Part shown: one piece after another, positions 1-64,000 of the stretch
How positions within the stretch are numbered: the first letter of the stretch is position 1
Layout of the letters: every line of letters starts with the position of its first letter
Virus record (IMG/VR): IMGVR_UViG_3300020374_000001
Direction: 5' to 3' (one strand)
Length of the DNA stretch: 64,000 nucleotides
DNA from: a virus
Taxonomy: Duplodnaviria > Caudoviricetes
The notes under the pieces: model-generated
The model's input: only the letters and a program-made list of their open reading frames with translations
The model's database searches: none
Told to the model about the DNA's origin: nothing
Position numbers and translations under genes: made by a program

Positions 1-30
1 TCATATATTTTTTTCATAGTGTTTTTCTCC

Positions 31-396
31 TTATTTTAAATATAATGGACCAGTCCATTGAATTGGATAATTACCAGTAAGTACATTACCTCTGGCAGAA
101 TTTAAAGCAGGCGCATTGTAACCAGCGGCTTTCAATATATCACCTTTTTTAAAATGTTTAAAGTCTTCTTTTACAATAAAACAAAATACGCCGTTTTCTT
201 GTACAACTTTAATATACTTTTTACCTGGCATAATTCTAGTATTAGAATCCCATTTATTAGTTTGTTCTAAACTATAACCAGTTAATTCTTTCTTTCCATA
301 ACTAGTTGACATTGCAACATAGTCAGCCTTAGCACCAGCCATCATAAACTTAATGCCTTCTTCAAGTGTTTCACATTTTTGAGATACTTTTATCAT
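31..396 (-). CDS. Early hypothetical protein
   Basis: 121-aa ORF, AAGGA RBS, downstream of the sigma70-type promoter at 655-683; no family recognised. Confidence 0.75.
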   Translation of the reverse strand: MIKVSQKCETLEEGIKFMMAGAKADYVAMSTSYGKKELTGYSLEQTNKWDSNTRIMPGKKYIKVVQENGVFCFIVKEDFKHFKKGDILKAAGYNAPALNSARGNVLTGNYPIQWTGPLYLK

Positions 397-408
397 AGTG
401 TTTGTCCT

Positions 409-645
409 TTATTGTGTTTTATAATCGTTTAAGATTTTATTGATTGTGTTTTTCATATTAATATCAATTTTATCTTTGAAAAAATCAGACATTTCTGGTG
501 TCTGTTCTTTAATATCTTTCAAAATATCATTGATTCTTTTATAAACAATATTTCTTATTATCGGAATATTGCTATTTACAGCAAATTTAGACATATATAA
601 ATCGCCTAAAAATGATTCGTTTGTTTTTGTGTTTTTTGTTGTCAT
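409..645 (-). CDS. Early hypothetical protein
   Basis: 78-aa ORF starting 10 nt after the -10 box. Confidence 0.6.
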   Translation of the reverse strand: MTTKNTKTNESFLGDLYMSKFAVNSNIPIIRNIVYKRINDILKDIKEQTPEMSDFFKDKIDINMKNTINKILNDYKTQ

Positions 646-654
646 ATACTAAAT

Positions 655-683
655 AATATACAGGAAAACCAACCCGATTGCAA
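655..683 (-). promoter_or_regulatory. Sigma70-type early promoter (TTGCAA-N17-TATATT)
   Basis: Minus strand reads ttgcaa tcgggttggttttcctg tatatt, directly upstream of the leftward gene string. Confidence 0.7.
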
Positions 684-701
684 GCAAAAAATCCCGAAAA
701 T

Positions 702-881
702 ATGAAAAAAATGACGTTTTTTTTACTTTGTTCTCTTTTTGTTCTCATAAATTGTACAAAAATCAAGGAAAATTGCGAATATAGACCCGAATTTGAAGAA
801 AATAGCGAATCAATGAGCGAATCACTTGACGGAATTGCTCAAATAGAAATTTTACAACACAAAACACGTTGCCAATTTTAG
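702..881 (+). CDS. Small putative lipoprotein
   Basis: From ATG 702: MKK + hydrophobic stretch + LINC lipobox-like Cys; the TTG start at 678 coincides with the opposite -35 box and is unlikely. Confidence 0.4.
   Translation: MKKMTFFLLCSLFVLINCTKIKENCEYRPEFEENSESMSESLDGIAQIEILQHKTRCQF
730..744. promoter_or_regulatory. Putative alphaproteobacterial LexA (SOS) box GTTC-N7-GTTC
   Basis: gttc tcttttt gttc, exact direct-repeat geometry, next to the early promoter. Confidence 0.5.
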
Positions 882-889
882 GATAAATA
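882..889 (+). promoter_or_regulatory. T4-type late promoter variant GATAAATA
   Basis: One mismatch to TATAAATA, 6 nt before ATG 896. Confidence 0.5.
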
Positions 890-895
890 GTTTTT

Positions 896-1066
896 ATGAA
901 TAATAATACAGAATATTGTCTAAATTGTGGACACGAATCGCATTGTGGCGAAAATTGTTACAAAGATTACGGAGAATCTGAAAAAACTCTTTGTTGTACA
1001 AATTGTCGTTGCGAAAATGATGGAAAAAGTGGCAAATTAGATGAAGATTCTTTTAATGGAGCATAA
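896..1066 (+). CDS. Small Cys/His-rich protein, putative metal binder (not in ORF track)
   Basis: MNNNTEYCLNCGHESHCGENCYKDYGESEKTLCCTNCRCENDGKSGKLDEDSFNGA; 56 aa, 8 Cys, 2 His; fills the gap and stops 2 nt before the next ATG. Confidence 0.75.
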   Translation: MNNNTEYCLNCGHESHCGENCYKDYGESEKTLCCTNCRCENDGKSGKLDEDSFNGA

Positions 1067-1068
1067 TA

Positions 1069-1335
1069 ATGGCAAAAATGAGAATATTTAAGTTTTGGAA
1101 TGAAGCAGGTGACGAAAAAGAGAAAGAATCAATGAGTTTGAAAAAGGCAGTTATGTCAGTTCAAGGTGATTTTAAAGATGATGTTATAGGAGTTGAGTTT
1201 ATTAGTAAAAAAGGCAAAAAAATAGAAACTTCTATAAGAATACCAATAGGAAGAAAAATAAGACAATCGTTAATAGTAGAAAAACGAAGAGCAGCGTTAA
1301 AAGCAAAAAGAGAAGCAGATAGAAGAAGTGCATAA
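1069..1335 (+). CDS. Basic hypothetical protein
   Basis: 88-aa ORF, GGAG RBS, stop overlaps the PAAR start. Confidence 0.75.
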   Translation: MAKMRIFKFWNEAGDEKEKESMSLKKAVMSVQGDFKDDVIGVEFISKKGKKIETSIRIPIGRKIRQSLIVEKRRAALKAKREADRRSA

Positions 1336-1634
1336 TGCCAGCAGTTAGTAGAAAAGGAGATAGTTTAAGTACAGGACACATATGTGCTGGAACAACTATA
1401 CTTGCAACACCAGGACAATCAACGGTTAGAGCAAATAGTATATTGATTGCTAGACAAACTGATCCTACGGTATCACACCCTTTTCCACCATTACCACCTT
1501 GTGCGCCACACGTTGCAAAAGTTAATGTAGGAAGTACAACGGTTAGAGTATGTGGTTTACCAATTGCAAGAGTAGGTGATAGTACAGACGCAGGACAAAT
1601 GACTAAAGGTTCTTCTAATGTTTTCTCTGGTTAG
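1335..1634 (+). CDS. PAAR spike-tip protein (T4 gp5.4-like)
   Basis: PAVSRKGD, IARQTD, PIARVGD PAAR motifs, His/Cys metal ligands, GSSNVF end. Confidence 0.92.
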   Translation: MPAVSRKGDSLSTGHICAGTTILATPGQSTVRANSILIARQTDPTVSHPFPPLPPCAPHVAKVNVGSTTVRVCGLPIARVGDSTDAGQMTKGSSNVFSG

Positions 1635-1636
1635 AG

Positions 1637-1644
1637 TATAAATA
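1637..1644 (+). promoter_or_regulatory. T4-type late promoter TATAAATA
   Basis: Exact consensus before gp25. Confidence 0.85.
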
Positions 1645-1652
1645 TAAGAGAT

Positions 1653-2078
1653 ATGCCAAACTACGATGCTAGTAATACTAATAACTCTAAAAGAGCAAAT
1701 AGAATCTATAAAGATTTAGATTTAAACTTTGGTCGTAATAAAGTTACTAATGATGTAAATAAACTGACAGATGTAGAGGCAGTTAAACGAAGTGTTAGAA
1801 ATTTGATTAACACAAATCATTATGAGAGACCTTTTCATCCTGAAATAGGAAGTGATGTTAGAGGAATGTTGTTTGAACCAATGACACCTCTTACTGCTCT
1901 TAATTTACAAAGAAAAGTTGCTGAAGTTTTAAATAATTTTGAACCAAGAATCAATTTACAACAGGTATTAGCAAGTCCTGACATTGATAGAAATAGTTAT
2001 GAATTAAAAATTATGTTTTATGTTATTGGATCAAATGAACCAGTAGTAGTAGAAACATTTTTAGAAAGATTAAGATAA
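1653..2078 (+). CDS. gp25: Baseplate wedge subunit gp25
   Basis: YKDLDL, AVKRSVRNLI, ERPFHPEIGS, FEPRI motifs. Confidence 0.93.
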   Translation: MPNYDASNTNNSKRANRIYKDLDLNFGRNKVTNDVNKLTDVEAVKRSVRNLINTNHYERPFHPEIGSDVRGMLFEPMTPLTALNLQRKVAEVLNNFEPRINLQQVLASPDIDRNSYELKIMFYVIGSNEPVVVETFLERLR

Positions 2079-2079
2079 A

Positions 2080-3921
2080 ATGGCAAGTAATAAGTTCGTA
2101 GTATCAGATTTAGATTTTGACGCAATAAAATCAAATTTAAAAGCATTCTTACAAGATCAACCAGAGTTTTCAGATTATAATTTTGAAGGATCAGGTTTTG
2201 CTGTTTTAATAGATACATTAGCATACAATACACACTATCTAGGTTTCAATGCTAATATGGTTGCAAATGAAATGTACCTAGACTCTGCTGATATTAGAAA
2301 AAATGTAGTTTCATTAGCAAAGATGTTAGGATATGTGCCATCATCTTGTAGATCACCTATTGCAAACGTAGATATAACTTTAAACAATGCTACAGGTTCA
2401 TCGGTTACAATGGATAAAGGAACAACCTTTACATCAACAATAGATAATTTAACTTATCAGTTTGTAACTAACCAAGAATCAACAATCACACCTGCAGATG
2501 GTGTTTATAAATTTTCAGGTGTAGATTTATATGAAGGTACTTTAGTTTCATTTAGATATACGGTTGATAGTACAGATGTTGACCAAAGATTTATTATACC
2601 AAGTGTAAATGCTGATACATCTACATTAAAAGTAATTGTACAAAACTCAGCAACTGATTCAACGCAAAATGTTTATACATTAGCGGCTGGTTTAAAAAGT
2701 TTAGATAATACATCAAAGGCATATTTTTTACAAGAAACAGATACAGGTAAATTTGAAATATATTTTGGCGATGATATATTAGGTAAAAAATTATCAGATG
2801 GTAACATTGTAATTTTAGAATACATAGTTACAAATAAAGATGAAGCAAACGGCGCTTCTGCTTTTAATGTTTCAAGTTCAGTAGGTGGTTTTTCAGACGT
2901 ATCTATTGTAACTAATTCAAATGCTCAAGGTGGTTCTGATCCAGAAACAAAAGAATCAATTAGATTTAATGCACCTTTACAATATACATCACAAGACAGA
3001 GCAGTTACAACAACAGATTACGAAACTTTAGTAAGATCAATTTATCCTAATGCAACTTCTATAAGTGCTTGGGGTGGTGAAGATGACGAAACACCTGTTT
3101 ACGGTGTTGTTAAGATTGCTGTAAAAGGTCAATCAGGTGTTCCTTTAACTAATGCAACAAAATTAGATATAGTTACAAAATTAAAACCTTATAATGTTGC
3201 TTCAGTAAGACCAGAAATAATTGATCCAATAACAACTTCAATTGTGTTAGTAGTCAATGCTAAGTTTGATAAAAAATCAACTGCTAAAACTTCAGACACA
3301 TTAAGATCAGAAATTATAAGTGCAATAAATGATTACAATAATAATACATTAAAAGCGTTTGATGGTGTATTCAGACATTCAAAAGTAACAGGTATTATAG
3401 ATGACGTAGATAGTTCTATTTTATCTAATATAACAAATGTAAAAGTTAGAAAAGATTTTACACCTACTTTAAACTCATCTACAAAATACGATATATATTT
3501 TAGAAACGCAATTTACAATCCACATTCAGGACACGAATCAGTTTTATCATCTACTGGATTTAAAGTATCTGGTAATAATAATGAAATGTTTTTAGATGAT
3601 GATGGTATGGGAAATGTTAGAGTTTATTATCTAGTAAGTGGTATTAAAACCGTTCACAATGCTACACAAGGTACAATTAATTACGGAACAGGACAAGTTA
3701 CTATTAATTCTTTAGATGTTAATTCAATTTCAAATATTAGAGGTTCTGCTTCAACTAAAATTGAGGTAACCGTTTCTCCTAGTTCAAATGACGTTGTTCC
3801 TGTAAGAGATCAAATTTTAGAAATAGATGTTTCTAATTCTATTGTTAATGTTACCGAGGATACTTTTGTAGGAGGATCATCCGAGGCAGGAGTAGGATAC
3901 ACAACTTCATCAAGTTACTAA
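2080..3921 (+). CDS. gp6: Baseplate wedge subunit gp6
   Basis: LDFDAIKSNLK, FSDYNFEGS, LAYNTHY, QDRAVTTTDY; 613 aa after gp25. Confidence 0.95.
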   Translation: MASNKFVVSDLDFDAIKSNLKAFLQDQPEFSDYNFEGSGFAVLIDTLAYNTHYLGFNANMVANEMYLDSADIRKNVVSLAKMLGYVPSSCRSPIANVDITLNNATGSSVTMDKGTTFTSTIDNLTYQFVTNQESTITPADGVYKFSGVDLYEGTLVSFRYTVDSTDVDQRFIIPSVNADTSTLKVIVQNSATDSTQNVYTLAAGLKSLDNTSKAYFLQETDTGKFEIYFGDDILGKKLSDGNIVILEYIVTNKDEANGASAFNVSSSVGGFSDVSIVTNSNAQGGSDPETKESIRFNAPLQYTSQDRAVTTTDYETLVRSIYPNATSISAWGGEDDETPVYGVVKIAVKGQSGVPLTNATKLDIVTKLKPYNVASVRPEIIDPITTSIVLVVNAKFDKKSTAKTSDTLRSEIISAINDYNNNTLKAFDGVFRHSKVTGIIDDVDSSILSNITNVKVRKDFTPTLNSSTKYDIYFRNAIYNPHSGHESVLSSTGFKVSGNNNEMFLDDDGMGNVRVYYLVSGIKTVHNATQGTINYGTGQVTINSLDVNSISNIRGSASTKIEVTVSPSSNDVVPVRDQILEIDVSNSIVNVTEDTFVGGSSEAGVGYTTSSSY

Positions 3922-3925
3922 TGCA

Positions 3926-6511
3926 ATGGCAAAATTTAATGAAAAAATTTCATCGCTTATTAGTAGTCAATTACCAGATTTTGTAGTTGACGATCACCCA
4001 CAATTTGTTCAATTTTTAAAAACTTATTTTCAATTTATGGAATCTGCTATGTTGCAGGTTACAAGTATTGAATCAACAGACGGTGTAACTTTAGAAAATG
4101 AAACTGGTCTACAAGATAACTTATTATTAGACGGTTCAAAAATAACTTCAGAAAGAACACAATCAGACGCTGGTGATAAAATAATTTATGAAGATACTAC
4201 ATATGGTTCATTTACGGTTGGTGAAACTATAACAGGTCTTACATCAAAGGCAACTGCTAAAGTTATTGCTGAAGATTTAGCAAATGGCAAAATTTTCATA
4301 ACAGCACAAGATAGATTTTCTTTAAATGAAATTATAACAGGTAATGATTCTGGTGCTGAGGCAGTAATTAATAACTATCGTCCTAATCCTGTAAACAATG
4401 TTCAACAACTTACAAACTTTAGAGATCCAGATAAAGTTATTTCAAACTTTTTATCAAACTTTAGAGATGAGTTTTTAAAAACAATACCTGAAACTTTAGC
4501 AAACGGAATAGATAAAAGAAGTCTAATTAAAAATATTAAATCATTGTACCGTATGAAAGGTACACAAAAAGGACACGAATTATTTTTTAGAATATTATTT
4601 AATCAAGTATCAGAAACATTTTATCCTAGATCACAAATGTTACGTGTATCTGATGGACAATGGGATACACAAAAAGTTTTAAGAGCAATTGCTTCAACAG
4701 GTAATACAACTAATTTAGTTGGTAGAACAATTACAGGAAAAACATCAGCGGCAACTGCTGTAATAGAAAGTATTAAGAAATTTATTATTGCAAATAGAGA
4801 AGTTTCTGAATTTATATTAAACATAAACTCAATGACTGGTACTTTTCAAATAGGAGAAGAAATAACTGGTACTGCTAGTGATACAGATGACTTTTTTATT
4901 AAGGCAACCGTTACAGGTATACCAGGTGCAAAAACAATTACTAATGATGGTAACTTATATTCTACTGGAGATTTTTTAGAAGTAACTGGTGGCGGTACTG
5001 GTGCTGATATTTCTATTAGTGATATAGGATCAGGACCTGTATCAGAAATTGTTGTTGACAATCCAGGATCAGGTTATTCTGTTGGCGATAAATTAGTTTT
5101 TGATAATTCAGGCACACAAGGAGTTAATGCAGAAGGATTTATTTCTGTTGTTAACGGTGGTATTTCTGGTGAATCAGGAACAGACGCTGAACATATTGTA
5201 ATGGAAGATGAAACAGGTAGAGGAGATCAATACTTTGGAAATAAAATTGTTTTAGAACCTGAAACAAACTCTAACTTAAATGATATTACAGATATATTTT
5301 TAATTAATAAAGGTAGTGGTTATACAACTTTACCTAAAGTAACTATAACATCTTCAGGAACTAACGCAAATATTTTAGCACACGGTACTGATATAGGAAG
5401 AGTTATAGGATTAAAAACAAACGAATTAGGAGAAGGTTATCAAAACTCTCCAACACCTACAATTAAATTTAGAAATTGTTTATTACTTACTAACAAGTCA
5501 GGTAACTTTAATGCCAATGATACTATTACAGGTGGCACTTCAGGTGCTGTTGGTAAACTTTCTTTTTATGACGCTGATACAAGTTTATTAAAAGTAAAAG
5601 ATTTAAATAAAAATTTTGATTTAAATGAAACAATAACATCAACAAGTAGTGGATCAGCAACAATAACAAGATTAGATGTTGCTAGTGCTACGATAGATGT
5701 AGTTTCTGTTGCAGATACAGATGGTAAATTTTTAAATGAAGATGGTTATGTATCTGAGCAAACTATGAAAGTACAAGATAGTTTATACTATCAGGATTTT
5801 TCTTATGTATTAAAAGTAGGTCAATCTATTAATGATTGGCGAGACTCATTTAAAAAGACTATGCACACAGCAGGTTTTTATTTTACAGGACAAGTTGATT
5901 TACAAAATAGATTAAGTTTAAAAGTTAGGGCGCCAGTTGCTGGTATTGTATCAGGTGAAATAGATACTCCATTATTTAATGTATTGAACGTATTGTTTAC
6001 AACCGTTTTTGGTAGAAGATTAGGAACAATAGATGATGGAACAACTTTAAGATCAGATGTTTTAACTGAAGGTGAAATGAGCGCAGGTGATGATTATAGA
6101 GATCCGTTTACTTCAAATACTAGAGATTTAACTTTAAGAAGGATGCCTATTGAAATTAGTATGACAAGTAGGCATAGAGCAATAATAGATGGCGTAGAAG
6201 TTAAACAAGGATACGCATATGCAGGACCTACTTTTGGTACATTAAACAAATACGCAAATACAATATTTGGTATAAATTCATTCGGAAGTAAAATAACATT
6301 TAAAGAATTAAGTGCTATACCAATACAAGGAACAAGAACATCTTTAGATGGAAGAGGTGGTATATTTTTAGCGTCTTCAAATACAGATGGTCAGTTATTA
6401 AAGACTAATTTTGCAATGCCTACACAATTTGCATTATCTCAGGAATCCTTTGATAATACGGTTACTAATTTTGCTCAAACAACCGTATCTTTTGATGATA
6501 CAACCCCATAG
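3926..6511 (+). CDS. gp7: Baseplate wedge initiator gp7-like
   Basis: QLPDFV..HPQFVQFLKTYFQF, LIKNIKSLYRMKGT, QDSLYYQDFSYVLK; between gp6 and gp8. Confidence 0.8.
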   Translation: MAKFNEKISSLISSQLPDFVVDDHPQFVQFLKTYFQFMESAMLQVTSIESTDGVTLENETGLQDNLLLDGSKITSERTQSDAGDKIIYEDTTYGSFTVGETITGLTSKATAKVIAEDLANGKIFITAQDRFSLNEIITGNDSGAEAVINNYRPNPVNNVQQLTNFRDPDKVISNFLSNFRDEFLKTIPETLANGIDKRSLIKNIKSLYRMKGTQKGHELFFRILFNQVSETFYPRSQMLRVSDGQWDTQKVLRAIASTGNTTNLVGRTITGKTSAATAVIESIKKFIIANREVSEFILNINSMTGTFQIGEEITGTASDTDDFFIKATVTGIPGAKTITNDGNLYSTGDFLEVTGGGTGADISISDIGSGPVSEIVVDNPGSGYSVGDKLVFDNSGTQGVNAEGFISVVNGGISGESGTDAEHIVMEDETGRGDQYFGNKIVLEPETNSNLNDITDIFLINKGSGYTTLPKVTITSSGTNANILAHGTDIGRVIGLKTNELGEGYQNSPTPTIKFRNCLLLTNKSGNFNANDTITGGTSGAVGKLSFYDADTSLLKVKDLNKNFDLNETITSTSSGSATITRLDVASATIDVVSVADTDGKFLNEDGYVSEQTMKVQDSLYYQDFSYVLKVGQSINDWRDSFKKTMHTAGFYFTGQVDLQNRLSLKVRAPVAGIVSGEIDTPLFNVLNVLFTTVFGRRLGTIDDGTTLRSDVLTEGEMSAGDDYRDPFTSNTRDLTLRRMPIEISMTSRHRAIIDGVEVKQGYAYAGPTFGTLNKYANTIFGINSFGSKITFKELSAIPIQGTRTSLDGRGGIFLASSNTDGQLLKTNFAMPTQFALSQESFDNTVTNFAQTTVSFDDTTP

Positions 6512-6518
6512 GAATGTT

Positions 6519-6526
6519 TATAAATA
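6519..6526 (+). promoter_or_regulatory. T4-type late promoter TATAAATA
   Basis: Exact consensus, intergenic. Confidence 0.85.
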
Positions 6527-6549
6527 GTATAAGGAAATAGGAAAAAGAA

Positions 6550-8172
6550 ATGGCAAAACAATCAATTAATAGAGGAACCGCTGCTAATGATGGAACAGGT
6601 GATAATTTAAGAGCAGGTGCTCAAAAAGTTAACAACAATTTTGACGAATTGTATAATGCGTTAGGCAATGGTACTACCTTAACTTCAGGTAATTATTTAA
6701 CAGACGCTTCTACTAATGTCTTAACAAATAAAACAATTAATGGTCCTGATAATACAATTACAAATATTCCTAGTAGTGCATTAGCAAGTTTACCAAATAC
6801 AAAATTAGATAATTCAACTATTACAATTACAGGTGATGGTGCCGCTACTTCAGCAATAGATTTAGGTGATACTTTAACTATTGAAGGTGGTACAGGAATT
6901 ACAACTACCGTAACAGCAGATAAAGTTAAAATTGATATAGACGGTGTAGTTCTAACAGAAACATCAACTGATACATTAACAAACAAAACAATTTCAGGTT
7001 CTACAAATACCTTAACTAGTATAGATAATACTTCTTTATCAAATTCAACGGTTTCATATGGTGGTGTACAACTTTCTTTAGGTGGTGTTGACGCTACTCC
7101 TGCTTTTGATTTAGCAGACGCAACAAATTATCCTACAAGTTCATTATCAGGAACAATTACAAATGCTCAATTAGCAGGTTCTATTGCAAATGATAAACTT
7201 TCAAATAGTACAATTAGATTTGGTGATGATTCATCTACTAACTATAATGTTGGTTTAGGTGAAAGTTTTGAAATTGTAGGTGGTTCAGGTGTTACTACTG
7301 CAATTACAAATAATAGAATAGTATTAAATGTTTCTTCAGTACCTAACACTTCACTTGCTAATTCATCAATTACAATTGGTGATACTGCTACTGCTTTAGG
7401 TGGAACATTAACATCAACAGCAAATTTAAACTTAACTGGTACATCTTCACTATCAGGTACAGGTACCGTTGATTTAACTGGTGCAGGTTCTAAAATAAGA
7501 TTTGATTTTGCAGGTTACGGTTCTTTACCAACTGCTTCAACTTATGTTGGAATGTATGCTTATGATAGTACAGGTAACAGACCTTACTATTCTTCAGGTA
7601 GTGGTTGGGTTAGAGTATTAGATGAAAACTCTTCCGTTTCAGCACATACAGATGTTAATATGACTGGTGTTGCAGACGGCAATGTTTTATCTTGGAGTTC
7701 AGCACAAGGAAGATTTAATGTCGGTGCTCCATCTGCTGGTTCAGTTGCATTAAACGATATAACAGATGTTGTAAATACTTCGCCTACGGCAGGTATGTCT
7801 TTAGTTTATAATGGTACAAATTGGGTACAAGCAACAACTCCAGTATCTCAATTTATAGTAACTGCTTCAGACGCAAATGGTTATGAGTTTCAAGGTGCAG
7901 GATTCCCTGCAGGTCAAAGTGCTGATAATCCTGATTTACACTTGAAAAAAGGTCAAACTTATTACTTTAGAAATACATCTAGTGGACACCCTTTTAGAAT
8001 ACAATCAACAACAGGTACAGGTGGTACTGCGTATAATACTGGTGTTACTGACAATAATGCTTCAGGACCTAATGGTGTTATTGTATTTCATATACCGATG
8101 GACGCCCCAGCAACACTTTATTACCAATGTACATCACATACAAATATGGTAGGAAACATTAACATAACATAA
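6550..8172 (+). CDS. Baseplate/fibre protein with gp9/gp10-type N-terminus and C-terminal cupredoxin-like domain
   Basis: INRGTAANDGTGDNLRAGAQKVNNNFDELY N-terminal motif; T/S/G-rich shaft; GHPF...YYQCTSHTNMVG C-terminus. Confidence 0.8.
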   Translation: MAKQSINRGTAANDGTGDNLRAGAQKVNNNFDELYNALGNGTTLTSGNYLTDASTNVLTNKTINGPDNTITNIPSSALASLPNTKLDNSTITITGDGAATSAIDLGDTLTIEGGTGITTTVTADKVKIDIDGVVLTETSTDTLTNKTISGSTNTLTSIDNTSLSNSTVSYGGVQLSLGGVDATPAFDLADATNYPTSSLSGTITNAQLAGSIANDKLSNSTIRFGDDSSTNYNVGLGESFEIVGGSGVTTAITNNRIVLNVSSVPNTSLANSSITIGDTATALGGTLTSTANLNLTGTSSLSGTGTVDLTGAGSKIRFDFAGYGSLPTASTYVGMYAYDSTGNRPYYSSGSGWVRVLDENSSVSAHTDVNMTGVADGNVLSWSSAQGRFNVGAPSAGSVALNDITDVVNTSPTAGMSLVYNGTNWVQATTPVSQFIVTASDANGYEFQGAGFPAGQSADNPDLHLKKGQTYYFRNTSSGHPFRIQSTTGTGGTAYNTGVTDNNASGPNGVIVFHIPMDAPATLYYQCTSHTNMVGNINIT

Positions 8173-8182
8173 TGAAAAGTAG

Positions 8183-8190
8183 TATAAATA
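8183..8190 (+). promoter_or_regulatory. T4-type late promoter TATAAATA
   Basis: Exact consensus, intergenic. Confidence 0.85.
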
Positions 8191-8209
8191 TAAGAAAGAA
8201 TTAGGAATT

Positions 8210-9706
8210 ATGCCAGCAATTATAACAAATAAATTTAGATTAAACAACGCTGAACAATTTGCAGAATCATTTTCTGAAACAGCAAACAACGTCTATTATC
8301 TAGGTATTGGAAGACCACAACCTTTTGGTACTTTAACAAGACCAGACGGAAGAACAGATTACGAAGGTACAGACGCATTACCAAATACACCTGCTGATTC
8401 AACAGGTAGAGAATTTTATACTTTTGACGATTTAGTTGCTGCTAAAAGAGTACAATCTTCAGATGTTGCTTTTGTAATACCAAGAAGAAACTGGACTTCA
8501 GGTGTTGTTTACGATACTTACAGACACGACTACGGAGAATATACAACAGGATCAACAAGTGTAAGAAAAACATCAAATAGTGGTTCAACAACTTTATTTG
8601 ATTCTACTTTTTACGTATTATCTTCAGCAAGAAACGTATATAAATGTTTAGATAACAATGGTGGTGCTGTTTCAACAGACGAACCAACTGGTGTATCAAC
8701 TTCAGTAATTACAACTACTGACTCATATAAATGGAAATTTATGTACACACTTTCTGCTGCTCAACAAGCAAATTTCTTATCAACAGATTTTATGGCAGTT
8801 TCGCCAAACTCTAGTCCAGGGGCAGATCAATCAAATGTTATTTCTGCTGCTGTAGATGGAGGAATTGATATAGTTAATATTAAGGCAGGTGGATCAGGTG
8901 GTACTAACGGAACATTTACAGGAATACAAATAAGAGGAGATGGTTCTGGTGGTGTTGCTACGGTAGTAGTCGGTGGTGGACAAGTAACTTCAGTAACCGT
9001 AACTACTCCAGGAACAGGATATACTTTTGCAACAATCAGTAATGCTCAAATAGTTGCCGCTGGTGCAACTAACTTAGCAGGTTCTGAATTAGATGTAATT
9101 ATTCCACCTAAAGGTGGACACGGTGCAAATGCACAAGAAGAATTAGGTGCTTTCTTTGTAATGATGAATACAAGTTTAGAAGGAACAGAATCAGCAAACT
9201 CTGGTGACTTTTCTGCTGTAAACGATTTTAGAAAAATTGCATTATTAAGAGATCCAACAAAATCCAATTCTGCTGTAACTGGTAATACTGCTAGATTAAC
9301 AAAGGCAATTAAAATTGCTACTTCTCCTACACCAGGTACTTTTACGGTTGACGAAGAAATTAATCAGGCAACAACAGGTGCTGTCGGTAAAGTTGTAGAG
9401 TGGGACGCAACAAACAAAATTTTATACTACATACAAACAAGGCATAATGACGCTGGTGTTGACGCAGACGGAAACCTAACTGCGTTTTCAGGTGCTAATG
9501 TTATTACAGGTCAAGGTGGTAGTGCTCCTACAGGAACACCTGACACTTCATCAACAGGAACGGTTAACAATGTTTCATTTACTTCAGGATATTCAGTTCC
9601 TGAAATAGACCACGATACTGGCGATGTACTTTATATTGAAAATAGAACACCGATACAAAGGGCACCAGACCAAACGGAAAACATTAAACTGGTCATAGAA
9701 TTTTAA
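8210..9706 (+). CDS. gp8: Baseplate wedge subunit gp8
   Basis: MPAIITNKFR, IPRRNWTSG, VYKCLDN, YKWKFMY, GDVLYIENR..QTENIKLVIEF. Confidence 0.92.
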   Translation: MPAIITNKFRLNNAEQFAESFSETANNVYYLGIGRPQPFGTLTRPDGRTDYEGTDALPNTPADSTGREFYTFDDLVAAKRVQSSDVAFVIPRRNWTSGVVYDTYRHDYGEYTTGSTSVRKTSNSGSTTLFDSTFYVLSSARNVYKCLDNNGGAVSTDEPTGVSTSVITTTDSYKWKFMYTLSAAQQANFLSTDFMAVSPNSSPGADQSNVISAAVDGGIDIVNIKAGGSGGTNGTFTGIQIRGDGSGGVATVVVGGGQVTSVTVTTPGTGYTFATISNAQIVAAGATNLAGSELDVIIPPKGGHGANAQEELGAFFVMMNTSLEGTESANSGDFSAVNDFRKIALLRDPTKSNSAVTGNTARLTKAIKIATSPTPGTFTVDEEINQATTGAVGKVVEWDATNKILYYIQTRHNDAGVDADGNLTAFSGANVITGQGGSAPTGTPDTSSTGTVNNVSFTSGYSVPEIDHDTGDVLYIENRTPIQRAPDQTENIKLVIEF

Positions 9707-9717
9707 GGGGTAATTAA

Positions 9718-12700
9718 ATGTCAAGTCCAACAGACTTTAACCTCTCGCCTTACTATGATGACTTTGCGGAATCAAAGAAGTTTCATAGAATACTTTTTAG
9801 ACCAGCATTTGCTGTTCAGGCAAGAGAGTTAACACAATCACAAACAATCTTACAAGATCAGATTGAAAAATTAGGTGACCATTTCTTTGAAAAAGGTGCA
9901 ATGGTCATACCAGGTGAGATTGGTTTTGATTTAAATTACTATGCTGTAAAACTTTCAAGTATTGATAGTACAAATACTTTTTCACATTTCACAAACGGTA
10001 CAGAATTAACAGGATCAGTTTCAGGTATAACTGCAACAATTATTAATAAAGTTGCTACAGACGGAACAGATCCAGATACTTTATTTGTAAAATATAGTAA
10101 GTCAGGTGGAACAAATAAAAATCAATTTGCATTTTCTGATGGAGAAACAATCACAGGAACAAATAGTGATGGTACTGCTGTAACTGCAATTGTAAATACA
10201 ACTGCTACAGGTGCTGCTGCTCAAGTAAATGCAGGATCATATTACATAAACGGATTTTTAGTAACCGTTTCTGAACAAACAATAGTTTTAGACAAATATT
10301 CAAACACACCTAGTTATAGAGTAGGTTTATTAGTTACAGAATCTTTTGTAACTCCTACACAAGATAATACTTTAAATGATAATGCTCAAGGTGTTTCAAA
10401 TACAAACGCTCCAGGTGCTCATAGATTTAAAATAGATTTAACATTAACTAAAAAAGCTATTGGTGCTACAGATGACGCAAACTTTGTAGAGTTATTAAGA
10501 TTAAATCAAGGTATATTACAAAATCAAGTTAGAACAACTGAATACGCTGTATTAGAAGATACTTTTGCTCGTAGAACATATGACGAGTCAGGTGATTATT
10601 CTATAAGAGGTTTTGATTTAGATTTAAGAGAACATTTAATATCAGCAAACAATAGAGGAATTTATACTGCCGCTAATGGTGGATCAGAAAGTAAAATTGC
10701 TGCTGGTCTTGCACCAGGTAAAGCATATGTACGTGGATATGAAATTGAAACTATCGGTACTAGATATGTTGATGTAGATAAGGCAAGAGATTTTAATAAT
10801 CAAAATGCTTTCCCTACAAGATTTGATGTAGGTAACTTTGTTAATGTAACTAATGTTTTTAATACACCAGACTATGGTGCTGTTCCAGGTGAAACATTAG
10901 CATTTAGAAATTTACATTTATATAGTGAACCAACTGCTGTTCGTGGTACAGGTAACACAGGATCAGAAGCAAGTATCTATACAATAGGTCGTGCTAAAAC
11001 AAAAGGTTTTGAATATAAATCTGGTACTGCAACTGCAAACATTTATTCTAGTGCAGGATTAACAACAAGTGTATTTAAACATTATCTATTTGATATTAAT
11101 ATGTTTACACACTTGAACATTAATAGTAATGTTCAATTTACAAAAGGTGAAAAAATAACAGGAGATAATTCAGGTGCTACTGCTACGGTAGAGGACGCTT
11201 CAACTATTTCAGCAAAAGCAGTTTCATCTATTTCAATTGCAAGTCCAGGTGTTGCAAGTGCAACTGCTCACGGATTTAAAGAAGGACAACAAATAAAATT
11301 TAGTGCTATATCAGCACAAGATCAAACGGTTTCAATAACAACTAGTGATGTATTTACGGTAAGAAATCCAAATACAAACGATTTTGAATTATACAGAGCA
11401 GATGGTGTAACACCTACAAATATAAATCAATATACATCTTCAGGTAATGCTTTACACGGAGTTGTAGTTGTTTCAAGTGTTAATGGAGAATTTACTTCTG
11501 GAGAAGTTATTAGAGGTGCTGTTTCTACTTTAGACGCAACTATACAATCAGACGCTGTAGGATTTAAAGGTGTAAGAAGTTGGGACTTCTCATCTGTTAA
11601 ACAAGTTTATGGACCAGGAACAGCAACTTATAGTTCAGATACTTCTTTAGATACAGATGGAGAAAATGTTGTAATCTCTGGTCAATTAGATATTGCAAAT
11701 GGTAGTGATGCTGTAACAGGTGTTAATACAAGATTTACAACTGAATTAAAAATAGGTGATTCTATTTCATTTACAAACGATAGTGGTACAACTGAAGTAA
11801 AAAGAATAGAAGCAATTATTTCAGATAATAGTTTAACTTTAGGTTCTAATGTTGCTGCCGCTTCAACTAAAACCGTTGCAACAAGACGAAGAGCAAAATT
11901 ACAAGACTCAAACAAAAACATTTCTATATTTAAATTACCATATGATAATATTAAAACATTAAAAACTGCTAGTAATTCAAATATTACAGATACAAGTTTT
12001 GCTGTTAGAAGAGCATTCGTTGTAACTTTATCAGGTGGTTCTGGTCAGATTACTGCAGGAACAAATGAATCATTTCCTTCTAGTGCAAGTGATTCAGATT
12101 ATTTAATTGCAATAGATGATGTTGGAAGTGCAACTGCTGGTGCTACTGGAGATGTATTAACTACAATAGGAAATAACCACGATGGTAATCCTATATTTAC
12201 TCAACCATCAGGTAATGGAACAAGTGTATTTGATTTTGGTTCTAATTATGCCAACGCAAAAATAAAAATAATTGCAACCGTAAATAGATCAACTGCTGGT
12301 TCTAAATCAAAAACTTTAGTTTCTGGTTCTACTAAAGATGTAACTTCTTTAGCAGATTGTATTAAACAAGGCGGAATAAATTTAAGTAAGGCAGACATTT
12401 ATCAATTAACAAGTGTTAAAATGGCAACTTCTTTTGGTGCTTATAGTACCTCAGGTGAAGTTGATATTACAGAAAGATACGAATTAGATAACGGACAAAG
12501 AGATAACTATTACGATCAAGGTAGAATTAAATTAAAAACAGGTGAGTTAGAACCAACAGGTTCATTAAGAATTATGTTTGATTTCTTTACTCACGGTTCT
12601 GGAGATTACTTTGATGTTGACTCTTATACAGGAGTTGTAGATTATGCAAATATACCTAGTTATAGTTCAGATACAACAGGTAAAACTTTTGAGTTAAGAG

Positions 12701-15700
12701 ATTGTTTAGATTTTAGACCTAGAGTTGCAGATAACTCAACTATAAATGCAGGTGAATTTGATAGAGATTTTGATACAGGTCAAAACGCTTCTGTTTTAGA
12801 TGTTGTTAAATTTGGAACAGATATAACTACTGACTTTGAGTATTACTTACCTAGAATAGATAAAATATTTTTAGATAAAGAAGGTGCATTTAAAGTAGTA
12901 AAAGGTGCAAGTGCTTTAGATCCACAAGTTCCTAAAACTTTAGATGGCGCAATGCACCTATACACTTTAGATATTCCTGCTTACACTTTATCAACAGACG
13001 ATATAAAAATTACACAAGTTGATAATAGAAGATATACAATGAGAGATATTGGTAAACTAGAAAGTAGAATTGAAAACGTAGAATACTATACTCAATTATC
13101 TTTACTAGAAACACAGGCACAGAATTTACAAATACAAGACGCTGCTGGTTTTGATAGATTTAAAAACGGATTTATTGTAGATAACTTTACAGGTCACGGT
13201 GTAGGTGATCCTAAAAATAGAGATTACAAAGCGGCAATGGATATGGCGCAAGGTCAATTAAGACCTACTTTTAATGAAGACGCTGTTAAATTAATTGAGG
13301 CAGACGAAGACGGTACTGCTATATTATCAGCAGATAGAACGGCTGCAAGTTATCAAAAGACTGGAGATTGTTTAACTTTACCATATACAGAAACAACTTT
13401 AATAGATCAACCTTTTGCAAGTAAAACGGTTAATGTTAATCCATTTGACGTATTTAATTGGTCAGGTACTATTGAATTAACACCACCATCAGACGAGTGG
13501 AAAGAAACAAATAGAGCACCACAATTAGTTATTAATAATACAGGTGCATTTGATAGTTTAGTTTCAGGTTTACCTCAAAGTCAACAAAATCAAGGTATAG
13601 AAATAGGATCAATATGGAATGATTGGCAAGATTTTTGGACAGGTACTCCAAGAGATGTTTCAAGTAGAGATGTTTCAGGTAATCAAAGAAGTGGTAGAAG
13701 AATTTTTAGAAATACAGAAATTACATCTTCTCAACAAGTTAATCAAACTAGAACAGGTGTAAGACAAAGATTAGTTCCTCAAACGGTTAGAAATAATATT
13801 GGTGATAGAATAGTTAATGTTGCATTTGTTCCGTTTATAAGAAGTAGAACATTATCATTTACTGGTACTAGAATGAAACCTAATACTAGAGTTTATGCTT
13901 TTTTTGATGATGTTAATATATCCACTTATGTAACTCCATCATCTGGTGCAAATTTAGATACAGATAATAATGGTTCTGTATCAGGTACATTTACAATACC
14001 TGATCCTGCAGACAACTCAAATCCTAGATGGAGAACAGGTACAAGAGTATTCAGATTAACTAGTAATCAAAATGATAGTAGAAATGATGTTGAAACTTCA
14101 GCAGAAACAGATTATGTTGCTAGAGGTATTTTAGAAACGGTACAAAATACAATTATTTCAACAAGAGAACCACAACTTGTTAGAACAGATACAAGCGAAA
14201 CTAGATCAATTACTAGAACGTCAACTAGATCATCAACAAGAACAATTGGTTGGACTGATCCATTAGCACAAACTTTCTTAATAGATGATGTCGGTGGTGT
14301 ATTCTTAACATCAATGGATATGTATTTTGGAAGTAAAGATTCAAATATACCTATAACTTTACAAATAAGAGAAGTTGTAAATGGTTATCCTGGATCAGTA
14401 ATATTACCTTTTTCAGAAAAGACTTTAAATCCTAGTGCTGTAAATACAAGTACAGATGGTACAACTGCAACAACATTTACATTTGATTCTCCTGTTTACA
14501 TACAAGAGAATACAGAATATTGTTTTGTATTATTAGCAAACTCAAATAACTATACTGCTTATGTTGGAAGACTAGGTGAAAAAGTATTAGGTTCTGATAG
14601 AACAATATCTCAACAACCTTATGCAGGTGTTATGTTTAAATCACAAAACGGTTCAACTTGGACTGCTGAACAAAACGAAGATGTTAAATTTAAAATTAAA
14701 AGAGCAGAATTTAGTAATGTAACTGGTACTGCTACTTTAGTAAATGAAAGTTTGCCTGTTAAGACACTTAAAAATAATCCTATTAGAACATTGTCAGATA
14801 GTTCGGCAACTTTAAGAGTATCACATCCTAACCACGGTATGCACGGTACAAGTAATAATGTAACTATCGGAGGAGTTCCTACAGGTGGTGCTTTAAACGG
14901 ATTAAGTGCCGATCAAATTAACGGAACATACACTCAAATTTCAAACGTAACTTTAGATAGTTACGATATTAATCCATCACATAATACTTCTTTCACAGGA
15001 TCAATTGTAAATCCTAGTCAATCAGGTGATATTGGTTCAAATGCTGTAACAGCAACACAAAACAGATTATATGATGTATTAAATTTAAGTTTACAAACTA
15101 TGACCGTTGCAGGAACAAATATTTCTTATACAATAAGACCTACAACAGGTAGATCAATAAGTGGAAGTGAATCAGAATTTAGTTTAACAAGTTCAGGTAG
15201 TGCTGAAAATGTTATTGCAAATGACAACATTTATTTTACAGCACCTCAAATGGTTGCAAGTTCTATAAATGAAACAAATGAAATGACAGGAAATAAATCT
15301 TTATTTGTAAATTGTGTTATGTCAACTTCAAATACAAAAGTTTCTCCTGTTATAGATTTACAAAGAGTTAGTGCATTTACAATTCAAAACAGAATAAATC
15401 AACCGAGTGTAAGTGATGTTAATTATGTTTCAGATACAACTAATGTTGGTACATCATCTGCTGCTTCATACTTAACTAAACCAGTTATACTAGAAAATTT
15501 ATCTACTGCTATTGACGTAAGATTAACTTCTAATATAAGATCAACTTCAAGTGTAGAAGTTTATTTTAGAACAACATCTTCCGAAGAGGCAAGAAATATA
15601 AACGATTTAAGTTGGATTCCATTTAACACAACAGGTACTTCGGATACAACGGTTACACCTGCTGAAGATAATGAAACATTTAAAGAATACAAATATTCTG

Positions 15701-15813
15701 TATCAGGATTAAATGAGTTTACTGCATTTCAAATTAAAATTGTTATGAAAGGAACAAACTCAGCATATGCACCTGTTATAAAAGATATGAGAGGAATTGC
15801 ATTGGCGGTATAA
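9718..15813 (+). CDS. Large virion structural protein (VrlC/DUF4815-like)
   Basis: PYYDDF..ILFRP..VQARELTQ, APGAHR, RRTYDESGDY, RRYTMRDIGKLE, DPLAQTF motifs typical of marine T4-like phages; 2031 aa. Confidence 0.85.
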   Translation: MSSPTDFNLSPYYDDFAESKKFHRILFRPAFAVQARELTQSQTILQDQIEKLGDHFFEKGAMVIPGEIGFDLNYYAVKLSSIDSTNTFSHFTNGTELTGSVSGITATIINKVATDGTDPDTLFVKYSKSGGTNKNQFAFSDGETITGTNSDGTAVTAIVNTTATGAAAQVNAGSYYINGFLVTVSEQTIVLDKYSNTPSYRVGLLVTESFVTPTQDNTLNDNAQGVSNTNAPGAHRFKIDLTLTKKAIGATDDANFVELLRLNQGILQNQVRTTEYAVLEDTFARRTYDESGDYSIRGFDLDLREHLISANNRGIYTAANGGSESKIAAGLAPGKAYVRGYEIETIGTRYVDVDKARDFNNQNAFPTRFDVGNFVNVTNVFNTPDYGAVPGETLAFRNLHLYSEPTAVRGTGNTGSEASIYTIGRAKTKGFEYKSGTATANIYSSAGLTTSVFKHYLFDINMFTHLNINSNVQFTKGEKITGDNSGATATVEDASTISAKAVSSISIASPGVASATAHGFKEGQQIKFSAISAQDQTVSITTSDVFTVRNPNTNDFELYRADGVTPTNINQYTSSGNALHGVVVVSSVNGEFTSGEVIRGAVSTLDATIQSDAVGFKGVRSWDFSSVKQVYGPGTATYSSDTSLDTDGENVVISGQLDIANGSDAVTGVNTRFTTELKIGDSISFTNDSGTTEVKRIEAIISDNSLTLGSNVAAASTKTVATRRRAKLQDSNKNISIFKLPYDNIKTLKTASNSNITDTSFAVRRAFVVTLSGGSGQITAGTNESFPSSASDSDYLIAIDDVGSATAGATGDVLTTIGNNHDGNPIFTQPSGNGTSVFDFGSNYANAKIKIIATVNRSTAGSKSKTLVSGSTKDVTSLADCIKQGGINLSKADIYQLTSVKMATSFGAYSTSGEVDITERYELDNGQRDNYYDQGRIKLKTGELEPTGSLRIMFDFFTHGSGDYFDVDSYTGVVDYANIPSYSSDTTGKTFELRDCLDFRPRVADNSTINAGEFDRDFDTGQNASVLDVVKFGTDITTDFEYYLPRIDKIFLDKEGAFKVVKGASALDPQVPKTLDGAMHLYTLDIPAYTLSTDDIKITQVDNRRYTMRDIGKLESRIENVEYYTQLSLLETQAQNLQIQDAAGFDRFKNGFIVDNFTGHGVGDPKNRDYKAAMDMAQGQLRPTFNEDAVKLIEADEDGTAILSADRTAASYQKTGDCLTLPYTETTLIDQPFASKTVNVNPFDVFNWSGTIELTPPSDEWKETNRAPQLVINNTGAFDSLVSGLPQSQQNQGIEIGSIWNDWQDFWTGTPRDVSSRDVSGNQRSGRRIFRNTEITSSQQVNQTRTGVRQRLVPQTVRNNIGDRIVNVAFVPFIRSRTLSFTGTRMKPNTRVYAFFDDVNISTYVTPSSGANLDTDNNGSVSGTFTIPDPADNSNPRWRTGTRVFRLTSNQNDSRNDVETSAETDYVARGILETVQNTIISTREPQLVRTDTSETRSITRTSTRSSTRTIGWTDPLAQTFLIDDVGGVFLTSMDMYFGSKDSNIPITLQIREVVNGYPGSVILPFSEKTLNPSAVNTSTDGTTATTFTFDSPVYIQENTEYCFVLLANSNNYTAYVGRLGEKVLGSDRTISQQPYAGVMFKSQNGSTWTAEQNEDVKFKIKRAEFSNVTGTATLVNESLPVKTLKNNPIRTLSDSSATLRVSHPNHGMHGTSNNVTIGGVPTGGALNGLSADQINGTYTQISNVTLDSYDINPSHNTSFTGSIVNPSQSGDIGSNAVTATQNRLYDVLNLSLQTMTVAGTNISYTIRPTTGRSISGSESEFSLTSSGSAENVIANDNIYFTAPQMVASSINETNEMTGNKSLFVNCVMSTSNTKVSPVIDLQRVSAFTIQNRINQPSVSDVNYVSDTTNVGTSSAASYLTKPVILENLSTAIDVRLTSNIRSTSSVEVYFRTTSSEEARNINDLSWIPFNTTGTSDTTVTPAEDNETFKEYKYSVSGLNEFTAFQIKIVMKGTNSAYAPVIKDMRGIALAV

Positions 15814-15814
15814 T

Positions 15815-16036
15815 ATGAGTAGATTTTTAAAAGTTGAAGGATTTGAAAACATAGTAAGAGATACATCTTCTAATGCTATTATTTCAAATAATAAAACTGA
15901 ATATCAAATCTATATGCAAAGAGTTAAACAAAGAGAATCACAAGGCGATAAATTAAGAAATGTCTGTAAGGAGATAAATAGTTTAAAGGCAGAATTAAAA
16001 GAGATAAAAGATTTAATATTAAAAGGTAAAAAATAA
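15815..16036 (+). CDS. Small coiled-coil hypothetical protein
   Basis: ATG 15815 one nt after the upstream stop; KVEG..IVRD..SNAII then heptad pattern. Confidence 0.75.
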   Translation: MSRFLKVEGFENIVRDTSSNAIISNNKTEYQIYMQRVKQRESQGDKLRNVCKEINSLKAELKEIKDLILKGKK

Positions 16037-16905
16037 TGGCTGTAAAATTTATAGCAGAAACAGATACACTAGAACAATTTAGACTGGAGTTTAACGACTT
16101 ATCAGCAAATCAATTCGGTGATATTGCAAACCTATCAGGTTCTATTAGTGCGTCTAATTTAGTTGACGCTATGAACGAAACTATTAGTATTGCAACATCA
16201 ACTGCTGGGTGGACAATTGCTGATGATACTTCAACTACACAGATTGTTGGTGGTGGTGATACTTTAACGGTTTTAGGTACTGCTAATCAAATACAGACGG
16301 TTGTATCTCCGCAAGATACAATTCAATTTTCTTTTCCTAATAATGTAACTATACCAAATAGTTTAACTGCTTTAGGTTCTACACATACTTTTGGAACGGT
16401 TGAAATTAGTGGAAATAATATTAGATCAGTTGATACTAATATGTTATCTGTTTTAGATACATTAAGAGTTAGTCAATTAGATACAGGTAGTGGATTATTA
16501 TCAATTGCTGAAGCGTCTAGTATACCTAAATTTACTTCTTCAGCAGCTGGCAAGGCATTAACTTTTGACGCTGTACCTCTTTTCAATAGTTCAGTTGAGT
16601 TTGATGGTGCTACTGCAGGTACATTTAAAACTACGGTAACTGCAACAGACCCAACAGCAAATAATACAATTACACTTCCAGATATTACTGGTACGGTAAT
16701 TACAACAGGCGATACTGGTACAATAACAAGTACAATGATTGCGCCTGGTACATTAACAGGAAGTGATCTTGCAGACGATTCTATTGGTGAGGCTAAAATT
16801 GCTGATGACGCTGTAGGACAAGATCAACTTAAATCAGTTGTAAACTTACAAATACTAAACTCATCTGGAGGAGTTTTAAAATCAATATATGGCGCTGGTG
16901 CATAA
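16036..16905 (+). CDS. Putative virion structural/fibre protein
   Basis: T/S/G-rich, TDTLEQFR N-terminus, DPTANNTITLPD shaft motif. Confidence 0.65.
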   Translation: MAVKFIAETDTLEQFRLEFNDLSANQFGDIANLSGSISASNLVDAMNETISIATSTAGWTIADDTSTTQIVGGGDTLTVLGTANQIQTVVSPQDTIQFSFPNNVTIPNSLTALGSTHTFGTVEISGNNIRSVDTNMLSVLDTLRVSQLDTGSGLLSIAEASSIPKFTSSAAGKALTFDAVPLFNSSVEFDGATAGTFKTTVTATDPTANNTITLPDITGTVITTGDTGTITSTMIAPGTLTGSDLADDSIGEAKIADDAVGQDQLKSVVNLQILNSSGGVLKSIYGAGA

Positions 16906-16915
16906 TTAGAAGTCG

Positions 16916-16923
16916 TATAAGTA
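16916..16923 (+). promoter_or_regulatory. Late promoter variant TATAAGTA
   Basis: One mismatch; same variant recurs intergenically at 49639 and 55159. Confidence 0.65.
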
Positions 16924-16941
16924 TATGAGAAAGAATATATT

Positions 16942-17886
16942 ATGGCAGTAAGATCACCTTTAAAAAACGATAGTGGAAACGTCAAAGAGATGACCTCAGC
17001 AGAGGTGGATCAAATTGTAGATCAAGTCGTTTATCAATATTCATTAAATCCAAGTGTATCATTATCAGTTGTATCTTCAGGTGGTAATTTAGGTTCTATT
17101 TCAGATACTAGATTACAGGCAGGTGCTATGATACAAACTAATAGTTCTTTCCCTCCTGAATCATCTACAGCAGAACCTTCAGTAGTTACGGTTACATATG
17201 ATAAAATTAGTCAATCAATTGCAAGTGTAAGTCCAACAGGTGATACAGGTAAAACTTGGCCTGCATATTATAACGCAAGTGGCAATATTCAAGCAATGAG
17301 TTTACAAGATGTTAAAGATACTTTTTTACATCCTGCAATAAATTTATTAACTGCTGCTACAACAACTTCTCAACAAGCAGGAACGTATCATATTACCACA
17401 ACTTCTAGTGTTTCAGGATCAACTTTAGTAAGTGGAACGCCAATATTTTTAGATACAAGAGCAGACACTTCAGCATATACAAACGCTGGTTTAGAAAGCG
17501 CTTCTGGTGAAACTTTAGATCAACCTACTACAATTACAAGTTTTTATTTACAAAGAGTTGATGGATCAAATACATCATATATAAAACCTTTTTATATAAA
17601 TGCTCAAAATCACTTACAAGAATTTGCTGGTGGAACATTTGAATCTTTAGTACAAGGTTGGATAAGAGCAACAGCGGCGTCTTCTAATGATGGTTTTAAA
17701 TTAGATTACAATTTAGGTACAAGTGGAACAGGTAATATAAGAGGTTCAGGTATGAGTGATACTAGATTAAACGGAACAGGTAATTACCAAACAAGACAAG
17801 TAAGTGATGATTATAGAGCACAAGAATTTCCAGACGGAACACCAACATCAATTAACACATATTATTTGAGAATAAGAAAATCGTAA
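16942..17886 (+). CDS. Putative virion structural protein
   Basis: S/T-rich, internal repeats (NVKEMT/NIQAMS/HLQEF; DTRL), late promoter. Confidence 0.65.
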   Translation: MAVRSPLKNDSGNVKEMTSAEVDQIVDQVVYQYSLNPSVSLSVVSSGGNLGSISDTRLQAGAMIQTNSSFPPESSTAEPSVVTVTYDKISQSIASVSPTGDTGKTWPAYYNASGNIQAMSLQDVKDTFLHPAINLLTAATTTSQQAGTYHITTTSSVSGSTLVSGTPIFLDTRADTSAYTNAGLESASGETLDQPTTITSFYLQRVDGSNTSYIKPFYINAQNHLQEFAGGTFESLVQGWIRATAASSNDGFKLDYNLGTSGTGNIRGSGMSDTRLNGTGNYQTRQVSDDYRAQEFPDGTPTSINTYYLRIRKS

Positions 17887-17895
17887 TGAAAAACA

Positions 17896-18636
17896 ATGAA
17901 TATATTATTAACAGGCAGTGAAGGCTTCATAGGTCAACACATTCAATCATTTTTAAAAGACAAACATAATCTAATTTGTATAGATAAAAAAACAGGTAAT
18001 GATTTACTTACTTGTGATTTAGACTATGATGTAGATTTAGTAATACATCTAGCAGGTTTATCAGGTGTAAGAGATAGTTTAGATAATCCTGTTGAGTATT
18101 GGACAAATAATGTAGTTGCAAGTCATAGAGTCTTTAAACAATTTAAAAACGGTCCTAAAATATTATATGCGAGTTCATCTACTGCTAGAGAACCTTGGCG
18201 TAATCCATATGCAATGAGTAAGTTTTATATGGAAACAATTGCACCACATAATGCTTTAGGTATGAGATTTACAACCGTTTATGGTCCAAATGCTAGAGAG
18301 CAAATGTTAATACCAAAAATTTTAAGAGATGATGTTTCTTATATTAACGTAGATCATAGTAGAGATTTTATACACGTTGAAGATATATTAACTGCTATAG
18401 GTTTTTTAATAGTTAATAAACCACCTAGAAAAAGAAAAGTTATAGATGTTGGTACAGGTGTTTCTCATAATTTATTGGATATTTTATCTCATCTAAATAT
18501 AGACGTAAAAGATAAGAGAATGGGAACAATGTTTGAGAGAAAAGATAATAAGGCACAGATTGGTGTATTATCTGAAATGGGTTGGATTCCAAAAACAAAC
18601 TTACTAGATTACTTAAAGGAAAATTATGATAACTAA
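17896..18636 (+). CDS. NAD-dependent nucleotide-sugar epimerase/dehydratase
   Basis: TGSEGFIG Rossmann motif, HLAG, YASSS, YAMSK catalytic YxxxK, RDFIHV. Confidence 0.93.
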   Translation: MNILLTGSEGFIGQHIQSFLKDKHNLICIDKKTGNDLLTCDLDYDVDLVIHLAGLSGVRDSLDNPVEYWTNNVVASHRVFKQFKNGPKILYASSSTAREPWRNPYAMSKFYMETIAPHNALGMRFTTVYGPNAREQMLIPKILRDDVSYINVDHSRDFIHVEDILTAIGFLIVNKPPRKRKVIDVGTGVSHNLLDILSHLNIDVKDKRMGTMFERKDNKAQIGVLSEMGWIPKTNLLDYLKENYDN

Positions 18637-19105
18637 AGAAAACTTAATTGGTGCTTATTTTATAGATAACGATAGACAAAATATAGAAATATTAACAACA
18701 AGCGAAGATAAAAAACAAATTATACCTACTATAATACCTTTTGATGAAAACAATCCTTCATTTAAAGAATTAACAAGTGTAATAACCGTTGATGATCTAC
18801 ACGAAAACACATACCAAAAAAAGAAACAAGAGCAAAAAATCTTTGAAACAAAAGTTATGGAGATTGCAAAAAAAGATGGATTGTTAGTAGATGATACTAA
18901 AATAGATAGTAAGTATTATAATAAATTAGTTTCAGCAATATTTACCGATCCTGATAATGAAGATCAATTATTTGCTTTAAAAATAGCATTATTTGAATTA
19001 GAAAAAATTAAAGATTCTAAAAATAATGAAATGAAAAAAAAATTAAGACAATCTAAAAATAAGATTGATACACTTAAAGTTGCTTTTGAGATAATAAGTA
19101 ATTAG
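18626..19105 (+). CDS. Hypothetical protein
   Basis: 159-aa ORF coupled to the epimerase. Confidence 0.7.
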   Translation: MITKENLIGAYFIDNDRQNIEILTTSEDKKQIIPTIIPFDENNPSFKELTSVITVDDLHENTYQKKKQEQKIFETKVMEIAKKDGLLVDDTKIDSKYYNKLVSAIFTDPDNEDQLFALKIALFELEKIKDSKNNEMKKKLRQSKNKIDTLKVAFEIISN

Positions 19106-19652
19106 ACCACCAACCATTCCAACCTTCTTCTAGTATGTGGTGCATTTGACCTAAAGTTACTATACTATAATCTTTTGGTTTTTCATAGATATAATTTTTT
19201 ATAGACGGACAAATTTTATCATAAGTTTCATATACAATTTGTTTATAATAAAATTCATCACTACCTTTATTATATACTTTTAAATATTCTGTATCATTTG
19301 ATTTAAACTTATCCCATATCCAAGACTTATCTCCTGTCCAAGATACAATAGATGAGTTTAACGGCGTATGTGCTGGTTCTCTCCACCAACTATCATCTAA
19401 TAGTGTAAATTCTTTTCTAATTAAATTAGGTAGTTTGTCATAGATAATAACATCTAAATCAAAGTATAAGTTTTCTCCATCTCTAAACTTATCATACATT
19501 TGAAGTTTATTATACCAATTACCATAGATGTCATTTTCAATAACCTCAAAACTATCGTAAGATAATCCTGAATAGTTATCTATCATATGTTTAAGATTTT
19601 TTACGTGCCAATCTGTAAACTTTGTACCAAATCTACAACAAATTATTCTCAT
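19074..19652 (-). CDS. GT-A fold glycosyltransferase (GT8-like)
   Basis: WYNKLQMY, LYFDLDVII (DxD), NSSIVSW. Confidence 0.75.
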   Translation of the reverse strand: MRIICCRFGTKFTDWHVKNLKHMIDNYSGLSYDSFEVIENDIYGNWYNKLQMYDKFRDGENLYFDLDVIIYDKLPNLIRKEFTLLDDSWWREPAHTPLNSSIVSWTGDKSWIWDKFKSNDTEYLKVYNKGSDEFYYKQIVYETYDKICPSIKNYIYEKPKDYSIVTLGQMHHILEEGWNGWWSNYLLSQKQL

Positions 19653-20563
19653 TTTATTTCAGTAATTTTTATGCCTCTATTGTTAAAAGAGTTTATTTTA
19701 AAATCAGCATTTTCTGGAAGTATATGTTCTACACCATATGGGTCTTTAACTTTTGTATTACCTTTGCCTTCTATATTAACTATCTTTGCTTTTCTCATAG
19801 GTAAACCAGTTCTCTTATGTGTTTCTTGTTCAGTTAAAGTAATTTTACTTCCGTTGGCTGCACCTATCATTAATTCTTTTTCATCTGATTCCCAACGCTC
19901 TCTTCCTTCTTGTCCATAACCTATACCTAATCCATAGGTAATTTTTTTTCTACCTGCTTCAACGTCTTCTAGTATGCCTAATCTTTTTTCCCAAAAATTA
20001 TCATTATCTAAATCATTATGATTTTTATTAAATCCTGTATCATAACCCATTTTAGCAGCCGCCCTTGCTGTCAAACCCATTGATATACCGATACTTACAT
20101 AAGCATTTAACCATCTCTCGTGGTGGGTGTTTTCTTTTAATGTACCATCAGCGTTAGAGTTCATTTGTGTGTTAGGTTCTTTTGCAATCCACATAATATA
20201 AACACTTGCATTTGCTTGTGAGTTTCTCCAAGTAGATGGTGGATTTCTTCTATGAGTATTGCCCCACGTGTATTTGTATAATTCTTCTATAACTTTTCTA
20301 TCATCTGTATAATACAAATCAAAATATCCTTCATATTGTTTTGACGGAGTATTTGTAGCAACCCATAATAATTCTTCTAAATTTTGTTTTCTGTCTTTTT
20401 CATTTTTTGAATTATACTTTTCATAATCCCAATTTCGTTGGACCTTTTGTATCTTACCCATTATTTGTCTTTCAAAATCCCAATTGTAGGTTTTTGCCAT
20501 ATACTTTCGCATAAAGTCTTCTTTAACTTCTAATGTGTGCTTAAATATTTTTTTAATCGCCAT
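19649..20563 (-). CDS. Nitroreductase-like flavoprotein
   Basis: QRNWD, LLWVATNTPSKQ, VSIGISMG..AAAKMGYDTGF pattern of the FMN nitroreductase fold. Confidence 0.65.
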   Translation of the reverse strand: MAIKKIFKHTLEVKEDFMRKYMAKTYNWDFERQIMGKIQKVQRNWDYEKYNSKNEKDRKQNLEELLWVATNTPSKQYEGYFDLYYTDDRKVIEELYKYTWGNTHRRNPPSTWRNSQANASVYIMWIAKEPNTQMNSNADGTLKENTHHERWLNAYVSIGISMGLTARAAAKMGYDTGFNKNHNDLDNDNFWEKRLGILEDVEAGRKKITYGLGIGYGQEGRERWESDEKELMIGAANGSKITLTEQETHKRTGLPMRKAKIVNIEGKGNTKVKDPYGVEHILPENADFKINSFNNRGIKITEIK

Positions 20564-21296
20564 TCCAATGTTCCTTTAAAAAATTTGCATTTGACTTGTG
20601 TATAGTTTTGCCAACACCTGTAAAATGTACCACTTTTATATACTTATGCACATCATCAAGTATCATATATTCAGTATCAAATTTCTTACTATAAGTTTTG
20701 TTTAAATGTAAATTTTGTTTGAAGTCATCTGTATATTTACATAACCATTGTTGTGGTGTTGTTGTTAGTTTTATATTATGTTCTTGTACTTTCCAATTAA
20801 CGTAGTTTTGTTCTCCATAATATTTTGTATGTACATCGCCATTATTGTAATAATGTAATTGCCAGTATTCAGGATTAAGTGCAAAGTCATCCCATATACT
20901 TTTTAAACTACCTGATTTAAACTTATAAAAACCACCATTAATCTTTAGTTTACTATCCCACCATTGACCATAAGTTATAATCTCATTATCTGATACAGGA
21001 TGCCCTATTAATTCATCTACGTTGCCCGTTATCACTTGGTCAATATCCATAACTATAATCTCATCTCCAGGTTTCTGATAAGCAAATTGAGGACTAAAGT
21101 ATTTTAATTTATGCCAATGTTTCTTAATATTACTTTGATGATTATAAGGTAACACAACATCTGCCTCAACATCTGTATCACTAATACATACAAACTTAAA
21201 TGGTATAGTAGAGTTTCTTTTTAAACTTCTATAAAGTTTTGAAACATAATCTGGTGTATAGAAACCATCAAAATATACGGTACATATCTTAAGCAT
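20553..21296 (-). CDS. GT-A fold glycosyltransferase (GT8-like)
   Basis: Start MLKICTVY at 21296; FVCISD, WHKLKYF, MDIDQV (DxD), GEQNY, VVHFTG. Confidence 0.8.
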   Translation of the reverse strand: MLKICTVYFDGFYTPDYVSKLYRSLKRNSTIPFKFVCISDTDVEADVVLPYNHQSNIKKHWHKLKYFSPQFAYQKPGDEIIVMDIDQVITGNVDELIGHPVSDNEIITYGQWWDSKLKINGGFYKFKSGSLKSIWDDFALNPEYWQLHYYNNGDVHTKYYGEQNYVNWKVQEHNIKLTTTPQQWLCKYTDDFKQNLHLNKTYSKKFDTEYMILDDVHKYIKVVHFTGVGKTIHKSNANFLKEHWNGD

Positions 21297-22152
21297 AATA
21301 TCTTCTCCAACATACATCAAATTTTTTATTGATTGCGTGTACAAATTTAGTTTCTTTAGGTATAAATCCTTGTCTATCAAAGAAGTAATGCCATTCATTA
21401 TCTAACCATTGTACAGGTACGTTATGTTCATTTAACTTAACACTAAACAAAGTTTCATTATCATAACCAAAAAAATCTACAATTTTTTTAGGAAATACAT
21501 CATAGTTTGTTGTTAGATTTTTCATTGTTTTAATATCATTATCAAAGTCATCAAAGTATTTTAGTTTGTTTATGTGTTCTTTATTTGCACCAATTATACC
21601 TGTATTAATTACTTTGTTTATAGGACTTAAACCTTTCTCTATTAACATTGCCTGAGCATTATAATATTTTGCTGTAGGACTTCTAATAGTTTGAGTTTGT
21701 TTAGTAATAGTTTCAATAGTATTAACTTTGTAGGTATTATCAAATACTGCAATACCTTTATCTAAATTCCAATTGTCAAAGAAGTTATCTTTAGTCAAAC
21801 AAACAACATCAAAATCTAAATAAAGTATTTCATCATAAGTTTTTGATAATTCACAAAGCAAATTTAGTTTATAAAAGTTGACTATATTATAAGTTGTAAT
21901 AAATGGATAATGTTTTTTAACTTCTTTTTCAAATTTTTGATAACGAAGATCATACTCAAACATCATAAAAGGTACACCTATTGATTCTGCATACCATTTT
22001 TTATTTGCTAATAACTTAAAGTAATTATATTTAAACTCATTTTTAGTAACAATGTTTCTAGGTATTTCGTGTTTCTTTAAAACATCTTTATCAAATATAT
22101 CTAATTCATCTTCAGGTATATCAATGTAAAAACTATAAATTATTCTTTTCAT
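21289..22152 (-). CDS. GT-A fold glycosyltransferase
   Basis: YDEILYLDFDVV (DxD), INTGII, DNETL, FVHAI. Confidence 0.75.
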   Translation of the reverse strand: MKRIIYSFYIDIPEDELDIFDKDVLKKHEIPRNIVTKNEFKYNYFKLLANKKWYAESIGVPFMMFEYDLRYQKFEKEVKKHYPFITTYNIVNFYKLNLLCELSKTYDEILYLDFDVVCLTKDNFFDNWNLDKGIAVFDNTYKVNTIETITKQTQTIRSPTAKYYNAQAMLIEKGLSPINKVINTGIIGANKEHINKLKYFDDFDNDIKTMKNLTTNYDVFPKKIVDFFGYDNETLFSVKLNEHNVPVQWLDNEWHYFFDRQGFIPKETKFVHAINKKFDVCWRRYYA

Positions 22153-22735
22153 ATTTACCTATCAATATAAATCTTGTTCCTCTATCATCAACTATTCTAT
22201 CTTCTTTAATTACTTTTGCATTATCAGGCAACTGCCATTTAAATTCTTCAATTGAAGATACACAATTAATATGACCTTCAATGTCATACATATTGTTAGA
22301 GGTAAAAGCAAAATAAGCATTCGTATCTAACTCTAATTTTTTCATAGATGGCATATGTTCACAAGAGGTATTAATTATTAAATCTGTATTTTTTATTCTA
22401 CTAGAATCAGGTGCCCAATTAAATACGTCATCACATATAAAATCTACATTTTTATAATGATTAAATAATCTGTTTTTTGCTATACTAATAACATCTTTAT
22501 CTTTATCAATTAATGTAATTCTTTTTACTTCTTTAAAAGCAGGTATTAATATACTGCCATACCATCCACCAAAGATTACTATTTCCGAATCTGTTCTTAA
22601 TATTAACTGATCTCTAATAAGTTTAATTATTTTTTCTTTTGATAAAAACTGATTAGGACTAAATGAATCTAAAAGATCACTATTGTGCCTAGATTCTGCC
22701 ATTATATTTTTAAATAATTGTAAATCTACATCCAT
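22133..22735 (-). CDS. Class I SAM-dependent methyltransferase
   Basis: IVIFGGWYG motif I, LIDKD motif II, DLIINTSCEHM. Confidence 0.8.
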   Translation of the reverse strand: MDVDLQLFKNIMAESRHNSDLLDSFSPNQFLSKEKIIKLIRDQLILRTDSEIVIFGGWYGSILIPAFKEVKRITLIDKDKDVISIAKNRLFNHYKNVDFICDDVFNWAPDSSRIKNTDLIINTSCEHMPSMKKLELDTNAYFAFTSNNMYDIEGHINCVSSIEEFKWQLPDNAKVIKEDRIVDDRGTRFILIGKYEKNNL

Positions 22736-23442
22736 TTTACTATCTCATCTATTTCAGGTTTTACATCCCATTTATCTTTACCCCATTTTTTCATATCTTG
22801 CTCTCTATATCTTTTTGCATAACCACAACTTATCATTGTTATAGGTCTTGTTTTTACCATAGTTAATCCTCTTGCGTGCCATTGTTCTGGTCTTCTTCTA
22901 AAACAAGAATTGTAAGATATATCTAAACCTTCTTCTAGTAAATAATATCCTAAATTACCTGCAAATAAACCTACCTCAACTGATACTGAATCTATTATAT
23001 GTTCAAACAAATGTTCATAACCTTGATCGTATTGATGTCCTTGTTCAATTTTTTCTTTGTACCATTTATTCGGCGTAGATACTCTACTATGTATTGTAAA
23101 TAGATATGGATTATATGCTACGTGTTCATAAAATGGATTAGGAAAATTGCCAAATTCTGGATTTTCTTTTTGTGTTGTAGTGTTAGGTAATTTTGGATCT
23201 TTTTTTGCTTCTATCTCTACAGCATCGTGGGATGCAACAACTAAACTATGTATTGCTTCTTTATGTATTTGTTTGTCAGGTCCCCAAACTAATACTTGAT
23301 ATGGTACGGCATTATTTTTTCCTGGAGTTGTTTTCCACGCTTTCCATAATGCTCTTTCTATAATATCTTTAGGTGGTATCCTATTCATATCATATTTTTT
23401 AACGTGTTTTCTTTTCTTTTCTAATGTATCAAAGTAATTCAT
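22726..23442 (-). CDS. Nitroreductase-like flavoprotein
   Basis: KRKHVKKYD, AWKTTPGKNNAVPY, EVGLFAGNL..LLEEGLDISY, ISCGY. Confidence 0.7.
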   Translation of the reverse strand: MNYFDTLEKKRKHVKKYDMNRIPPKDIIERALWKAWKTTPGKNNAVPYQVLVWGPDKQIHKEAIHSLVVASHDAVEIEAKKDPKLPNTTTQKENPEFGNFPNPFYEHVAYNPYLFTIHSRVSTPNKWYKEKIEQGHQYDQGYEHLFEHIIDSVSVEVGLFAGNLGYYLLEEGLDISYNSCFRRRPEQWHARGLTMVKTRPITMISCGYAKRYREQDMKKWGKDKWDVKPEIDEIVKWM

Positions 23443-24929
23443 TTTCTAATTATCCAATCGTTAATAACTAATAGATCAAGTGCTGTTTTATTAAATGTTC
23501 TTAATGCGTGTGAGGGTGTTTCTACAATAGGTTCGTGTTTATTAAAACTTGTATTTAATAACATAGGTATACCTGTAATAACATAAAACTCTCTTACAAG
23601 TTCATACAATTTATTATTTTGTTCTTTGTTTACCGTTTGTATTCTTGCTGTATTATCAACGTGAGTTACACCAGGTATTTTATCTGATTTAACTTTACAT
23701 ATTCTACTCATATAAGGACTAGGACTATTTGTATCAAAATATTTTTTGTAGTGTTCTTCTAATACAACAGGTGCAAATGGTCTAAAGTCTTCTCTCATTT
23801 TTATAGTATGATTGATAACATCTTTAATATCTTTTCTTCTTGGATCTGCTAATATACTTCTATTACCTAATGCTCTATTACCACTTTCTGATTTACCTTG
23901 AAACCAACCTACTATTTTTCCATCAGCAATTGCCTGTGCTACTTCTTTATAAGATGTTAATTTTTCATCTCCTACAAAATCATATTCTTTACCACCATAT
24001 GTTTCTGATTTATGTATGTTGTCATTCATTAAGTAATCAGCGTGTTGATAAACTCCTATTGCTTGACCTTCATCACCTACAGCAGGTGGTACAAAAACAT
24101 TTTTATAATGTTTTGTAAATTCTTCATTCATATAACCATTATAAGCAACACCACCTGCAATGCAAATATTATCACAAGTTTTTAATGGATAAACATATTC
24201 TTTAATTTTATCCATTGTAAATTTTTGTAAAGTAAATGCTAAATTTTCTTTTCCATATTCTAAATTAATTAGATTATGTACTTTAAGATTTTTTTCTGTT
24301 ATATCTCCTGATACCATTGTTTCAAATACATCATAATAATATTGATTATAACTACCGTATGCTGCTAAACCCATAAGTTTACTAGCACATAAAGAACCAA
24401 AACCTGTAACCCTTGACATTCTATTCCATAACCAACCTAATGGCAACTCTTTAGTTAAGTCTATTATGTTTTCATCTTTATCAATGAATATACATCTAAA
24501 CTTATAACCTAATCCGTCTATAGCAAGTATATCTGACTTCTCAAAACCTGAATTAATGAACGCATAAGTGGCGTGTGCTTGATGATGGTCTATAAAATAA
24601 AGATCATCATTGAAATAATGATCCCATAATTTTTTAGGTTTATAATCTAATACTTCTTTTGGCAATATATCTTTGCACATTTTAATCCCACCAGCAGTCA
24701 TAGAAAATGCTAGTGTTTCATTATCTCTTTTTTTAAAATATTCTTTTACATATTCATTATTCAATCTGTAATCACTTGTGTTTATCTTATCTGATTGATG
24801 AGCATATGCGTCAACGTGATAAGGCATATTATGTTTAAATCTAGTAAATCTTTCTCGTTGATTATGCCACACACCATCATATGTATTATGGTCGTGTAAG
24901 TTTAATGCAACAGCAAATATTTTAGTCAT
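23439..24929 (-). CDS. O-carbamoyltransferase (NodU/CmcH/TobZ family)
   Basis: ERFTRFKH, HHQAHA, KLMGLAAYG, AGGVAYN, GDEG, RALGNRSILADPR, REDFRPFAP, LNTSFN. Confidence 0.95.
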   Translation of the reverse strand: MTKIFAVALNLHDHNTYDGVWHNQRERFTRFKHNMPYHVDAYAHQSDKINTSDYRLNNEYVKEYFKKRDNETLAFSMTAGGIKMCKDILPKEVLDYKPKKLWDHYFNDDLYFIDHHQAHATYAFINSGFEKSDILAIDGLGYKFRCIFIDKDENIIDLTKELPLGWLWNRMSRVTGFGSLCASKLMGLAAYGSYNQYYYDVFETMVSGDITEKNLKVHNLINLEYGKENLAFTLQKFTMDKIKEYVYPLKTCDNICIAGGVAYNGYMNEEFTKHYKNVFVPPAVGDEGQAIGVYQHADYLMNDNIHKSETYGGKEYDFVGDEKLTSYKEVAQAIADGKIVGWFQGKSESGNRALGNRSILADPRRKDIKDVINHTIKMREDFRPFAPVVLEEHYKKYFDTNSPSPYMSRICKVKSDKIPGVTHVDNTARIQTVNKEQNNKLYELVREFYVITGIPMLLNTSFNKHEPIVETPSHALRTFNKTALDLLVINDWIIRK

Positions 24930-25785
24930 AGATAGGTTCCAATTCTTCTTGTAATCTTTCTGATTCAGTTATAACTTTAGCATATTTTCTCATAGGAAAA
25001 TGTCCTTTAGGTTGTACCCATTCTGTACAAGTTTCACAATACTTTTCATATTTAAATAATTGAAAGTTCATCATCTTGTCAACATTTTCTTGTGTCAATT
25101 CAAAAGTTTTAGATAGCTCTTTATTATTAGCAAATTTTTTACTACAATGTACAATGTGTTTCTTTTCAAAATCTATTACAGGTACCATAGGAAAAGCAGC
25201 ACACATCTTCCTATCTATTTCAGTTGCTTGTAGAACATCTGTAAACTCTTTTGATCTGCCATTAAATTCTTTCCACATAGTATTCTTGTGATTTAATTTT
25301 TTCATAATTTCAGGATACTTGTGATTAAATGCAAAATAATTTGGTGTCTTTACGACTACATTATAATTATTAAAATCATTTTCAGGTACAAAGTCAAAGT
25401 TACCTAACATCTTTACCTCGTCCTCGTACCAATCTAATATGTTATGTTCAACATATAATATATCCTTATCTTCTAATATATGTGGGTATCTTTTTCTTAT
25501 AAACGAATTAGATAATACTGAACAAACAAAATTAGGATACTTTTTAATTTCATTAATAACATCATCTAAATTTTTAATAAGACCTGGTTCTCCACCAAGT
25601 AAACATATTCTTATCTTATAGTTTTTAAATTTCTCTAAAGTGCTTTTAAGAAAGTCCATATCTACGGTCAGGTTTCTCATCTCTAAAGTATAACTTGTAC
25701 AATAGTGGCAGTCCTTGTTACAGGACATAGATAAAAAGAAATCTATTGCTAAATAATTATCTTGTATTTCTTGTAATGTTTTCAT
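24922..25785 (-). CDS. Radical SAM enzyme with C-terminal Cys (twitch/SPASM-like) region
   Basis: CNKDCHYC, GGEP, later C..C..CETC; probable start MKTLQ at 25785. Confidence 0.88.
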   Translation of the reverse strand: MKTLQEIQDNYLAIDFFLSMSCNKDCHYCTSYTLEMRNLTVDMDFLKSTLEKFKNYKIRICLLGGEPGLIKNLDDVINEIKKYPNFVCSVLSNSFIRKRYPHILEDKDILYVEHNILDWYEDEVKMLGNFDFVPENDFNNYNVVVKTPNYFAFNHKYPEIMKKLNHKNTMWKEFNGRSKEFTDVLQATEIDRKMCAAFPMVPVIDFEKKHIVHCSKKFANNKELSKTFELTQENVDKMMNFQLFKYEKYCETCTEWVQPKGHFPMRKYAKVITESERLQEELEPIYD

Positions 25786-27031
25786 AAAATTTGTTAAACG
25801 CAATCTTTAATTTTCTTTTATCTTTAAAAGAAACATCTTCAATATATCCTGGTGTTTGATAAGTTTTCTCTATTATATAATCGTAAATATCTTCAGTAGT
25901 TTCGTTGACTAAACTACTATCAAATATGTCATCACCTATTAATTTTTTCATACTATCTACAAACTTATTATCTTCTTGGTCTAAAAAAATAAGAATAGTA
26001 TTAATAACTTTATCTACTTCTTGTTGACTCATATATGCGTGTATAGGTAATGTCAATATACTATCGCAAACTATCTTACTAATAAATGTACTATCTTTTT
26101 TATGTTCTATATTTTTATACATAATATTTTCAGACAATGGTTTATCATAATGTACTTTTGCATTAAGTTTTTCTTTTAATCTATCTCTTACTTCTTTATT
26201 TTGTAATCTAATAACATATTTGTGATAGTTATGGTTAAGACCATTTGTTGTAGGTTGTATAGTTACATATTCTTGTAATTGTTTATCATATTGTTTTGCT
26301 ATTGCTTGTCTTTTAGATTGCCATTGTTTCATTCTTTGTAATCTAAAATTAATAAATTTAGCATTAAGTAATAACATCTTTGAGTTATATCCTAATACTT
26401 CATTGTTTCCGTGTCTTCTTAACTTCTTAAATAATTCTGCCTTATCTTTATCATCTGTTAAGATTGCCCCACCACCTGCTATACCAGCAACTACTTTATT
26501 TGCATTGAAACTTAATGTACTAATATCTCCTATTGATCCTGCCTTAACTTCATTTAAACTAGACCCTAACGATTGAGCAGCGTCTTCTATAAATGCAATA
26601 TTCTTTTCTTTACAAAAATCTATTATCTCTTTTGTATCTGACATATTGCCGAATAGATGAGGATAAACAATTGCTTTTGTTTTATCCGAGTACATTCTTT
26701 TAATACTATCTAAAGACATATGATAGTTTAATATATTAATATCACAGAATACAGGTGTTGCACCTGCCATAGATATACAAGACGCAGTTGATATCCAAGA
26801 GAAGTTAGATGTTAATACTTCATCATCTGATTTAAGATTTAAACTTATCAAAGCAAAGTGTAAAGCGTCTGTTCCATTACTACACGCAACAGCATATTTT
26901 CTACCTGTAATATCTGTAAGAGATTTTTCTAAAAACTCTACATTTTGTTCCTGATCTTGTTGCATAACATCATCAAAGAGTTTTAGATATTCTTGTTTGT
27001 TTGTTAAGTATTCTTTTTTATAACCGTTCAT
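25757..27031 (-). CDS. DegT/DnrJ/EryC1/StrS PLP-dependent sugar aminotransferase
   Basis: SNGTDAL, GATPVFCD, IEDAAQSLG, SFNANK catalytic Lys, LTLPIH. Confidence 0.95.
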   Translation of the reverse strand: MNGYKKEYLTNKQEYLKLFDDVMQQDQEQNVEFLEKSLTDITGRKYAVACSNGTDALHFALISLNLKSDDEVLTSNFSWISTASCISMAGATPVFCDINILNYHMSLDSIKRMYSDKTKAIVYPHLFGNMSDTKEIIDFCKEKNIAFIEDAAQSLGSSLNEVKAGSIGDISTLSFNANKVVAGIAGGGAILTDDKDKAELFKKLRRHGNNEVLGYNSKMLLLNAKFINFRLQRMKQWQSKRQAIAKQYDKQLQEYVTIQPTTNGLNHNYHKYVIRLQNKEVRDRLKEKLNAKVHYDKPLSENIMYKNIEHKKDSTFISKIVCDSILTLPIHAYMSQQEVDKVINTILIFLDQEDNKFVDSMKKLIGDDIFDSSLVNETTEDIYDYIIEKTYQTPGYIEDVSFKDKRKLKIAFNKFYENITRNTR

Positions 27032-27773
27032 ATATAAACTCCGCTATTATTTCTTGTCCTTTTTTATTCGGATGATGATCTAAATTAGAAATCATTGTAT
27101 CTAAATTATTATAAGGATAAACTCCTGTATGTTTTGATCTTATGCCTATTAATCTTTTTTGAAGACTATAACCTCCATATTCGTGTGATAATGGCCAACC
27201 TAAAAATTTTTTTTGATTTATTAAATCTTCGTATTCATCAATCATCTTAATAATTTTTAAATTATCTTCTTCTTCATCACCAGGATATGTGTATCTAAAA
27301 TCTGGAGGATATTTAGAATCATTATCTCTCGGTCTTAAACCATTCAACCAATCAATATAAGGAGATAACATTTGTACTTGCATATATGGTATGTTATATC
27401 TTTCACATAATATTTGAAAACTTAAATAGTTATCTAATGTTCTTCTCATCCAACTAAACACATCTCCGTCTGGATCAACTCTTTGATTTTGCCAATAACC
27501 TTTAACTTGATAATCTTTTCTTTGATTTTGTGTCCACGCAGGTATGACTAGACCAATTTTATCTTTATTAGTTCTTGTAATATATCTTAATAAAGTTGTG
27601 TAAATATATTCGTTACCCATTCCAGATTTAGCAAGATTAACAGGTTCCATATCTAGTTTCTTTGCTAAAATCTCTGGCCATTTTGGCCAAGTACAATCTA
27701 AATCTGGATGTACATCGCTATAAAAATCTTTTTCTGTATTGCTACAACCACTAACTAATAATATTTTTTTCAT
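27018..27773 (-). CDS. SGNH/GDSL-like hydrolase or acyltransferase
   Basis: GCSNT, WPEILA, NLAKSGMGN, DHHPNKKG block pattern. Confidence 0.65.
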   Translation of the reverse strand: MKKILLVSGCSNTEKDFYSDVHPDLDCTWPKWPEILAKKLDMEPVNLAKSGMGNEYIYTTLLRYITRTNKDKIGLVIPAWTQNQRKDYQVKGYWQNQRVDPDGDVFSWMRRTLDNYLSFQILCERYNIPYMQVQMLSPYIDWLNGLRPRDNDSKYPPDFRYTYPGDEEEDNLKIIKMIDEYEDLINQKKFLGWPLSHEYGGYSLQKRLIGIRSKHTGVYPYNNLDTMISNLDHHPNKKGQEIIAEFIYERL

Positions 27774-28620
27774 ATAATTTTACTAATATACTTATGTTCT
27801 TTTTATAAATCTCATTTGTGGGCATAGGTCTATTCCAATATACCATACCACCATCTTTAATATCTTTACTTCTTACGTAATTTACATTTTTACCTAACCA
27901 TTTAAACTCTAAAAACAATCTAGGTGCAGGATCAAAATTAGGTTTTGTATATACATATGTTTCAAATTTACCTAGTATATTTTCAACAGGTGCAAATAGA
28001 TTATTTAATTTAGGATTAATCCACTTTTCATTATAAGTTACAATACCGTGATCTGGATACTTGTGTATGTGTTTTTCTATTTCTTTATAATATATTTCAT
28101 TCGTACCTAAAAATAGATGTTTATATTGTATTTCATTTTTAACAGGTTTATATAAATCAAAGTTAATTATTTTTTCATATTGTATACCTTCACCGTTAGG
28201 ATAAACATCAAAGTCGCATAAGTCAAATACTTTATTTGGTTTAAAATATTCTAATGCAAGAGGATATTCTTTTGGATGATTTTCTGAATATACTGCTATA
28301 ATTTTATTATTAAATAATAGATGTAAAGATAACTTTTCATCCGTAGTATAATTCTTTATATCTTTGTATGCTAAAGTTATCATACTTCTACCTAATACTA
28401 AAGTTATATCTTCACTATTAGGTGTACAATCAAAGACAACATTTTTATAATTCTTATACTGATTTCTGATTGACTTGATATATTCTTCTTTAGTGTGTTT
28501 AGGATTAGGTATAATAACTAATTGTGTTTTGATACCTAGAGAATTTAGAGCGCAATTATGCTCATAACTATATCTCAATAAACCATCACCAGGTTTGCTC
28601 GTACATACTATATTAATCAT
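27751..28620 (-). CDS. Hypothetical protein, possibly GT-B glycosyltransferase-like
   Basis: First gene of the operon; weak DPAPRLFLEFKWLG resemblance to a GT-B donor-binding helix. Confidence 0.45.
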   Translation of the reverse strand: MINIVCTSKPGDGLLRYSYEHNCALNSLGIKTQLVIIPNPKHTKEEYIKSIRNQYKNYKNVVFDCTPNSEDITLVLGRSMITLAYKDIKNYTTDEKLSLHLLFNNKIIAVYSENHPKEYPLALEYFKPNKVFDLCDFDVYPNGEGIQYEKIINFDLYKPVKNEIQYKHLFLGTNEIYYKEIEKHIHKYPDHGIVTYNEKWINPKLNNLFAPVENILGKFETYVYTKPNFDPAPRLFLEFKWLGKNVNYVRSKDIKDGGMVYWNRPMPTNEIYKKNISILVKLYEKNIIS

Positions 28621-28625
28621 ACATT

Positions 28626-28654
28626 ATTATATCATATTTTCCATATTAAATCAA
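28626..28654 (-). promoter_or_regulatory. Sigma70-type promoter TTGATT-N17-TATAAT with extended -10
   Basis: Minus strand ttgatt taatatggaaaatatga tataat aatgt ATG. Confidence 0.8.
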
Positions 28655-28678
28655 TGCTATGACACTATTTATTAGTGT

Positions 28679-28686
28679 TATAAATA
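28679..28686 (+). promoter_or_regulatory. T4-type late promoter TATAAATA
   Basis: Exact consensus 5 nt before ATG 28692. Confidence 0.75.
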
Positions 28687-28691
28687 ACTAT

Positions 28692-28979
28692 ATGAGTTAT
28701 ATAGCAAAAGTAATATATACGAGACCAAATGCTGAGGTATCTTTACATACACCAGCGTCTGAATATACTGATTTAATTGATAATTATTTTAGTTCTGGAA
28801 AGATTACAGAAAAACCTACAAAATCTGAAGATGGATTAACCACTACTTGGACAACAACTTTTAATAATGAAGATGAGTTTAATGATTTTGTAAAAGAAGA
28901 AGTTTCAAAAACTAATTCTAGGACTAGAGAATCCCATTGCTCTGACAATTCTATTTCATATTCTTTAGAGAGTGAATAG
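28692..28979 (+). CDS. Small late hypothetical protein
   Basis: Start MSYIAKV placed after the late promoter; 95 aa. Confidence 0.7.
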   Translation: MSYIAKVIYTRPNAEVSLHTPASEYTDLIDNYFSSGKITEKPTKSEDGLTTTWTTTFNNEDEFNDFVKEEVSKTNSRTRESHCSDNSISYSLESE

Positions 28980-29502
28980 GTAAAGGTATATCATCTCTGG
29001 TAGCAGATATATTTTGAATACATAGAGGATTTTTCGGATCGCAAGTTTCATACAGATCAGGCAATAAACGATATCCTAAAGATGGATGTAATTGTCTTGT
29101 TAATCTTTCCATAGCATTTCTTTTTCTTTTAGTTTGTATAGAGAAAAAACAATCATAACCTTTATCTGTTGCCCATTGAGTTTGATAAGGTATAAAATAT
29201 TGTAGTGCTGGTTTTATAGGATTTGCAATAGATTTTGTCATAAAGTTATATCTATATTTTTGTTCAATATATAATCTATCTACAACTCTAACTAAATTGT
29301 TTCCATAATCATACACACCAGAAAAAGCAATTACTTCATCACCTTTAGTTAACTTTGTAATTATTAGATATTTGTTCCAACGCTTTTTCATTTGTTCTAC
29401 ATTATAATTTTTAGCGTTAGGGTGTTTTGATTTAGACGCTATCTCACACAAACTTAAAAACTCATCAATGTATGTTATCTCTTGTATAACGCAATTTTCC
29501 AT
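28951..29502 (-). CDS. Putative GNAT-fold acyltransferase
   Basis: EVIAFSGV..VRVVDRLYIEQKYR beta3/beta4-like pattern. Confidence 0.45.
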   Translation of the reverse strand: MENCVIQEITYIDEFLSLCEIASKSKHPNAKNYNVEQMKKRWNKYLIITKLTKGDEVIAFSGVYDYGNNLVRVVDRLYIEQKYRYNFMTKSIANPIKPALQYFIPYQTQWATDKGYDCFFSIQTKRKRNAMERLTRQLHPSLGYRLLPDLYETCDPKNPLCIQNISATRDDIPLPIHSLKNMK

Positions 29503-30200
29503 AAATGTCTTTTCTTACCACCGTTTTCTCTTTTGTGATTAGTCGCTTTGTTATTGTAGATTACAAGTTCACCTTTTTTCCATTTGTGTCTGTGTATTCT
29601 TTTTGGATCATAAAGTTTTTTCTTTATCATATTCATTTCAGGCAAATCATTATATGCTTCGCAATAATATAGATACACACCTCTACTATCGCCTTGTACT
29701 AATTCGTGTTCTACATTTCTATACTTTCTTCTAAACCATCTTCTTTCTGCTTCACTTCTAAAATGATATCCATACTCATTGTCGTGTATAAATCTATTCA
29801 TATCAAATTGTACTATATCATTTTTATGATCTCTATAATAATCAGGTATATCTTCAAGTATTCTACTATCTACAAATAATGTATCTCCTGCGCCTTCATC
29901 TATATCAACAGAATATAACGCAACATATTCAGGTGGGTGTTCAGAATAACCTTTATCAATATGCCACTCTAATTCTGTATTACCTTTTAGATTTTCTTTT
30001 GCTAATGCTCTTTCATCACTAACTATATTAACAAACATTTGGTCAAACGGATCTTGTGGTGCAGGTTTAAAAAATGTTTCTAAAAAGTTCCATATTTCAA
30101 CTTGACTACCAGGTGTATTTTCTATAACCGTTAGGTCTACATCATTTTGTAGTAAGTCAAAAACGGTTCTATTGTTCCAGTCTAGGCGTTGATGTTTCAT
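29475..30200 (-). CDS. TauD/TfdA Fe(II)/2OG dioxygenase
   Basis: WHID, GDTLFVD, HKWKKGELVIYNN..TNHKR, RHLWK. Confidence 0.9.
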   Translation of the reverse strand: MKHQRLDWNNRTVFDLLQNDVDLTVIENTPGSQVEIWNFLETFFKPAPQDPFDQMFVNIVSDERALAKENLKGNTELEWHIDKGYSEHPPEYVALYSVDIDEGAGDTLFVDSRILEDIPDYYRDHKNDIVQFDMNRFIHDNEYGYHFRSEAERRWFRRKYRNVEHELVQGDSRGVYLYYCEAYNDLPEMNMIKKKLYDPKRIHRHKWKKGELVIYNNKATNHKRENGGKKRHLWKIALYKR

Positions 30201-31071
30201 CTATTTCTCCATAGTATTCAAAAAACGGTTCAATATTATAATCGTCTGTTAAAATACCTCTTCTTTTACTTCCACTATCTGGTAAACCATCATCATCTAT
30301 TGACCAGTCTGTTGCTTTACCATACATAGTTCCTATTTCAGTATTAAAACTGAAAACACAAGTGTGCTCTTCTTTATAACCTTGTACTTCAAATATAGGT
30401 TCAAAATCTCCAAAGTTTTCTTTTGCAATATCTATCAATTCGTTTATATTATATGTATAAGTGTCTAAATAGTTTCCCATTTTACCTACTGATTTTATTC
30501 TCATCATAATAGGAAAAGATTTGCCAGGTTTTCTATCATATTTTTTACATAACATTATAACATAATCTAATAGTGGTTTCAGTATATGTATATTAGTAGG
30601 ATCAACTATTACGTTAATATGTGGTACTATTTTATGTTTGATACAATTTTCTAATGCTTTCTTTTTTGCAGTTGCAAATTTTCCGTTATCAAATCTTTTA
30701 TATACTTCATCATCTAATCCACCATTCATACTTAAACCTAGAAAATTTAATCCTGATTTTTTAAGATTGATAACATATTGTTCTTGGAATAATTTAAGAC
30801 CATTAGTAAGTAATGATGGTTTATGTTTATACTTTCTTGCAATCTTTATTAGGTCAAAAAGTTTATCATTCATAGTAGGTTCAGCACCTATAAAACGAAT
30901 ATCACAACGCTTAGGTAGTTTACTAATTGCCTGTTCAAATTTAATCATATCTACATCAGGAAATTTAGGATTATTTAACATATCTCCTAGATAACAATTA
31001 GCACACGCCATATTACATTGATATGTTGTTTGTATTGATATGCTGTGAAATGTATTTTTTTCAGGTATCAT
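30169..31071 (-). CDS. Radical SAM enzyme
   Basis: CNMACANC, GAEPT, LTNG; no second cluster motif evident. Confidence 0.9.
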   Translation of the reverse strand: MIPEKNTFHSISIQTTYQCNMACANCYLGDMLNNPKFPDVDMIKFEQAISKLPKRCDIRFIGAEPTMNDKLFDLIKIARKYKHKPSLLTNGLKLFQEQYVINLKKSGLNFLGLSMNGGLDDEVYKRFDNGKFATAKKKALENCIKHKIVPHINVIVDPTNIHILKPLLDYVIMLCKKYDRKPGKSFPIMMRIKSVGKMGNYLDTYTYNINELIDIAKENFGDFEPIFEVQGYKEEHTCVFSFNTEIGTMYGKATDWSIDDDGLPDSGSKRRGILTDDYNIEPFFEYYGEIDETSTPRLEQ

Positions 31072-31772
31072 CTTATAGCAATTCTATTCATTAATCTTTC
31101 ATTCATTTTATCAAAGGCGTGTCTTTTATGTATTGTCAACCATTGTTCACTTACAACTAAATCACCATCTTCCCAATGATGATCGTATCTATACTTATCT
31201 TGTAGAATATGATTCTTTAAATAATTAAACAAATCATCTGGTATACCTTCAATTATTTGTAAAAAAGGAAAGTATAATCCTTTTTGTCCATACTCATTTA
31301 TATAAACTAACTTATGAACATTATCTTTATTATGATGTTCTCTAAATGTAGGATCATCTGTATAACCACCTTTTTTAAAACCACAAGTAAATTTTATATT
31401 ATGACAACGTAATTTTATATCATCTGGTAAATCCTCATATGCTTTTCTATTATCAATCCAACTTGTAACACTACCTTTACTTCCTTTTACAGCATATATC
31501 CAAATTATTGAACATCTATTAACTTCACTAGGTTTGTTAGCGTGCCAATCTAATTTTTCTTTATGTCCAAACAATCCACCTTCAGTAACTTTTACTACAC
31601 CAGGAATACCGCCCCATTTATTAAATAATTCTAAATGAGTAGAATCTGTTAAGTCAGGTTTTTCTACTTCACCAATAGTTTCTGCTAACTTTAATTGTTC
31701 TTCAGGTGATACTTGTCCTATTTTTTCTACGCAAACTAAATTAGTAAATACTTTTTCTCTTGTTATATTCAT
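31068..31772 (-). CDS. TauD/TfdA-like dioxygenase (HxN variant)
   Basis: WHAN, TSWID..AYEDLP, HHWEDGDLVV..TIHKR, RLMNR. Confidence 0.88.
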   Translation of the reverse strand: MNITREKVFTNLVCVEKIGQVSPEEQLKLAETIGEVEKPDLTDSTHLELFNKWGGIPGVVKVTEGGLFGHKEKLDWHANKPSEVNRCSIIWIYAVKGSKGSVTSWIDNRKAYEDLPDDIKLRCHNIKFTCGFKKGGYTDDPTFREHHNKDNVHKLVYINEYGQKGLYFPFLQIIEGIPDDLFNYLKNHILQDKYRYDHHWEDGDLVVSEQWLTIHKRHAFDKMNERLMNRIAIR

Positions 31773-32554
31773 TTTACAAATAATTTCTCACTAACAATTT
31801 CTTTAATAGGTTTGCCAAAATATTTATTGGGTTTATACTTATCTGTTTCTTTATCATAATCTAACCAAGGTGTTAATCCCATAACAACATTAATTCTAGG
31901 TTCTTTTGTTTCTACTTGTTTTATCATAGTAGGTCTATGTGGTTGTTTTGTATTCCACAAATATGCTTTACCTATTTCTAATTGATATATTTTATCTTTC
32001 CATTCTATAGCATATTCATCACTAGTTTGTAAAGGTATGTTAACTCTTAATAATTGACAAGTAGGTTCATCAACGTGCCAACCTTTATCGTTAGGTCCTT
32101 CTCCATATCCAAAAATATATGCAACTCTACTCCTAGATATATGAAAATTAAATCTATCTAAAAAAAATCCTAGATGTTCTTGTATTGTTTCATCTATCTT
32201 TCTAAAACCAAATGTATCATAATAAGTATCTTTTAATTGTGTATGATCTCCTTTGCCTTTTTCTAAACCATAGTATTGATCTAACAATGGCGATCCCCAT
32301 ACTTGACTATATCTACTTTCAGATTTATCAAAAAATGTAGGGTTGTAAGTTAACCCAAAACCTTTGTATTTTTGATGAGTTTGATGTTTAGTTCTCCAAC
32401 TTGTAAGACCTACTATACTTTCTATTTTTTTAACACCTTCTAGTATCTTGTCTGCTGTAGGAAGACCTAATTCTTCTAAAGTATATTCATTCCAACCAAA
32501 ATCTTCTTGTTTTTCATCTACTTTTTTAAAGTAAGATTTCACTTCATTTATCAT
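31769..32554 (-). CDS. Fe(II)/2OG oxygenase, Asp/Asn beta-hydroxylase-like
   Basis: Start MINEVK at 32554; WHVDE, RVNIPLQT, GKAYLWNTKQPH, RINVV. Confidence 0.8.
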   Translation of the reverse strand: MINEVKSYFKKVDEKQEDFGWNEYTLEELGLPTADKILEGVKKIESIVGLTSWRTKHQTHQKYKGFGLTYNPTFFDKSESRYSQVWGSPLLDQYYGLEKGKGDHTQLKDTYYDTFGFRKIDETIQEHLGFFLDRFNFHISRSRVAYIFGYGEGPNDKGWHVDEPTCQLLRVNIPLQTSDEYAIEWKDKIYQLEIGKAYLWNTKQPHRPTMIKQVETKEPRINVVMGLTPWLDYDKETDKYKPNKYFGKPIKEIVSEKLFVK

Positions 32555-32571
32555 ATCCTTATTTATTCTGT

Positions 32572-32579
32572 TATAAATA
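32572..32579 (+). promoter_or_regulatory. T4-type late promoter TATAAATA
   Basis: Exact consensus at the head of the tail-fibre cluster. Confidence 0.85.
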
Positions 32580-32587
32580 TAGTATAT

Positions 32588-32616
32588 ATTATAACACGAG
32601 GAGAATATAATGTCAA
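32588..32616 (-). promoter_or_regulatory. Perfect-consensus sigma70 promoter TTGACA-N17-TATAAT with extended -10
   Basis: Minus strand ttgaca ttatattctcctcgtgt tataat, 33 nt before ATG 32554. Confidence 0.85.
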
Positions 32617-32834
32617 TAGTAATAGATGGTAAAGTATATGATGAAACGAAGTTTAGTATAGGATTAAGAAATAGAATCGTTGCTAGACAAGAGATTGAGG
32701 CTTCTAAAGTCAGACACAATGTTGAGTTGGAAAAAATTGAAGTTCTTACTGAATTTTATAACAAAAAAATTATAGAATTGATGAAGGAAGAGAAAGTACA
32801 ACCAATAAAAGAAGACAATGGCAGCAATAGCTAA
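32610..32834 (+). CDS. Small coiled-coil hypothetical protein
   Basis: GAGGAG RBS; IVIDGKVYD N-terminus; 74 aa. Confidence 0.75.
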   Translation: MSIVIDGKVYDETKFSIGLRNRIVARQEIEASKVRHNVELEKIEVLTEFYNKKIIELMKEEKVQPIKEDNGSNS

Positions 32835-33159
32835 TTTAATAATAGATCAAGGCGCTAATTTCAGTTCAGACGTAACCGTAAAAGACGCAAACGGAAACGC
32901 ATTTAATCTAACTGGATATACAACAGAAGCGAAGATGGCAAAAGGTTATGCGTCAACTAGAACAAGAACGTCATTGACTTCAGTTATTGCCACAGACGCT
33001 ACTTCAGGAGTAGTTGCTCTGTCAATGACGGCTGCTCAAACTGCTGCTTTAGACGCAGAAAGATATGTGTATGATGTAGAAATTACACAGACTTCCACAG
33101 GTACGGTAACTAGAGTAATTGAGGGTTTAATCACGGTAAGACCTAACGTAACTACATAA
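32818..33159 (+). CDS. Small virion structural protein (Ig-like)
   Basis: NLIIDQGANF..NLTGY..YVYDVEI..RVIEG pattern common in marine myoviruses. Confidence 0.7.
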   Translation: MAAIANLIIDQGANFSSDVTVKDANGNAFNLTGYTTEAKMAKGYASTRTRTSLTSVIATDATSGVVALSMTAAQTAALDAERYVYDVEITQTSTGTVTRVIEGLITVRPNVTT

Positions 33160-33168
33160 TAAAAGTAT

Positions 33169-33176
33169 TATAAATA
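33169..33176 (+). promoter_or_regulatory. T4-type late promoter TATAAATA
   Basis: Exact consensus, intergenic. Confidence 0.85.
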
Positions 33177-33195
33177 TAACAAAAGAGAGAGGTTT

Positions 33196-33444
33196 ATGGC
33201 AAGTATTACAGCAAAAATTAATGCTTCTACTGGAAGCGGACCCAAAAAAGTTTCAGTAACCCTGCCTTCAGGTACTTCACTACAAAATAGTTCTCTTTCT
33301 TTAAAATTATTAGGTGACGTTGACGTAACTTCTTTAGATGATGGTGCATTATTACAATACAGAGCTAGTGATGGTAAGTTCGTAAGTAGAAACGAAATTG
33401 TAACCACTACTGGTACTTTAACTTTTAACGGCGGATCATTTTAG
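33196..33444 (+). CDS. Small fibre-associated protein
   Basis: LGDVDVTSLDDGALLQY fibre motif, NGGSF C-terminus. Confidence 0.65.
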   Translation: MASITAKINASTGSGPKKVSVTLPSGTSLQNSSLSLKLLGDVDVTSLDDGALLQYRASDGKFVSRNEIVTTTGTLTFNGGSF

Positions 33445-33454
33445 AGAGTAACAT

Positions 33455-35173
33455 ATGGCAACGGTAATACAGATTAAAAGAAGTTCAGCAACTTCAGCAC
33501 CAGGAACACTTAAACTCGGTGAATTAGCATACACTTATGGAACAGGCGCACAAAACAACCTAGGAGATAGAATCTTTATAGGTGAAGGTGGCGTTGACGG
33601 TAACGGTGACGCAAATAACGTATCAGTAATTGGAGGTCAATATTTTACAGATATGTTAGATCACGTACAAGGTACGTTGACAGGAAATTCAGCTATCATT
33701 GCAGATTCAAACTTAGCAATAGATACATTAAACGTAGGTAACTCACTAACAGCAGGTGGTGAAGTTAGATTTAACGAAGGTACTAATAACGGTACTAACT
33801 ACATAGGAATTAAATCTCCTAATGCAGTAACAGCTTCTCAAACTTTTGTTTTACCTGATGGTGACGGTACTGCTGGTCAGTTCTTAAAAACTGATGGATC
33901 AGGAAATTTAGATTTTACAACCGTTAATCAATTTATTAATTTAGCAGGTGATACAGGAACAGATACTTACAATACTTCCGAAACATTAACTTTCGCAGGT
34001 ACAGGTGGTATGACACAAACGGTTACTGATAATACGGTAACGGTAACTGCTACAGCATTAACAAACGCTAACTTATCTGGTACTGCTGGAATTACAAATG
34101 CTAATATAGCAAATCCTCAAGTATTAATAGGTGGTCAAACAATTACTTTAGGTGCCGCTGCTACAACAGATATTTCAGGTTTAACTTCTTTAGTTGTAGA
34201 TGATCTTACATTAAATGGTCAAACAATAACTACAACAGCAGGTAATAAAGATATTACTTTAACACCTCACGGTACAGGTACGGTAGTTGTACCATCAGGT
34301 TATGAAGACAGAGCAGGATTTACAGATAATTCACTTGCAAACAAAATGTATGTTGACCAAGTTGCACAAGGTTTAGATACTAAACCATCTTGTAAAATTG
34401 CAACAACGGCTAACTTATCAGCAACTTATAATAACGGTACTGCTGGTGTTGGTGCAACATTAACTAATTCAGGCACACAGGCAACATTAACACTTGACTC
34501 AACTGCTGCTAATTTAAACGATAGAGTTTTAGTTAAAGATCAAACAGACGCAAGTGAAAACGGTATTTACACGGTTACAAATGTTGGTAGTGCTTCTACA
34601 AATTGGGTATTAACAAGAGCAACTCCAGAAGATCAACCTGCTGAATTATCAGGTGGTTCTTTTGTATTCGTTGAAGAAGGTGTTTTAAATGCTAACAATG
34701 GTTATACATTTACACATACAGGTGCTCCTACTTTTGGAACAACTAATTTAGATGTATCACAATTCTCTGGTGCAGGTCAAATAACTGCTGGTGCCGCTTT
34801 AACAAAAGACGGTAATCAATTAGATGTTGCAGTAGATGATAGTTCAGTTGAAGTTAGTACAGACGCATTAAGAGTTAAGGCATTAGGTATTACAAATGCT
34901 ATGTTAGGTGGTTCTATTCAAACATCTAAACTTGCAAATCCATTTATAACTTTAACAGATGAAACTTCTACAACAGGAAGAGTTTATTTAGAAGAAAATT
35001 TAGAATTTTTAGCAGGTGAAGGAGTTAACACTATTGTTGATAACAACACAATTAAAATTGAGGGTGAAGACGCTTCAAACTCAAACAAAGGTGTTGCAAA
35101 ATTTAACTCAAATAATTTTACGGTAACTTCAGGTGATGTTGAAGTTAGTACGGTTGACGGAGGTACATTCTAG
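33455..35173 (+). CDS. Tail fibre-like structural protein
   Basis: IQIKRSS..LKLGELA N-terminus, GQFLKTDGSG, ANKMYVD, DRVLVKDQTDASENGIY, DGGTF end. Confidence 0.8.
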   Translation: MATVIQIKRSSATSAPGTLKLGELAYTYGTGAQNNLGDRIFIGEGGVDGNGDANNVSVIGGQYFTDMLDHVQGTLTGNSAIIADSNLAIDTLNVGNSLTAGGEVRFNEGTNNGTNYIGIKSPNAVTASQTFVLPDGDGTAGQFLKTDGSGNLDFTTVNQFINLAGDTGTDTYNTSETLTFAGTGGMTQTVTDNTVTVTATALTNANLSGTAGITNANIANPQVLIGGQTITLGAAATTDISGLTSLVVDDLTLNGQTITTTAGNKDITLTPHGTGTVVVPSGYEDRAGFTDNSLANKMYVDQVAQGLDTKPSCKIATTANLSATYNNGTAGVGATLTNSGTQATLTLDSTAANLNDRVLVKDQTDASENGIYTVTNVGSASTNWVLTRATPEDQPAELSGGSFVFVEEGVLNANNGYTFTHTGAPTFGTTNLDVSQFSGAGQITAGAALTKDGNQLDVAVDDSSVEVSTDALRVKALGITNAMLGGSIQTSKLANPFITLTDETSTTGRVYLEENLEFLAGEGVNTIVDNNTIKIEGEDASNSNKGVAKFNSNNFTVTSGDVEVSTVDGGTF

Positions 35174-35553
35174 TGGCAACCGTAATAAAACCAAAACGAT
35201 CAGAAACACCAAGTCAAATTCCAGGTGCTGCTGCTTTACAAGTACACGAATTGGCAATGAACGTAACAGATGGTAAGTTATATACTAAAACATCTGGAGG
35301 CGTTGTAAAAGAAGTTGGTGGTGCTGGTGCTGTAACTTTACAGGCAGTTACAAATGCAGGTGCAGTTACAAGTAATGATATTACATTAAACGGTGCAAAT
35401 ATAATTTTTGAAGGTTACCAAGAAAACGCATACGAAACAACTCTAACGGTTCAGGAACCTACAGGTGATAGAACAATAACTTTTCCAGACGCAGATGGAG
35501 ATGTTGCTATGCTTGGAGACTCATTAGCGTTTTCAATAGTATTCGGTAGTTAA
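35173..35553 (+). CDS. Short fibre-associated protein (GTG start)
   Basis: N-terminus paralogous to 33455; PTGDRTITFPD shaft motif; AFSIVFG end. Confidence 0.7.
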   Translation: MATVIKPKRSETPSQIPGAAALQVHELAMNVTDGKLYTKTSGGVVKEVGGAGAVTLQAVTNAGAVTSNDITLNGANIIFEGYQENAYETTLTVQEPTGDRTITFPDADGDVAMLGDSLAFSIVFGS

Positions 35554-35555
35554 TA

Positions 35556-35903
35556 ATGGCAAGTACATTTAAAAATGCAGGAATAACCGTTCCAGTAGTA
35601 GATACGTCTGCTGGTAATTTATTTACAGCTGGTGCAAGTGCAACTGCTGTAATTCACGCATTATATATTTCAAATAAGAGTACAACTGCTGCTGCTACCG
35701 TAAATGTAAAAGTTACAACTGATGGTGGTTCTACTTTTTATCACATAGGTAAAAGTTTAGAAGTTCCGCCAAACAATACATTAACTTTAGACAAACCAGT
35801 TAATTTAGAGAACAACGATATTGTTAGAATAGTCGCTGACCCAAATCCTGATTCGTCTTCAGTAGATGTTGAGGCATACGCAAGTATCCTTGAATTAACA
35901 TAG
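35556..35903 (+). CDS. Small virion structural protein
   Basis: MASTFKNA..ASILELT beta-rich 115 aa in the fibre operon. Confidence 0.65.
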   Translation: MASTFKNAGITVPVVDTSAGNLFTAGASATAVIHALYISNKSTTAAATVNVKVTTDGGSTFYHIGKSLEVPPNNTLTLDKPVNLENNDIVRIVADPNPDSSSVDVEAYASILELT

Positions 35904-35906
35904 AAA

Positions 35907-35914
35907 TATAAATA
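35907..35914 (+). promoter_or_regulatory. T4-type late promoter TATAAATA
   Basis: Exact consensus, intergenic. Confidence 0.85.
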
Positions 35915-35920
35915 GAGAAA

Positions 35921-36550
35921 ATGGCATATTTAGTAGATCACACACCCGCTGCTTCAGTAAAACAGAAATCTTTTAACGGAATTAGACGAACAAAAGATGG
36001 TATGTTATATCTAACTTCAGTAAATCCTAACAAAGGTAATGAAACAATTGAAGTATCAAAATTTTACGAAGATGGTAAGTCTGATTTTGTAGGAAGATCA
36101 GAAACAGATTATGTAGATGAAAGACTAGAGATGTTTGATGTTAACTATTTTACAACAGATGGTTCAGCATATCAATTTACAATATCAACACCAGTATTAA
36201 ATGAGTCAAGGATTGCAGTATTTTTAGACGGAGTTCAACAAGTTGCGTTTTCAGACTTTACTTTAGTCAATAATACCGTAGTAACTTTCACTCTAATTCC
36301 AAAGACTGGATTGAGTATTGTTATAGGTACGGTTAAGAAAAGATACTACAATAATGATAGTGATAGATTTCAACAAATTAACTTTTCAGTAAATCCTACC
36401 ACTACTTTTCTTATAAATAATACTAGTGGAGATTTAGTAAAAAGAGTAAATGCAGGAGTAACAAGAACCGCTGAGAGTTCAGACGATTTTGATACTTTTG
36501 AAGACACAACGGCAGTTTCTACAACTACATCATATCAAAGTGCAGTATAG
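35921..36550 (+). CDS. Putative virion structural protein
   Basis: VFLDGVQQ..DFTL..VTF beta module; late promoter. Confidence 0.6.
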   Translation: MAYLVDHTPAASVKQKSFNGIRRTKDGMLYLTSVNPNKGNETIEVSKFYEDGKSDFVGRSETDYVDERLEMFDVNYFTTDGSAYQFTISTPVLNESRIAVFLDGVQQVAFSDFTLVNNTVVTFTLIPKTGLSIVIGTVKKRYYNNDSDRFQQINFSVNPTTTFLINNTSGDLVKRVNAGVTRTAESSDDFDTFEDTTAVSTTTSYQSAV

Positions 36551-36572
36551 AAATGACTAATTAGGGAAACAA

Positions 36573-39500
36573 ATGGCAGATTTTAAACTAGGACGACTTA
36601 AATTTAAATGGAGAGGTGATTGGACAACTAGTACAGGCTATGTTATAGATGACATAGTTAAGTACGGTGGTAATACATATGTTTGTATATCAAACCATAC
36701 ATCGCCAAATAACGAAAACATATTTTACACATCTCCTGCAACATACACTACAAACTGGCAACTACACGGAGAATCTTTTTACTACAAAGGTGCTTACGCA
36801 AATTCAACTTGGTACAAATTAAACGACCTAGTATCTTATGGTGGTAAACAATACCGAGTTACAACTGCTCATACTTCTTCAAGTGCAGTTTTAGATCAAG
36901 CAAAATTTGAACAATATTCAGACGGTATCACTTTTAGAGGTGATTACGCTTCTTCAACTCAATACAGATTAAACGACCTAGTTAAGTATGGGGGAAGAAC
37001 ATACAGAGTCACAACTGAACACACATCTGCTTCAGGTGGTGACATTAATATAGACTTAGCTAAATTTACACTTTATAGTGAAGGTTTAGCATTTTTAGGT
37101 GATTGGACAACTACACAATATTACAGATTAGATGATATTGTTAAATTTGGTTCTTATCAATATAGATGTACAACTGCTCACACTTCAGGCGCAACTGCTG
37201 ATGATTTTGCTCAGGCAAATTTTTCAATCTATTCTGAAGGTTTACAATTTGAAGATTCTTATAACGCAAGTACCGTTTACTCAAAAGGTGACGTTGTAAC
37301 TTACGGAGGATATTCTTACGTATATGTTGCTGCTGAAGAAGCCTCAGGACAAACACCTGCTGACAATGCTACTTGGGATGTAGTAACAACTGGTTTCAAT
37401 GCAACTGGTATTTACTCTCACGGAACAGCATACAAAACTGGTGATACGGTTCAGTATGGTGGTAATTCATACGTTGCAATTTTAAATGGTACAAATCAAT
37501 ATCCTGCTGATACAGATGGTACCGTAAATTCAACTTATTGGAAAGTTGTCGTAGAAGGATTTAAATGGAGAGGTACTTATGACGCCGCTACAACTTATTA
37601 TGTTGGTGATGTTGTAAGATATTCTTCAAACTCATACATACAATTAAAAGACAGACAAGTAAATGTAACTCCTGGTTCAGACGCAACCGTTTGGACAATT
37701 CTTGCTCAAGGAGATACTGCTGCCGTATTAACTACAAGAGGAGATTTATTATTTGAAAGTTCTGGTGGTGTTGCAAGATTACCTGTCGGTATGCCAGGAT
37801 CAGTTTTAGCAACTGACGGATTAGATGTACTATGGACTGGTGAATCAGGTAAAAATATTTTATGGGTTTCTCCAAGTGGATCAGATAGTAACCCAGGTTC
37901 AGAATCTTTACCTTACAAAACAATTCAATACGCTGCTACTAGAGCAAAAGATAAATCAGTAAGAGAAGTAGAAAATGTAACTGGTGGTACAGGTGGTACT
38001 GCTAATGTTTACAATAATGTTAGAGCAATTGCTTACAAAGAATTAAAAGTTACTTCAGTTACAAATACAACAACTTTTGAAGTACAATTAGGAACATCAA
38101 CTTATACACACACTTATGTTAGTGGTGGTACAATTAAAAAATCAGATAACTCAAATTTAACGGTTACAAACGGACCTTACAATCATACAACAGGTGTTTT
38201 AACAATTACAACTTCAGGTGCTCACGGTTTATCAATCAATGATTTAATAAGAGTAAGAGGTTTAGATTACACTTGTTCTATTGGTGCAAAAACTTATCCT
38301 GCTGTTGGTGCTGACGCTTTCTTTAGAGTAGATACAAATAGTGGTGCTGTTGCTGTAGAAATACAAAATGGTACACACGATCACAATGTTGGAGACAAAT
38401 TATATATTGATGGAACATTGATCGGTAATGCGACTGCTCCTTTATTAATGGATGTTAAATCTGTTGCTGGAGATATTTTAAGAATTAAAAACGGAACATA
38501 TTCAGAAATTTTACCTTTAAGAATTAGAGCAGGTATTTCTGTAATGGGAGAAACTTTAAGAAATACAAGAGTTGGTCCTGCAAGTGGTAACGGTACACAA
38601 ATTAAAACTATGAAGGTGATTAATAATCCATCTTCAGGTAAAACTAATGGAGAGTACAAATATATTCACCCTAGTAAAACTGAAAAACAATTTGCTGTTT
38701 TAAGTACACCAGACTCAACAAATTTCACGTGTAATATCGGTACATCAAGTTTAGTACACACATATGTTAGAGGTGGTACGGTTACAAATGCTGCTTTTGG
38801 ATCATTTACTATATCAAATGTAAGTTACGACAATTCAACAGGTGTTGCTACTATTACAACATCAAGTTCTCACGGATTATCAGTAAGTGATAATGTTAAA
38901 TTAACTGGAATGGATTTCAGTACATTAGAAGGAACATTAACTCTTCCTAGTGTAGGACAAGGTGCAGTATTTAGCATATTAGTTCAAGGTAATACAGCAG
39001 TTGAGTTTAACACATACCACGGTGGTGCAGGATATAGTGTTGGTGATATACTTACTTTAGCGTCTGGAGATACAGGCGGAAGTGGTGATATTACTTTACA
39101 AGTAGGTTCAACAGAATTAAATGCTGCTTCAAATATGTGGTTATGTAATGACTCAAACAACATTAGAAACTTTACATTTACAGGATTAACAAGTAAAAAA
39201 CGTGCTGGTGGTTTATATCAAGTTACGGTTACAAGTGCAAATTCATTTACGGTTCCAACAGCAACAGATGATTTAACACACAACTATGTAAGTGGTGGTA
39301 ATGTTATTATTGAAGGTGCAGAATCAACAGATGTTTCAATTCAAAATTACGCATATGCTCACGCTGCTGGACAGATAACGGTCAATACAGACTCAAATCA
39401 CGGATTAACAACAGGTGATTATGTTACACTTGCAAAAGCAAAATTCAATATTACAGACGTAGGTGAAAGAGTAATACCAAGAGGTGTTCAAATGGCTGCG

Positions 39501-41234
39501 GTTATTTCATTAGACCCTAGTGGTAATATTGCAAAAGCTTCTCCATATATTCAAAACTGCACATCAGCAAACTCTGGTGCTTGTGGTATGCAGATTGATG
39601 GTAACTTGCATAAGAAAACCCATCCATCTTCAAACAAATCAATTTTAGGAAACGACTTTACTCAAATCAATAGTGATGGTATGGGTATTCACATCTTAGG
39701 AAATGGTCGTTGCGAGGCAGTATCAGTATTCGTTTATTATGCTGAGAAGGCCGTATTTGCAGAATCAGGCGGATTTATTAGAGGTCTAAACTGCTCACAC
39801 GCATACGGAGAACGTGCTTGTGTTGCTGCTGGTACAGACGAAGACGAAACACCAGTAAATATTCAAACTAGAGGTTTGATGTTGAAATATAATGCTGCTG
39901 CTATAATATCACCTGCAACTATTTCAGATGTTGAAAATATGATTTCAACACAAGGACAAGGTACTGCTGTTATTCAAGGAGATACTTCAGGCGCAACTGC
40001 TAAAATATTCAGATTTAACACATCTTTACAATACTTACATATAGAAAATATAAGTGGTAATTTCCAAAACGGAGAAACTTGTACAATTGAAAAAGAAGAT
40101 TCATCTACATTCCAAATTACTTTAGATGGTTCTTTTGGTTCACCTGCACAACAAGGTCAAAGAGGACCTTTACTTGCTGTTAAATCAGGTACAACTACAT
40201 TGAACGCAACAGGTTTAATTAAACTTGCTGCTAATATTAAATGTACAGGAGATACAAAATATTATAGAGTTGGGTTAGTATCTGAAGAAGATTTAACTAA
40301 TGGAACGGCAGTAATCAGATTAACTGAAGATATTACATCACTAAAAGCAAAAGGTGATAGTATAGGAACAGATGTTACAACAGGATATTCAAACATTCGT
40401 TTAACAGGCCACGATTTCTTAAATATTGGTACTGGAGATTTCATAACTACAAATTATCCAGGAACACCTACACAACCTGCTGACCAAGATGATGAGATTA
40501 TTGAAGAAGATGGCGGTCGTGTATATTGGGTGTCAACCGACCAACAAGGGGACTTTAGAGTTGGTGATCTATTCAAAATTGAACAGGCAACTGGTACTGC
40601 TACTCTTAACGCAGACGCCTTTAACCTTTCAGGATTAAGTGAATTAAAACTTGGTTCTATCGGTGCAGAATTAGGTGCTTCTGTAAACGAATTTAGTACA
40701 GACGAAACATTAGCAGGAAACTCAAACAATGCTGTTCCTACAGAAAATGCTATATTAGGATATTTAACAAGAGATAAGGCAGGTGTTGGTGCTTGGGTTC
40801 CACCAACAGGAACAACTGCACAAAGACCAATAGGTGGTGCATTGTACACAGGTGCTATAAGATACAATACATCTCTAGTTGCTTGGGAAGGTTATAACGG
40901 ATCAACTTGGACAGGTTTAGGTGGTGGTACACCATACGTAACTATTGTTGGAGATGGTTCTACAATAACCGTTGCAGAAAGTAATCAAAGATTTTTAGTT
41001 AATACTGCTGCTGCTGAGGCAACAATTCAATTACCTAGTGGTCCACTAACTGGAGACGCAGTTACATTTTTAGATTTAAACGGAACATTTGCTACAAACA
41101 AATTAACGGTTGATAGAAACGGAAACGAAATTATGAACCTTGCAGAAAATATGACTGCTGAAACAGATCACGCAGCCTTTACACTAGTTTATACTGGTGC
41201 CGCTAACGGTTGGAAATTATTAGAGGTTGCTTAA
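36573..41234 (+). CDS. Large tail fibre / receptor-binding protein
   Basis: Seven N-terminal Y..xDxVxYGG repeats, WVSPSGSD..PYKTIQYA beta-helix-type start, C-terminal T4 gp34-N-like domain; 1553 aa. Confidence 0.8.
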   Translation: MADFKLGRLKFKWRGDWTTSTGYVIDDIVKYGGNTYVCISNHTSPNNENIFYTSPATYTTNWQLHGESFYYKGAYANSTWYKLNDLVSYGGKQYRVTTAHTSSSAVLDQAKFEQYSDGITFRGDYASSTQYRLNDLVKYGGRTYRVTTEHTSASGGDINIDLAKFTLYSEGLAFLGDWTTTQYYRLDDIVKFGSYQYRCTTAHTSGATADDFAQANFSIYSEGLQFEDSYNASTVYSKGDVVTYGGYSYVYVAAEEASGQTPADNATWDVVTTGFNATGIYSHGTAYKTGDTVQYGGNSYVAILNGTNQYPADTDGTVNSTYWKVVVEGFKWRGTYDAATTYYVGDVVRYSSNSYIQLKDRQVNVTPGSDATVWTILAQGDTAAVLTTRGDLLFESSGGVARLPVGMPGSVLATDGLDVLWTGESGKNILWVSPSGSDSNPGSESLPYKTIQYAATRAKDKSVREVENVTGGTGGTANVYNNVRAIAYKELKVTSVTNTTTFEVQLGTSTYTHTYVSGGTIKKSDNSNLTVTNGPYNHTTGVLTITTSGAHGLSINDLIRVRGLDYTCSIGAKTYPAVGADAFFRVDTNSGAVAVEIQNGTHDHNVGDKLYIDGTLIGNATAPLLMDVKSVAGDILRIKNGTYSEILPLRIRAGISVMGETLRNTRVGPASGNGTQIKTMKVINNPSSGKTNGEYKYIHPSKTEKQFAVLSTPDSTNFTCNIGTSSLVHTYVRGGTVTNAAFGSFTISNVSYDNSTGVATITTSSSHGLSVSDNVKLTGMDFSTLEGTLTLPSVGQGAVFSILVQGNTAVEFNTYHGGAGYSVGDILTLASGDTGGSGDITLQVGSTELNAASNMWLCNDSNNIRNFTFTGLTSKKRAGGLYQVTVTSANSFTVPTATDDLTHNYVSGGNVIIEGAESTDVSIQNYAYAHAAGQITVNTDSNHGLTTGDYVTLAKAKFNITDVGERVIPRGVQMAAVISLDPSGNIAKASPYIQNCTSANSGACGMQIDGNLHKKTHPSSNKSILGNDFTQINSDGMGIHILGNGRCEAVSVFVYYAEKAVFAESGGFIRGLNCSHAYGERACVAAGTDEDETPVNIQTRGLMLKYNAAAIISPATISDVENMISTQGQGTAVIQGDTSGATAKIFRFNTSLQYLHIENISGNFQNGETCTIEKEDSSTFQITLDGSFGSPAQQGQRGPLLAVKSGTTTLNATGLIKLAANIKCTGDTKYYRVGLVSEEDLTNGTAVIRLTEDITSLKAKGDSIGTDVTTGYSNIRLTGHDFLNIGTGDFITTNYPGTPTQPADQDDEIIEEDGGRVYWVSTDQQGDFRVGDLFKIEQATGTATLNADAFNLSGLSELKLGSIGAELGASVNEFSTDETLAGNSNNAVPTENAILGYLTRDKAGVGAWVPPTGTTAQRPIGGALYTGAIRYNTSLVAWEGYNGSTWTGLGGGTPYVTIVGDGSTITVAESNQRFLVNTAAAEATIQLPSGPLTGDAVTFLDLNGTFATNKLTVDRNGNEIMNLAENMTAETDHAAFTLVYTGAANGWKLLEVA
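36606..37700 (+). repeat. Seven tandem ~50-aa carbohydrate-binding-like (CBM5/12-type) repeats
   Basis: WRGDW..YVIDDIVKYGG, YKGAY..YKLNDLVSYGG, FRGDY..YRLNDLVKYGG etc.; boundaries approximate. Confidence 0.8.
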
Positions 41235-41239
41235 TAGGA

Positions 41240-41247
41240 TATAAATA
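41240..41247 (+). promoter_or_regulatory. T4-type late promoter TATAAATA
   Basis: Exact consensus, intergenic. Confidence 0.85.
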
Positions 41248-41252
41248 GACAT

Positions 41253-42743
41253 ATGAGTAAATTAACACAATTCACGGTAACAGGAAAAGAAAAAGATGAT
41301 TTCTACGGTTTTCATATCGCAGGAATTAGTAATCAACAAGTAAGAAAAGTAATTACTAAACTTATTACTGGTACAAATACAAATCATAGTATTTACGAAT
41401 ATACTTTAGGTACTGCATATGATTCTAGTACGGCTACATTTTCTACTTCAACATCTTTAGTTAGAAACAATGCTGAAAACTCTACTCAATCTGGCAAATC
41501 AGACTTACACGGTATTACTTGGAATAACAACGGTACAAAATTATATGCTGTTGATAAGTTTCACGCAAGAATAATACAATACTCTTTATCAAGTGCTTAT
41601 GATGTTACATCAATAAGTTACGAAAAAGAAGTAGATATATCTGCTGAAGGTCAAAGTCCTGTTGCAATGTGTTTTAACAATGACGGTACAAAAATGTTTG
41701 TTAGTGAAATTGGCGGATCAACTGCTGAGGCTTCACCTCAAATTACTGCTGGTAATATTAACGAATATACTCTTTCAGGTGCTTATGATGTATCTACAAG
41801 AACATACTCAAAAAGATTATCTGTTGCTAGTGAAGACGCTAATATGTTAGATTTAGAATTTAATAAAGTTGCTAGAGGTGCTGTAAACCCAGGAGAATTA
41901 TTATTTACGTTAGGTGATGATGGAAATGATGTTAATGAATATCTATTAACAACTGCTTATGATCTTTCAACTGCTTCATTTGTTGACGCACATTCAATTG
42001 CTACTGAAGAATCAGATCCAAGAGGATTAGCATTTGATGATGATGGCGATAGACTTTATGTTGGTGGTAATACTGGTAATGATGTTAACCAATATCCATT
42101 AGTAACTGGTTATGACATATCTACTACACAGGCATTAACTTCAAATACTGCTTTTAGAACAAATAATATTGGTCCTAAAGGACTTTTATTTAATTCAAAT
42201 GGAACAAAAATGTATGTTATCGGTCACGGTGGAACATTATGCGTTGATAATGGTGATGACGAAAAACCAATTACACACATAACTAGAACAAGAAACGATA
42301 TTACATTATACGAAGGATTTACTTATATATTTGATGTATCAGATACTAATTTAACACAATCAGACTTTAAATTTTCAACAACTGCTGGTGGAACAAAGTC
42401 AGGTGGTACTGAATATACAACTAATGTAACAACTAACGGAACAATAGGTACTGCTGGTTCAACGGTAACTATACAAATACCTAAAAAGGGCGTAAGTACG
42501 GTTCCAGGTAGTGCTGTTGCAACATTATATTACTACGAAAGTAATTTTACTGATACTGGTGGTAAACTATACACACCAGAATGGAAAGGTGAATTACAAA
42601 TAACAAAGACCGACGGTAAAGATAACCTAGAAACACGTTTTGAAACTAAAGAACAAGAGGATATATTCAAAAATAGTTTCTTTATGAGGGCTGGTCTGAC
42701 TTTTAGTGTTGATAACGGAGACTTAAAAGTAGAATTAAATTAA
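41253..42743 (+). CDS. Beta-propeller virion protein with degenerate cupredoxin-like domain
   Basis: Five (E/Q)YxLxxxYDxST blades with FNNDGTKMF motifs; C-terminal ITLYEGFTYIFD..LYYY module. Confidence 0.72.
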   Translation: MSKLTQFTVTGKEKDDFYGFHIAGISNQQVRKVITKLITGTNTNHSIYEYTLGTAYDSSTATFSTSTSLVRNNAENSTQSGKSDLHGITWNNNGTKLYAVDKFHARIIQYSLSSAYDVTSISYEKEVDISAEGQSPVAMCFNNDGTKMFVSEIGGSTAEASPQITAGNINEYTLSGAYDVSTRTYSKRLSVASEDANMLDLEFNKVARGAVNPGELLFTLGDDGNDVNEYLLTTAYDLSTASFVDAHSIATEESDPRGLAFDDDGDRLYVGGNTGNDVNQYPLVTGYDISTTQALTSNTAFRTNNIGPKGLLFNSNGTKMYVIGHGGTLCVDNGDDEKPITHITRTRNDITLYEGFTYIFDVSDTNLTQSDFKFSTTAGGTKSGGTEYTTNVTTNGTIGTAGSTVTIQIPKKGVSTVPGSAVATLYYYESNFTDTGGKLYTPEWKGELQITKTDGKDNLETRFETKEQEDIFKNSFFMRAGLTFSVDNGDLKVELN

Positions 42744-42773
42744 AAATTTTTTATAATTGAAGGTATAAACGAT

Positions 42774-42787
42774 TATAAATATAAATA
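42774..42787 (+). promoter_or_regulatory. Overlapping tandem late promoters TATAAATATAAATA
   Basis: Two overlapping exact consensus copies, intergenic. Confidence 0.8.
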
Positions 42788-42808
42788 GAAATAAGGAAAA
42801 TTAGAATT

Positions 42809-43435
42809 ATGGCAACAATAAATTTAGGTAGAATTAAACCAGTATTTCAAGGTGCTTATAACGCTTCAACTGCTTATGTTGTTGACGATATAGTAACTTT
42901 TGGTGGTGAATCATTCATCTGTATTTTAGCTTCAACTGGTAATGCAACTTCAAACGCAACTTACTGGTCAAAAATCGCTAAAAAAGGTGATGATGTAACA
43001 CAATTAACAACACACGGAGATTTCTTATTTAGAGATGCTACTGGTGTACAAAGACTTGCCGCTGGAACAAGTGGACAAGTATTACAAACTAAAGGTGCTG
43101 GTCAGGATCCTATATGGGCAGACGCAACTTCCATAAATTGGTCTACAAAGACTGCTAATTTTACTGCTGTATCTGGTGGTGCTTACATAGGTAACACAAC
43201 AGACGGTGCTTTTACAATGACTTTACCTGCAAACCCTAATGATAATGATTATGTAATTATTGCTGATGGTTTCGGTAAGTGGGATATTGCAAATTTAACA
43301 ATTGCAAGAAACGGAAACAACATCGCTGGAGAGGCTGCTGATCTAATCGGTGACGCTAAATATGCAAGTGTTAGACTTGTATTTAAAACAACTCCAGACG
43401 TAACATCTTCTTTTATTGGTTGGGTAATAACGTAA
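42809..43435 (+). CDS. Short tail fibre adaptor (miniature paralog of 36573)
   Basis: One CBM-like repeat, LTTHGD..RLAAGTSGQVL linker, gp34-N-like domain. Confidence 0.72.
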   Translation: MATINLGRIKPVFQGAYNASTAYVVDDIVTFGGESFICILASTGNATSNATYWSKIAKKGDDVTQLTTHGDFLFRDATGVQRLAAGTSGQVLQTKGAGQDPIWADATSINWSTKTANFTAVSGGAYIGNTTDGAFTMTLPANPNDNDYVIIADGFGKWDIANLTIARNGNNIAGEAADLIGDAKYASVRLVFKTTPDVTSSFIGWVIT

Positions 43436-43453
43436 TATGAAGAAGATAAATAA

Positions 43454-43461
43454 TATAAATA
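43454..43461 (+). promoter_or_regulatory. T4-type late promoter TATAAATA
   Basis: Exact consensus, preceded by GATAAATA. Confidence 0.85.
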
Positions 43462-43491
43462 ATTTAATAGAAAATTCAGGAGATCAATTCA

Positions 43492-44985
43492 ATGGCTAGT
43501 TTATCAAATTTACTTGGCGGATCAAGTGGTGGTGCTGACCACAGAAAAGAGGGACTTCCATTATTCGGAATATGGGGAGATAACTCTGACCAAAACCACA
43601 ACGTCAACTATCGTATTTACGATTCAGGTTTCAATAATGTAGGGTCACCTTGGGCTGCAGTATGTAACTCAACAACTAACTACCGATTCGGTATGTTATC
43701 AGACGCTTCACACTCATATTCTTACAATGACCACGGTACCGATGTATCGCATTGTAATTTAACATCACAAGACTATACGACTTGGACTTGTTACAACAAA
43801 TCAATTTATCAATGTGACCAATATCCTTGGGCACAATATTACACATCATCTAAAGATGGTTTTATATCTTGGCACTCATATCACCAAATGTCCACTTCAT
43901 TTGAATTTACATCTGCTTGGACAAAATTAAATCACGTCCTACCTGAAGGGATCAGACCAAGAAGATTATTTACAAATAGATTACAGACTATGAGAGAAAT
44001 GAACCCAGGACAGGCTGCAGGAAATGGTCAAATAGACTATTACGATTATTCTGCTAAAATGTTAGATACAACTAACACATACTCTACAGGTACTGGATAT
44101 AACGAGAAAAACAAAATGCTTGTTATGGTTCACTCTGCTGATGAAACTAGTGGCACTGCTAAAACAATTCACATTTTCAAATCAAGTAAGTGTTTAAACA
44201 AAGTTGACAGAATTAAAGATTACTTTGACGCTGTAACTTCAACTGAATACTTTACTGACACTTGGACAATTAACAACAACAAAAACATTTGTGTTGCTGT
44301 TGGTAATAACGAGTGGGTTGGTTTTGGATACAAACACGGTAACTCAATGAAATACGTTGCTTACAATTGTAAGAACGGACAATCATTGGGAACTACTGCT
44401 GCTGCTAGAGTTTATATCGGCTTCCAAGATTTTGCTGGTTCAACTACAACATCTTATAGTGCTGAAAACTCTAACTATCTTTACACTAAATTTAATCACA
44501 CTTGGGACGGTACTTGGGGAATGATTTACGGTTCTTATTACTACTACGGAGTTGGTATTAACGGATTCTGTATGAGTTTAGAAAATCCTAGAAAATTCAT
44601 AAGTATTAACCAAACTAAATCAAGTAGGGGAAATCCTTATATGGCTTGGGGTAAAACAGGATTCCACGGTGGTTATTCTGATAACACAGACGGAGAATCT
44701 TGGAGAACATATTGTTGGTCATTTGATCCTAAAGACTCAGATCACACGGTAGATACTAGAGTTTACTACGGAAATGACAATAGTAATACTACAAACCCTG
44801 CTACTAACGGTGCTTCTACATCTACAACGGTTACAAACAAAACAGGTAACTACGGATTAACTTCATCTTACAACTACTTACACGGTGGCTTCTACTCTAC
44901 GGTATATCCTCTAATGTGTCAAATTGATTGGTGGGGTAATTTTGGTAATGGTGATAGTAGATACGGTGGAAAACACGGCGAATAA
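43492..44985 (+). CDS. Aromatic-rich hypothetical virion protein, possible receptor-binding tip
   Basis: MASLSNLLGG start, Y/W/N/G/S/T-rich, late promoter, end of the fibre cluster. Confidence 0.55.
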   Translation: MASLSNLLGGSSGGADHRKEGLPLFGIWGDNSDQNHNVNYRIYDSGFNNVGSPWAAVCNSTTNYRFGMLSDASHSYSYNDHGTDVSHCNLTSQDYTTWTCYNKSIYQCDQYPWAQYYTSSKDGFISWHSYHQMSTSFEFTSAWTKLNHVLPEGIRPRRLFTNRLQTMREMNPGQAAGNGQIDYYDYSAKMLDTTNTYSTGTGYNEKNKMLVMVHSADETSGTAKTIHIFKSSKCLNKVDRIKDYFDAVTSTEYFTDTWTINNNKNICVAVGNNEWVGFGYKHGNSMKYVAYNCKNGQSLGTTAAARVYIGFQDFAGSTTTSYSAENSNYLYTKFNHTWDGTWGMIYGSYYYYGVGINGFCMSLENPRKFISINQTKSSRGNPYMAWGKTGFHGGYSDNTDGESWRTYCWSFDPKDSDHTVDTRVYYGNDNSNTTNPATNGASTSTTVTNKTGNYGLTSSYNYLHGGFYSTVYPLMCQIDWWGNFGNGDSRYGGKHGE

Positions 44986-45008
44986 TTAACATAGAAGGAA
45001 CATAAAAA

Positions 45009-45287
45009 ATGGATTATTATTTTAATATTGCAACTAAAGAACCTTTTACTGGTAATACGGTTGCTGGTGATGACGCAGTTGCAAAAGGTATCGCAGTTAA
45101 AAAGACTGGTATTGCTGATGTTGAGTCTTGGAGATTATCTTTAGACGATAGTGGCAATGTAGTTATATTTGCTGAAGGTAAAAACGAAACAGACGCTCAG
45201 ACTCAAAAAGAAGAAGAAAGAGCTGCTGCTACTGCTGCTGACAAGACAAAAGAAACAGAATTAGAAGCTGCAAGAGCGGCAGAATAA
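45009..45287 (+). CDS. Small acidic hypothetical protein (possible fibre chaperone)
   Basis: 92-aa ORF with AAGGA RBS; function inferred from position only. Confidence 0.55.
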   Translation: MDYYFNIATKEPFTGNTVAGDDAVAKGIAVKKTGIADVESWRLSLDDSGNVVIFAEGKNETDAQTQKEEERAAATAADKTKETELEAARAAE

Positions 45288-45317
45288 TTCTAACTTTTAA
45301 ATTGCTGGTTTTATATT

Positions 45318-45980
45318 ATGGCTTATGACATCAAAGAGCTCACAAAAGAGATTCATCAAAACGCAGAGCGACAAGAGTTTGTAAAAACTTTAATGAGTGG
45401 TACGATTCGTCCAGAATTGTACGCTATCTATCTCTATAATCAATTACAATGTTATTCTGTACTAGAAAAGTATGGAATGGCAAATGATTTGTTTAGACAA
45501 ACACCTGGTCTACAAAGAGCAGAAAACATACATAGAGATTACAAAAAGTTGTGGCCTGATCTATCAAATCCACCACAAATAACTCCTAGTACACAAGCAT
45601 ACGTTAAACACATAGAAACTATACAAGACGATCCTGAAAAACTATACGGACATATTTACGTTAGACATTTAGGTGATCTATCTGGTGGTCAAATGATTTC
45701 TAAAAAAGTACCTGTAAAAGGTTATTATGATTTTTTAGGTAAAGGACAAGAATATAAAAGAATAGTTAAAGAAATCATCAATGAATATTTAAACACTTAT
45801 CAAATTAATGTGATGGCTGAAGTAACTTATTGTTTTGAATCTGCTACAGAATTGTTTAAAGAGATGAATGAAATTAATAAACCTTTAGTATTAACTAATG
45901 AAGTTTTTGAATTTACAAGTGATAATAGAGATACCGAAAATGATCCTTTCAAAGGAACAGACATTGAAGGTAAAGATTAA
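45318..45980 (+). CDS. hemO: Heme oxygenase
   Basis: TKEIHQNAE proximal His helix; HIYVRHLGDLSGGQ distal helix. Confidence 0.93.
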   Translation: MAYDIKELTKEIHQNAERQEFVKTLMSGTIRPELYAIYLYNQLQCYSVLEKYGMANDLFRQTPGLQRAENIHRDYKKLWPDLSNPPQITPSTQAYVKHIETIQDDPEKLYGHIYVRHLGDLSGGQMISKKVPVKGYYDFLGKGQEYKRIVKEIINEYLNTYQINVMAEVTYCFESATELFKEMNEINKPLVLTNEVFEFTSDNRDTENDPFKGTDIEGKD

Positions 45981-46660
45981 TGATTTGGGAAAGATTAATT
46001 AAACTAGAAAAAGAAATCATAGAAGTTTTAGACAAACATTTAACAGAATACAAAGAACCAGGTATGGATAGATTTAATAAACCTGGTTGGACAAATCGTA
46101 CTTGGTCTAATATGAGTATCAGACGAGCACACGTTGATGTAGTTGACGCCAGAGAAACTAAAGGATTATGGATGGCACATATATGTTTATTTCCTATGAA
46201 AAAAAATGGCGGACCTATTTACGGTTTTGATATTATTGCAGGTAAGAATAAAATTACAGGTGCGTTCCACGATTTTTCTCCATTACTAAAGAAAGAACAC
46301 CCATTAACAAGATGGTTTATAGAAGAAAACAAATGGTTTAAACCATCAAAAGTAAGAGAATTACCTGATTGGGCAAAAGCAATCTTTAGTGAAGGTATGA
46401 TTGCTGCTGGTAATGTAAGAGAAGAAAAAGAATTAGAACAAATTTGTACTTTAGCATTATCTAATTTAAACGCATATATTGATAAAATAGGACATTTTAA
46501 TAGTGATTCTAACGAGGAAGATGTCATAAGAGCACAAAATTTTTATTGTGAAAATCAACAAAAGAATCCTCACACCCCTAAAACTATGCAATCACTAGGG
46601 TTACCTGAAGAAGATATTAAGTTGTTTTGTGCTGATAATCTCTTTCCTACCATTAAATAA
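45980..46660 (+). CDS. pcyX: Ferredoxin-dependent bilin reductase (PcyX/PcyA-like)
   Basis: RRAHVD, WMAHICLFP, PIYGFD, GAFHDFSP, RELPDWA.IFS, QQKNPHT; coupled to hemO. Confidence 0.85.
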   Translation: MIWERLIKLEKEIIEVLDKHLTEYKEPGMDRFNKPGWTNRTWSNMSIRRAHVDVVDARETKGLWMAHICLFPMKKNGGPIYGFDIIAGKNKITGAFHDFSPLLKKEHPLTRWFIEENKWFKPSKVRELPDWAKAIFSEGMIAAGNVREEKELEQICTLALSNLNAYIDKIGHFNSDSNEEDVIRAQNFYCENQQKNPHTPKTMQSLGLPEEDIKLFCADNLFPTIK

Positions 46661-46664
46661 ATCT

Positions 46665-46672
46665 TATAAATA
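46665..46672 (+). promoter_or_regulatory. T4-type late promoter TATAAATA
   Basis: Exact consensus before gp13. Confidence 0.85.
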
Positions 46673-46693
46673 GTATAAAAGATAAGGATTTTT

Positions 46694-47515
46694 ATGGCAG
46701 TACCAGCTACAAGAGAAACATTAAAGCAATACGCATTAAGAGCATTGGGTAAACCAGTAATTGAAATTAATGCTGATGACGACCAATTAGAAGATAGAAT
46801 AGACGAAGCAGTACAATACTTTCAGCAATTTCATTCTGATGGTATTAGAAGAACATATCTAAAATACAAATTAACTGCTGCTGACAAAGCTCGTTTGTCA
46901 GGTTTAAATCAGGAAAGTGAAACAAAGACAGATTTAAAAGATTCAAGTGTTTCAACAACTTGGTACGAAGATAAGAATTATCTCGTTGTTCCTGAAACCG
47001 TTTTATCTGTAATTAATATATTTCCATTCTCAAATAAAGGTAATATGAATCTATTTGATGTTAGGTATCAATTAAGATTAAATGACCTTTATGATTTTTC
47101 TTCTACATCTATAATCAACTATGATGTTGTATTAAGACATTTAGATTTTTTAGACCATATATTAGTAGGTGAAAAACCTATGAGATTTAATCAACACGAT
47201 AATAGATTATATATTGATATGGATTGGAAAAATGATTTAGACGAAGATGAATGGTTAGTAATAGAATGTTATAGAAGATTAGACCCTAACACTTATACAG
47301 ATATTTTTAATGACATATATTTAAAAAGATATGTAACTGCTTTATTTAAAAAACAATGGGGTGCTAACTTATCTAAATTCAATGGAGTTGCAATGGTTGG
47401 TGGCGTAACTTTAAATGGACAACAAATATATTCTGAAGCACTTACTGATATAGAAAAATTAGAAACAGAAATAAGAACTACTTACGAATTAAACCCAGCC
47501 TTTATGATAGGATAA
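46694..47515 (+). CDS. gp13: Neck protein gp13
   Basis: LRALGKPVIEIN, KKQWGANLSKF, GGVTLNG. Confidence 0.93.
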   Translation: MAVPATRETLKQYALRALGKPVIEINADDDQLEDRIDEAVQYFQQFHSDGIRRTYLKYKLTAADKARLSGLNQESETKTDLKDSSVSTTWYEDKNYLVVPETVLSVINIFPFSNKGNMNLFDVRYQLRLNDLYDFSSTSIINYDVVLRHLDFLDHILVGEKPMRFNQHDNRLYIDMDWKNDLDEDEWLVIECYRRLDPNTYTDIFNDIYLKRYVTALFKKQWGANLSKFNGVAMVGGVTLNGQQIYSEALTDIEKLETEIRTTYELNPAFMIG

Positions 47516-47519
47516 TACT

Positions 47520-48335
47520 ATGCCAGTTAATCATTACTTTCAAGGTGGCAACGGTATAGGTAATCAAAACGAAAAAAGACTTTACGAAGATTTAATTGTA
47601 GAGGGTCTTAAAATTTACGGCCACGATGTTTATTACCTACCGAGAACACTAGTCAATAGAGATTTAATTCTAGGAGAAGATACTACTTCTAGGTTTGATG
47701 ACTCTTGGATGGTTGAAATGTATGTTGAATCAACTGAAGGTTTTGCAGGTCAACAAGAAATAGTTTCAAAATTTGGTTTAGAGATTAGAGAAGATACTAC
47801 ATTTATGGTATCTAAAAGAGCGTGGGAATATCACGTTGGTTTAAAAGATAGTTTAATTGCTACAGGTAGACCAAACGAAGGTGATATAATTTACTATCCT
47901 TTAATGAACTCATTTTTTGAGATTCAATTTGTTGAAGATCAGGAACCTTTCTTTGCATTAGGTCAATTACCAGTTTACAAATTAAGAGTAACACGTTGGG
48001 AATACTCTAGTGAAAAACTAGATACAGGTTTAGAAGTTATAGATGGTGCTGAAGACAAATACACTTTAGATCAATTAAATTATAAGTTTAGTTTAGAAAG
48101 TGGTCAAGTTGCTTTAGATGGTGAAGGATCAATAAGATTAGAACAAGACTTACCTACAGGTGAACCACAATTTTTAATGAACGAAGACTTTACAGCATCC
48201 GTATTACAAACACAATCAGCATATGCGTCTAATACAGATTTAGATACTGAAGCAGGATTTGATACATCATCAGCATTAGATGATATATTAGACTTTACTG
48301 AAAGAAATCCTTTTGGAGATGAGGACTCAGCATAA
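47520..48335 (+). CDS. gp14: Neck protein gp14
   Basis: YGHDVYYLPR, SKFGLEIR, RPNEGDIIY, DFTERNPFG. Confidence 0.93.
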   Translation: MPVNHYFQGGNGIGNQNEKRLYEDLIVEGLKIYGHDVYYLPRTLVNRDLILGEDTTSRFDDSWMVEMYVESTEGFAGQQEIVSKFGLEIREDTTFMVSKRAWEYHVGLKDSLIATGRPNEGDIIYYPLMNSFFEIQFVEDQEPFFALGQLPVYKLRVTRWEYSSEKLDTGLEVIDGAEDKYTLDQLNYKFSLESGQVALDGEGSIRLEQDLPTGEPQFLMNEDFTASVLQTQSAYASNTDLDTEAGFDTSSALDDILDFTERNPFGDEDSA

Positions 48336-49138
48336 TGTTAGGTAATAGATTTTATAATCAAAGTTTAAGAAAACTTATTATTGCATTTGGACAAGTGTTT
48401 AATAATATAGTTATACAAAGAACTAATAGTACAGGTGGTGTAACTGCTAGAATAAAAGTACCTCTTGCATATGCACCCAAAGAAAAGTTTATGGTAAGAT
48501 TAGATCAACAAGCAAATTTAAATAGTAGAGAATTTGCAACATCTTTACCTCGTATGGGTTTTGAGATTACAGGTCTTAATTATGACCCTACTAGAAAATT
48601 AACTCGTGTTCAAAAATATTCACAAGTGAAATCAGGTGAAGATGGTAAGAAAGTAAACTTTAATTATACACCTGTGCCATACAATATTAATTTACAATTA
48701 TATCTTTTTACAGCAACTGCTGAAGATGGATTACAAATAGTTGAACAGATTTTACCATACTTTCAACCTGACTATACGGTAACGGTAAATATGGTTCCTA
48801 ATTTAGATATTAAAAGAGATATACCTATTGTATTAGGCAATATTAATTATGAGGATAGTTATGACGGAGATTTTACCACTCGTAGAGCCGTTATATATAC
48901 TATTAACTTTACTGCTAAAACATACTTGTTTGGTCCTATGAACAATCAAGGTGTTATTAAAAAAACACAAGCAGATTTGGGGACAGATACAGAACCTCAA
49001 TTAACAAGGGAAGAAAGAGTTGTAATATTACCTAATCCAACAACTGCTGACGCAGATGATGATTTTGGATTTACAACTACAATTAGTTTCTTTAATGATG
49101 GTAAGAGATATGATCCATCAAGTGGAAGTGATACGTAA
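48335..49138 (+). CDS. gp15: Tail sheath stabilizer/terminator gp15
   Basis: AFGQVFNNI, VPLAYAPKEKF, LPRMGFE, QIVEQILPYFQP. Confidence 0.95.
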   Translation: MLGNRFYNQSLRKLIIAFGQVFNNIVIQRTNSTGGVTARIKVPLAYAPKEKFMVRLDQQANLNSREFATSLPRMGFEITGLNYDPTRKLTRVQKYSQVKSGEDGKKVNFNYTPVPYNINLQLYLFTATAEDGLQIVEQILPYFQPDYTVTVNMVPNLDIKRDIPIVLGNINYEDSYDGDFTTRRAVIYTINFTAKTYLFGPMNNQGVIKKTQADLGTDTEPQLTREERVVILPNPTTADADDDFGFTTTISFFNDGKRYDPSSGSDT

Positions 49139-49623
49139 TGAATAAACTTGAAGAAAAAGTAAATGAAATATTAGGTGTTGATACACCTACAAATATACAA
49201 AAAGAATTTAGTCCTCCTGTTGAAAGAAAAGAAGGTCAGTTAGAATTAGCAGTTGAAAAAGATATTAATACAGATTATGATTATAGTAGAGAAAGTTATT
49301 ATAGTCTAATAGAAAAAGGACAAGAGGCAATACAAGGTATACTTGATATTGCAAAAGAAGGTCAACATCCTAGAGCATACGAAGTTGCAGGACAATTAAT
49401 TGGTCAAGTAGGACAAACGGTTGACAAGTTACAAGACTTACAAAAAAAATTAAAAGACCTAAAAGAAGTACCTAATAAAACAAATGCCAATATAAAAAAT
49501 GCTTTATTTGTAGGTTCAACAACTGAACTACAAAAGATGTTAAATAAAAAAACTATTGAAACAAATAGTGAGAGGAAAAGTGAAAATGAAAAATTTGAAG
49601 GTAAAGACATCACACCCAAATAA
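49138..49623 (+). CDS. gp16: Terminase small subunit gp16
   Basis: DYDYSR, HPRAYEVAGQL, NALFVGSTTELQKML. Confidence 0.93.
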   Translation: MNKLEEKVNEILGVDTPTNIQKEFSPPVERKEGQLELAVEKDINTDYDYSRESYYSLIEKGQEAIQGILDIAKEGQHPRAYEVAGQLIGQVGQTVDKLQDLQKKLKDLKEVPNKTNANIKNALFVGSTTELQKMLNKKTIETNSERKSENEKFEGKDITPK

Positions 49624-49638
49624 CACTTTTAAAACTCT

Positions 49639-49646
49639 TATAAGTA
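49639..49646 (+). promoter_or_regulatory. Late promoter variant TATAAGTA
   Basis: Intergenic, flank resembles the copy at 55159. Confidence 0.65.
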
Positions 49647-49663
49647 ATAATAAGGAGTTTTAA

Positions 49664-50254
49664 ATGATTGAAGTTAGAGAAATAGATTTACTTTTAGCAA
49701 AGAGTTATCTAAAAGATGAAAAAGGTTTTAGTGATGCTAAAGTACAACAAGAATTGAATAGATTACAATTTGAATTAAATACAAGTGTACTATTAAAAAA
49801 TAAAGATGGTTCACAATCAACTGGTAAAATATTTGAAAAATTTAGAATAGGTGCCTTTCGTTGGTTAGGTGCTTTTGATGGAAATAAATTTGCAGGTATA
49901 CATTGGCATTCCCAAAATTGGCACGCTAATAATTTTGAAAGTGAAAAAAAAGATATTATGGATGGCAACTTACACGCAGATAATGAAGAAGTTGCTATAG
50001 CATTAGATAATAAATTTAAAGAATTAATTAAAGATAAGTTTGTAGTTAATTATGCGTATTGTTTTCCACAAGATCAATTCAATTTAGATTTCAGAAAAAA
50101 ATTAGGATATGTAGTTTGGGCACAATCTAATATAGATGGAGGTATTTTACATTTTCTAAAAAGACTTCCTAATTCTAAAGTCTTATCTCCTGAAGAAGAA
50201 AAACAGGCGAAGATTGACAAATTGAAAAAACAATTGGAGGAGTTAAATGCTTGA
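49664..50254 (+). CDS. Hypothetical protein, possible GNAT fold
   Basis: LGAFDGNKFAG and NLDFRKKLGY resemble GNAT motifs; AAGGAG RBS. Confidence 0.5.
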   Translation: MIEVREIDLLLAKSYLKDEKGFSDAKVQQELNRLQFELNTSVLLKNKDGSQSTGKIFEKFRIGAFRWLGAFDGNKFAGIHWHSQNWHANNFESEKKDIMDGNLHADNEEVAIALDNKFKELIKDKFVVNYAYCFPQDQFNLDFRKKLGYVVWAQSNIDGGILHFLKRLPNSKVLSPEEEKQAKIDKLKKQLEELNA

Positions 50255-50879
50255 AGAACATAAATTTCCATTAGAAAGTTTTATAGGTGGTTGGTATATT
50301 AATCCAAATATATGCTCTGCTCTTATAGATTTATTTCATAAAAATCCTAAACATCATAAACAAGGTGTTATAGGTGGTCCATATAATGTTAATATAGAAA
50401 ATAAAGATTCAATTGATTTAGGAATACATCCAAATTATACTGATCCTGCATTTAAAAATTATAAAAAATCATTAAAACAATGTGTTGAATTATATGAAAA
50501 TAAGTATCCTGAATTAAAAGAATGGAACGCATACGGAATGACCGAAGGTGCTAACATACAATATTATAGACCAGGTGCTGGTTATTTTGCTGAACATTGT
50601 GAGAGAACATCTAAAAATGAAAATCGTTGTCTTGTATGGATGACATATCTAACTGATACTCCAGACGCAGGTACGCATTTTAAATATCAAAATATAACAA
50701 CGCCTTGTAAAAAAGGTTTGACTTTAATTTGGCCAACAGATTTTACACATACACATAGCGGTCAAATATCTGATAAGCACGAAAAATATATTATAACAGG
50801 TTGGTTTGGAGGAAACGGACACACGTATAAAGGATACGATAAACCAAGCGATTATAAAGATCAAGTGTACAATGGCTAA
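50247..50879 (+). CDS. 2OG-Fe(II) oxygenase (prolyl-hydroxylase-like)
   Basis: NIQYY..HCE, WMTYL, LIWPTDFTHTHSG, KYIITGW. Confidence 0.9.
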   Translation: MLEEHKFPLESFIGGWYINPNICSALIDLFHKNPKHHKQGVIGGPYNVNIENKDSIDLGIHPNYTDPAFKNYKKSLKQCVELYENKYPELKEWNAYGMTEGANIQYYRPGAGYFAEHCERTSKNENRCLVWMTYLTDTPDAGTHFKYQNITTPCKKGLTLIWPTDFTHTHSGQISDKHEKYIITGWFGGNGHTYKGYDKPSDYKDQVYNG

Positions 50880-52512
50880 TGTAAATGACGCATATTTAGG
50901 TAACCCTAATTTAAAGAAAGTTAACACACCAGTTAGTTTTACTAAAGAACAAATAGTAGAATATCAAAAGTGTGCTAATAATCCTATATATTTTATGGAA
51001 ACCTATATGCAAATTGTTTCCTTAGATGAAGGACTTGTTCCTTTTAAAATGTATGACTTTCAAAAGAAGATAGTTAATACTATTCATAATAACAGATTTA
51101 CAATTTGCAAACTACCTAGACAATCAGGTAAATCAACTACAACGGTTGCTTATCTAATGCACTATGCAATGTTTAATCCAAATACAAATGTTGCTATACT
51201 TGCCAATAAATCTTCTACTGCTAGAGATATATTAGGAAGACTTCAACTTGCATATGAAAATTTACCAAAATGGATGCAACAAGGTGTTATCAATTGGAAC
51301 AAAGGTAATATAGAATTAGAAAACAAATCAACTATTGTTGCCGCTGCTACATCTTCAAGTGCTATTAGGGGTGGTTCATATAATATAATATTCCTTGATG
51401 AGTTTGCTTTCGTACCTACAAACATTGCTGAAATGTTTTTTAGTTCCGTTTATCCTACAATATCTTCAGGACAAAAAACAAAAATGATTATAGTATCAAC
51501 ACCTTATGGTATGAATCAATTTTATAAACTATGGATAGACGCAGAAAAGAAAAGAAACGATTACATACCTATTGATGTACATTGGTCAGAGGTACCAGGT
51601 AGAGATGATGAGTGGAAAGAACAAACAATTAGAAATACATCACCTGAGCAATTTCAACAAGAGTTTGAGTGTGAGTTTTTAGGTTCTGTTAATACACTTA
51701 TTAGTCCTTCTAAAATTAAATCTTTAGTTTATGATACACCTAAAAGATCAAAACAAAGTGTAGAACAATTTGAAGAACCTATTAAAGGTCGTACATATGT
51801 TGTAACCGTAGATGTCGCAAGAGGTGTAGATAAAGATTACTCGGCGTTTGTTGTATTTGATGTAACTAAAATGCCATTTAGAGTAGTTGCAATATATAAA
51901 AATAATGAAGTAAAACCTTTTGTATTTCCTAATATTATATCTGAAATTGCAAAAAGATATAATCAAGCACACATATTAACTGAAGTAAACGATATAGGTC
52001 AACAGATAGCAGAAGCACTACAATATGAGATAGAATATCCTAATGTATTAATGTGTACTCAAAAAGGTCGTGCTGGTCAAATATTAGGTGCTATGTATAG
52101 TGGTCGTGGTTCATCTCTAGGTGTTCGTATGACAAAACAGATTAAACGAGTAGGATGTGCTAATTTAAAGACATTAATTGAAGGAGATAAGTTAATTATT
52201 AACTCTTTCAAAATCATAGAGGAAATGTCAACTTTTGCTAAAAGAGGTCAATCCTGGCAGGCTGAGGACGGTAGCAATGATGATTTGATGATGTGCTTAG
52301 TTATCTTTGGTTGGGTATCAAATCAAGGATACTTCAAAGAATTGACTAATCAAAATGCTCGTATGCAAATGTATGCTGAACAACAAAATTTAATAGAACA
52401 AGATATGGCACCGTTTGGTTTTGTAGATGACGGTGTTAATACTGAAGAAAATGAAGAAACAATAGACGAATATGGAGATAGATGGATACCTGTGGTGCGT
52501 AAAAACCATTAG
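50872..52512 (+). CDS. gp17: Terminase large subunit gp17
   Basis: Start MANVNDAYLGNPNLK; PRQSGKS Walker A, IFLDEFAF Walker B, DVARG, NDDLMM. Confidence 0.97.
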   Translation: MANVNDAYLGNPNLKKVNTPVSFTKEQIVEYQKCANNPIYFMETYMQIVSLDEGLVPFKMYDFQKKIVNTIHNNRFTICKLPRQSGKSTTTVAYLMHYAMFNPNTNVAILANKSSTARDILGRLQLAYENLPKWMQQGVINWNKGNIELENKSTIVAAATSSSAIRGGSYNIIFLDEFAFVPTNIAEMFFSSVYPTISSGQKTKMIIVSTPYGMNQFYKLWIDAEKKRNDYIPIDVHWSEVPGRDDEWKEQTIRNTSPEQFQQEFECEFLGSVNTLISPSKIKSLVYDTPKRSKQSVEQFEEPIKGRTYVVTVDVARGVDKDYSAFVVFDVTKMPFRVVAIYKNNEVKPFVFPNIISEIAKRYNQAHILTEVNDIGQQIAEALQYEIEYPNVLMCTQKGRAGQILGAMYSGRGSSLGVRMTKQIKRVGCANLKTLIEGDKLIINSFKIIEEMSTFAKRGQSWQAEDGSNDDLMMCLVIFGWVSNQGYFKELTNQNARMQMYAEQQNLIEQDMAPFGFVDDGVNTEENEETIDEYGDRWIPVVRKNH

Positions 52513-52524
52513 GTTTGTGTTTAT

Positions 52525-52532
52525 TATAAATA
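52525..52532 (+). promoter_or_regulatory. T4-type late promoter TATAAATA
   Basis: Exact consensus before gp18. Confidence 0.85.
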
Positions 52533-52624
52533 TCAGTAAGAATGAAATTTAACTATGGGCGTATGAATAATACGAGTTTTGAATAAAATGACAACTAAAT
52601 TAGCTAATTAGAGGAGAATAACTT

Positions 52625-54562
52625 ATGGCATTTCAAGTATCACCTGGTGTTCTCGTACAGGAAAGAGATTTAACAAGAATCATTCCTGCAGTATCAACTT
52701 CAATCGGTGCAGTTGCTGGACAATTCAGCAAAGGTCCGTTAGATGAGATAGTTTCTATTTCTAGTGAACAAGAACTTGTAGATACGTTTGGTAAACCTGA
52801 TAGTACGAACTTTGAGTATTTTTTCAGCGCTGCTAACTTCTTACAATATTCTAACTCATTAAGAGTAGTACGAGCTACCCAAACAAGTTTAGTCAACGCT
52901 ACCGCTGGTGGCTCTGGTTTGCTTGTAAAAAATAAACAAGACTACGAAGATAATTACTCAACTGGACAAGGTTCAGTAGGTACTTTTGCTGCTAGATCAG
53001 CAGGTGCTTGGGGTAATAGTCTTTCAGTAGCAACTTGTCCAAGTGCTAACGCATTTGAACAAACAACAACTACATCTCAACAAGTAGATGGAGGCGCTTC
53101 TGTTGGTGCAACTACAATAACGGTTGACTCAGACGCAACAAGTTACCTTAATATCGGAGACGTTATTGAGTTTTCTTCAACTGCTTCAGGTGTAGATTTT
53201 ACTACTGGTGAAAAATATAGAGTAACTAACCTTACTTCAACGGTCGTAACAATTGTACAACATCCTAGAGGCGAAGGCGGTTTAATAACTGCTGTTGTAG
53301 ATAACGCAAGAATCAAAAGAAAATGGAGATACGCAGATCAAGTTGATGGCGCTCCAGGAACTTCTGCTTGGACTTCTACAAGATCAGGTTCTGGCGATGA
53401 AATACACGTAGTTGTAATAGATGAAGACGGAGGAGTTTCAGGAGTACCTGGAACGGTTTTAGAATCTTATTCTAAATTATCAAAAGCTTCAGACGCAAAA
53501 TCACCACAAGGAGATGTTAACTACTATCCAAGTGTAATTAGTAACAAATCTAGTTACGTATTTTGGATGGATCATAACACTTCTGGAACCAATTGGGGTA
53601 ACGCAGCCGCAGGAACAACATTTACTGCTGTTGATGTACCTACAAGTGAATCATTATCTGGCGGAGTAGATGGTTCTGCTGCTACTGACGGTCAATTAAA
53701 AACTGCTTACGAGAAGTTTAATGACGCCGACACGGTAGATGTAGGATTATTAATCGCTGGACCAAGTGGTTCTGCTTCACACGTTGAAAGTATGATTACA
53801 ATTGCAGAAAATAGAAAAGATGTAGTTGTATTCGCTTCACCGCAAAGAAGTGATGTGGTTAATGTATCAAACTCAAATACACAAACAAGTAATGTAACTG
53901 GTTTCTTTGATGGAATTAGATCATCTTCTTATGTTGTATTTGATAGTGGTTACAAATATTGCTACGATAGATACAATGATGTGTACAGATATGTACCATT
54001 AAACGGAGACATTGCTGGATTGGCTGCTAGAACAGACATATTAGCGGATTCTTGGTTCTCACCTGCAGGATTAAACCGAGGTGTAATTAGAGGCGCTGCT
54101 AAATTAGCATATAATCCTACAAAATCACAAAGAGATGATCTTTACACAAGTAGAGTAAATCCAGTTGCAACTTTCTCAGGACAAGGAACAATCTTGTTTG
54201 GAGATAAAACTGGTTTATCATCACCGAGTGCATTTGATAGAATCAATGTTAGACGATTGTTCATCACTTTAGAGAAGGCAGTATCAACTGCTTCTAAATT
54301 CCAACTCTTTGAATTTAATGACGAATTTACAAGAGCGAACTTTAGAAACATTGTAGAACCTTTTTTAAGAGAAGTACAAGGTAGACGTGGTATCACAGAC
54401 TTTTTAGTAGTGTGTGATGAAACTAACAACACAGGCGAAGTAATTGATAGAAATGAATTTGTTGCAGAAATTTTTGTAAAACCTGCAAGAAGTATCAACT
54501 TTATCACATTATCTTTTGTCGCAACCAGAACTGGCGTTTCTTTTGAAGAAGTCGCTGGGTAA
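52625..54562 (+). CDS. gp18: Tail sheath protein gp18
   Basis: SPGVLVQERD, WFSPAGLNRG, AFDRINVRRLF, FEFNDEFTR. Confidence 0.97.
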   Translation: MAFQVSPGVLVQERDLTRIIPAVSTSIGAVAGQFSKGPLDEIVSISSEQELVDTFGKPDSTNFEYFFSAANFLQYSNSLRVVRATQTSLVNATAGGSGLLVKNKQDYEDNYSTGQGSVGTFAARSAGAWGNSLSVATCPSANAFEQTTTTSQQVDGGASVGATTITVDSDATSYLNIGDVIEFSSTASGVDFTTGEKYRVTNLTSTVVTIVQHPRGEGGLITAVVDNARIKRKWRYADQVDGAPGTSAWTSTRSGSGDEIHVVVIDEDGGVSGVPGTVLESYSKLSKASDAKSPQGDVNYYPSVISNKSSYVFWMDHNTSGTNWGNAAAGTTFTAVDVPTSESLSGGVDGSAATDGQLKTAYEKFNDADTVDVGLLIAGPSGSASHVESMITIAENRKDVVVFASPQRSDVVNVSNSNTQTSNVTGFFDGIRSSSYVVFDSGYKYCYDRYNDVYRYVPLNGDIAGLAARTDILADSWFSPAGLNRGVIRGAAKLAYNPTKSQRDDLYTSRVNPVATFSGQGTILFGDKTGLSSPSAFDRINVRRLFITLEKAVSTASKFQLFEFNDEFTRANFRNIVEPFLREVQGRRGITDFLVVCDETNNTGEVIDRNEFVAEIFVKPARSINFITLSFVATRTGVSFEEVAG

Positions 54563-54584
54563 TTAGTAGAGGAGAAAAAATAAA

Positions 54585-55112
54585 ATGGCAAACATAAATG
54601 ACTTCAAAGCTAAACTTGCTGGTGGTGGCGCAAGAGCCAATCAGTTTAAGGTAACTATGCCTTTTCCTGGTTACGCACAAGTTGGTGGAGAAATAGAAGA
54701 CTTAGCGTTTCTATGTACAAGTACAACAATACCTGCTATGACGGTAGGTAATGTTAATGTTCCTTTTAGAGGTAGACAGATCAAAGTTGCAGGTGATAGA
54801 ACATTTGCAGATTGGTCAATTACGGTTCTTAACGATACGAACTTTAAGTTAAGAAATGCTTTTGAAAGATGGCAAAATGGTATCAACAATATGTCAGACA
54901 ACGAAGGATTATCAAATCCTGTTGACTATCAAGTTGACGCTTTTGTTGACCAGTTGGACAGAAACGGTAATACATTAAAATCTTATACTTTAAGAGGCGC
55001 TTATCCTGTGGATATAGCGGCTATTGATTTGAATTTTGCAACGAATGACGAAGTTGAAACATTTGGTGTAACTTTCCAATATCAATATTTTGAAACAAAC
55101 ACTACTACATAG
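54585..55112 (+). CDS. gp19: Tail tube protein gp19
   Basis: GGARANQF, PFRGRQIKVAGDRTF..W. Confidence 0.95.
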   Translation: MANINDFKAKLAGGGARANQFKVTMPFPGYAQVGGEIEDLAFLCTSTTIPAMTVGNVNVPFRGRQIKVAGDRTFADWSITVLNDTNFKLRNAFERWQNGINNMSDNEGLSNPVDYQVDAFVDQLDRNGNTLKSYTLRGAYPVDIAAIDLNFATNDEVETFGVTFQYQYFETNTTT

Positions 55113-55123
55113 TAGATAAATTT

Positions 55124-55150
55124 AAAGGGCGCCGTCAAAAGCGCCCTTTT
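55124..55150 (+). terminator. Rho-independent terminator
   Basis: aaagggcgc-cgtcaaaa-gcgcccttt(t) hairpin after gp19. Confidence 0.8.
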
Positions 55151-55158
55151 AAAACTAT

Positions 55159-55166
55159 TATAAGTA
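55159..55166 (+). promoter_or_regulatory. Late promoter variant TATAAGTA
   Basis: Just after the terminator, before gp20. Confidence 0.7.
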
Positions 55167-55189
55167 TTAGGAGAAACAAAGGATAAATT

Positions 55190-56716
55190 ATGGCAGAGTT
55201 ATTTGGTTTTAATATAACTAGAGTTAAACCACAAACAGATCCAAAACAACAATTCAGTCAACCTCAAGCGGAAGACGGCACACAGGTAGTTGCCGCTGGT
55301 GGTTTCTTTGGTAGTTACCTTGATATGGAAGGTACTGCTAAAACTGAGCAGGACTTAATTAGAAGATATAGAGAAATTGCTTTACATCCAGAATGTGATA
55401 TGGCAATTGAGGATATTGTTAATGAGGCAATTACTTCTAATGAAAATAGACAATCTGTAAAAGTTGTAACTGATGGTTTAGATTATTCTTCAGCTATTAA
55501 ACAAAAAATAGAACAAGAATTTGCTGAAGTATTAAGACTATTACAATTTAACACAAGAGGACACGACCTCTTTAGAAGATGGTATGTTGATGGAAGAATC
55601 TTTTTCCAAAAGGTTATTGACGCTGAAAACACAAAGAACGGTATAACAGAATTAAAGTACCTTGATCCTAGAAAGATTAAGAAGATTAGAGAAGTTAGAA
55701 AGAGAAGACCTGAAGGTATGGTTTCTCCTACTAACATTAATATTGCAGACGAAACGGTAGAATATTTTGTATATAATGAAAGAGGTATACAAGGATCGGC
55801 TGCTATTCAAGGAATTAAAATTGCTGTGGACACTATTGCATTTTGTCCATCAGGAATGATAGATCAGAATAAGAATGGTTTAATATTATCTTATTTACAT
55901 AAGGCAATTAAACCTGTCAATCAGTTAAGAATGATTGAAGACGCTGCTGTGATTTACAGAATCGCAAGAGCACCTGAAAGAAGAATATTTAAGATTGATG
56001 TAGGTAATTTACCTAAGGCAAAAGCAGAATCTTATTTAAGAGATGTTATGGCAAGATATAGAAACAAACTTGTTTATGACGCTTCAACAGGAGAAATAAG
56101 AGATGACAGAAATTATATGTCAATGCTTGAAGACTTTTGGTTGCCAAGTAGAGAAGGTGGTAGAGGAACAGATATTACTACACTTCCAGGTGGTGCTAAT
56201 TTAGGTGAAATAGCAGACATAGAATATTTTAGAGCAAAATTATATAGATCATTAAACGTACCTGTAAGTAGATTAGAGGCAAGTCAAGGTTTCAATCTAG
56301 GTAGATCATCTGAAATTAGTAGAGATGAATTGAAATTTACTAAATTTGTAGGTAGATTAAGAAAGAAATTTACAGAATTGTTTAATGATTTATTAAGAAC
56401 ACAATTAATAATCAAAGGTGTAATTTCTGAAACAGAATGGCCAATGGTTAGAGATAGTATCTTCTACGACTTTTTACAAGACGGTCACTTTGCAGAATTA
56501 AAGAATACTGAAATGTTAAGAGAAAGACTAAACTTGGCAAGAGAAGTAAGAGATTATGTTGGTAAATATTTTTCTGTTAATTATGTTAGAAGAAACATAT
56601 TAAAACAAACAGAATCAGAAATTAAGAAAATGGATGCTGAAATCAAAAAAGAAATTGATGACGGCATAATTTCATCACCTGAAGTACAAACAACAGGTAA
56701 TGATGAATTAATATAG
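55190..56716 (+). CDS. gp20: Portal protein gp20
   Basis: FRRWYVDGR, SYLHKAIK, YRIARAPERRIF, EDFWLP..GGRGT. Confidence 0.97.
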   Translation: MAELFGFNITRVKPQTDPKQQFSQPQAEDGTQVVAAGGFFGSYLDMEGTAKTEQDLIRRYREIALHPECDMAIEDIVNEAITSNENRQSVKVVTDGLDYSSAIKQKIEQEFAEVLRLLQFNTRGHDLFRRWYVDGRIFFQKVIDAENTKNGITELKYLDPRKIKKIREVRKRRPEGMVSPTNINIADETVEYFVYNERGIQGSAAIQGIKIAVDTIAFCPSGMIDQNKNGLILSYLHKAIKPVNQLRMIEDAAVIYRIARAPERRIFKIDVGNLPKAKAESYLRDVMARYRNKLVYDASTGEIRDDRNYMSMLEDFWLPSREGGRGTDITTLPGGANLGEIADIEYFRAKLYRSLNVPVSRLEASQGFNLGRSSEISRDELKFTKFVGRLRKKFTELFNDLLRTQLIIKGVISETEWPMVRDSIFYDFLQDGHFAELKNTEMLRERLNLAREVRDYVGKYFSVNYVRRNILKQTESEIKKMDAEIKKEIDDGIISSPEVQTTGNDELI

Positions 56717-56724
56717 GAGAAAAA

Positions 56725-57039
56725 ATGAGCGAAGAAGTAAAACAATTTATAGATAAGATGGCAAAAAACGATATGGTCGGTGCTGGCGATGCTTTTAAAG
56801 ACGCTTTAAGAGCAAAAGTTGGGGATCAATTAGATGTGAAAAGACAAGATGTTGCTGGAAATATGTTTCAGGCACAACCTCATAGTGATCCAAAACCAGA
56901 GATCGCAGGTACAGGTACTTTTACACAAGATGGACAAGTTGAACCTACAGGTGCAAACGCACAAGAAACACAACCAGAAACACCAGAGGTATCGGATGCA
57001 GAAAGTCAGCCAGCTAATACAGACGCAACAGGCGTTTAA
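56725..57039 (+). CDS. Small acidic protein, prohead core (gp67-like position)
   Basis: Directly after portal, AGGAG RBS. Confidence 0.55.
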   Translation: MSEEVKQFIDKMAKNDMVGAGDAFKDALRAKVGDQLDVKRQDVAGNMFQAQPHSDPKPEIAGTGTFTQDGQVEPTGANAQETQPETPEVSDAESQPANTDATGV

Positions 57040-57235
57040 TAGTAAATCTTATAACGATTTGTCGCCAGTTTTAAAAGAGGCGATTAACGACACAATGAAA
57101 TTAGTTAAGAGTGATGGTAATTTATTATTTAACTTTGAAAATGCAATTAATAAAGTTGCAGAATTTCATAATGTCAACAAAGACGATATTGAAGAATACT
57201 TTGATAACGAATTAAAAGAACAAGTGGGAGAATAA
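56996..57235 (+). CDS. Small hypothetical protein (head module)
   Basis: Start MQKVS at 56996 with GAGGT RBS; 44-nt overlap with the upstream gene. Confidence 0.65.
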   Translation: MQKVSQLIQTQQAFNSKSYNDLSPVLKEAINDTMKLVKSDGNLLFNFENAINKVAEFHNVNKDDIEEYFDNELKEQVGE

Positions 57236-57236
57236 A

Positions 57237-57470
57237 ATGGCGTGGGTAGATGTACCAGGATCAAATAGTATTTGGCAGTATGATAATGCTGCTACTATTT
57301 CTAATACTTACAAAGATTCAGCAGATGGCAGTAATGTTGCTATCTCTGGTGGTATTAGAACTTTTACTAAACCAGGTGGTGGATCGACTCAAGTTTACAT
57401 AAGAACTAGAAAGAAAGGCGAAACGGTAGAACGAGGCGAACTTTCTAAAACTTTTTATGACGCACAATAG
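57237..57470 (+). CDS. Hypothetical protein
   Basis: 77-aa ORF, GGAG RBS. Confidence 0.7.
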   Translation: MAWVDVPGSNSIWQYDNAATISNTYKDSADGSNVAISGGIRTFTKPGGGSTQVYIRTRKKGETVERGELSKTFYDAQ

Positions 57471-57479
57471 GAAATAGAA

Positions 57480-57872
57480 ATGGCAGATATAGTATCAACA
57501 CAAGTATTATCAGACACATCTGGAGTTAAGTACGTTGCAAAATTGACTAACATATCAGATGGTTCTGGTGAATCTTTAGTTAAAAAAATAGACGCTTCAA
57601 GTGCAACTTTTATGACCGAAGATGGTAGTAGAAAGATTGCAAAAATATGGTGGTCTGTTAATACAACAAAATCTAATGCAAGTGTAGAGTTAGTATGGGG
57701 TGGTGAAACAAACGCAACAGCAATGTTATTAAATGGTCAAGGTTATTGGGATTTAAGAACTGCTGGTAATGAGATTGTTAACAATGCTACTACACCTACA
57801 GGTGATGTTTTACTATCTACAAGGGACTTTGTAGTAGGGGATAATTACACGATTTTAGTAGAGTTTAGATAA
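57480..57872 (+). CDS. Hypothetical protein (possible capsid-associated)
   Basis: 130-aa beta-rich ORF in the head module. Confidence 0.65.
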   Translation: MADIVSTQVLSDTSGVKYVAKLTNISDGSGESLVKKIDASSATFMTEDGSRKIAKIWWSVNTTKSNASVELVWGGETNATAMLLNGQGYWDLRTAGNEIVNNATTPTGDVLLSTRDFVVGDNYTILVEFR

Positions 57873-57879
57873 AAAAAGT

Positions 57880-57887
57880 TATAAATA
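57880..57887 (+). promoter_or_regulatory. T4-type late promoter TATAAATA
   Basis: Exact consensus before gp21. Confidence 0.85.
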
Positions 57888-57904
57888 TACAAGAGAGAGA
57901 ATAA

Positions 57905-58549
57905 ATGAAGTTAATATCCGAAGAAATCACAAACGCAGAATACCTAGTTGAAGAAACTAACGGTAAGAAGAATTATAAAATTAGAGGCGTTTTTCTACAA
58001 TCAGACTTAAAAAATAGAAATGGACGTGTCTATCCCAAAGACATATTGAATAATGAGGTAGAAAGATACAATAGAGAATTTATCAACAAAAAACGTGCAT
58101 TTGGTGAGTTAGGACATCCTGACGGACCAACGGTAAATCTGGAAAGAGTTAGTCATATGATTACTAAACTTGCACCAGATGGACAGAATTTTGTAGGTGA
58201 AGCAAAGATAATGAACACACCATACGGTAAGATTGTAAAAGGTCTTATTGACGAAGGTGCTCAACTAGGAGTATCTAGTAGAGGTATGGGTTCGTTAGAA
58301 ACAAGAGGTGGCGCAAACTATGTAAAAGATGACTTTTACTTGGCAACCGCTGCTGATATAGTCGCAGATCCAAGTGCTCCAGACGCTTTCGTAGAAGGTA
58401 TTATGGAGAGTAAAGAGTGGGTTTGGGACAACGGAGTACTCGTAGAAAAGAGCATAGAATCTTGGAAACGAGAGATAGAAAGTGCGAAAAGACACGCTTT
58501 AGCAGAAGCTAAAATAAAAGTCTTTAAAAACTTTCTTTCAAATCTCTAG
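57905..58549 (+). CDS. gp21: Prohead protease gp21
   Basis: KNRNGRVY, GELGHP, GVSSRGMGS, DIVADPSAPDA. Confidence 0.97.
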   Translation: MKLISEEITNAEYLVEETNGKKNYKIRGVFLQSDLKNRNGRVYPKDILNNEVERYNREFINKKRAFGELGHPDGPTVNLERVSHMITKLAPDGQNFVGEAKIMNTPYGKIVKGLIDEGAQLGVSSRGMGSLETRGGANYVKDDFYLATAADIVADPSAPDAFVEGIMESKEWVWDNGVLVEKSIESWKREIESAKRHALAEAKIKVFKNFLSNL

Positions 58550-58552
58550 TTT

Positions 58553-58560
58553 TATAAATA
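58553..58560 (+). promoter_or_regulatory. T4-type late promoter TATAAATA
   Basis: Exact consensus before gp22. Confidence 0.85.
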
Positions 58561-58611
58561 TTAACAATTAATTAATTAAAACTAGTTTTAACTATTAAAG
58601 AGGAGATTTCA

Positions 58612-59841
58612 ATGGCCGAAACAGACAAAACACTTGTTGAAGCAGGAAAAGAAGTAATGGAAGCAACAGCTCCAGATGCTCCTAAAAAGAACGCTGTACC
58701 CGCTGAGCCTTCACCGTTAAAAAATGACGCTGAAGATTTAGGCGCAGCTGTAGTAAAACCTACAGACAGCAATCCTGACGCAACAAAAAAAGTTAAAGAA
58801 GTTTCTGGGCAAGCACCTCAAAAATCAGAAGGTGCTCCTGATCCAATGCCAAAAATGGATTCAAAACATCCAGGTAAAGCAATGGAAGCAAAAGAAACTG
58901 ACAAAGATTCGGAAGATAAAGAAATCAAAGAAGGCGAAATGCCTGCAGGTCTTAAAAAGTACCTTGACAAAAAAGACGATAAAAAAGAGTCTATGGACGA
59001 CAAGGAAAAAGAGAAAGTGAATGCTTCATATAAAAAAGAAGACGCAGACGCTGACAAGAAAAAAGAAGAACCTAAGGCAGAAGAAAAAGAAGAAAAGAAA
59101 GATATTGACGTAAAAGAACACGTTGATGCTCTTGTCGCTGGAGAAGATTCATTATCTGAAGAATTTAAAACTAAAGCTGCTACCGTATTTGAAGCTGCGA
59201 TTAAATCTAAAGTAAAAGAAATCGCTGAAGAAATGCAGGCAGATTACGACAAGAAATTAACCGAAGAAACTTCTAAATCTAAAGATGAGTTAGTAGAAAA
59301 AGTTGACTCTTACCTTGCTTACGTAGTGGAAGAGTGGATGAAAGAAAACGAACTTGCTTTAGAAAGAGGAATCAAAGGTGAAATCGCTGAGGACTTTATT
59401 AGTGGTCTTAAAAAATTATTTGAAGATCATTATATTGATGTTCCAGACGAAAAATACAATGTATTAGAAGATCAATCTTCTAAAATTGAGGAGTTAGAAA
59501 AGAAACTTAACGAATCAATTGAAAAGAATGTTGAATTAACTAAAGAGAATGGCGAACACAAAAGACAAGACATCATTGATGAGGCGTCTAAAGAGTTAGC
59601 TGATACTCAAAAAGAAAAATTCAATAAACTTGCCGAAGAAGTTGAATATTCAAACGAAGAAGATTTTAAAACTAAAGTAGCAACTATTAAAGAGAGTTAC
59701 TTTGGTAAAAAAGAATCAACTAGTGAGATAGATGATGTGGCGGCAGAGTCGAATGCTGAGCAACCTCAGGATTTAACTAATGCAATGGCTGCTTATAGTG
59801 CCGCTATAAGTAAAACAAAAGACATTAAGTTGTCTAACTAA
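58612..59841 (+). CDS. gp22: Prohead core scaffold gp22
   Basis: LSEEFKTKAATVFEAA, VDSYLAYVVEEWM; acidic coiled coil before gp23. Confidence 0.93.
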   Translation: MAETDKTLVEAGKEVMEATAPDAPKKNAVPAEPSPLKNDAEDLGAAVVKPTDSNPDATKKVKEVSGQAPQKSEGAPDPMPKMDSKHPGKAMEAKETDKDSEDKEIKEGEMPAGLKKYLDKKDDKKESMDDKEKEKVNASYKKEDADADKKKEEPKAEEKEEKKDIDVKEHVDALVAGEDSLSEEFKTKAATVFEAAIKSKVKEIAEEMQADYDKKLTEETSKSKDELVEKVDSYLAYVVEEWMKENELALERGIKGEIAEDFISGLKKLFEDHYIDVPDEKYNVLEDQSSKIEELEKKLNESIEKNVELTKENGEHKRQDIIDEASKELADTQKEKFNKLAEEVEYSNEEDFKTKVATIKESYFGKKESTSEIDDVAAESNAEQPQDLTNAMAAYSAAISKTKDIKLSN

Positions 59842-59858
59842 TAGGGAGATAAAAACAA

Positions 59859-61214
59859 ATGTATTTATCAGAACAATACGAAAAAAAATGGCAGCCTGTC
59901 CTAGAACACCCTGACTTACCAAAAGTTACGGATTCTTACAGACGAGCCGTTACAGCTACTATCTTGGAAAACCAAGAAAGAGCTATGAAAGAGGACGCTG
60001 GTTTCTTAAACGAAGCAGCTCCTACAAACTCTACTGGTTCTTCAGTAGCAAATTGGGATCCAATCCTAATTTCACTAGTTAGAAGAGCTATGCCAAATCT
60101 TATCGCATACGATATTGCTGGTGTTCAGCCAATGACTGGACCAACTGGTCTTATCTTTGCAATGAGAAGTAGATACACTTCACAAACAGGAAACGAAGCA
60201 TTATTTGATGAAGCAGATACAGACTTCTCTAGCAGAAACGCTGCTGGTGACTCAAGTCAAGGTGCTGATTCAGGTGCTACTCCTACAGATCATTCAGGAA
60301 CAAACCCAAGCGTATTAAATGACGCTGCTGCTGGTTCAACAGATTATAGTAGAGGTCAAGGTATGACAACTGCTGCTGCTGAAGCACTAGGGGATGCTAC
60401 TGGAAATCAGTTTGCTGAGATGGCTTTCTCAATTGAGAAATCTACGGTTACTGCTAGAAGCAGAGCGTTAAAGGCAGAATACACTATGGAACTTGCTCAA
60501 GACTTAAAAGCAATCCACGGTTTAGATGCTGAAACGGAATTGGCAAACATCTTATCTGCTGAAATCCTTGCGGAAATCAATAGAGAAGTTGTAAGAACAA
60601 TTTACATCAATGCAGAAAAAGGTGCTGCTGTTAACACAACTACAGCTGGTATCTTTGATTTAGACACAGACTCAAACGGAAGATGGTCAGTTGAGAGATT
60701 CAAAGGACTAATGTTCCAATTAGAGAGAGATGCTAATAGAATTGCACAAAGAACAAGAAGAGGAAAAGGTAATATGATTATCTGTTCTGCTGACGTTGCT
60801 AGTGCTCTTCAAATGGCTGGTGTTTTAGATTACACTCCTGCATTAAACAACAATCTATCTGTTGACGATACTGGTAATACTTTTGCTGGTACTCTAAACG
60901 GAAGATACAAAGTATATATTGATCCATACTCAGCTAATTCAGCTGCGAAACAATACTACGTTGTCGGTTACAAAGGTACTTCACCTTATGACGCTGGTAT
61001 TTTCTACTGCCCATATGTACCATTACAAATGGTAAGAGCAGTTGGACAAGATACTTTCCAACCAAAAATTGGTTTCAAAACTAGATACGGTTTAGTTGCG
61101 AACCCATTTGCTGAAACTGGTGCTCAATCAGGTGCTGCTACTGCTGTAAACCACTCTGGTTCTGCAAATAGTAACAGATACTACCAAAGAGTACAAGTTG
61201 CTAACATAATGTAA
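59859..61214 (+). CDS. gp23: Major capsid protein gp23
   Basis: LVRRAMPNLIAYD, GVQPMTGPTGLIFAMR, SRALKAEYTMELAQDLKAIHGLDAE, FQPKIGFKTRYG. Confidence 0.98.
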   Translation: MYLSEQYEKKWQPVLEHPDLPKVTDSYRRAVTATILENQERAMKEDAGFLNEAAPTNSTGSSVANWDPILISLVRRAMPNLIAYDIAGVQPMTGPTGLIFAMRSRYTSQTGNEALFDEADTDFSSRNAAGDSSQGADSGATPTDHSGTNPSVLNDAAAGSTDYSRGQGMTTAAAEALGDATGNQFAEMAFSIEKSTVTARSRALKAEYTMELAQDLKAIHGLDAETELANILSAEILAEINREVVRTIYINAEKGAAVNTTTAGIFDLDTDSNGRWSVERFKGLMFQLERDANRIAQRTRRGKGNMIICSADVASALQMAGVLDYTPALNNNLSVDDTGNTFAGTLNGRYKVYIDPYSANSAAKQYYVVGYKGTSPYDAGIFYCPYVPLQMVRAVGQDTFQPKIGFKTRYGLVANPFAETGAQSGAATAVNHSGSANSNRYYQRVQVANIM

Positions 61215-61245
61215 TATTGGTTGATCGTTGTTTGACGATTACTTT

Positions 61246-61278
61246 AAAGGGGCGGCCTCAAAACCGCCCCTTTTTTTT
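61246..61278 (+). terminator. Rho-independent terminator
   Basis: aaaggggcgg-cctcaaaa-ccgcccc followed by T8, after gp23. Confidence 0.92.
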
Positions 61279-61293
61279 GGCATAAATAAATGT

Positions 61294-61524
61294 ATGATTG
61301 AACAAATTAAGAAGATTGTTATTGGATTGATTGCAATATCTTTGTTTATAGGATGTTTAGCAATTACATTAAACCACTTAAACCCAAAACCCACACTAGA
61401 AGATAACATAAATCAGAAACTAGAAGAGGCAGAAAGCAATCCTCTTACTGATAAAGAGCGTGAATTAGCAACAGAATCACAGACAAAAGAGTGGGAAGAA
61501 GTAGATAAAGAAACAGATAAATAG
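61294..61524 (+). CDS. Small membrane-anchored hypothetical protein
   Basis: Start MIEQIKK after CATAAATA (61281-61288); one N-terminal hydrophobic helix, acidic tail. Confidence 0.65.
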   Translation: MIEQIKKIVIGLIAISLFIGCLAITLNHLNPKPTLEDNINQKLEEAESNPLTDKERELATESQTKEWEEVDKETDK

Positions 61525-61528
61525 TAGT

Positions 61529-62155
61529 ATGACTACTACAAACTCATATAGAAGGCAACCTACTAAACAGGATTATGCCGATCCTACAAAGTTTAAATTT
61601 AGTATAATTAAACTTCCTAAAGTAGAATATTTTTGTACACAGGTAAATCTACCTGGTATTAGTCTAGCAGATAACTATACACAACCTACACCATTTAGAA
61701 ACATACCTTTACCTGGTGAAAAACTACAATACGAACCTTTGTCTATGACATTTCTAGTAGATGAAAATTTAGAAAACTACCAAGAAATACACGGTTGGTT
61801 AAGAGGTTTAGGTTTTCCTGGTGGACACGAAGAATTTAAGAAACTATTAGATAGTGGGGCAGACAGGTTTCCTACATCTAAAAGTAGTGTATTGCCTGAC
61901 GCTGGAAGATCAAAGTTTGGCGCTCCTAATACTGGTGCTATATTTTCAGACGCAACACTAAACATTTTAACAAGTAAAAACAATCCTGTTACTGAAGTTA
62001 GATTTAGTGATTTGTTTCCTATATCACTATCTGCTTTACAATACAATCAACAAGCAACTGATACTGATTACCTAACAGCAACGGTAACCTTTGAATACAA
62101 ACTATACGATTTTGCGACATCAAACGCAAGTAGAACTACAATAACAACCTCATAA
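61529..62155 (+). CDS. gp3: Tail tube terminator/completion protein gp3
   Basis: PKVEYFC..NLPGISL, FLVDENLENY.EIHGW, SDATL; GATAAATA at 61516-61523. Confidence 0.88.
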   Translation: MTTTNSYRRQPTKQDYADPTKFKFSIIKLPKVEYFCTQVNLPGISLADNYTQPTPFRNIPLPGEKLQYEPLSMTFLVDENLENYQEIHGWLRGLGFPGGHEEFKKLLDSGADRFPTSKSSVLPDAGRSKFGAPNTGAIFSDATLNILTSKNNPVTEVRFSDLFPISLSALQYNQQATDTDYLTATVTFEYKLYDFATSNASRTTITTS

Positions 62156-62158
62156 ACA

Positions 62159-62187
62159 TTGACTTTTTAGTCGGTTTGTGTTATTAT
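62159..62187 (+). promoter_or_regulatory. Sigma70-type promoter TTGACT-N17-TATTAT with extended -10
   Basis: ttgact ttttagtcggtttgtgt tattat upstream of uvsY. Confidence 0.75.
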
Positions 62188-62196
62188 GGATATATT

Positions 62197-62625
62197 ATGG
62201 ATTTAGAACAATTACAAGAATTAGCAGACAAAGATTTAAAAATTAATGATACTGAATTAGATTTAGAATCATTAAAAACACCTCAACTACATAACAAATA
62301 TTTAAAACATTTAACAAAGTTTAAGTTGTTATTAACTAGAGCGCAAGACGATTTTACTAGAATAAAAAAAGATAAGTGGGAATACTATACTGGTAAGGCA
62401 GACCCAGCAGTATATCAATTAAAACCTTTTAACTTAAAAATATTAAAAGCAGATGTACAGCAATATATCGAATCAGATGAAGAATGGATCAAAGCGAATC
62501 AAAAAGTTAAATACTTGGAAACTATTGTAGATTTTTTAGATAGAACAATAAGACAAATTAGTAATAGAACATTTACTATTAAGAACGCCATTGACTGGAG
62601 AAAGTTTACTAGTGGCGCTATCTAA
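62197..62625 (+). CDS. uvsY: Recombination mediator UvsY
   Basis: ESLKTPQLHNKY, WEYYTGKA, IKNAIDWRKF; start MDLEQ. Confidence 0.92.
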   Translation: MDLEQLQELADKDLKINDTELDLESLKTPQLHNKYLKHLTKFKLLLTRAQDDFTRIKKDKWEYYTGKADPAVYQLKPFNLKILKADVQQYIESDEEWIKANQKVKYLETIVDFLDRTIRQISNRTFTIKNAIDWRKFTSGAI

Positions 62626-64000
62626 TGACAACCACACGATACCTCATCATAGATAAGAAGAACGAAGTCTATTTAAAGATAGAAGCGGACGCTGATATTC
62701 GTAGAGAATTAGGCGAATACTTTACCTTTGAAGTGCCTGGTTTTAAGTTTATGCCCCAATATAGAAATAGAGTTTGGGACGGTAAAATTAGATTATTCAG
62801 TTATGCAACTGGTCAAATATATGCAGGATTATATCCTTACATAGTAGATTGGTGTAATAAAAATGATATTCAAATAGTAGATGGAACTAAAATAAAAGAT
62901 GTTCCAATGAGTGCTGAAGATACAAATAGATTTCTAAAAGCATTAAAGATACCTAAATTACAAATAAGAGATTATCAAGCAGAAGCATTTGTACACGCAA
63001 TTAAAAAGAGTAGATGTTTATTGTTATCACCAACTGCCTCTGGTAAATCATTAATAGTTTATCTTATATTAATATACAATCTATTGAGATTAAAAGAAAA
63101 GAAACAAGATAAGATATTAATTATAGTACCTACAACATCTTTAGTAGAACAATTATATAAAGATTTTAAAGACTACGGTTATAATAGTGATCGTAATGTA
63201 CATAGAATATATCAAGGACACGATAAAGATACTAATAAAAGAGTAATAATATCTACTTGGCAGTCAATATATAACTTACCTAAAAAATGGTTTAAACAAT
63301 TCGGTATGGTTATTGGTGATGAGGCACATTTATTTAAAGCAGTTTCATTAACAAAGATAATGACAAAACTAGAAAATTGTAAGTATAGAGTAGGACTTAC
63401 AGGTACTTTAGATGGCACTAAAACACATAAACTTGTACTAGAAGGATTGTTTGGTACGGTAAATAAGGTAGTATCTACAAGTGAATTACAAGAAAAGAAA
63501 CAACTTGCTAATCTAAAAATTTTCTGTTTAATTTTACAACACGATAAACACGCAAGAGATTTTATGTTTGGTAAAACTTACCAAGAAGAAATGGATTATT
63601 TGGTTAAGAATGAAAAGAGAAACAAGTATATACGTAATTTAGTTTCATCTTTACAAGGTAATACTTTAGTTTTGTTTCAGTACGTGGAAAAGCACGGTAT
63701 GGAATTAAAGAAACTAATAGAAGAAAAGAATCCTGATAAAAAAGTATTCTTTGTATATGGTGGTGTAGAAGCGGAAGAAAGAGAAAAGATTAGATTTATA
63801 ACTGAAAAATCTGATGGTGCTATCATAGTTGCTAGTTATGGTACTTTTTCAACAGGTATTAATATCAGAAACTTACATAACATAGTTTTTGCAAGTCCTA
63901 GTAAAAGTAGAATAAGAAATTTACAATCTATTGGTCGTGGTTTAAGATTAAAAGATAATGATTCTAATGCTACTTTATATGATATATCAGATGATTTAAC
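62625..64000 (+). CDS. uvsW: SF2 DNA helicase UvsW (runs off the window end)
   Basis: Read from DNA: WDGKIRLF, RDYQ, SPTASGKS, DEAH, GLTGT, QSIGRGLR; absent from the ORF track because it has no stop in the window. Confidence 0.95.
   Translation, partial: MTTTRYLIIDKKNEVYLKIEADADIRRELGEYFTFEVPGFKFMPQYRNRVWDGKIRLFSYATGQIYAGLYPYIVDWCNKNDIQIVDGTKIKDVPMSAEDTNRFLKALKIPKLQIRDYQAEAFVHAIKKSRCLLLSPTASGKSLIVYLILIYNLLRLKEKKQDKILIIVPTTSLVEQLYKDFKDYGYNSDRNVHRIYQGHDKDTNKRVIISTWQSIYNLPKKWFKQFGMVIGDEAHLFKAVSLTKIMTKLENCKYRVGLTGTLDGTKTHKLVLEGLFGTVNKVVSTSELQEKKQLANLKIFCLILQHDKHARDFMFGKTYQEEMDYLVKNEKRNKYIRNLVSSLQGNTLVLFQYVEKHGMELKKLIEEKNPDKKVFFVYGGVEAEEREKIRFITEKSDGAIIVASYGTFSTGINIRNLHNIVFASPSKSRIRNLQSIGRGLRLKDNDSNATLYDISDDL

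Follow-up and report, generated by a model that had tools for sequence, protein, structure and literature searches.

Absence of the palindrome ACWGT from a T4-like marine phage and its possible origin in host restriction

How does a long piece of phage DNA come to hold not a single copy of a common 5-bp word? The window, by which we mean the whole stretch of 64,000 nucleotides that was analyzed, had been read from its sequence alone as avoiding ACWGT (ACAGT or ACTGT) from end to end, with on the order of 100 sites expected and none seen. Both statements hold. Over both strands of the 64,000 bases, which carry genes in either direction (49 plus, 17 minus), there are no matches to ACWGT (ACAGT, 0; ACTGT, 0); none of the eight 8-kb bins holds a site, not even those from 16 to 32 kb, where a minus-strand island lies, and the absence spans coding as well as non-coding DNA. 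A dinucleotide shuffle gave a mean of 178.5 matches over both strands, i.e., about 89 sites. When synonymous codons were permuted inside each of the 66 ORFs, which preserves both the proteins and their codon usage, 121.0 ± 6.6 sites were expected, and the lowest count among the shuffles was 108.

The ACWGT-specific depletion and its trace in codon choice

The cause cannot be a shorter word, because CAGT, ACTG, ACAG, and CTGT are all common in the window. The 13 one-mismatch neighbors of ACWGT have observed/expected (O/E) ratios between 0.91 and 1.59, and ACSGT, which had been described as tolerated, is in fact enriched (168 observed versus 82 expected in the codon shuffle). As the sequence-only reading had argued, an ACNGT enzyme of the HpyCH4III/Tsp4CI type is therefore excluded as the agent, since not all ACNGT words are depleted. 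ACWGT looks like a restriction site: it is a short palindrome, and it is missing from both strands whatever the gene direction. Its absence from both strands and from non-coding DNA fits a symmetric recognition at the level of double-stranded DNA rather than an RNA or translational effect; a cause acting on RNA, e.g., an mRNA interferase with sequence specificity, was rejected on the grounds that ACAGT and ACTGT are both missing in sense, antisense, and non-coding positions. Together, these counts support the conclusion that the depletion is specific to ACWGT and results from selection on DNA, not from codon or composition bias.

The avoidance is most easily seen in threonine codons. As had been stated, threonine is normally ACA (922 codons) or ACT (695), with only 111 ACG and 69 ACC codons in the window. 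Before valine this preference is abandoned: in all 94 Thr-Val pairs, threonine is encoded by ACG (66) or ACC (28), and ACA and ACT do not occur at all. The examples originally quoted for this pattern could all be located (Table 1), including a minus-strand CTG-ACC-GTA near position 25665. The claim that Asn-Cys, Tyr-Cys, and Asp-Ser pairs also dodge the site was borne out: cysteine following xAC is always TGC (4/4), and serine is never AGT following xAC (0/72), compared with 87 of 194 following xAT. Similarly, glutamine in an A_T context is CAA in 81 of 81 cases.

Table 1. Positions of the features discussed in the text
Feature	Position	Strand	Observation
Whole window, without ACWGT	1..64000	.	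0 versus 121 ± 6.6 in the codon shuffle; all 8-kb bins empty
Thr-Val as ACG-GT, TCAACGGTT	1419..1427	+	Example of the 94/94 Thr-Val pairs with ACG or ACC
Thr-Val as ACC-GT, AAAACCGTT	3646..3654	+	Example site
Hypervariable sugar/tailoring-gene island, 28% GC, without ACWGT	17987..33202	-	Matched by contig G001
Stretch alignable to sisters (L316, L001-L005) and outgroups (L006-L008)	42531..63448	+	Ancestral ACWGT sites all destroyed
Tail sheath gene, marker used to place the phage and gather relatives	52625..54562	+	69% (amino acids) to Mosig, 58% to HTVC008M
Thr-Val as ACG-GT, capsid region, TCTACGGTT	60441..60449	+	Example site

Loss of ACWGT in the window lineage and among its relatives

To judge from its genes, the window comes from a T4-like myophage of marine origin that falls in the pelagimyophage group, related to Mosig and HTVC008M: gp6, gp8, gp9/10, and gp18 domains of a T4-type structural module were found, most similar to those of Mosig, HTVC008M, and Melnitz, and the GC content of 32% falls inside the 30-35% of this group. 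Mosig, HTVC008M, and the Methylophilales phage Melnitz belong to the same group, with sheath proteins 57-69% alike at the amino acid level and a corresponding structural gene order, and each is heavily site-depleted as well. Their purged sets comprise GATC, ACGT, and CASTG in Mosig; GATC, TCGA, GANTC, and TCAAGA in HTVC008M; and GATC and GGWCC in Melnitz. ACWGT occurs at normal frequency in the stretches counted (259/265, 156/142, and 144/156, respectively).

We are dealing with a natural phage that persists in the sea. G001, assembled independently in IMG/VR, matches the island of the window at 99.7% identity and holds 0 ACWGT sites versus about 11 expected, and at least 74% of the phage's 31-mers recur in the marine metagenomes of at least seven studies (2013-2025). 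Four metagenome runs, whose reads were compared with the window, yielded short contigs by the thousand that stem from a mixture of relatives, with about 2,000 differences. Its hosts are inferred to be SAR11-type bacteria. Metagenome-assembled genomes (MAGs) yielded no link to a host: the labels of those that contain sheath relatives spread over many phyla, and these are mis-binnings; in the MAG G002, which holds the contig C28 (118.7 kb, without ACWGT in its first 116.5 kb), the cellular contigs have 43% GC and an ACWGT O/E near 1.

Comparison with close relatives shows that the loss in the window lineage is derived and targeted and does not reflect shared composition. Six relatives (L316 and L001-L005), 82-91% identical to the window at the nucleotide level, were compared together with the outgroups L006-L008. 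None of the relatives' 101 ACWGT sites is intact at the aligned window position, whereas five control palindromes of the same composition are conserved in 261 of 501 cases (52%). That these sites of the relatives are ancestral follows from their presence in the outgroup: 12 of the 14 ACWGT sites of L316 are common to L006. Sister lineages, about 90% identical to the window, do not differ from it in codon usage, and in them ancestral ACWGT sites survive as often as the controls (12/33 versus 46/121). The changes that broke the sites fall on all five motif positions, and 26 of the 59 distinct changes alter the protein; the use of every position and of many substitution types counts against a single mutational process.

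ACWGT loss was also shown to recur in independent lineages. The loci that are free or nearly free of ACWGT (the window, L028, L030/C28, L037, L053, L039, and L048/L365) are only 68-80% identical among themselves and adjoin ACWGT-normal sisters. C28, a contig of 118.7 kb, has no site in its first 116.5 kb, and the trait flips between phages that are 96.8% identical. A repetition of the pattern in related phages, which the sequence-only reading had looked to as a check, was thus found in part: the loss recurs, but it is patchy, affecting about 7 of the roughly 165 relatives that were sampled, and it is not group-wide. Among 160 pelagipodophage-type contigs none was free of ACWGT, so that the motif itself has no cross-family support.

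ACWGT is one of about 17 words purged from the window under the codon-shuffle null, and the purge is complete for about ten of them. Fully absent (observed/expected) are CATG (0/83), CCGG (0/20), CGCG (0/7), TGATCA (0/17), TCTAGA (0/18), GAATTC (0/11), AGATCT (0/15), AACGTT (0/21), and ATGCAT (0/20), while TCGA (3/55), AGCT (35/237), AGTACT (1/21), CASTG (2/32), GCATC (18/95), and GTCTC (9/41) are depleted; GANTC is not avoided (138 versus 152). The purged words besides ACWGT are mostly classic Type II or IIS sites, of the NlaIII, HpaII, BstUI, TaqI, and AluI types (CATG, CCGG, CGCG, TCGA, and AGCT), the BclI, XbaI, EcoRI, BglII, and AclI types (TGATCA, TCTAGA, GAATTC, AGATCT, and AACGTT), and the NsiI, ScaI, TspRI, SfaNI, and BsmAI types (ATGCAT, AGTACT, CASTG, GCATC, and GTCTC). 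The loss of ACWGT was shown to be independent of these other motifs: in L001-L005 CATG and TCGA are gone and ACWGT is retained, and C28 has purged ACWGT but keeps CATG, GATC, and CASTG (58/85 for CASTG). Such independent assortment is as expected from separate enzymes. Moreover, podophages isolated on the SAR11 strain that also yielded HTVC008M and Mosig have other purged words in common with the myophages, among them GATC, GANTC, TCGA, and CTWAG, which points to a host-side cause for purged words in general.

Host restriction as the probable cause, and its alternatives

What, then, removed ACWGT? Probably, the selection that purged the window lineage came from a Type II-like activity that targets DNA at ACWGT and that most likely resides in the host. 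During infection, double-stranded DNA bearing the palindrome would be attacked, and the lineage would be selected to lose all of its sites. The agent, which we infer to be a host-encoded nuclease, would most likely be a homodimeric, Type II-like restriction endonuclease accompanied by a host-protecting methyltransferase, and the pair would be carried by the bacterial strains that this lineage infects. Each site would multiply the chance of being cut, and each single loss would therefore be favored on its own. Removal could have proceeded through any tolerated single-base change, mostly silent ACA/ACT to ACG/ACC changes before valine but also amino acid changes, and other enzymes may have stripped about 16 further words by the same process.

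Phages are known to counter restriction by avoiding sites (PMC6286503), and the pattern is explained most economically by an agent of the restriction type. In this respect the host restriction proposed in the sequence-only reading remains the probable cause; the analysis turned up no enzyme, methyltransferase, or host. Among the published articles searched, none pairs ACWGT with restriction, a methyltransferase, or methylation (the matches listed were unrelated work, mainly primer-based), and none of fifteen small, AT-rich, streamlined alphaproteobacterial genomes, presumed from size and GC content to be SAR11, was poor in ACWGT. The number of purged words, about 17, would also imply exposure to many enzymes, which counts against the proposal. 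Restriction-modification (R-M) systems are reported to be few in SAR11, with one in more than 100 genomes (PMC7029224), and defense systems were found in about a third of cultured SAR11 strains (PMC13712998).

This reported scarcity of R-M systems (PMC7029224) would be of little concern if the phage itself encoded an ACWGT endonuclease, unaccompanied by a methylase, that shreds host or competitor-phage DNA, e.g., for nucleotide recycling where the ocean is poor in nutrients, while its own genome stays free of targets. The complete purges in the window (0/121) and in 116.5 kb of C28 would suit such a self-inflicted, ever-present nuclease, as would the confinement of the loss to the myophage group (0/160 podophage contigs), and the flip of the trait at 96.8% identity is what the gain or loss of one gene would give. 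However, the phage would have to encode a nuclease for nearly every one of the about 17 purged words, and the other purged words are common to unrelated podophages from the same host strain. The gene content of C28, in which 73 of 143 ORFs lack a Mosig homologue, argues in the same direction: none of 20 large C28-specific ORFs that were examined holds a restriction-endonuclease domain, the domains found being related to sugars, nucleotides, and replication, plus one N6_N4 DNA methylase, and among the C28 genes absent from the ACWGT-normal Mosig, the 64-kb window shares only one ORF of 76 amino acids. We therefore regard a phage-borne nuclease as unlikely.

Slightly less likely still is that an orphan ACWGT methyltransferase marks the progeny, which are then destroyed by methylation-dependent (Type IV-like) nucleases of the next host, so that the site is shed. 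Site loss by this route would leave an identical sequence pattern; orphans make up 86% of marine methyltransferases (PMC9516812), and SAR11 is known to methylate palindromic 5-mers with a central W, e.g., GAWTC (PMC8919816). On the other hand, two separate host factors would be required, and an ACWGT methylation motif was not reported in the marine methylome literature examined.

That no defense is involved, and that the absence merely follows from biased codon pairs, biased mutation, an overlapping purged motif, or an assembly or design artifact, is hardly credible. In favor of such a reading, the genome is rich in AT and strongly prefers certain codons, and CASTG, whose overlaps with ACWGT are CACTGT and ACAGTG, is likewise purged. 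Against it, the codon- and protein-preserving null expects 121 sites, sisters with the same codon usage retain ancestral sites, the host-like genomes have O/E near 1, the sites were broken at all five motif positions and by many types of substitution, overlap with CASTG could remove at most a quarter of the sites (those flanked by C or G), CASTG is kept by the ACWGT-purged C28, and the same sequence appears in an independent assembly and in seven or more metagenome studies.

Relation to known systems and significance

If host restriction exerted the selection, the window would be a further instance of a familiar phenomenon, though with a new motif and in hosts (SAR11) that have a reputation for few restriction systems. 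Classic cases of site avoidance include the loss of GATC in Staphylococcus phage K. As for the motif, the Type II enzymes HpyCH4III, Tsp4CI, and TaaI are specific for ACNGT, likewise a 5-bp palindrome with outer AC-GT, and ACWGT would be a sub-specificity of it in the way that GTSAC (Tsp45I) is a narrower sub-specificity of GTNAC (MaeIII); unlike what such ACNGT enzymes would leave behind, the window is enriched, not depleted, in ACSGT.

In the restriction-site avoidance described for phages by Rusinov et al. (2018, PMC6286503), as in the window, short palindromes are lost genome-wide through mostly silent substitutions, with several sites purged together in lineage-specific patterns. The window differs from those cases in that ACWGT has no linked enzyme found, about ten words are purged completely at once, and the presumed hosts are thought to be R-M-poor. 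Motif depletion in SAR11 phages was likewise seen by Seong et al. (2022, PMC9516812), who found GANTC depletion clustered by pelagiphage lineage and considered possible evasion of a host methylation-linked defense. That work concerned a single motif and a CcrM-type methylase, with the clearest signal in podophages, whereas here ACWGT, without a known methylase, is lost from a myophage along with many other words.

A wider reading, which we offer tentatively and as a whole, is that an ACWGT restriction activity not met with in the literature searched may circulate among strains of abundant streamlined ocean bacteria and may be strong enough to have driven at least 5 to 7 independent complete purges in T4-like phages, and that the forbidden-word spectra of pelagiphages may reflect a large and rapidly changing set of restriction systems in hosts (SAR11 and similar) to which genome surveys ascribe almost no defenses or, alternatively, phage-borne site-specific nucleases whose bearers protect themselves by lacking the sites, which would amount to a new way of telling self from non-self. 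A new 5-bp specificity would also have practical use as a reagent. Phage genomes are a record of the DNA-cutting defenses they have met, and for ACWGT this record is unusually clean: the erasure is complete, repeated, and recent, and it therefore leads one to expect, in uncultured marine bacteria, an enzyme with the definite specificity ACWGT. The finding makes a puzzle more acute, namely that few genomes have been purged of sites as heavily as those of SAR11-type phages, whose hosts, in contrast, are reported to be poor in restriction systems; the answer may lie in systems located in genomic islands that MAGs miss, in wider host histories of the phages, or in phage-borne nucleases.

Absence of ACWGT from the window

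Neither strand of the 64,000 bases of the window holds a single ACWGT (ACAGT/ACTGT) site. Dinucleotide-preserving shuffles gave a mean of 178.5 matches over both strands, that is, ~89 sites, with a minimum of roughly 150 matches. When synonymous codons were permuted inside each of 66 called ORFs, which together span 94.5% of the window, a null that preserves all proteins and the per-gene codon usage, 121.0 +/- 6.6 sites were expected (minimum 108 in 60 shuffles). The window-wide avoidance claimed by the sequence-only reading is thus confirmed as a highly significant observation. All 13 one-mismatch neighbours of ACWGT have observed/expected ratios (O/E) of 0.91-1.59 in the window, the 4-mers it contains are common, and the counterpart with a central S, ACSGT, is doubled (168 versus 82 expected in the codon shuffle). 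The avoided unit is therefore exactly the 5-mer ACWGT.

Codon choice reflects this avoidance. Threonine is written ACA or ACT 1,617 times in the window ORFs, never before valine; all 94 Thr-Val pairs use ACG (66) or ACC (28), as had been proposed. The proposed dodging in pairs beginning with an xAC codon also holds, since serine is never AGT there (0/72; 87/194 after xAT) and cysteine is always TGC (4/4). The sequence examples cited in that reading lie at the positions given. Glutamine flanked by A and T is CAA in 81/81 cases.

The window has 32% GC and Pfam matches to the T4 baseplate proteins gp6, gp8 and gp9/10 and the tail sheath gp18; its sheath shares 69% identity with the sheath of the Pelagibacter phage Mosig, 58% with that of HTVC008M and 57% with that of the Methylophilales phage Melnitz. 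A csgF-csgG operon is widespread among pelagimyophages (PMC7029224). The sequence is natural, as backed by an independent IMG/VR contig (G001), which is 99.7% identical to window positions 17987-33202 and also without ACWGT, and by marine metagenomes from seven studies (2013-2025), in which at least 74% of sampled 31-mers from an 8-kb window stretch were found.

Loss of ACWGT in the window's lineage and its recurrence

Six IMG/VR relatives (L001-L006; 82-91% DNA identity to the window) carry 101 ACWGT sites in aligned parts, and all 101 are broken at the matching window position, 71 of them by a single base, with ACGGT as the commonest product. Five control palindromes matched to ACWGT in composition class (AGWCT, TCWGA, CAWTG, GTWAC and TGWCA) were conserved in 261/501 cases in the same alignments. 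Collapsing the sites to 59 distinct window positions, motif positions 1 to 5 were changed 9, 19, 27, 20 and 13 times, and 33 changes were synonymous and 26 protein-altering. All five positions are hit, by silent and protein-altering changes alike; selection thus targets the word itself at the DNA level, however it is broken, and does not work through a single mutational process. The closest relative, L316, has 14 ACWGT sites in regions covered by the outgroup L006, 12 of them common to both; conversely, L006 sites survive in L316 at the same rate for ACWGT (12/33) as for control palindromes (46/121). The polarity is therefore clear: the sister lineages were never purged, and every ancestral ACWGT site was destroyed in the window's lineage after the split.

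Among 80 IMG/VR loci recovered with the sheath gene, where a typical density is about 2 sites per kb, four have no ACWGT at all: L028 (7.4 kb), L030 (5.7 kb), L037 (2.1 kb) and L053, with a length of 6.6 kb. Two more have almost none, L039 with 2 sites over 11.6 kb and L048 with a single site over 4.3 kb. These loci occupy separate tips of the sheath tree, each beside ACWGT-normal sisters. Another 80 contigs, sampled from metagenomes, added the Tara scaffold L365 (0 versus 13.6 expected). Because the ACWGT-poor loci are only 68-80% identical to each other (except L030/L090, 95%, and L048/L365, 85%), they represent about seven lineages, of which five have firm counts of zero.

L090 belongs to C28, a 118.7 kb phage contig mis-binned in a MAG. 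The first 116.5 kb of C28 are free of ACWGT and the last 2.2 kb hold three sites (129 expected), and the contig retains 234 CATG, 258 GATC and 58 CASTG. The three sites (116536-117546, in L131) give the terminal 2.2 kb a normal density; this end is either a recent recombinant or an assembly strain switch. C28 also carries an N6_N4 DNA methylase domain, in an ORF of 440 aa on the minus strand at 46671-47993 (L128:6671-7993). Locus L034 matches C28 at 96.8% identity along 4.3 kb but has four ACTGT, each one base from C28; the ACWGT constraint thus switches at strain level. Purged motif sets assort independently among relatives: L001-L005 lack CATG and TCGA and keep ACWGT, and C28 shows the reverse.

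Other purged words in the window and in cultured phages

Beyond ACWGT, about 16 words are absent or strongly depleted in the window under the codon-preserving null, and words were ranked separately by an unbiased Markov model. No avoidance of GATC, GTAC, GANTC, CCWGG or GGWCC was found in the window.

Purged words in the window and in other phages
Phage	Word	Observed/expected	Remark
Window	CATG	0/83	as extreme as ACWGT
Window	CCGG	0/20	
Window	CGCG	0/7	
Window	TCGA	3/55	
Window	AGCT	35/237	
Window	TGATCA	0/17	
Window	TCTAGA	0/18	
Window	GAATTC	0/11	
Window	AGATCT	0/15	
Window	AACGTT	0/21	
Window	ATGCAT	0/20	
Window	AGTACT	1/21	
Window	CASTG	2/32	
Window	CTWAG	12/61	
Window	GCATC	18/95	plus 2, minus 16
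Window	GTCTC	9/41	plus 0, minus 9
Window	TCAAGA	1/42	site at 60497
C28	CTWAG	22/85	L126-L131
C28	TCAAGA	0/27	
Mosig	GATC	19/381	L081-L083, complete genome
Mosig	ACGT	0/188	
Mosig	CASTG	7/119	
Mosig	CGCG	0/45	
HTVC008M	GATC	27/149	
HTVC008M	TCGA	2/31	
HTVC008M	GANTC	15/82	
HTVC008M	TCAAGA	0/30 (also given as 0/15)	
Melnitz	GATC	14/184	
Melnitz	GGWCC	0/24	
HTVC010P	CTWAG	0/20	
HTVC011P	GATC	0/86	
HTVC011P	GANTC	1/64	
HTVC011P	TCGA	0/24	
HTVC019P	GATC	0/100	
HTVC019P	GANTC	6/70	
HTVC019P	CTWAG	5/34	

Well-known Type II or IIS enzymes recognise almost all of the window's purged words, and no other circumstantial argument speaks as strongly for ACWGT being a restriction site as well. We know of no prototype enzyme for CTWAG (CTAAG/CTTAG), a W-centred 5-bp palindrome whose avoidance is common to unrelated phage families. 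The asymmetric hexamer TCAAGA/TCTTGA occurs at normal frequency in both Mosig and Melnitz; it may be the target of a Type IIS, Type III or BREX-like system. Surviving GTCTC (GTCTC/GAGAC) and GCATC (GCATC/GATGC) sites lie almost exclusively in one orientation, a pattern known to protect against enzymes requiring two head-to-head sites; gene orientation may be partly the cause.

Mosig, HTVC008M and Melnitz are each strongly purged of their own distinct set, none of which includes ACWGT. Mosig shows its ACGT and GATC depletion although HTCC1062 was its isolation host. Several of the words purged in these myophages are also purged in three unrelated podophages from the same SAR11 strain (HTVC010P, HTVC011P and HTVC019P), and this overlap between phage families favours a host-side cause. 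For ACWGT itself no such overlap was seen: none of 160 HTVC010P-type or HTVC019P-type contigs, a narrow test on close relatives of two isolates, was free of it. In contrast to the window, the HTVC010P-type contigs listed (L136-L215) have hardly any ACSGT, with 0-1 sites per contig at lengths of up to 18.8 kb; CpG poverty or a separate avoidance may account for this.

Possible sources of the pressure on ACWGT

Selection by an ACWGT-specific DNA-targeting pressure is the best explanation of the purge, and we consider it rather probable; the sequence-only reading is supported to this extent, with the causal agent putative. That the phages themselves encode the responsible nuclease is unlikely, and a gene-content comparison (within 64 kb of this genome) gave no phage-borne candidate. 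Slightly less probable still is that methylation at ACWGT is what is being avoided. Composition, codon bias or artefact is effectively excluded as an explanation, and the ACWGT O/E near 1 in fifteen of fifteen small alphaproteobacterial genomes (two of them, each a single contig of about 1.2 Mb at 30% GC, have 23/24 and 23/23) rules out a bias common to host-like genomes.

None of these fifteen emerged as an ACWGT-restricting host. A 1.2 Mb alphaproteobacterial genome of 31.7% GC (L300; G139:C32:138000-157900) is itself depleted in CATG (7/50), GATC (17/55), ACGT (4/29) and CASTG (5/14), and is possibly a restriction-rich streamlined host, these being the same words that pelagimyophages purge. 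Among >100 SAR11 genomes, a single one is reported to carry an R-M system (PMC7029224); roughly one cultured strain in three has defence systems, including R-M, and these are rare in MAGs (PMC13712998, 2026).

Restriction-site avoidance is a well-described strategy, so that the kind of phenomenon is known (PMC6286503). In the literature searched, which did not extend to REBASE itself, no paper linked ACWGT to restriction, methylation or REBASE. This word is also not known to have a prototype enzyme. As far as checked, ACWGT as an avoided word, the completeness and recurrence of its purge, and the wide range of sites purged in phages whose hosts are held to be defence-poor are new.

Follow-up and report, generated by a model that had tools for sequence, protein, structure and literature searches.

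Do five overlapping genes for oxidative and acyl-transferring enzymes in a marine phage form one pathway, and on what kind of substrate would their products act? The question is raised by a locus on the minus strand of a viral DNA stretch of 64,000 nucleotides (the whole of which is called the window), which belongs to a T4-like pelagimyophage (SAR11 phage) and is syntenic with phage Mosig across the island that holds the locus. ORF calling recovered five overlapping frames at 28951-32554, the very coordinates given in the original prediction of a five-gene operon. These are g1, an AspH/Cpz10-fold soluble Fe(II)/2OG oxygenase (31769-32554; ATG at 32554, 261 aa); g2, a TauD/TfdA-family protein with an HxN motif (31068-31772; 234 aa); g3, a single-cluster radical SAM enzyme (30169-31071; 300 aa); g4, a TauD/TfdA-family Fe(II)/2OG oxygenase with the canonical HxD (29475-30200; 241 aa); and g5, a divergent GNAT-fold protein (28951-29502; 183 aa). 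Successive reading frames overlap by 4, 4, 32 and 28 nt, which makes translational coupling plausible, and g1-g5 are a single transcription unit. An alternative TTG start of g1 would give a longer ORF, extending up to 32719 and crossing the promoter. The operon thus stood as predicted, but the five genes are not the entire set: a sixth, encoding a small conserved protein of ~95 aa on the plus strand (28692-28979), had been missed. It is convergent with g5 and overlaps it by 29 nt. Transmembrane segments were predicted neither in g1-g5 nor in any other island protein of the window.

All five family assignments, including "GNAT-like" for g5, were confirmed, by Pfam for g2, g3 and g4 and by structure models for g1 and g5. 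The g1 sequence scored 16.4 bits (E 0.0084) against Pfam Asp_Arg_Hydrox (PF05118), under the gathering cut-off of 22.6; two close homologues carry a precomputed PF05118 tag. The AlphaFold model of g1 (pLDDT 88.5) found Cpz10 as its top structural match (Z 15.2, rmsd 2.7 A over 162 residues, 20% identity), with human AspH at Z 11.4-11.8 and the next families at 11.2 or lower; the Foldseek E was 3.9e-9. The modelled fold, which stands clearly apart from other double-stranded beta-helix oxygenases, places g1 in the AspH/Cpz10 structural subgroup of 2OG oxygenases. The residues H160, D162, H206 and R220, representing the HxD...H triad and the 2OG-binding Arg, are unchanged across 25 homologues.

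Both TauD-family products scored above the Pfam TauD (PF02668) gathering cut-off of 27 bits (85.2 bits for g2 and 66.9 for g4), and among solved structures they come closest to TfdA (profile E 1.9e-14), PIsnB (7tcl) and CarC. Both were far under every NCBIfam equivalog cut-off. With 19.5 (g2) and 21.5 bits (g4) against the taurine dioxygenase equivalog NF007104 (cut-off 313), neither is a taurine dioxygenase. The g4 protein, encoded between g3 and g5 in every case, keeps the canonical W-H-I-D...H...R pattern (WHID...NHKR...KRH conserved in the alignment). In g2 the corresponding motif is W76-H77-A-N79, with Asn substituting for the Asp that binds iron and with the distal His and Arg kept. The profile alignment pairs N79 with the Asp in TfdA's WHSD motif, and the Asn is unchanged in 13 homologues (36-100% identity) and recurs in one Bdellovibrionales homologue (WHTN). 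The claim of three Fe(II)/2OG oxygenases consequently holds at the level of families, but the canonical HxD...H is found in g1 and g4 only; g2 was rejected as a canonical member, the carboxylate second metal ligand being replaced by Asn. Assignment of g2 as an Fe/2OG halogenase was likewise rejected. The halogenases SyrB2, WelO5 and BesD also lack the facial-triad carboxylate, and in g2 the change is family-wide; in the halogenases, however, Ala or Gly opens a halide site, whereas all g2 homologues examined have Asn, which is isosteric with Asp and whose amide oxygen can still bind metal. Nothing pointed to halogenation.

The radical SAM enzyme g3 exceeded the Pfam Radical_SAM cut-off (45.9 versus 29.5 bits) and bears the CX3CX2C motif CNMACANC, whose cysteines (C19, C23 and C26) are kept in all full-length homologues. 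Conservation among homologues of 30-57% identity does not extend to the other cysteines considered as auxiliary-cluster ligands (C56, C143, C175 and C238), and a SPASM/twitch enzyme was rejected on the lack of conserved C-terminal auxiliary Fe-S cysteines. The C-terminus carries a conserved ITDW...RRG..T...PFFE motif. Among enzymes of solved structure, g3 is nearest to Tes/GDGT-MAS (7tol; E 6e-13), which couples lipid tails, and there is also a match to the nucleoside-sugar decarboxylase BlsE (E 2e-5; NCBIfam 6.7e-10).

For g5, Pfam returned no match, and PF00583 was matched by 2 of the 47 members of its family. All top structural matches of the g5 model (pLDDT 88.3) were GNAT acetyltransferases (Foldseek probability 1.0), with a best VIA Z of 12.2 and 193 chains at Z of 8 or more; the structural neighbours include protein N-terminal acetyltransferases, e.g., RimI (Z 12.2). 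The modelled fold places g5 in the GNAT superfamily. In the acyl-CoA pyrophosphate-binding motif A (Q/R-x-x-G-x-G/A), the Arg has its counterpart in R84; g5 lacks the motif's glycines, and residues 80-97 form a loop modelled with low confidence. The GNAT gene is always accompanied by a member of the small-protein family, whose homologues in L031, L014, L010, L012, L004 and L011 (18-33% identity) have a start that aligns with M12. A search for a bacterial homologue of this small protein found none.

The promoter reported ahead of g1, TTGACA-N17-TATAAT with an extended TG (32588-32616, minus strand), is indeed a perfect sigma70-type element (12/12 match to consensus) and the sole perfect copy in the window. 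In relatives the match is 12/12 in L052 and 10/12 in L031/L032. Between this promoter and g1, 5 nt upstream of the start codon, sits AATAAATA (32560-32567, minus strand), a near-consensus T4-type late promoter. In 14 sister loci the consensus TATAAATA occupies the equivalent position before g1, and sister phages with an inverted cassette carry a consensus late promoter instead of the sigma70 element. Judged by its sequence, AATAAATA may function as a late promoter. The heptamer ATAAATA is rarer in the window than expected (25 copies versus 50), with only 4 copies on the minus strand. A consensus late promoter, TATAAATA (28679-28686, plus strand), also precedes the small-protein gene, 5 nt (28687-28691) before its start codon, and all 16 copies of TATAAATA in the window are on the plus strand.

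The cassette sits between VrlC and the tail fibres, abutting the tail-fibre genes. The VrlC-to-tail-fibre/neck region has been published as the hypervariable host recognition cluster (HRC) that pelagimyophages share, and "radical SAM cassettes" have already been noted there (Zaragoza-Solas et al. 2020, PMC7029224); the region is therefore not new territory. Within it, the g3-g4-g5 trio was found in fixed order and with overlapping frames in 18 viral contigs, only 5 of which carry all five genes together. The genes g1 and g2 are optional and reassort independently: g2 occurs alone in many loci, and g1 occurs alone or with other partners. A conserved five-gene pathway, as initially proposed, is thus not what these phages carry; conservation as a set extends to the invariant trio and not to g1 and g2. 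The refutation named in the original prediction, a gene set not conserved together, therefore applies in part. Sister phages carry the entire cassette in the opposite orientation. In the nearest sister phage (L031/L032), with flanks 82-100% identical, the cassette consists of g1, a small protein, an FA_desaturase, a GNAT (25% identity), a TauD (25% identity) and g2, and a membrane FA_desaturase-family protein replaces the radical SAM enzyme. Such FA_desaturase-family partners have 3-4 predicted transmembrane segments. The cassette is a mosaic of three modules, i.e., g1, g2 and the g3-g4-g5 trio travelling with the small late protein, and as such a swappable mix, not a fixed pathway.

Comparable gene groups are found in bacteria. 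Full-length homologues of g3 (30-40% identity) occur in at least 55 bacterial loci beside the same protein families. In the 55 loci with full-length homologues, the neighbours included AspH-like proteins (17), FA_desaturases (13), GNATs (13), heme-oxygenase-like diiron proteins (11), TauD proteins (7-8), GDSL proteins (6) and ABC exporters (6). On chromosomes of Bacteriovoracaceae and Bdellovibrionales (L138, L151), true members of the g5 and g1 families lie beside the radical SAM gene, and the FA_desaturase proteins of phages and Bdellovibrionales share 30-40% identity (E down to 6e-39). In a Geminicoccaceae locus (L134) the rSAM-TauD-GNAT genes are flanked by genes for an RTX repeat protein and an ABC exporter, and beta-solenoid repeat proteins precede the cassette-type genes in L151. 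No obvious LPS or sugar genes were seen beside the bacterial operons in the loci annotated. A homologous GNAT-AspH-rSAM operon is present in Labrenzia alba CECT 7551 and in Roseibium sp. SCP14. What the phages carry as the trio with its partner families corresponds to an operon family, not yet characterised, that many bacteria have around the same radical SAM enzyme.

The independent reassortment of g1 and g2 in a hypervariable island would suit five unrelated auxiliary metabolic genes gathered in a recombination hot spot, each acting alone on sulfonates or amino acids or just consuming 2OG. That the trio keeps its order and overlaps in 18 contigs, that distant bacteria cluster the same families around g3-type radical SAM genes, and that the TauD equivalog scores are so low make this very improbable. 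No NCBIfam model was found for any cassette member, viral or bacterial, and no described pathway or paper covering the gene set was found in the literature, in agreement with the initial statement that none was known. It is possible, if doubtful, that a widespread pathway, as yet undescribed, has its phage branch in this cassette. At its centre would be a single-cluster radical SAM enzyme, working with a GNAT and with O2-dependent iron enzymes that can replace one another (AspH-like, TauD, membrane diiron and heme-oxygenase-like diiron proteins), and its product would be a modified envelope lipid of a new class or a new protein modification. The HxN protein would then have a chemistry unseen in 2OG oxygenases, and marine myophages would be shuffling modules and promoters to diversify the product.

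The genomic surroundings do not agree with the initial remark that no scaffold-building enzyme was in view. Downstream on the cassette strand are a GT-like gene (m27751, GT-like by language-model features), a DegT aminotransferase, a second radical SAM enzyme, a carbamoyltransferase, a methyltransferase and a GT8, and an epimerase is also among the adjacent sugar-related genes. The link between cassette and block is not obligatory, since L041-L052 carry the cassette without the DegT/carbamoyltransferase block. Phage base-hypermodification clusters contain oxygenases, radical SAM enzymes, aminotransferases, carbamoyltransferases and glycosyltransferases, classes that overlap with those seen here, and by analogy with the phage thymidine/cytosine clusters the nearby aminotransferase, carbamoyltransferase and glycosyltransferases could be taken to indicate hypermodification of phage DNA bases. 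This is hardly credible: Mosig, the closest isolate, lacks a thymidylate-synthase-family gene (PF00303) for hydroxymethyl pyrimidines, the oxygenases are of the TauD/AspH type and not TET/JBP, the island lies among structural and not nucleotide-metabolism genes, and bacterial counterparts with membrane desaturases and exporters are unfit for a DNA substrate.

The same neighbours (DegT, carbamoyltransferase, methyltransferase and glycosyltransferases), together with Cpz10 as the top structural match of g1, the match of g3 to BlsE and the solubility of all island proteins in the window, speak for a reading in which the cassette tailors a small soluble molecule derived from a sugar or a nucleoside, either a phage secondary metabolite or a modified nucleotide sugar. 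The logic would be like that of high-carbon nucleoside antibiotic clusters, with their TauD-type UMP dioxygenase, Cpz10, aminotransferase, carbamoyltransferase, methyltransferase and radical SAM enzyme. These similarities, however, are all at the superfamily level, with no equivalog cut-off approached; the cassette has no nucleotidyltransferase or kinase and is also found away from the DegT/carbamoyltransferase block, and membrane desaturase-family proteins occur in sister cassettes and bacterial operons. We consider such a product distinctly unlikely.

Our best guess, a tentative one, is that the cassette tailors an envelope amphiphile by oxidation and acylation. In the reaction order, substrate and role that we infer, the enzymes would act sequentially on one shared substrate: the GNAT would acylate or aminoacylate an amine; the TauD- and AspH-type enzymes would oxidise, by hydroxylation or in another way, sp3 carbons close to a carboxylate or amide; and g3 would carry out an O2-independent C-H functionalisation, a step taken in sister cassettes by a membrane diiron desaturase/hydroxylase. 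The substrate would most likely be an amphiphilic envelope molecule, for instance a lipid A/LOS-type glycolipid or an aminolipid that is modified in its acyl or head-group part, and its glycan part may be supplied by the neighbouring glycosyltransferase and aminosugar genes. A hydrophobic substrate is hinted at by the FA_desaturase-family partners with their transmembrane segments, by the likeness of g3 to Tes/GDGT-MAS and by the kinship of g1 with LpxO and OlsC, bacterial AspH-family members that are lipid hydroxylases. Counting against an amphiphile are the soluble island proteins and the hydrophilic nucleoside-amino acid on which Cpz10, the closest structure to g1, works in caprazamycin biosynthesis; characterised TauD/TfdA enzymes, moreover, act mostly on small polar substrates, the bacterial operons are not beside obvious LPS or sugar genes in the loci annotated, and the cassette persists without the DegT/carbamoyltransferase block. 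If the envelope amphiphile is nevertheless the substrate, module swapping would yield strain-specific surface chemistry in a phage-host or phage-phage arms race.

Given the late promoter in most sister phages, virion maturation fits at least as well as remodelling of the host surface. The cassette might then modify virion proteins, e.g., the tail fibres or the small late protein, through side-chain hydroxylation, amine acylation and a radical SAM residue change, and the modified residues could prepare sites for the neighbouring glycosyltransferases. The cassette always abuts tail-fibre genes, g1 is under the consensus late promoter used by structural genes in 14 sister loci, and the small late protein is the constant companion of the GNAT; AspH itself hydroxylates proteins, and RimI-like N-terminal acetyltransferases are among the structural neighbours of g5. 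The RTX protein and ABC exporter flanking L134 and the beta-solenoid proteins of L151 point the same way, although the RTX context is confined to one lineage. Protein modification is still unlikely. Fibre similarity is decoupled from cassette content, as in L018 and L031/L032, whose fibres are the most similar (80-100% identical) and whose cassettes differ; a soluble protein substrate is ill-suited to membrane FA_desaturase-family partners; the SPASM/twitch domain that peptide maturases typically have is missing from g3; and we know of no TauD-family enzyme that acts on a folded protein.

Compared with known systems, the HRC paper (PMC7029224) describes an island in the same genomic place as the window cassette; in the parts of it consulted, it gives neither the make-up of the cassette nor the invariance of the rSAM-TauD-GNAT trio, and it does not describe the HxN protein, the promoter exchange that goes with inversion or the counterparts in bacteria; a term search of its text found no mention of TauD or oxygenase. 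With Cpz10, g1 shares the same HxD...H triad plus Arg, but its identity to Cpz10/AspH is at most 20% and it has ~90 extra residues, including a disordered insert (95-107); unlike LpxO, it has no transmembrane anchor. In common with the TauD/TfdA family (TfdA, PIsnB, CarC, AtsK and TauD), g2 and g4 keep the distal His and Arg, but they are shorter (234 and 241 versus ~280-300 aa), and g2 has Asn where all of these relatives carry Asp or Glu. The aminolipid and lipid A pathways (OlsB, OlsC/LpxO and OlsE) resemble the cassette at the level of enzyme classes. Those pathways include neither radical SAM nor TauD-type enzymes, and no cassette member reaches a family-specific model; the three classes concerned, the GNAT fold (the N-acyltransferase OlsB), the AspH family (the hydroxylases OlsC/LpxO) and the FA desaturase/hydroxylase family (the FA-hydroxylase-type enzyme OlsE), appear to be the same three that co-occur in the sister cassettes and the bacterial operons.

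The five ORFs predicted at 28951-32554 were borne out; they lie on the minus strand, with overlaps of 4, 4, 32 and 28 nt. They encode an AspH/Cpz10-fold protein (g1, 31769-32554), a TauD-family protein with an HxN motif (g2, 31068-31772), a radical SAM enzyme with the motif CNMACANC (g3, 30169-31071), a TauD-family protein with the usual HxD (g4, 29475-30200) and a GNAT-fold protein (g5, 28951-29502). Both g2 and g4 scored over the Pfam cut-off for the TauD/TfdA family; assignment of either as taurine dioxygenase or any other named equivalog was ruled out, every NCBIfam score being far under the cut-off. In PHROGs, g3 matched generic radical SAM families only, and g1, g2, g4 and g5 had no match. 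The expectation of three Fe(II)/2OG oxygenases held for g1 and g4, which keep the canonical motif, but not for g2, whose W-H-A-N lacks the 2-His-1-carboxylate triad.

The g1 product fell under the Pfam cut-off for Asp_Arg_Hydrox, and a sequence search against solved structures gave no match at E<=5; its relatives came from a fold search. The AlphaFold model (pLDDT 88.5) matched best to Cpz10 (Foldseek E 3.9e-9; VIA Z 15.2, rmsd 2.7 A over 162 residues), an AspH-like beta-hydroxylase of caprazamycin biosynthesis (PMC9814697), followed by human AspH (Z 11.4-11.8). Residues H160, D162, H206 and R220 were invariant in an alignment of 25 homologues of 30-85% identity. For g5, no match was found in Pfam, NCBIfam or PHROG, and its predicted structure (pLDDT 88.3) matched GNAT acetyltransferases only, as the label "GNAT-like" had anticipated. 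A family profile search collected 188 cluster representatives; Pfam GNAT models were matched by 2 of 47 family members, and the GNAT structure 3t9y was weakly matched by the family profile. The motif-A arginine is kept and the glycines are lost. The annotated N-acetyltransferase of Pelagibacter phage Mosig is unrelated to this family (hhalign probability 4.5%).

The asparagine of the g2 W-H-A-N motif was invariant in 13 homologues of 36-100% identity and, by profile alignment, occupies the position of the aspartate in the TfdA WHSD motif. Searching the literature for naturally occurring 2OG oxygenases with HxN turned up nothing relevant. The variant is not confined to phages, since a TauD-family protein with WHTN is encoded on a Bdellovibrionales chromosome (locus L151, OZ241848.1; 6757-7713, plus strand), where it adjoins a g3-like radical SAM gene; other bacterial TauD-family neighbours carry WHND, WHSD or WHRD. 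A conserved HxN protein of this family represents a natural experiment on the 2-His-1-carboxylate triad.

IMG/VR was scanned with g2 and with the g1 and g5 families, and the 131 loci obtained were mapped by tblastn. The original prediction had taken the whole gene set to be conserved together. This was true of the trio g3-g4-g5, which occurred in the same order in 18 distinct contigs, and not of the full set, which was present in only five of these, the phage of the window included. Six further trio contigs carried g1 without g2, and one carried g2 without g1. Elsewhere, g2 occurred alone in many other contexts, and g1, the commonest gene at this border, was found on its own in some loci and elsewhere in combination with an FA_desaturase, a nitroreductase, a QueC-like ATPase or a divergent radical SAM enzyme. 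The nearest relatives of the window, L031 and L032, have flanks of 82-100% identity, yet their set differs and comprises g1, a small protein of 95 aa, a membrane protein of the FA_desaturase family, a GNAT and a TauD protein (25% identity each) and g2. Entire modules are therefore replaced, but the classes of enzyme remain. The linkage of the enzymes and the interchangeability of their partners are firmly established.

Several loci displayed other arrangements of these modules. A QueC-like PP-loop ATPase, another interchangeable module, occupies the slot beside g1- or g4-type oxygenases in L013 (7206-7895, plus strand) and L076 (8729-9337, plus strand). In L071 (7299-8819, plus strand), a 507-aa fusion protein joins a domain resembling the product of window gene 20553-21398 (minus strand; 25% identity) to a g1-like oxygenase (42% identity), and the same two are adjacent genes in the distant phages L079, L081 and L085. 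On the basis of this fusion and adjacency, g1 probably works with that protein family.

A sixth gene, missed in the count of five, belongs to the unit. It is a small plus-strand ORF, convergent with g5, whose start (M12, at 28692) directly follows a consensus late promoter, TATAAATA (28679-28686). Its homologues in other loci (18-33% identity) always adjoin the GNAT gene, on either strand; a profile search found no bacterial homologue.

The only match to the window in a DNA search was Mosig, whose annotation lists, in the order of the window, VrlC, two unknown genes, an epimerase, a minus-strand block (carbamoyltransferase, radical SAM, DegT aminotransferase), variable oxygenases and tail-fibre genes. 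The region is the pelagimyophage "host recognition cluster", which PMC7029224 describes as hypervariable and rich in LPS-type genes, with "radical SAM cassettes" distinguishing close genomes. The island is compositionally distinct, since G+C is 0.28 in the minus-strand block (19074-32554) versus 0.31-0.36 in the flanking plus-strand structural genes; likewise, the biosynthetic block within 18001-32000 showed 0.277-0.283, compared with its flanks. The cassette is a variable auxiliary cassette of this phage host-recognition island. DNA modification by its enzymes is improbable, given that no PF00303 enzyme is present in Mosig.

Downstream of the cassette, on the same strand, lie a glycosyltransferase-like gene (a language-model lead only) and then genes for DegT, a second radical SAM enzyme, carbamoyltransferase, a nitroreductase-like protein, a methyltransferase and GT8. 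The cassette is thus not isolated, and the earlier impression that no scaffold-building enzyme was in view left these genes out of account, although the cassette also occurs without the DegT/carbamoyltransferase block, in phages L041-L052, and is therefore independent of it. Two minus-strand genes of the window, 19649-20563 and 22726-23442, are nitroreductase-family relatives; homologues of the former in L066 and L067, directly behind a g1-like gene, matched PF00881 at E 1e-10.

The perfect sigma70 promoter originally reported was confirmed at 32616-32588 (12/12, extended TG) and is the only perfect match within the window. Among phages with the cassette in this orientation, L052 also scored 12/12 and L031 10/12. 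Several sister phages carry the entire cassette inverted with respect to the flanking sequence, and where it is co-directional with the tail-fibre genes (14 loci), the consensus late promoter TATAAATA stands 5 bases before the g1 start codon. At the homologous position the window retains AATAAATA, besides its sigma70 promoter. All 16 window copies of TATAAATA, a T4-type late promoter, lie on the plus strand, most of them a short way ahead of structural genes (for example at 1637, 6519, 8183, 32572, 33169 and 41240). The ATAAATA core is half as frequent as expected in the whole window (25 versus 50 +/- 7), a deficit suggesting that stray late promoters are selected against; given this depletion, the few minus-strand copies, before g1 and before the next operon, are probably meaningful. 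Expression, we infer, is early and late in the phage of the window and late in most relatives. In L004 and L034 (7189-7215), as well as L036, L047 and L043, a spacer of ~25 nt, TATTTATATAAATA, separates g1 from the divergently oriented glycosyltransferase-like gene; this spacer is composed of two back-to-back late promoters with shared bases. The sequences flanking the cassette contained only short, AT-rich inverted matches (70-86%), so that nothing points to a target of a site-specific invertase, and repeats do not explain the inversion. No intrinsic terminator was found after g5, the three terminator-like sites equalling chance expectation. The late promoters and fibre neighbourhood would suit a rival proposal, that the cassette modifies the tail-fibre proteins; this proposal is weakened because phages with similar fibres do not share the same type of cassette.

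Bacterial counterparts were sought with a g3 alignment against one genome per prokaryotic species. Full-length homologues of 30-40% identity were detected in Alphaproteobacteria, Bdellovibrionales, Acidobacteriota and Planctomycetota, the alphaproteobacterial isolates including Labrenzia alba CECT 7551, Roseibium sp. SCP14 and Alteraurantiacibacter aestuarii JCM 16339. Clustering of neighbours in 55 bacterial loci, named by Pfam, defined recurrent operon types: GNAT, AspH-like and radical SAM in Alphaproteobacteria; an unknown protein, AspH-like, FA_desaturase and radical SAM in Bdellovibrionales; radical SAM and TauD, in some cases joined by GNAT, plus an ABC exporter and once an RTX protein, in Geminicoccaceae; radical SAM, a heme-oxygenase-like diiron protein and an unknown protein in Acidobacteriota and Planctomycetota; and radical SAM, diiron protein and a GDSL hydrolase in Caulobacteraceae and Sphingomonadales. 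With the phage-family profiles, true members of the g5 family were recognized next to the radical SAM gene in three loci, L138, L141 and L151 (E 1e-24 to 1e-25); L138 also has a member of the g1 family (E 3e-37). The FA_desaturase proteins of phages and Bdellovibrionales are 30-40% identical. NCBIfam has no model for any member of this operon family. Locus L133 (NZGL01000008.1, 108 kb, labelled as a gammaproteobacterial MAG) encodes radical SAM, two TauD proteins and a g5-like GNAT. Also present are genes for ThyX, for a DUF2201/VWA protein and for two additional radical SAM proteins; by its gene content the contig may be a mis-binned large phage contig, and it was left out of the bacterial evidence for that reason.

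A Geminicoccaceae MAG (L134) carries a gene for a 777-aa RTX calcium-binding repeat protein (5505-7835, plus strand) directly before radical SAM, TauD, GNAT and ABC exporter genes (7935-12462), a hint that, in some versions of the system, a secreted repeat protein may be the substrate or the exported cargo. Such RTX and beta-solenoid contexts in bacterial loci also favour modification of fibres. As the target of the cassette we tentatively infer instead an envelope amphiphile. The same radical SAM enzyme often has integral-membrane FA_desaturase-family proteins as partners, its gene is also adjoined by those for GDSL hydrolases and ABC exporters, and among solved structures g3 is related best to Tes (7tol, E 6e-13), a lipid-coupling enzyme. 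LpxO and OlsC, bacterial relatives of AspH, likewise act on lipids. Against such a substrate, every protein of the window island is predicted to be soluble, and the enzymes with the closest structures have polar molecules as substrates. A soluble product of sugar or nucleoside type is possible.

SAR11 and its phages rank with the ocean's most abundant biological entities. Genetics of SAR11 phages is not feasible, whereas homologous operons occur in cultivable bacteria (Labrenzia alba, Roseibium, Alteraurantiacibacter and Bdellovibrionales) amenable to genetics, lipidomics or proteomics, which offer a route to testing the cassette. A literature search for its gene combination found nothing relevant, and the view that no described pathway has this gene set stands for NCBIfam and the literature searched.

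Compared with known systems, the island and its variability were already published (PMC7029224). So far as the curated libraries and the literature searched extend, the defined cassette, invariant trio, small partner protein, HxN family, inversion with promoter exchange and bacterial operon family are undescribed. An "oxygenase-rich region" is thereby resolved into defined units: the trio with its small partner, two optional oxygenases, and modules that replace one another.
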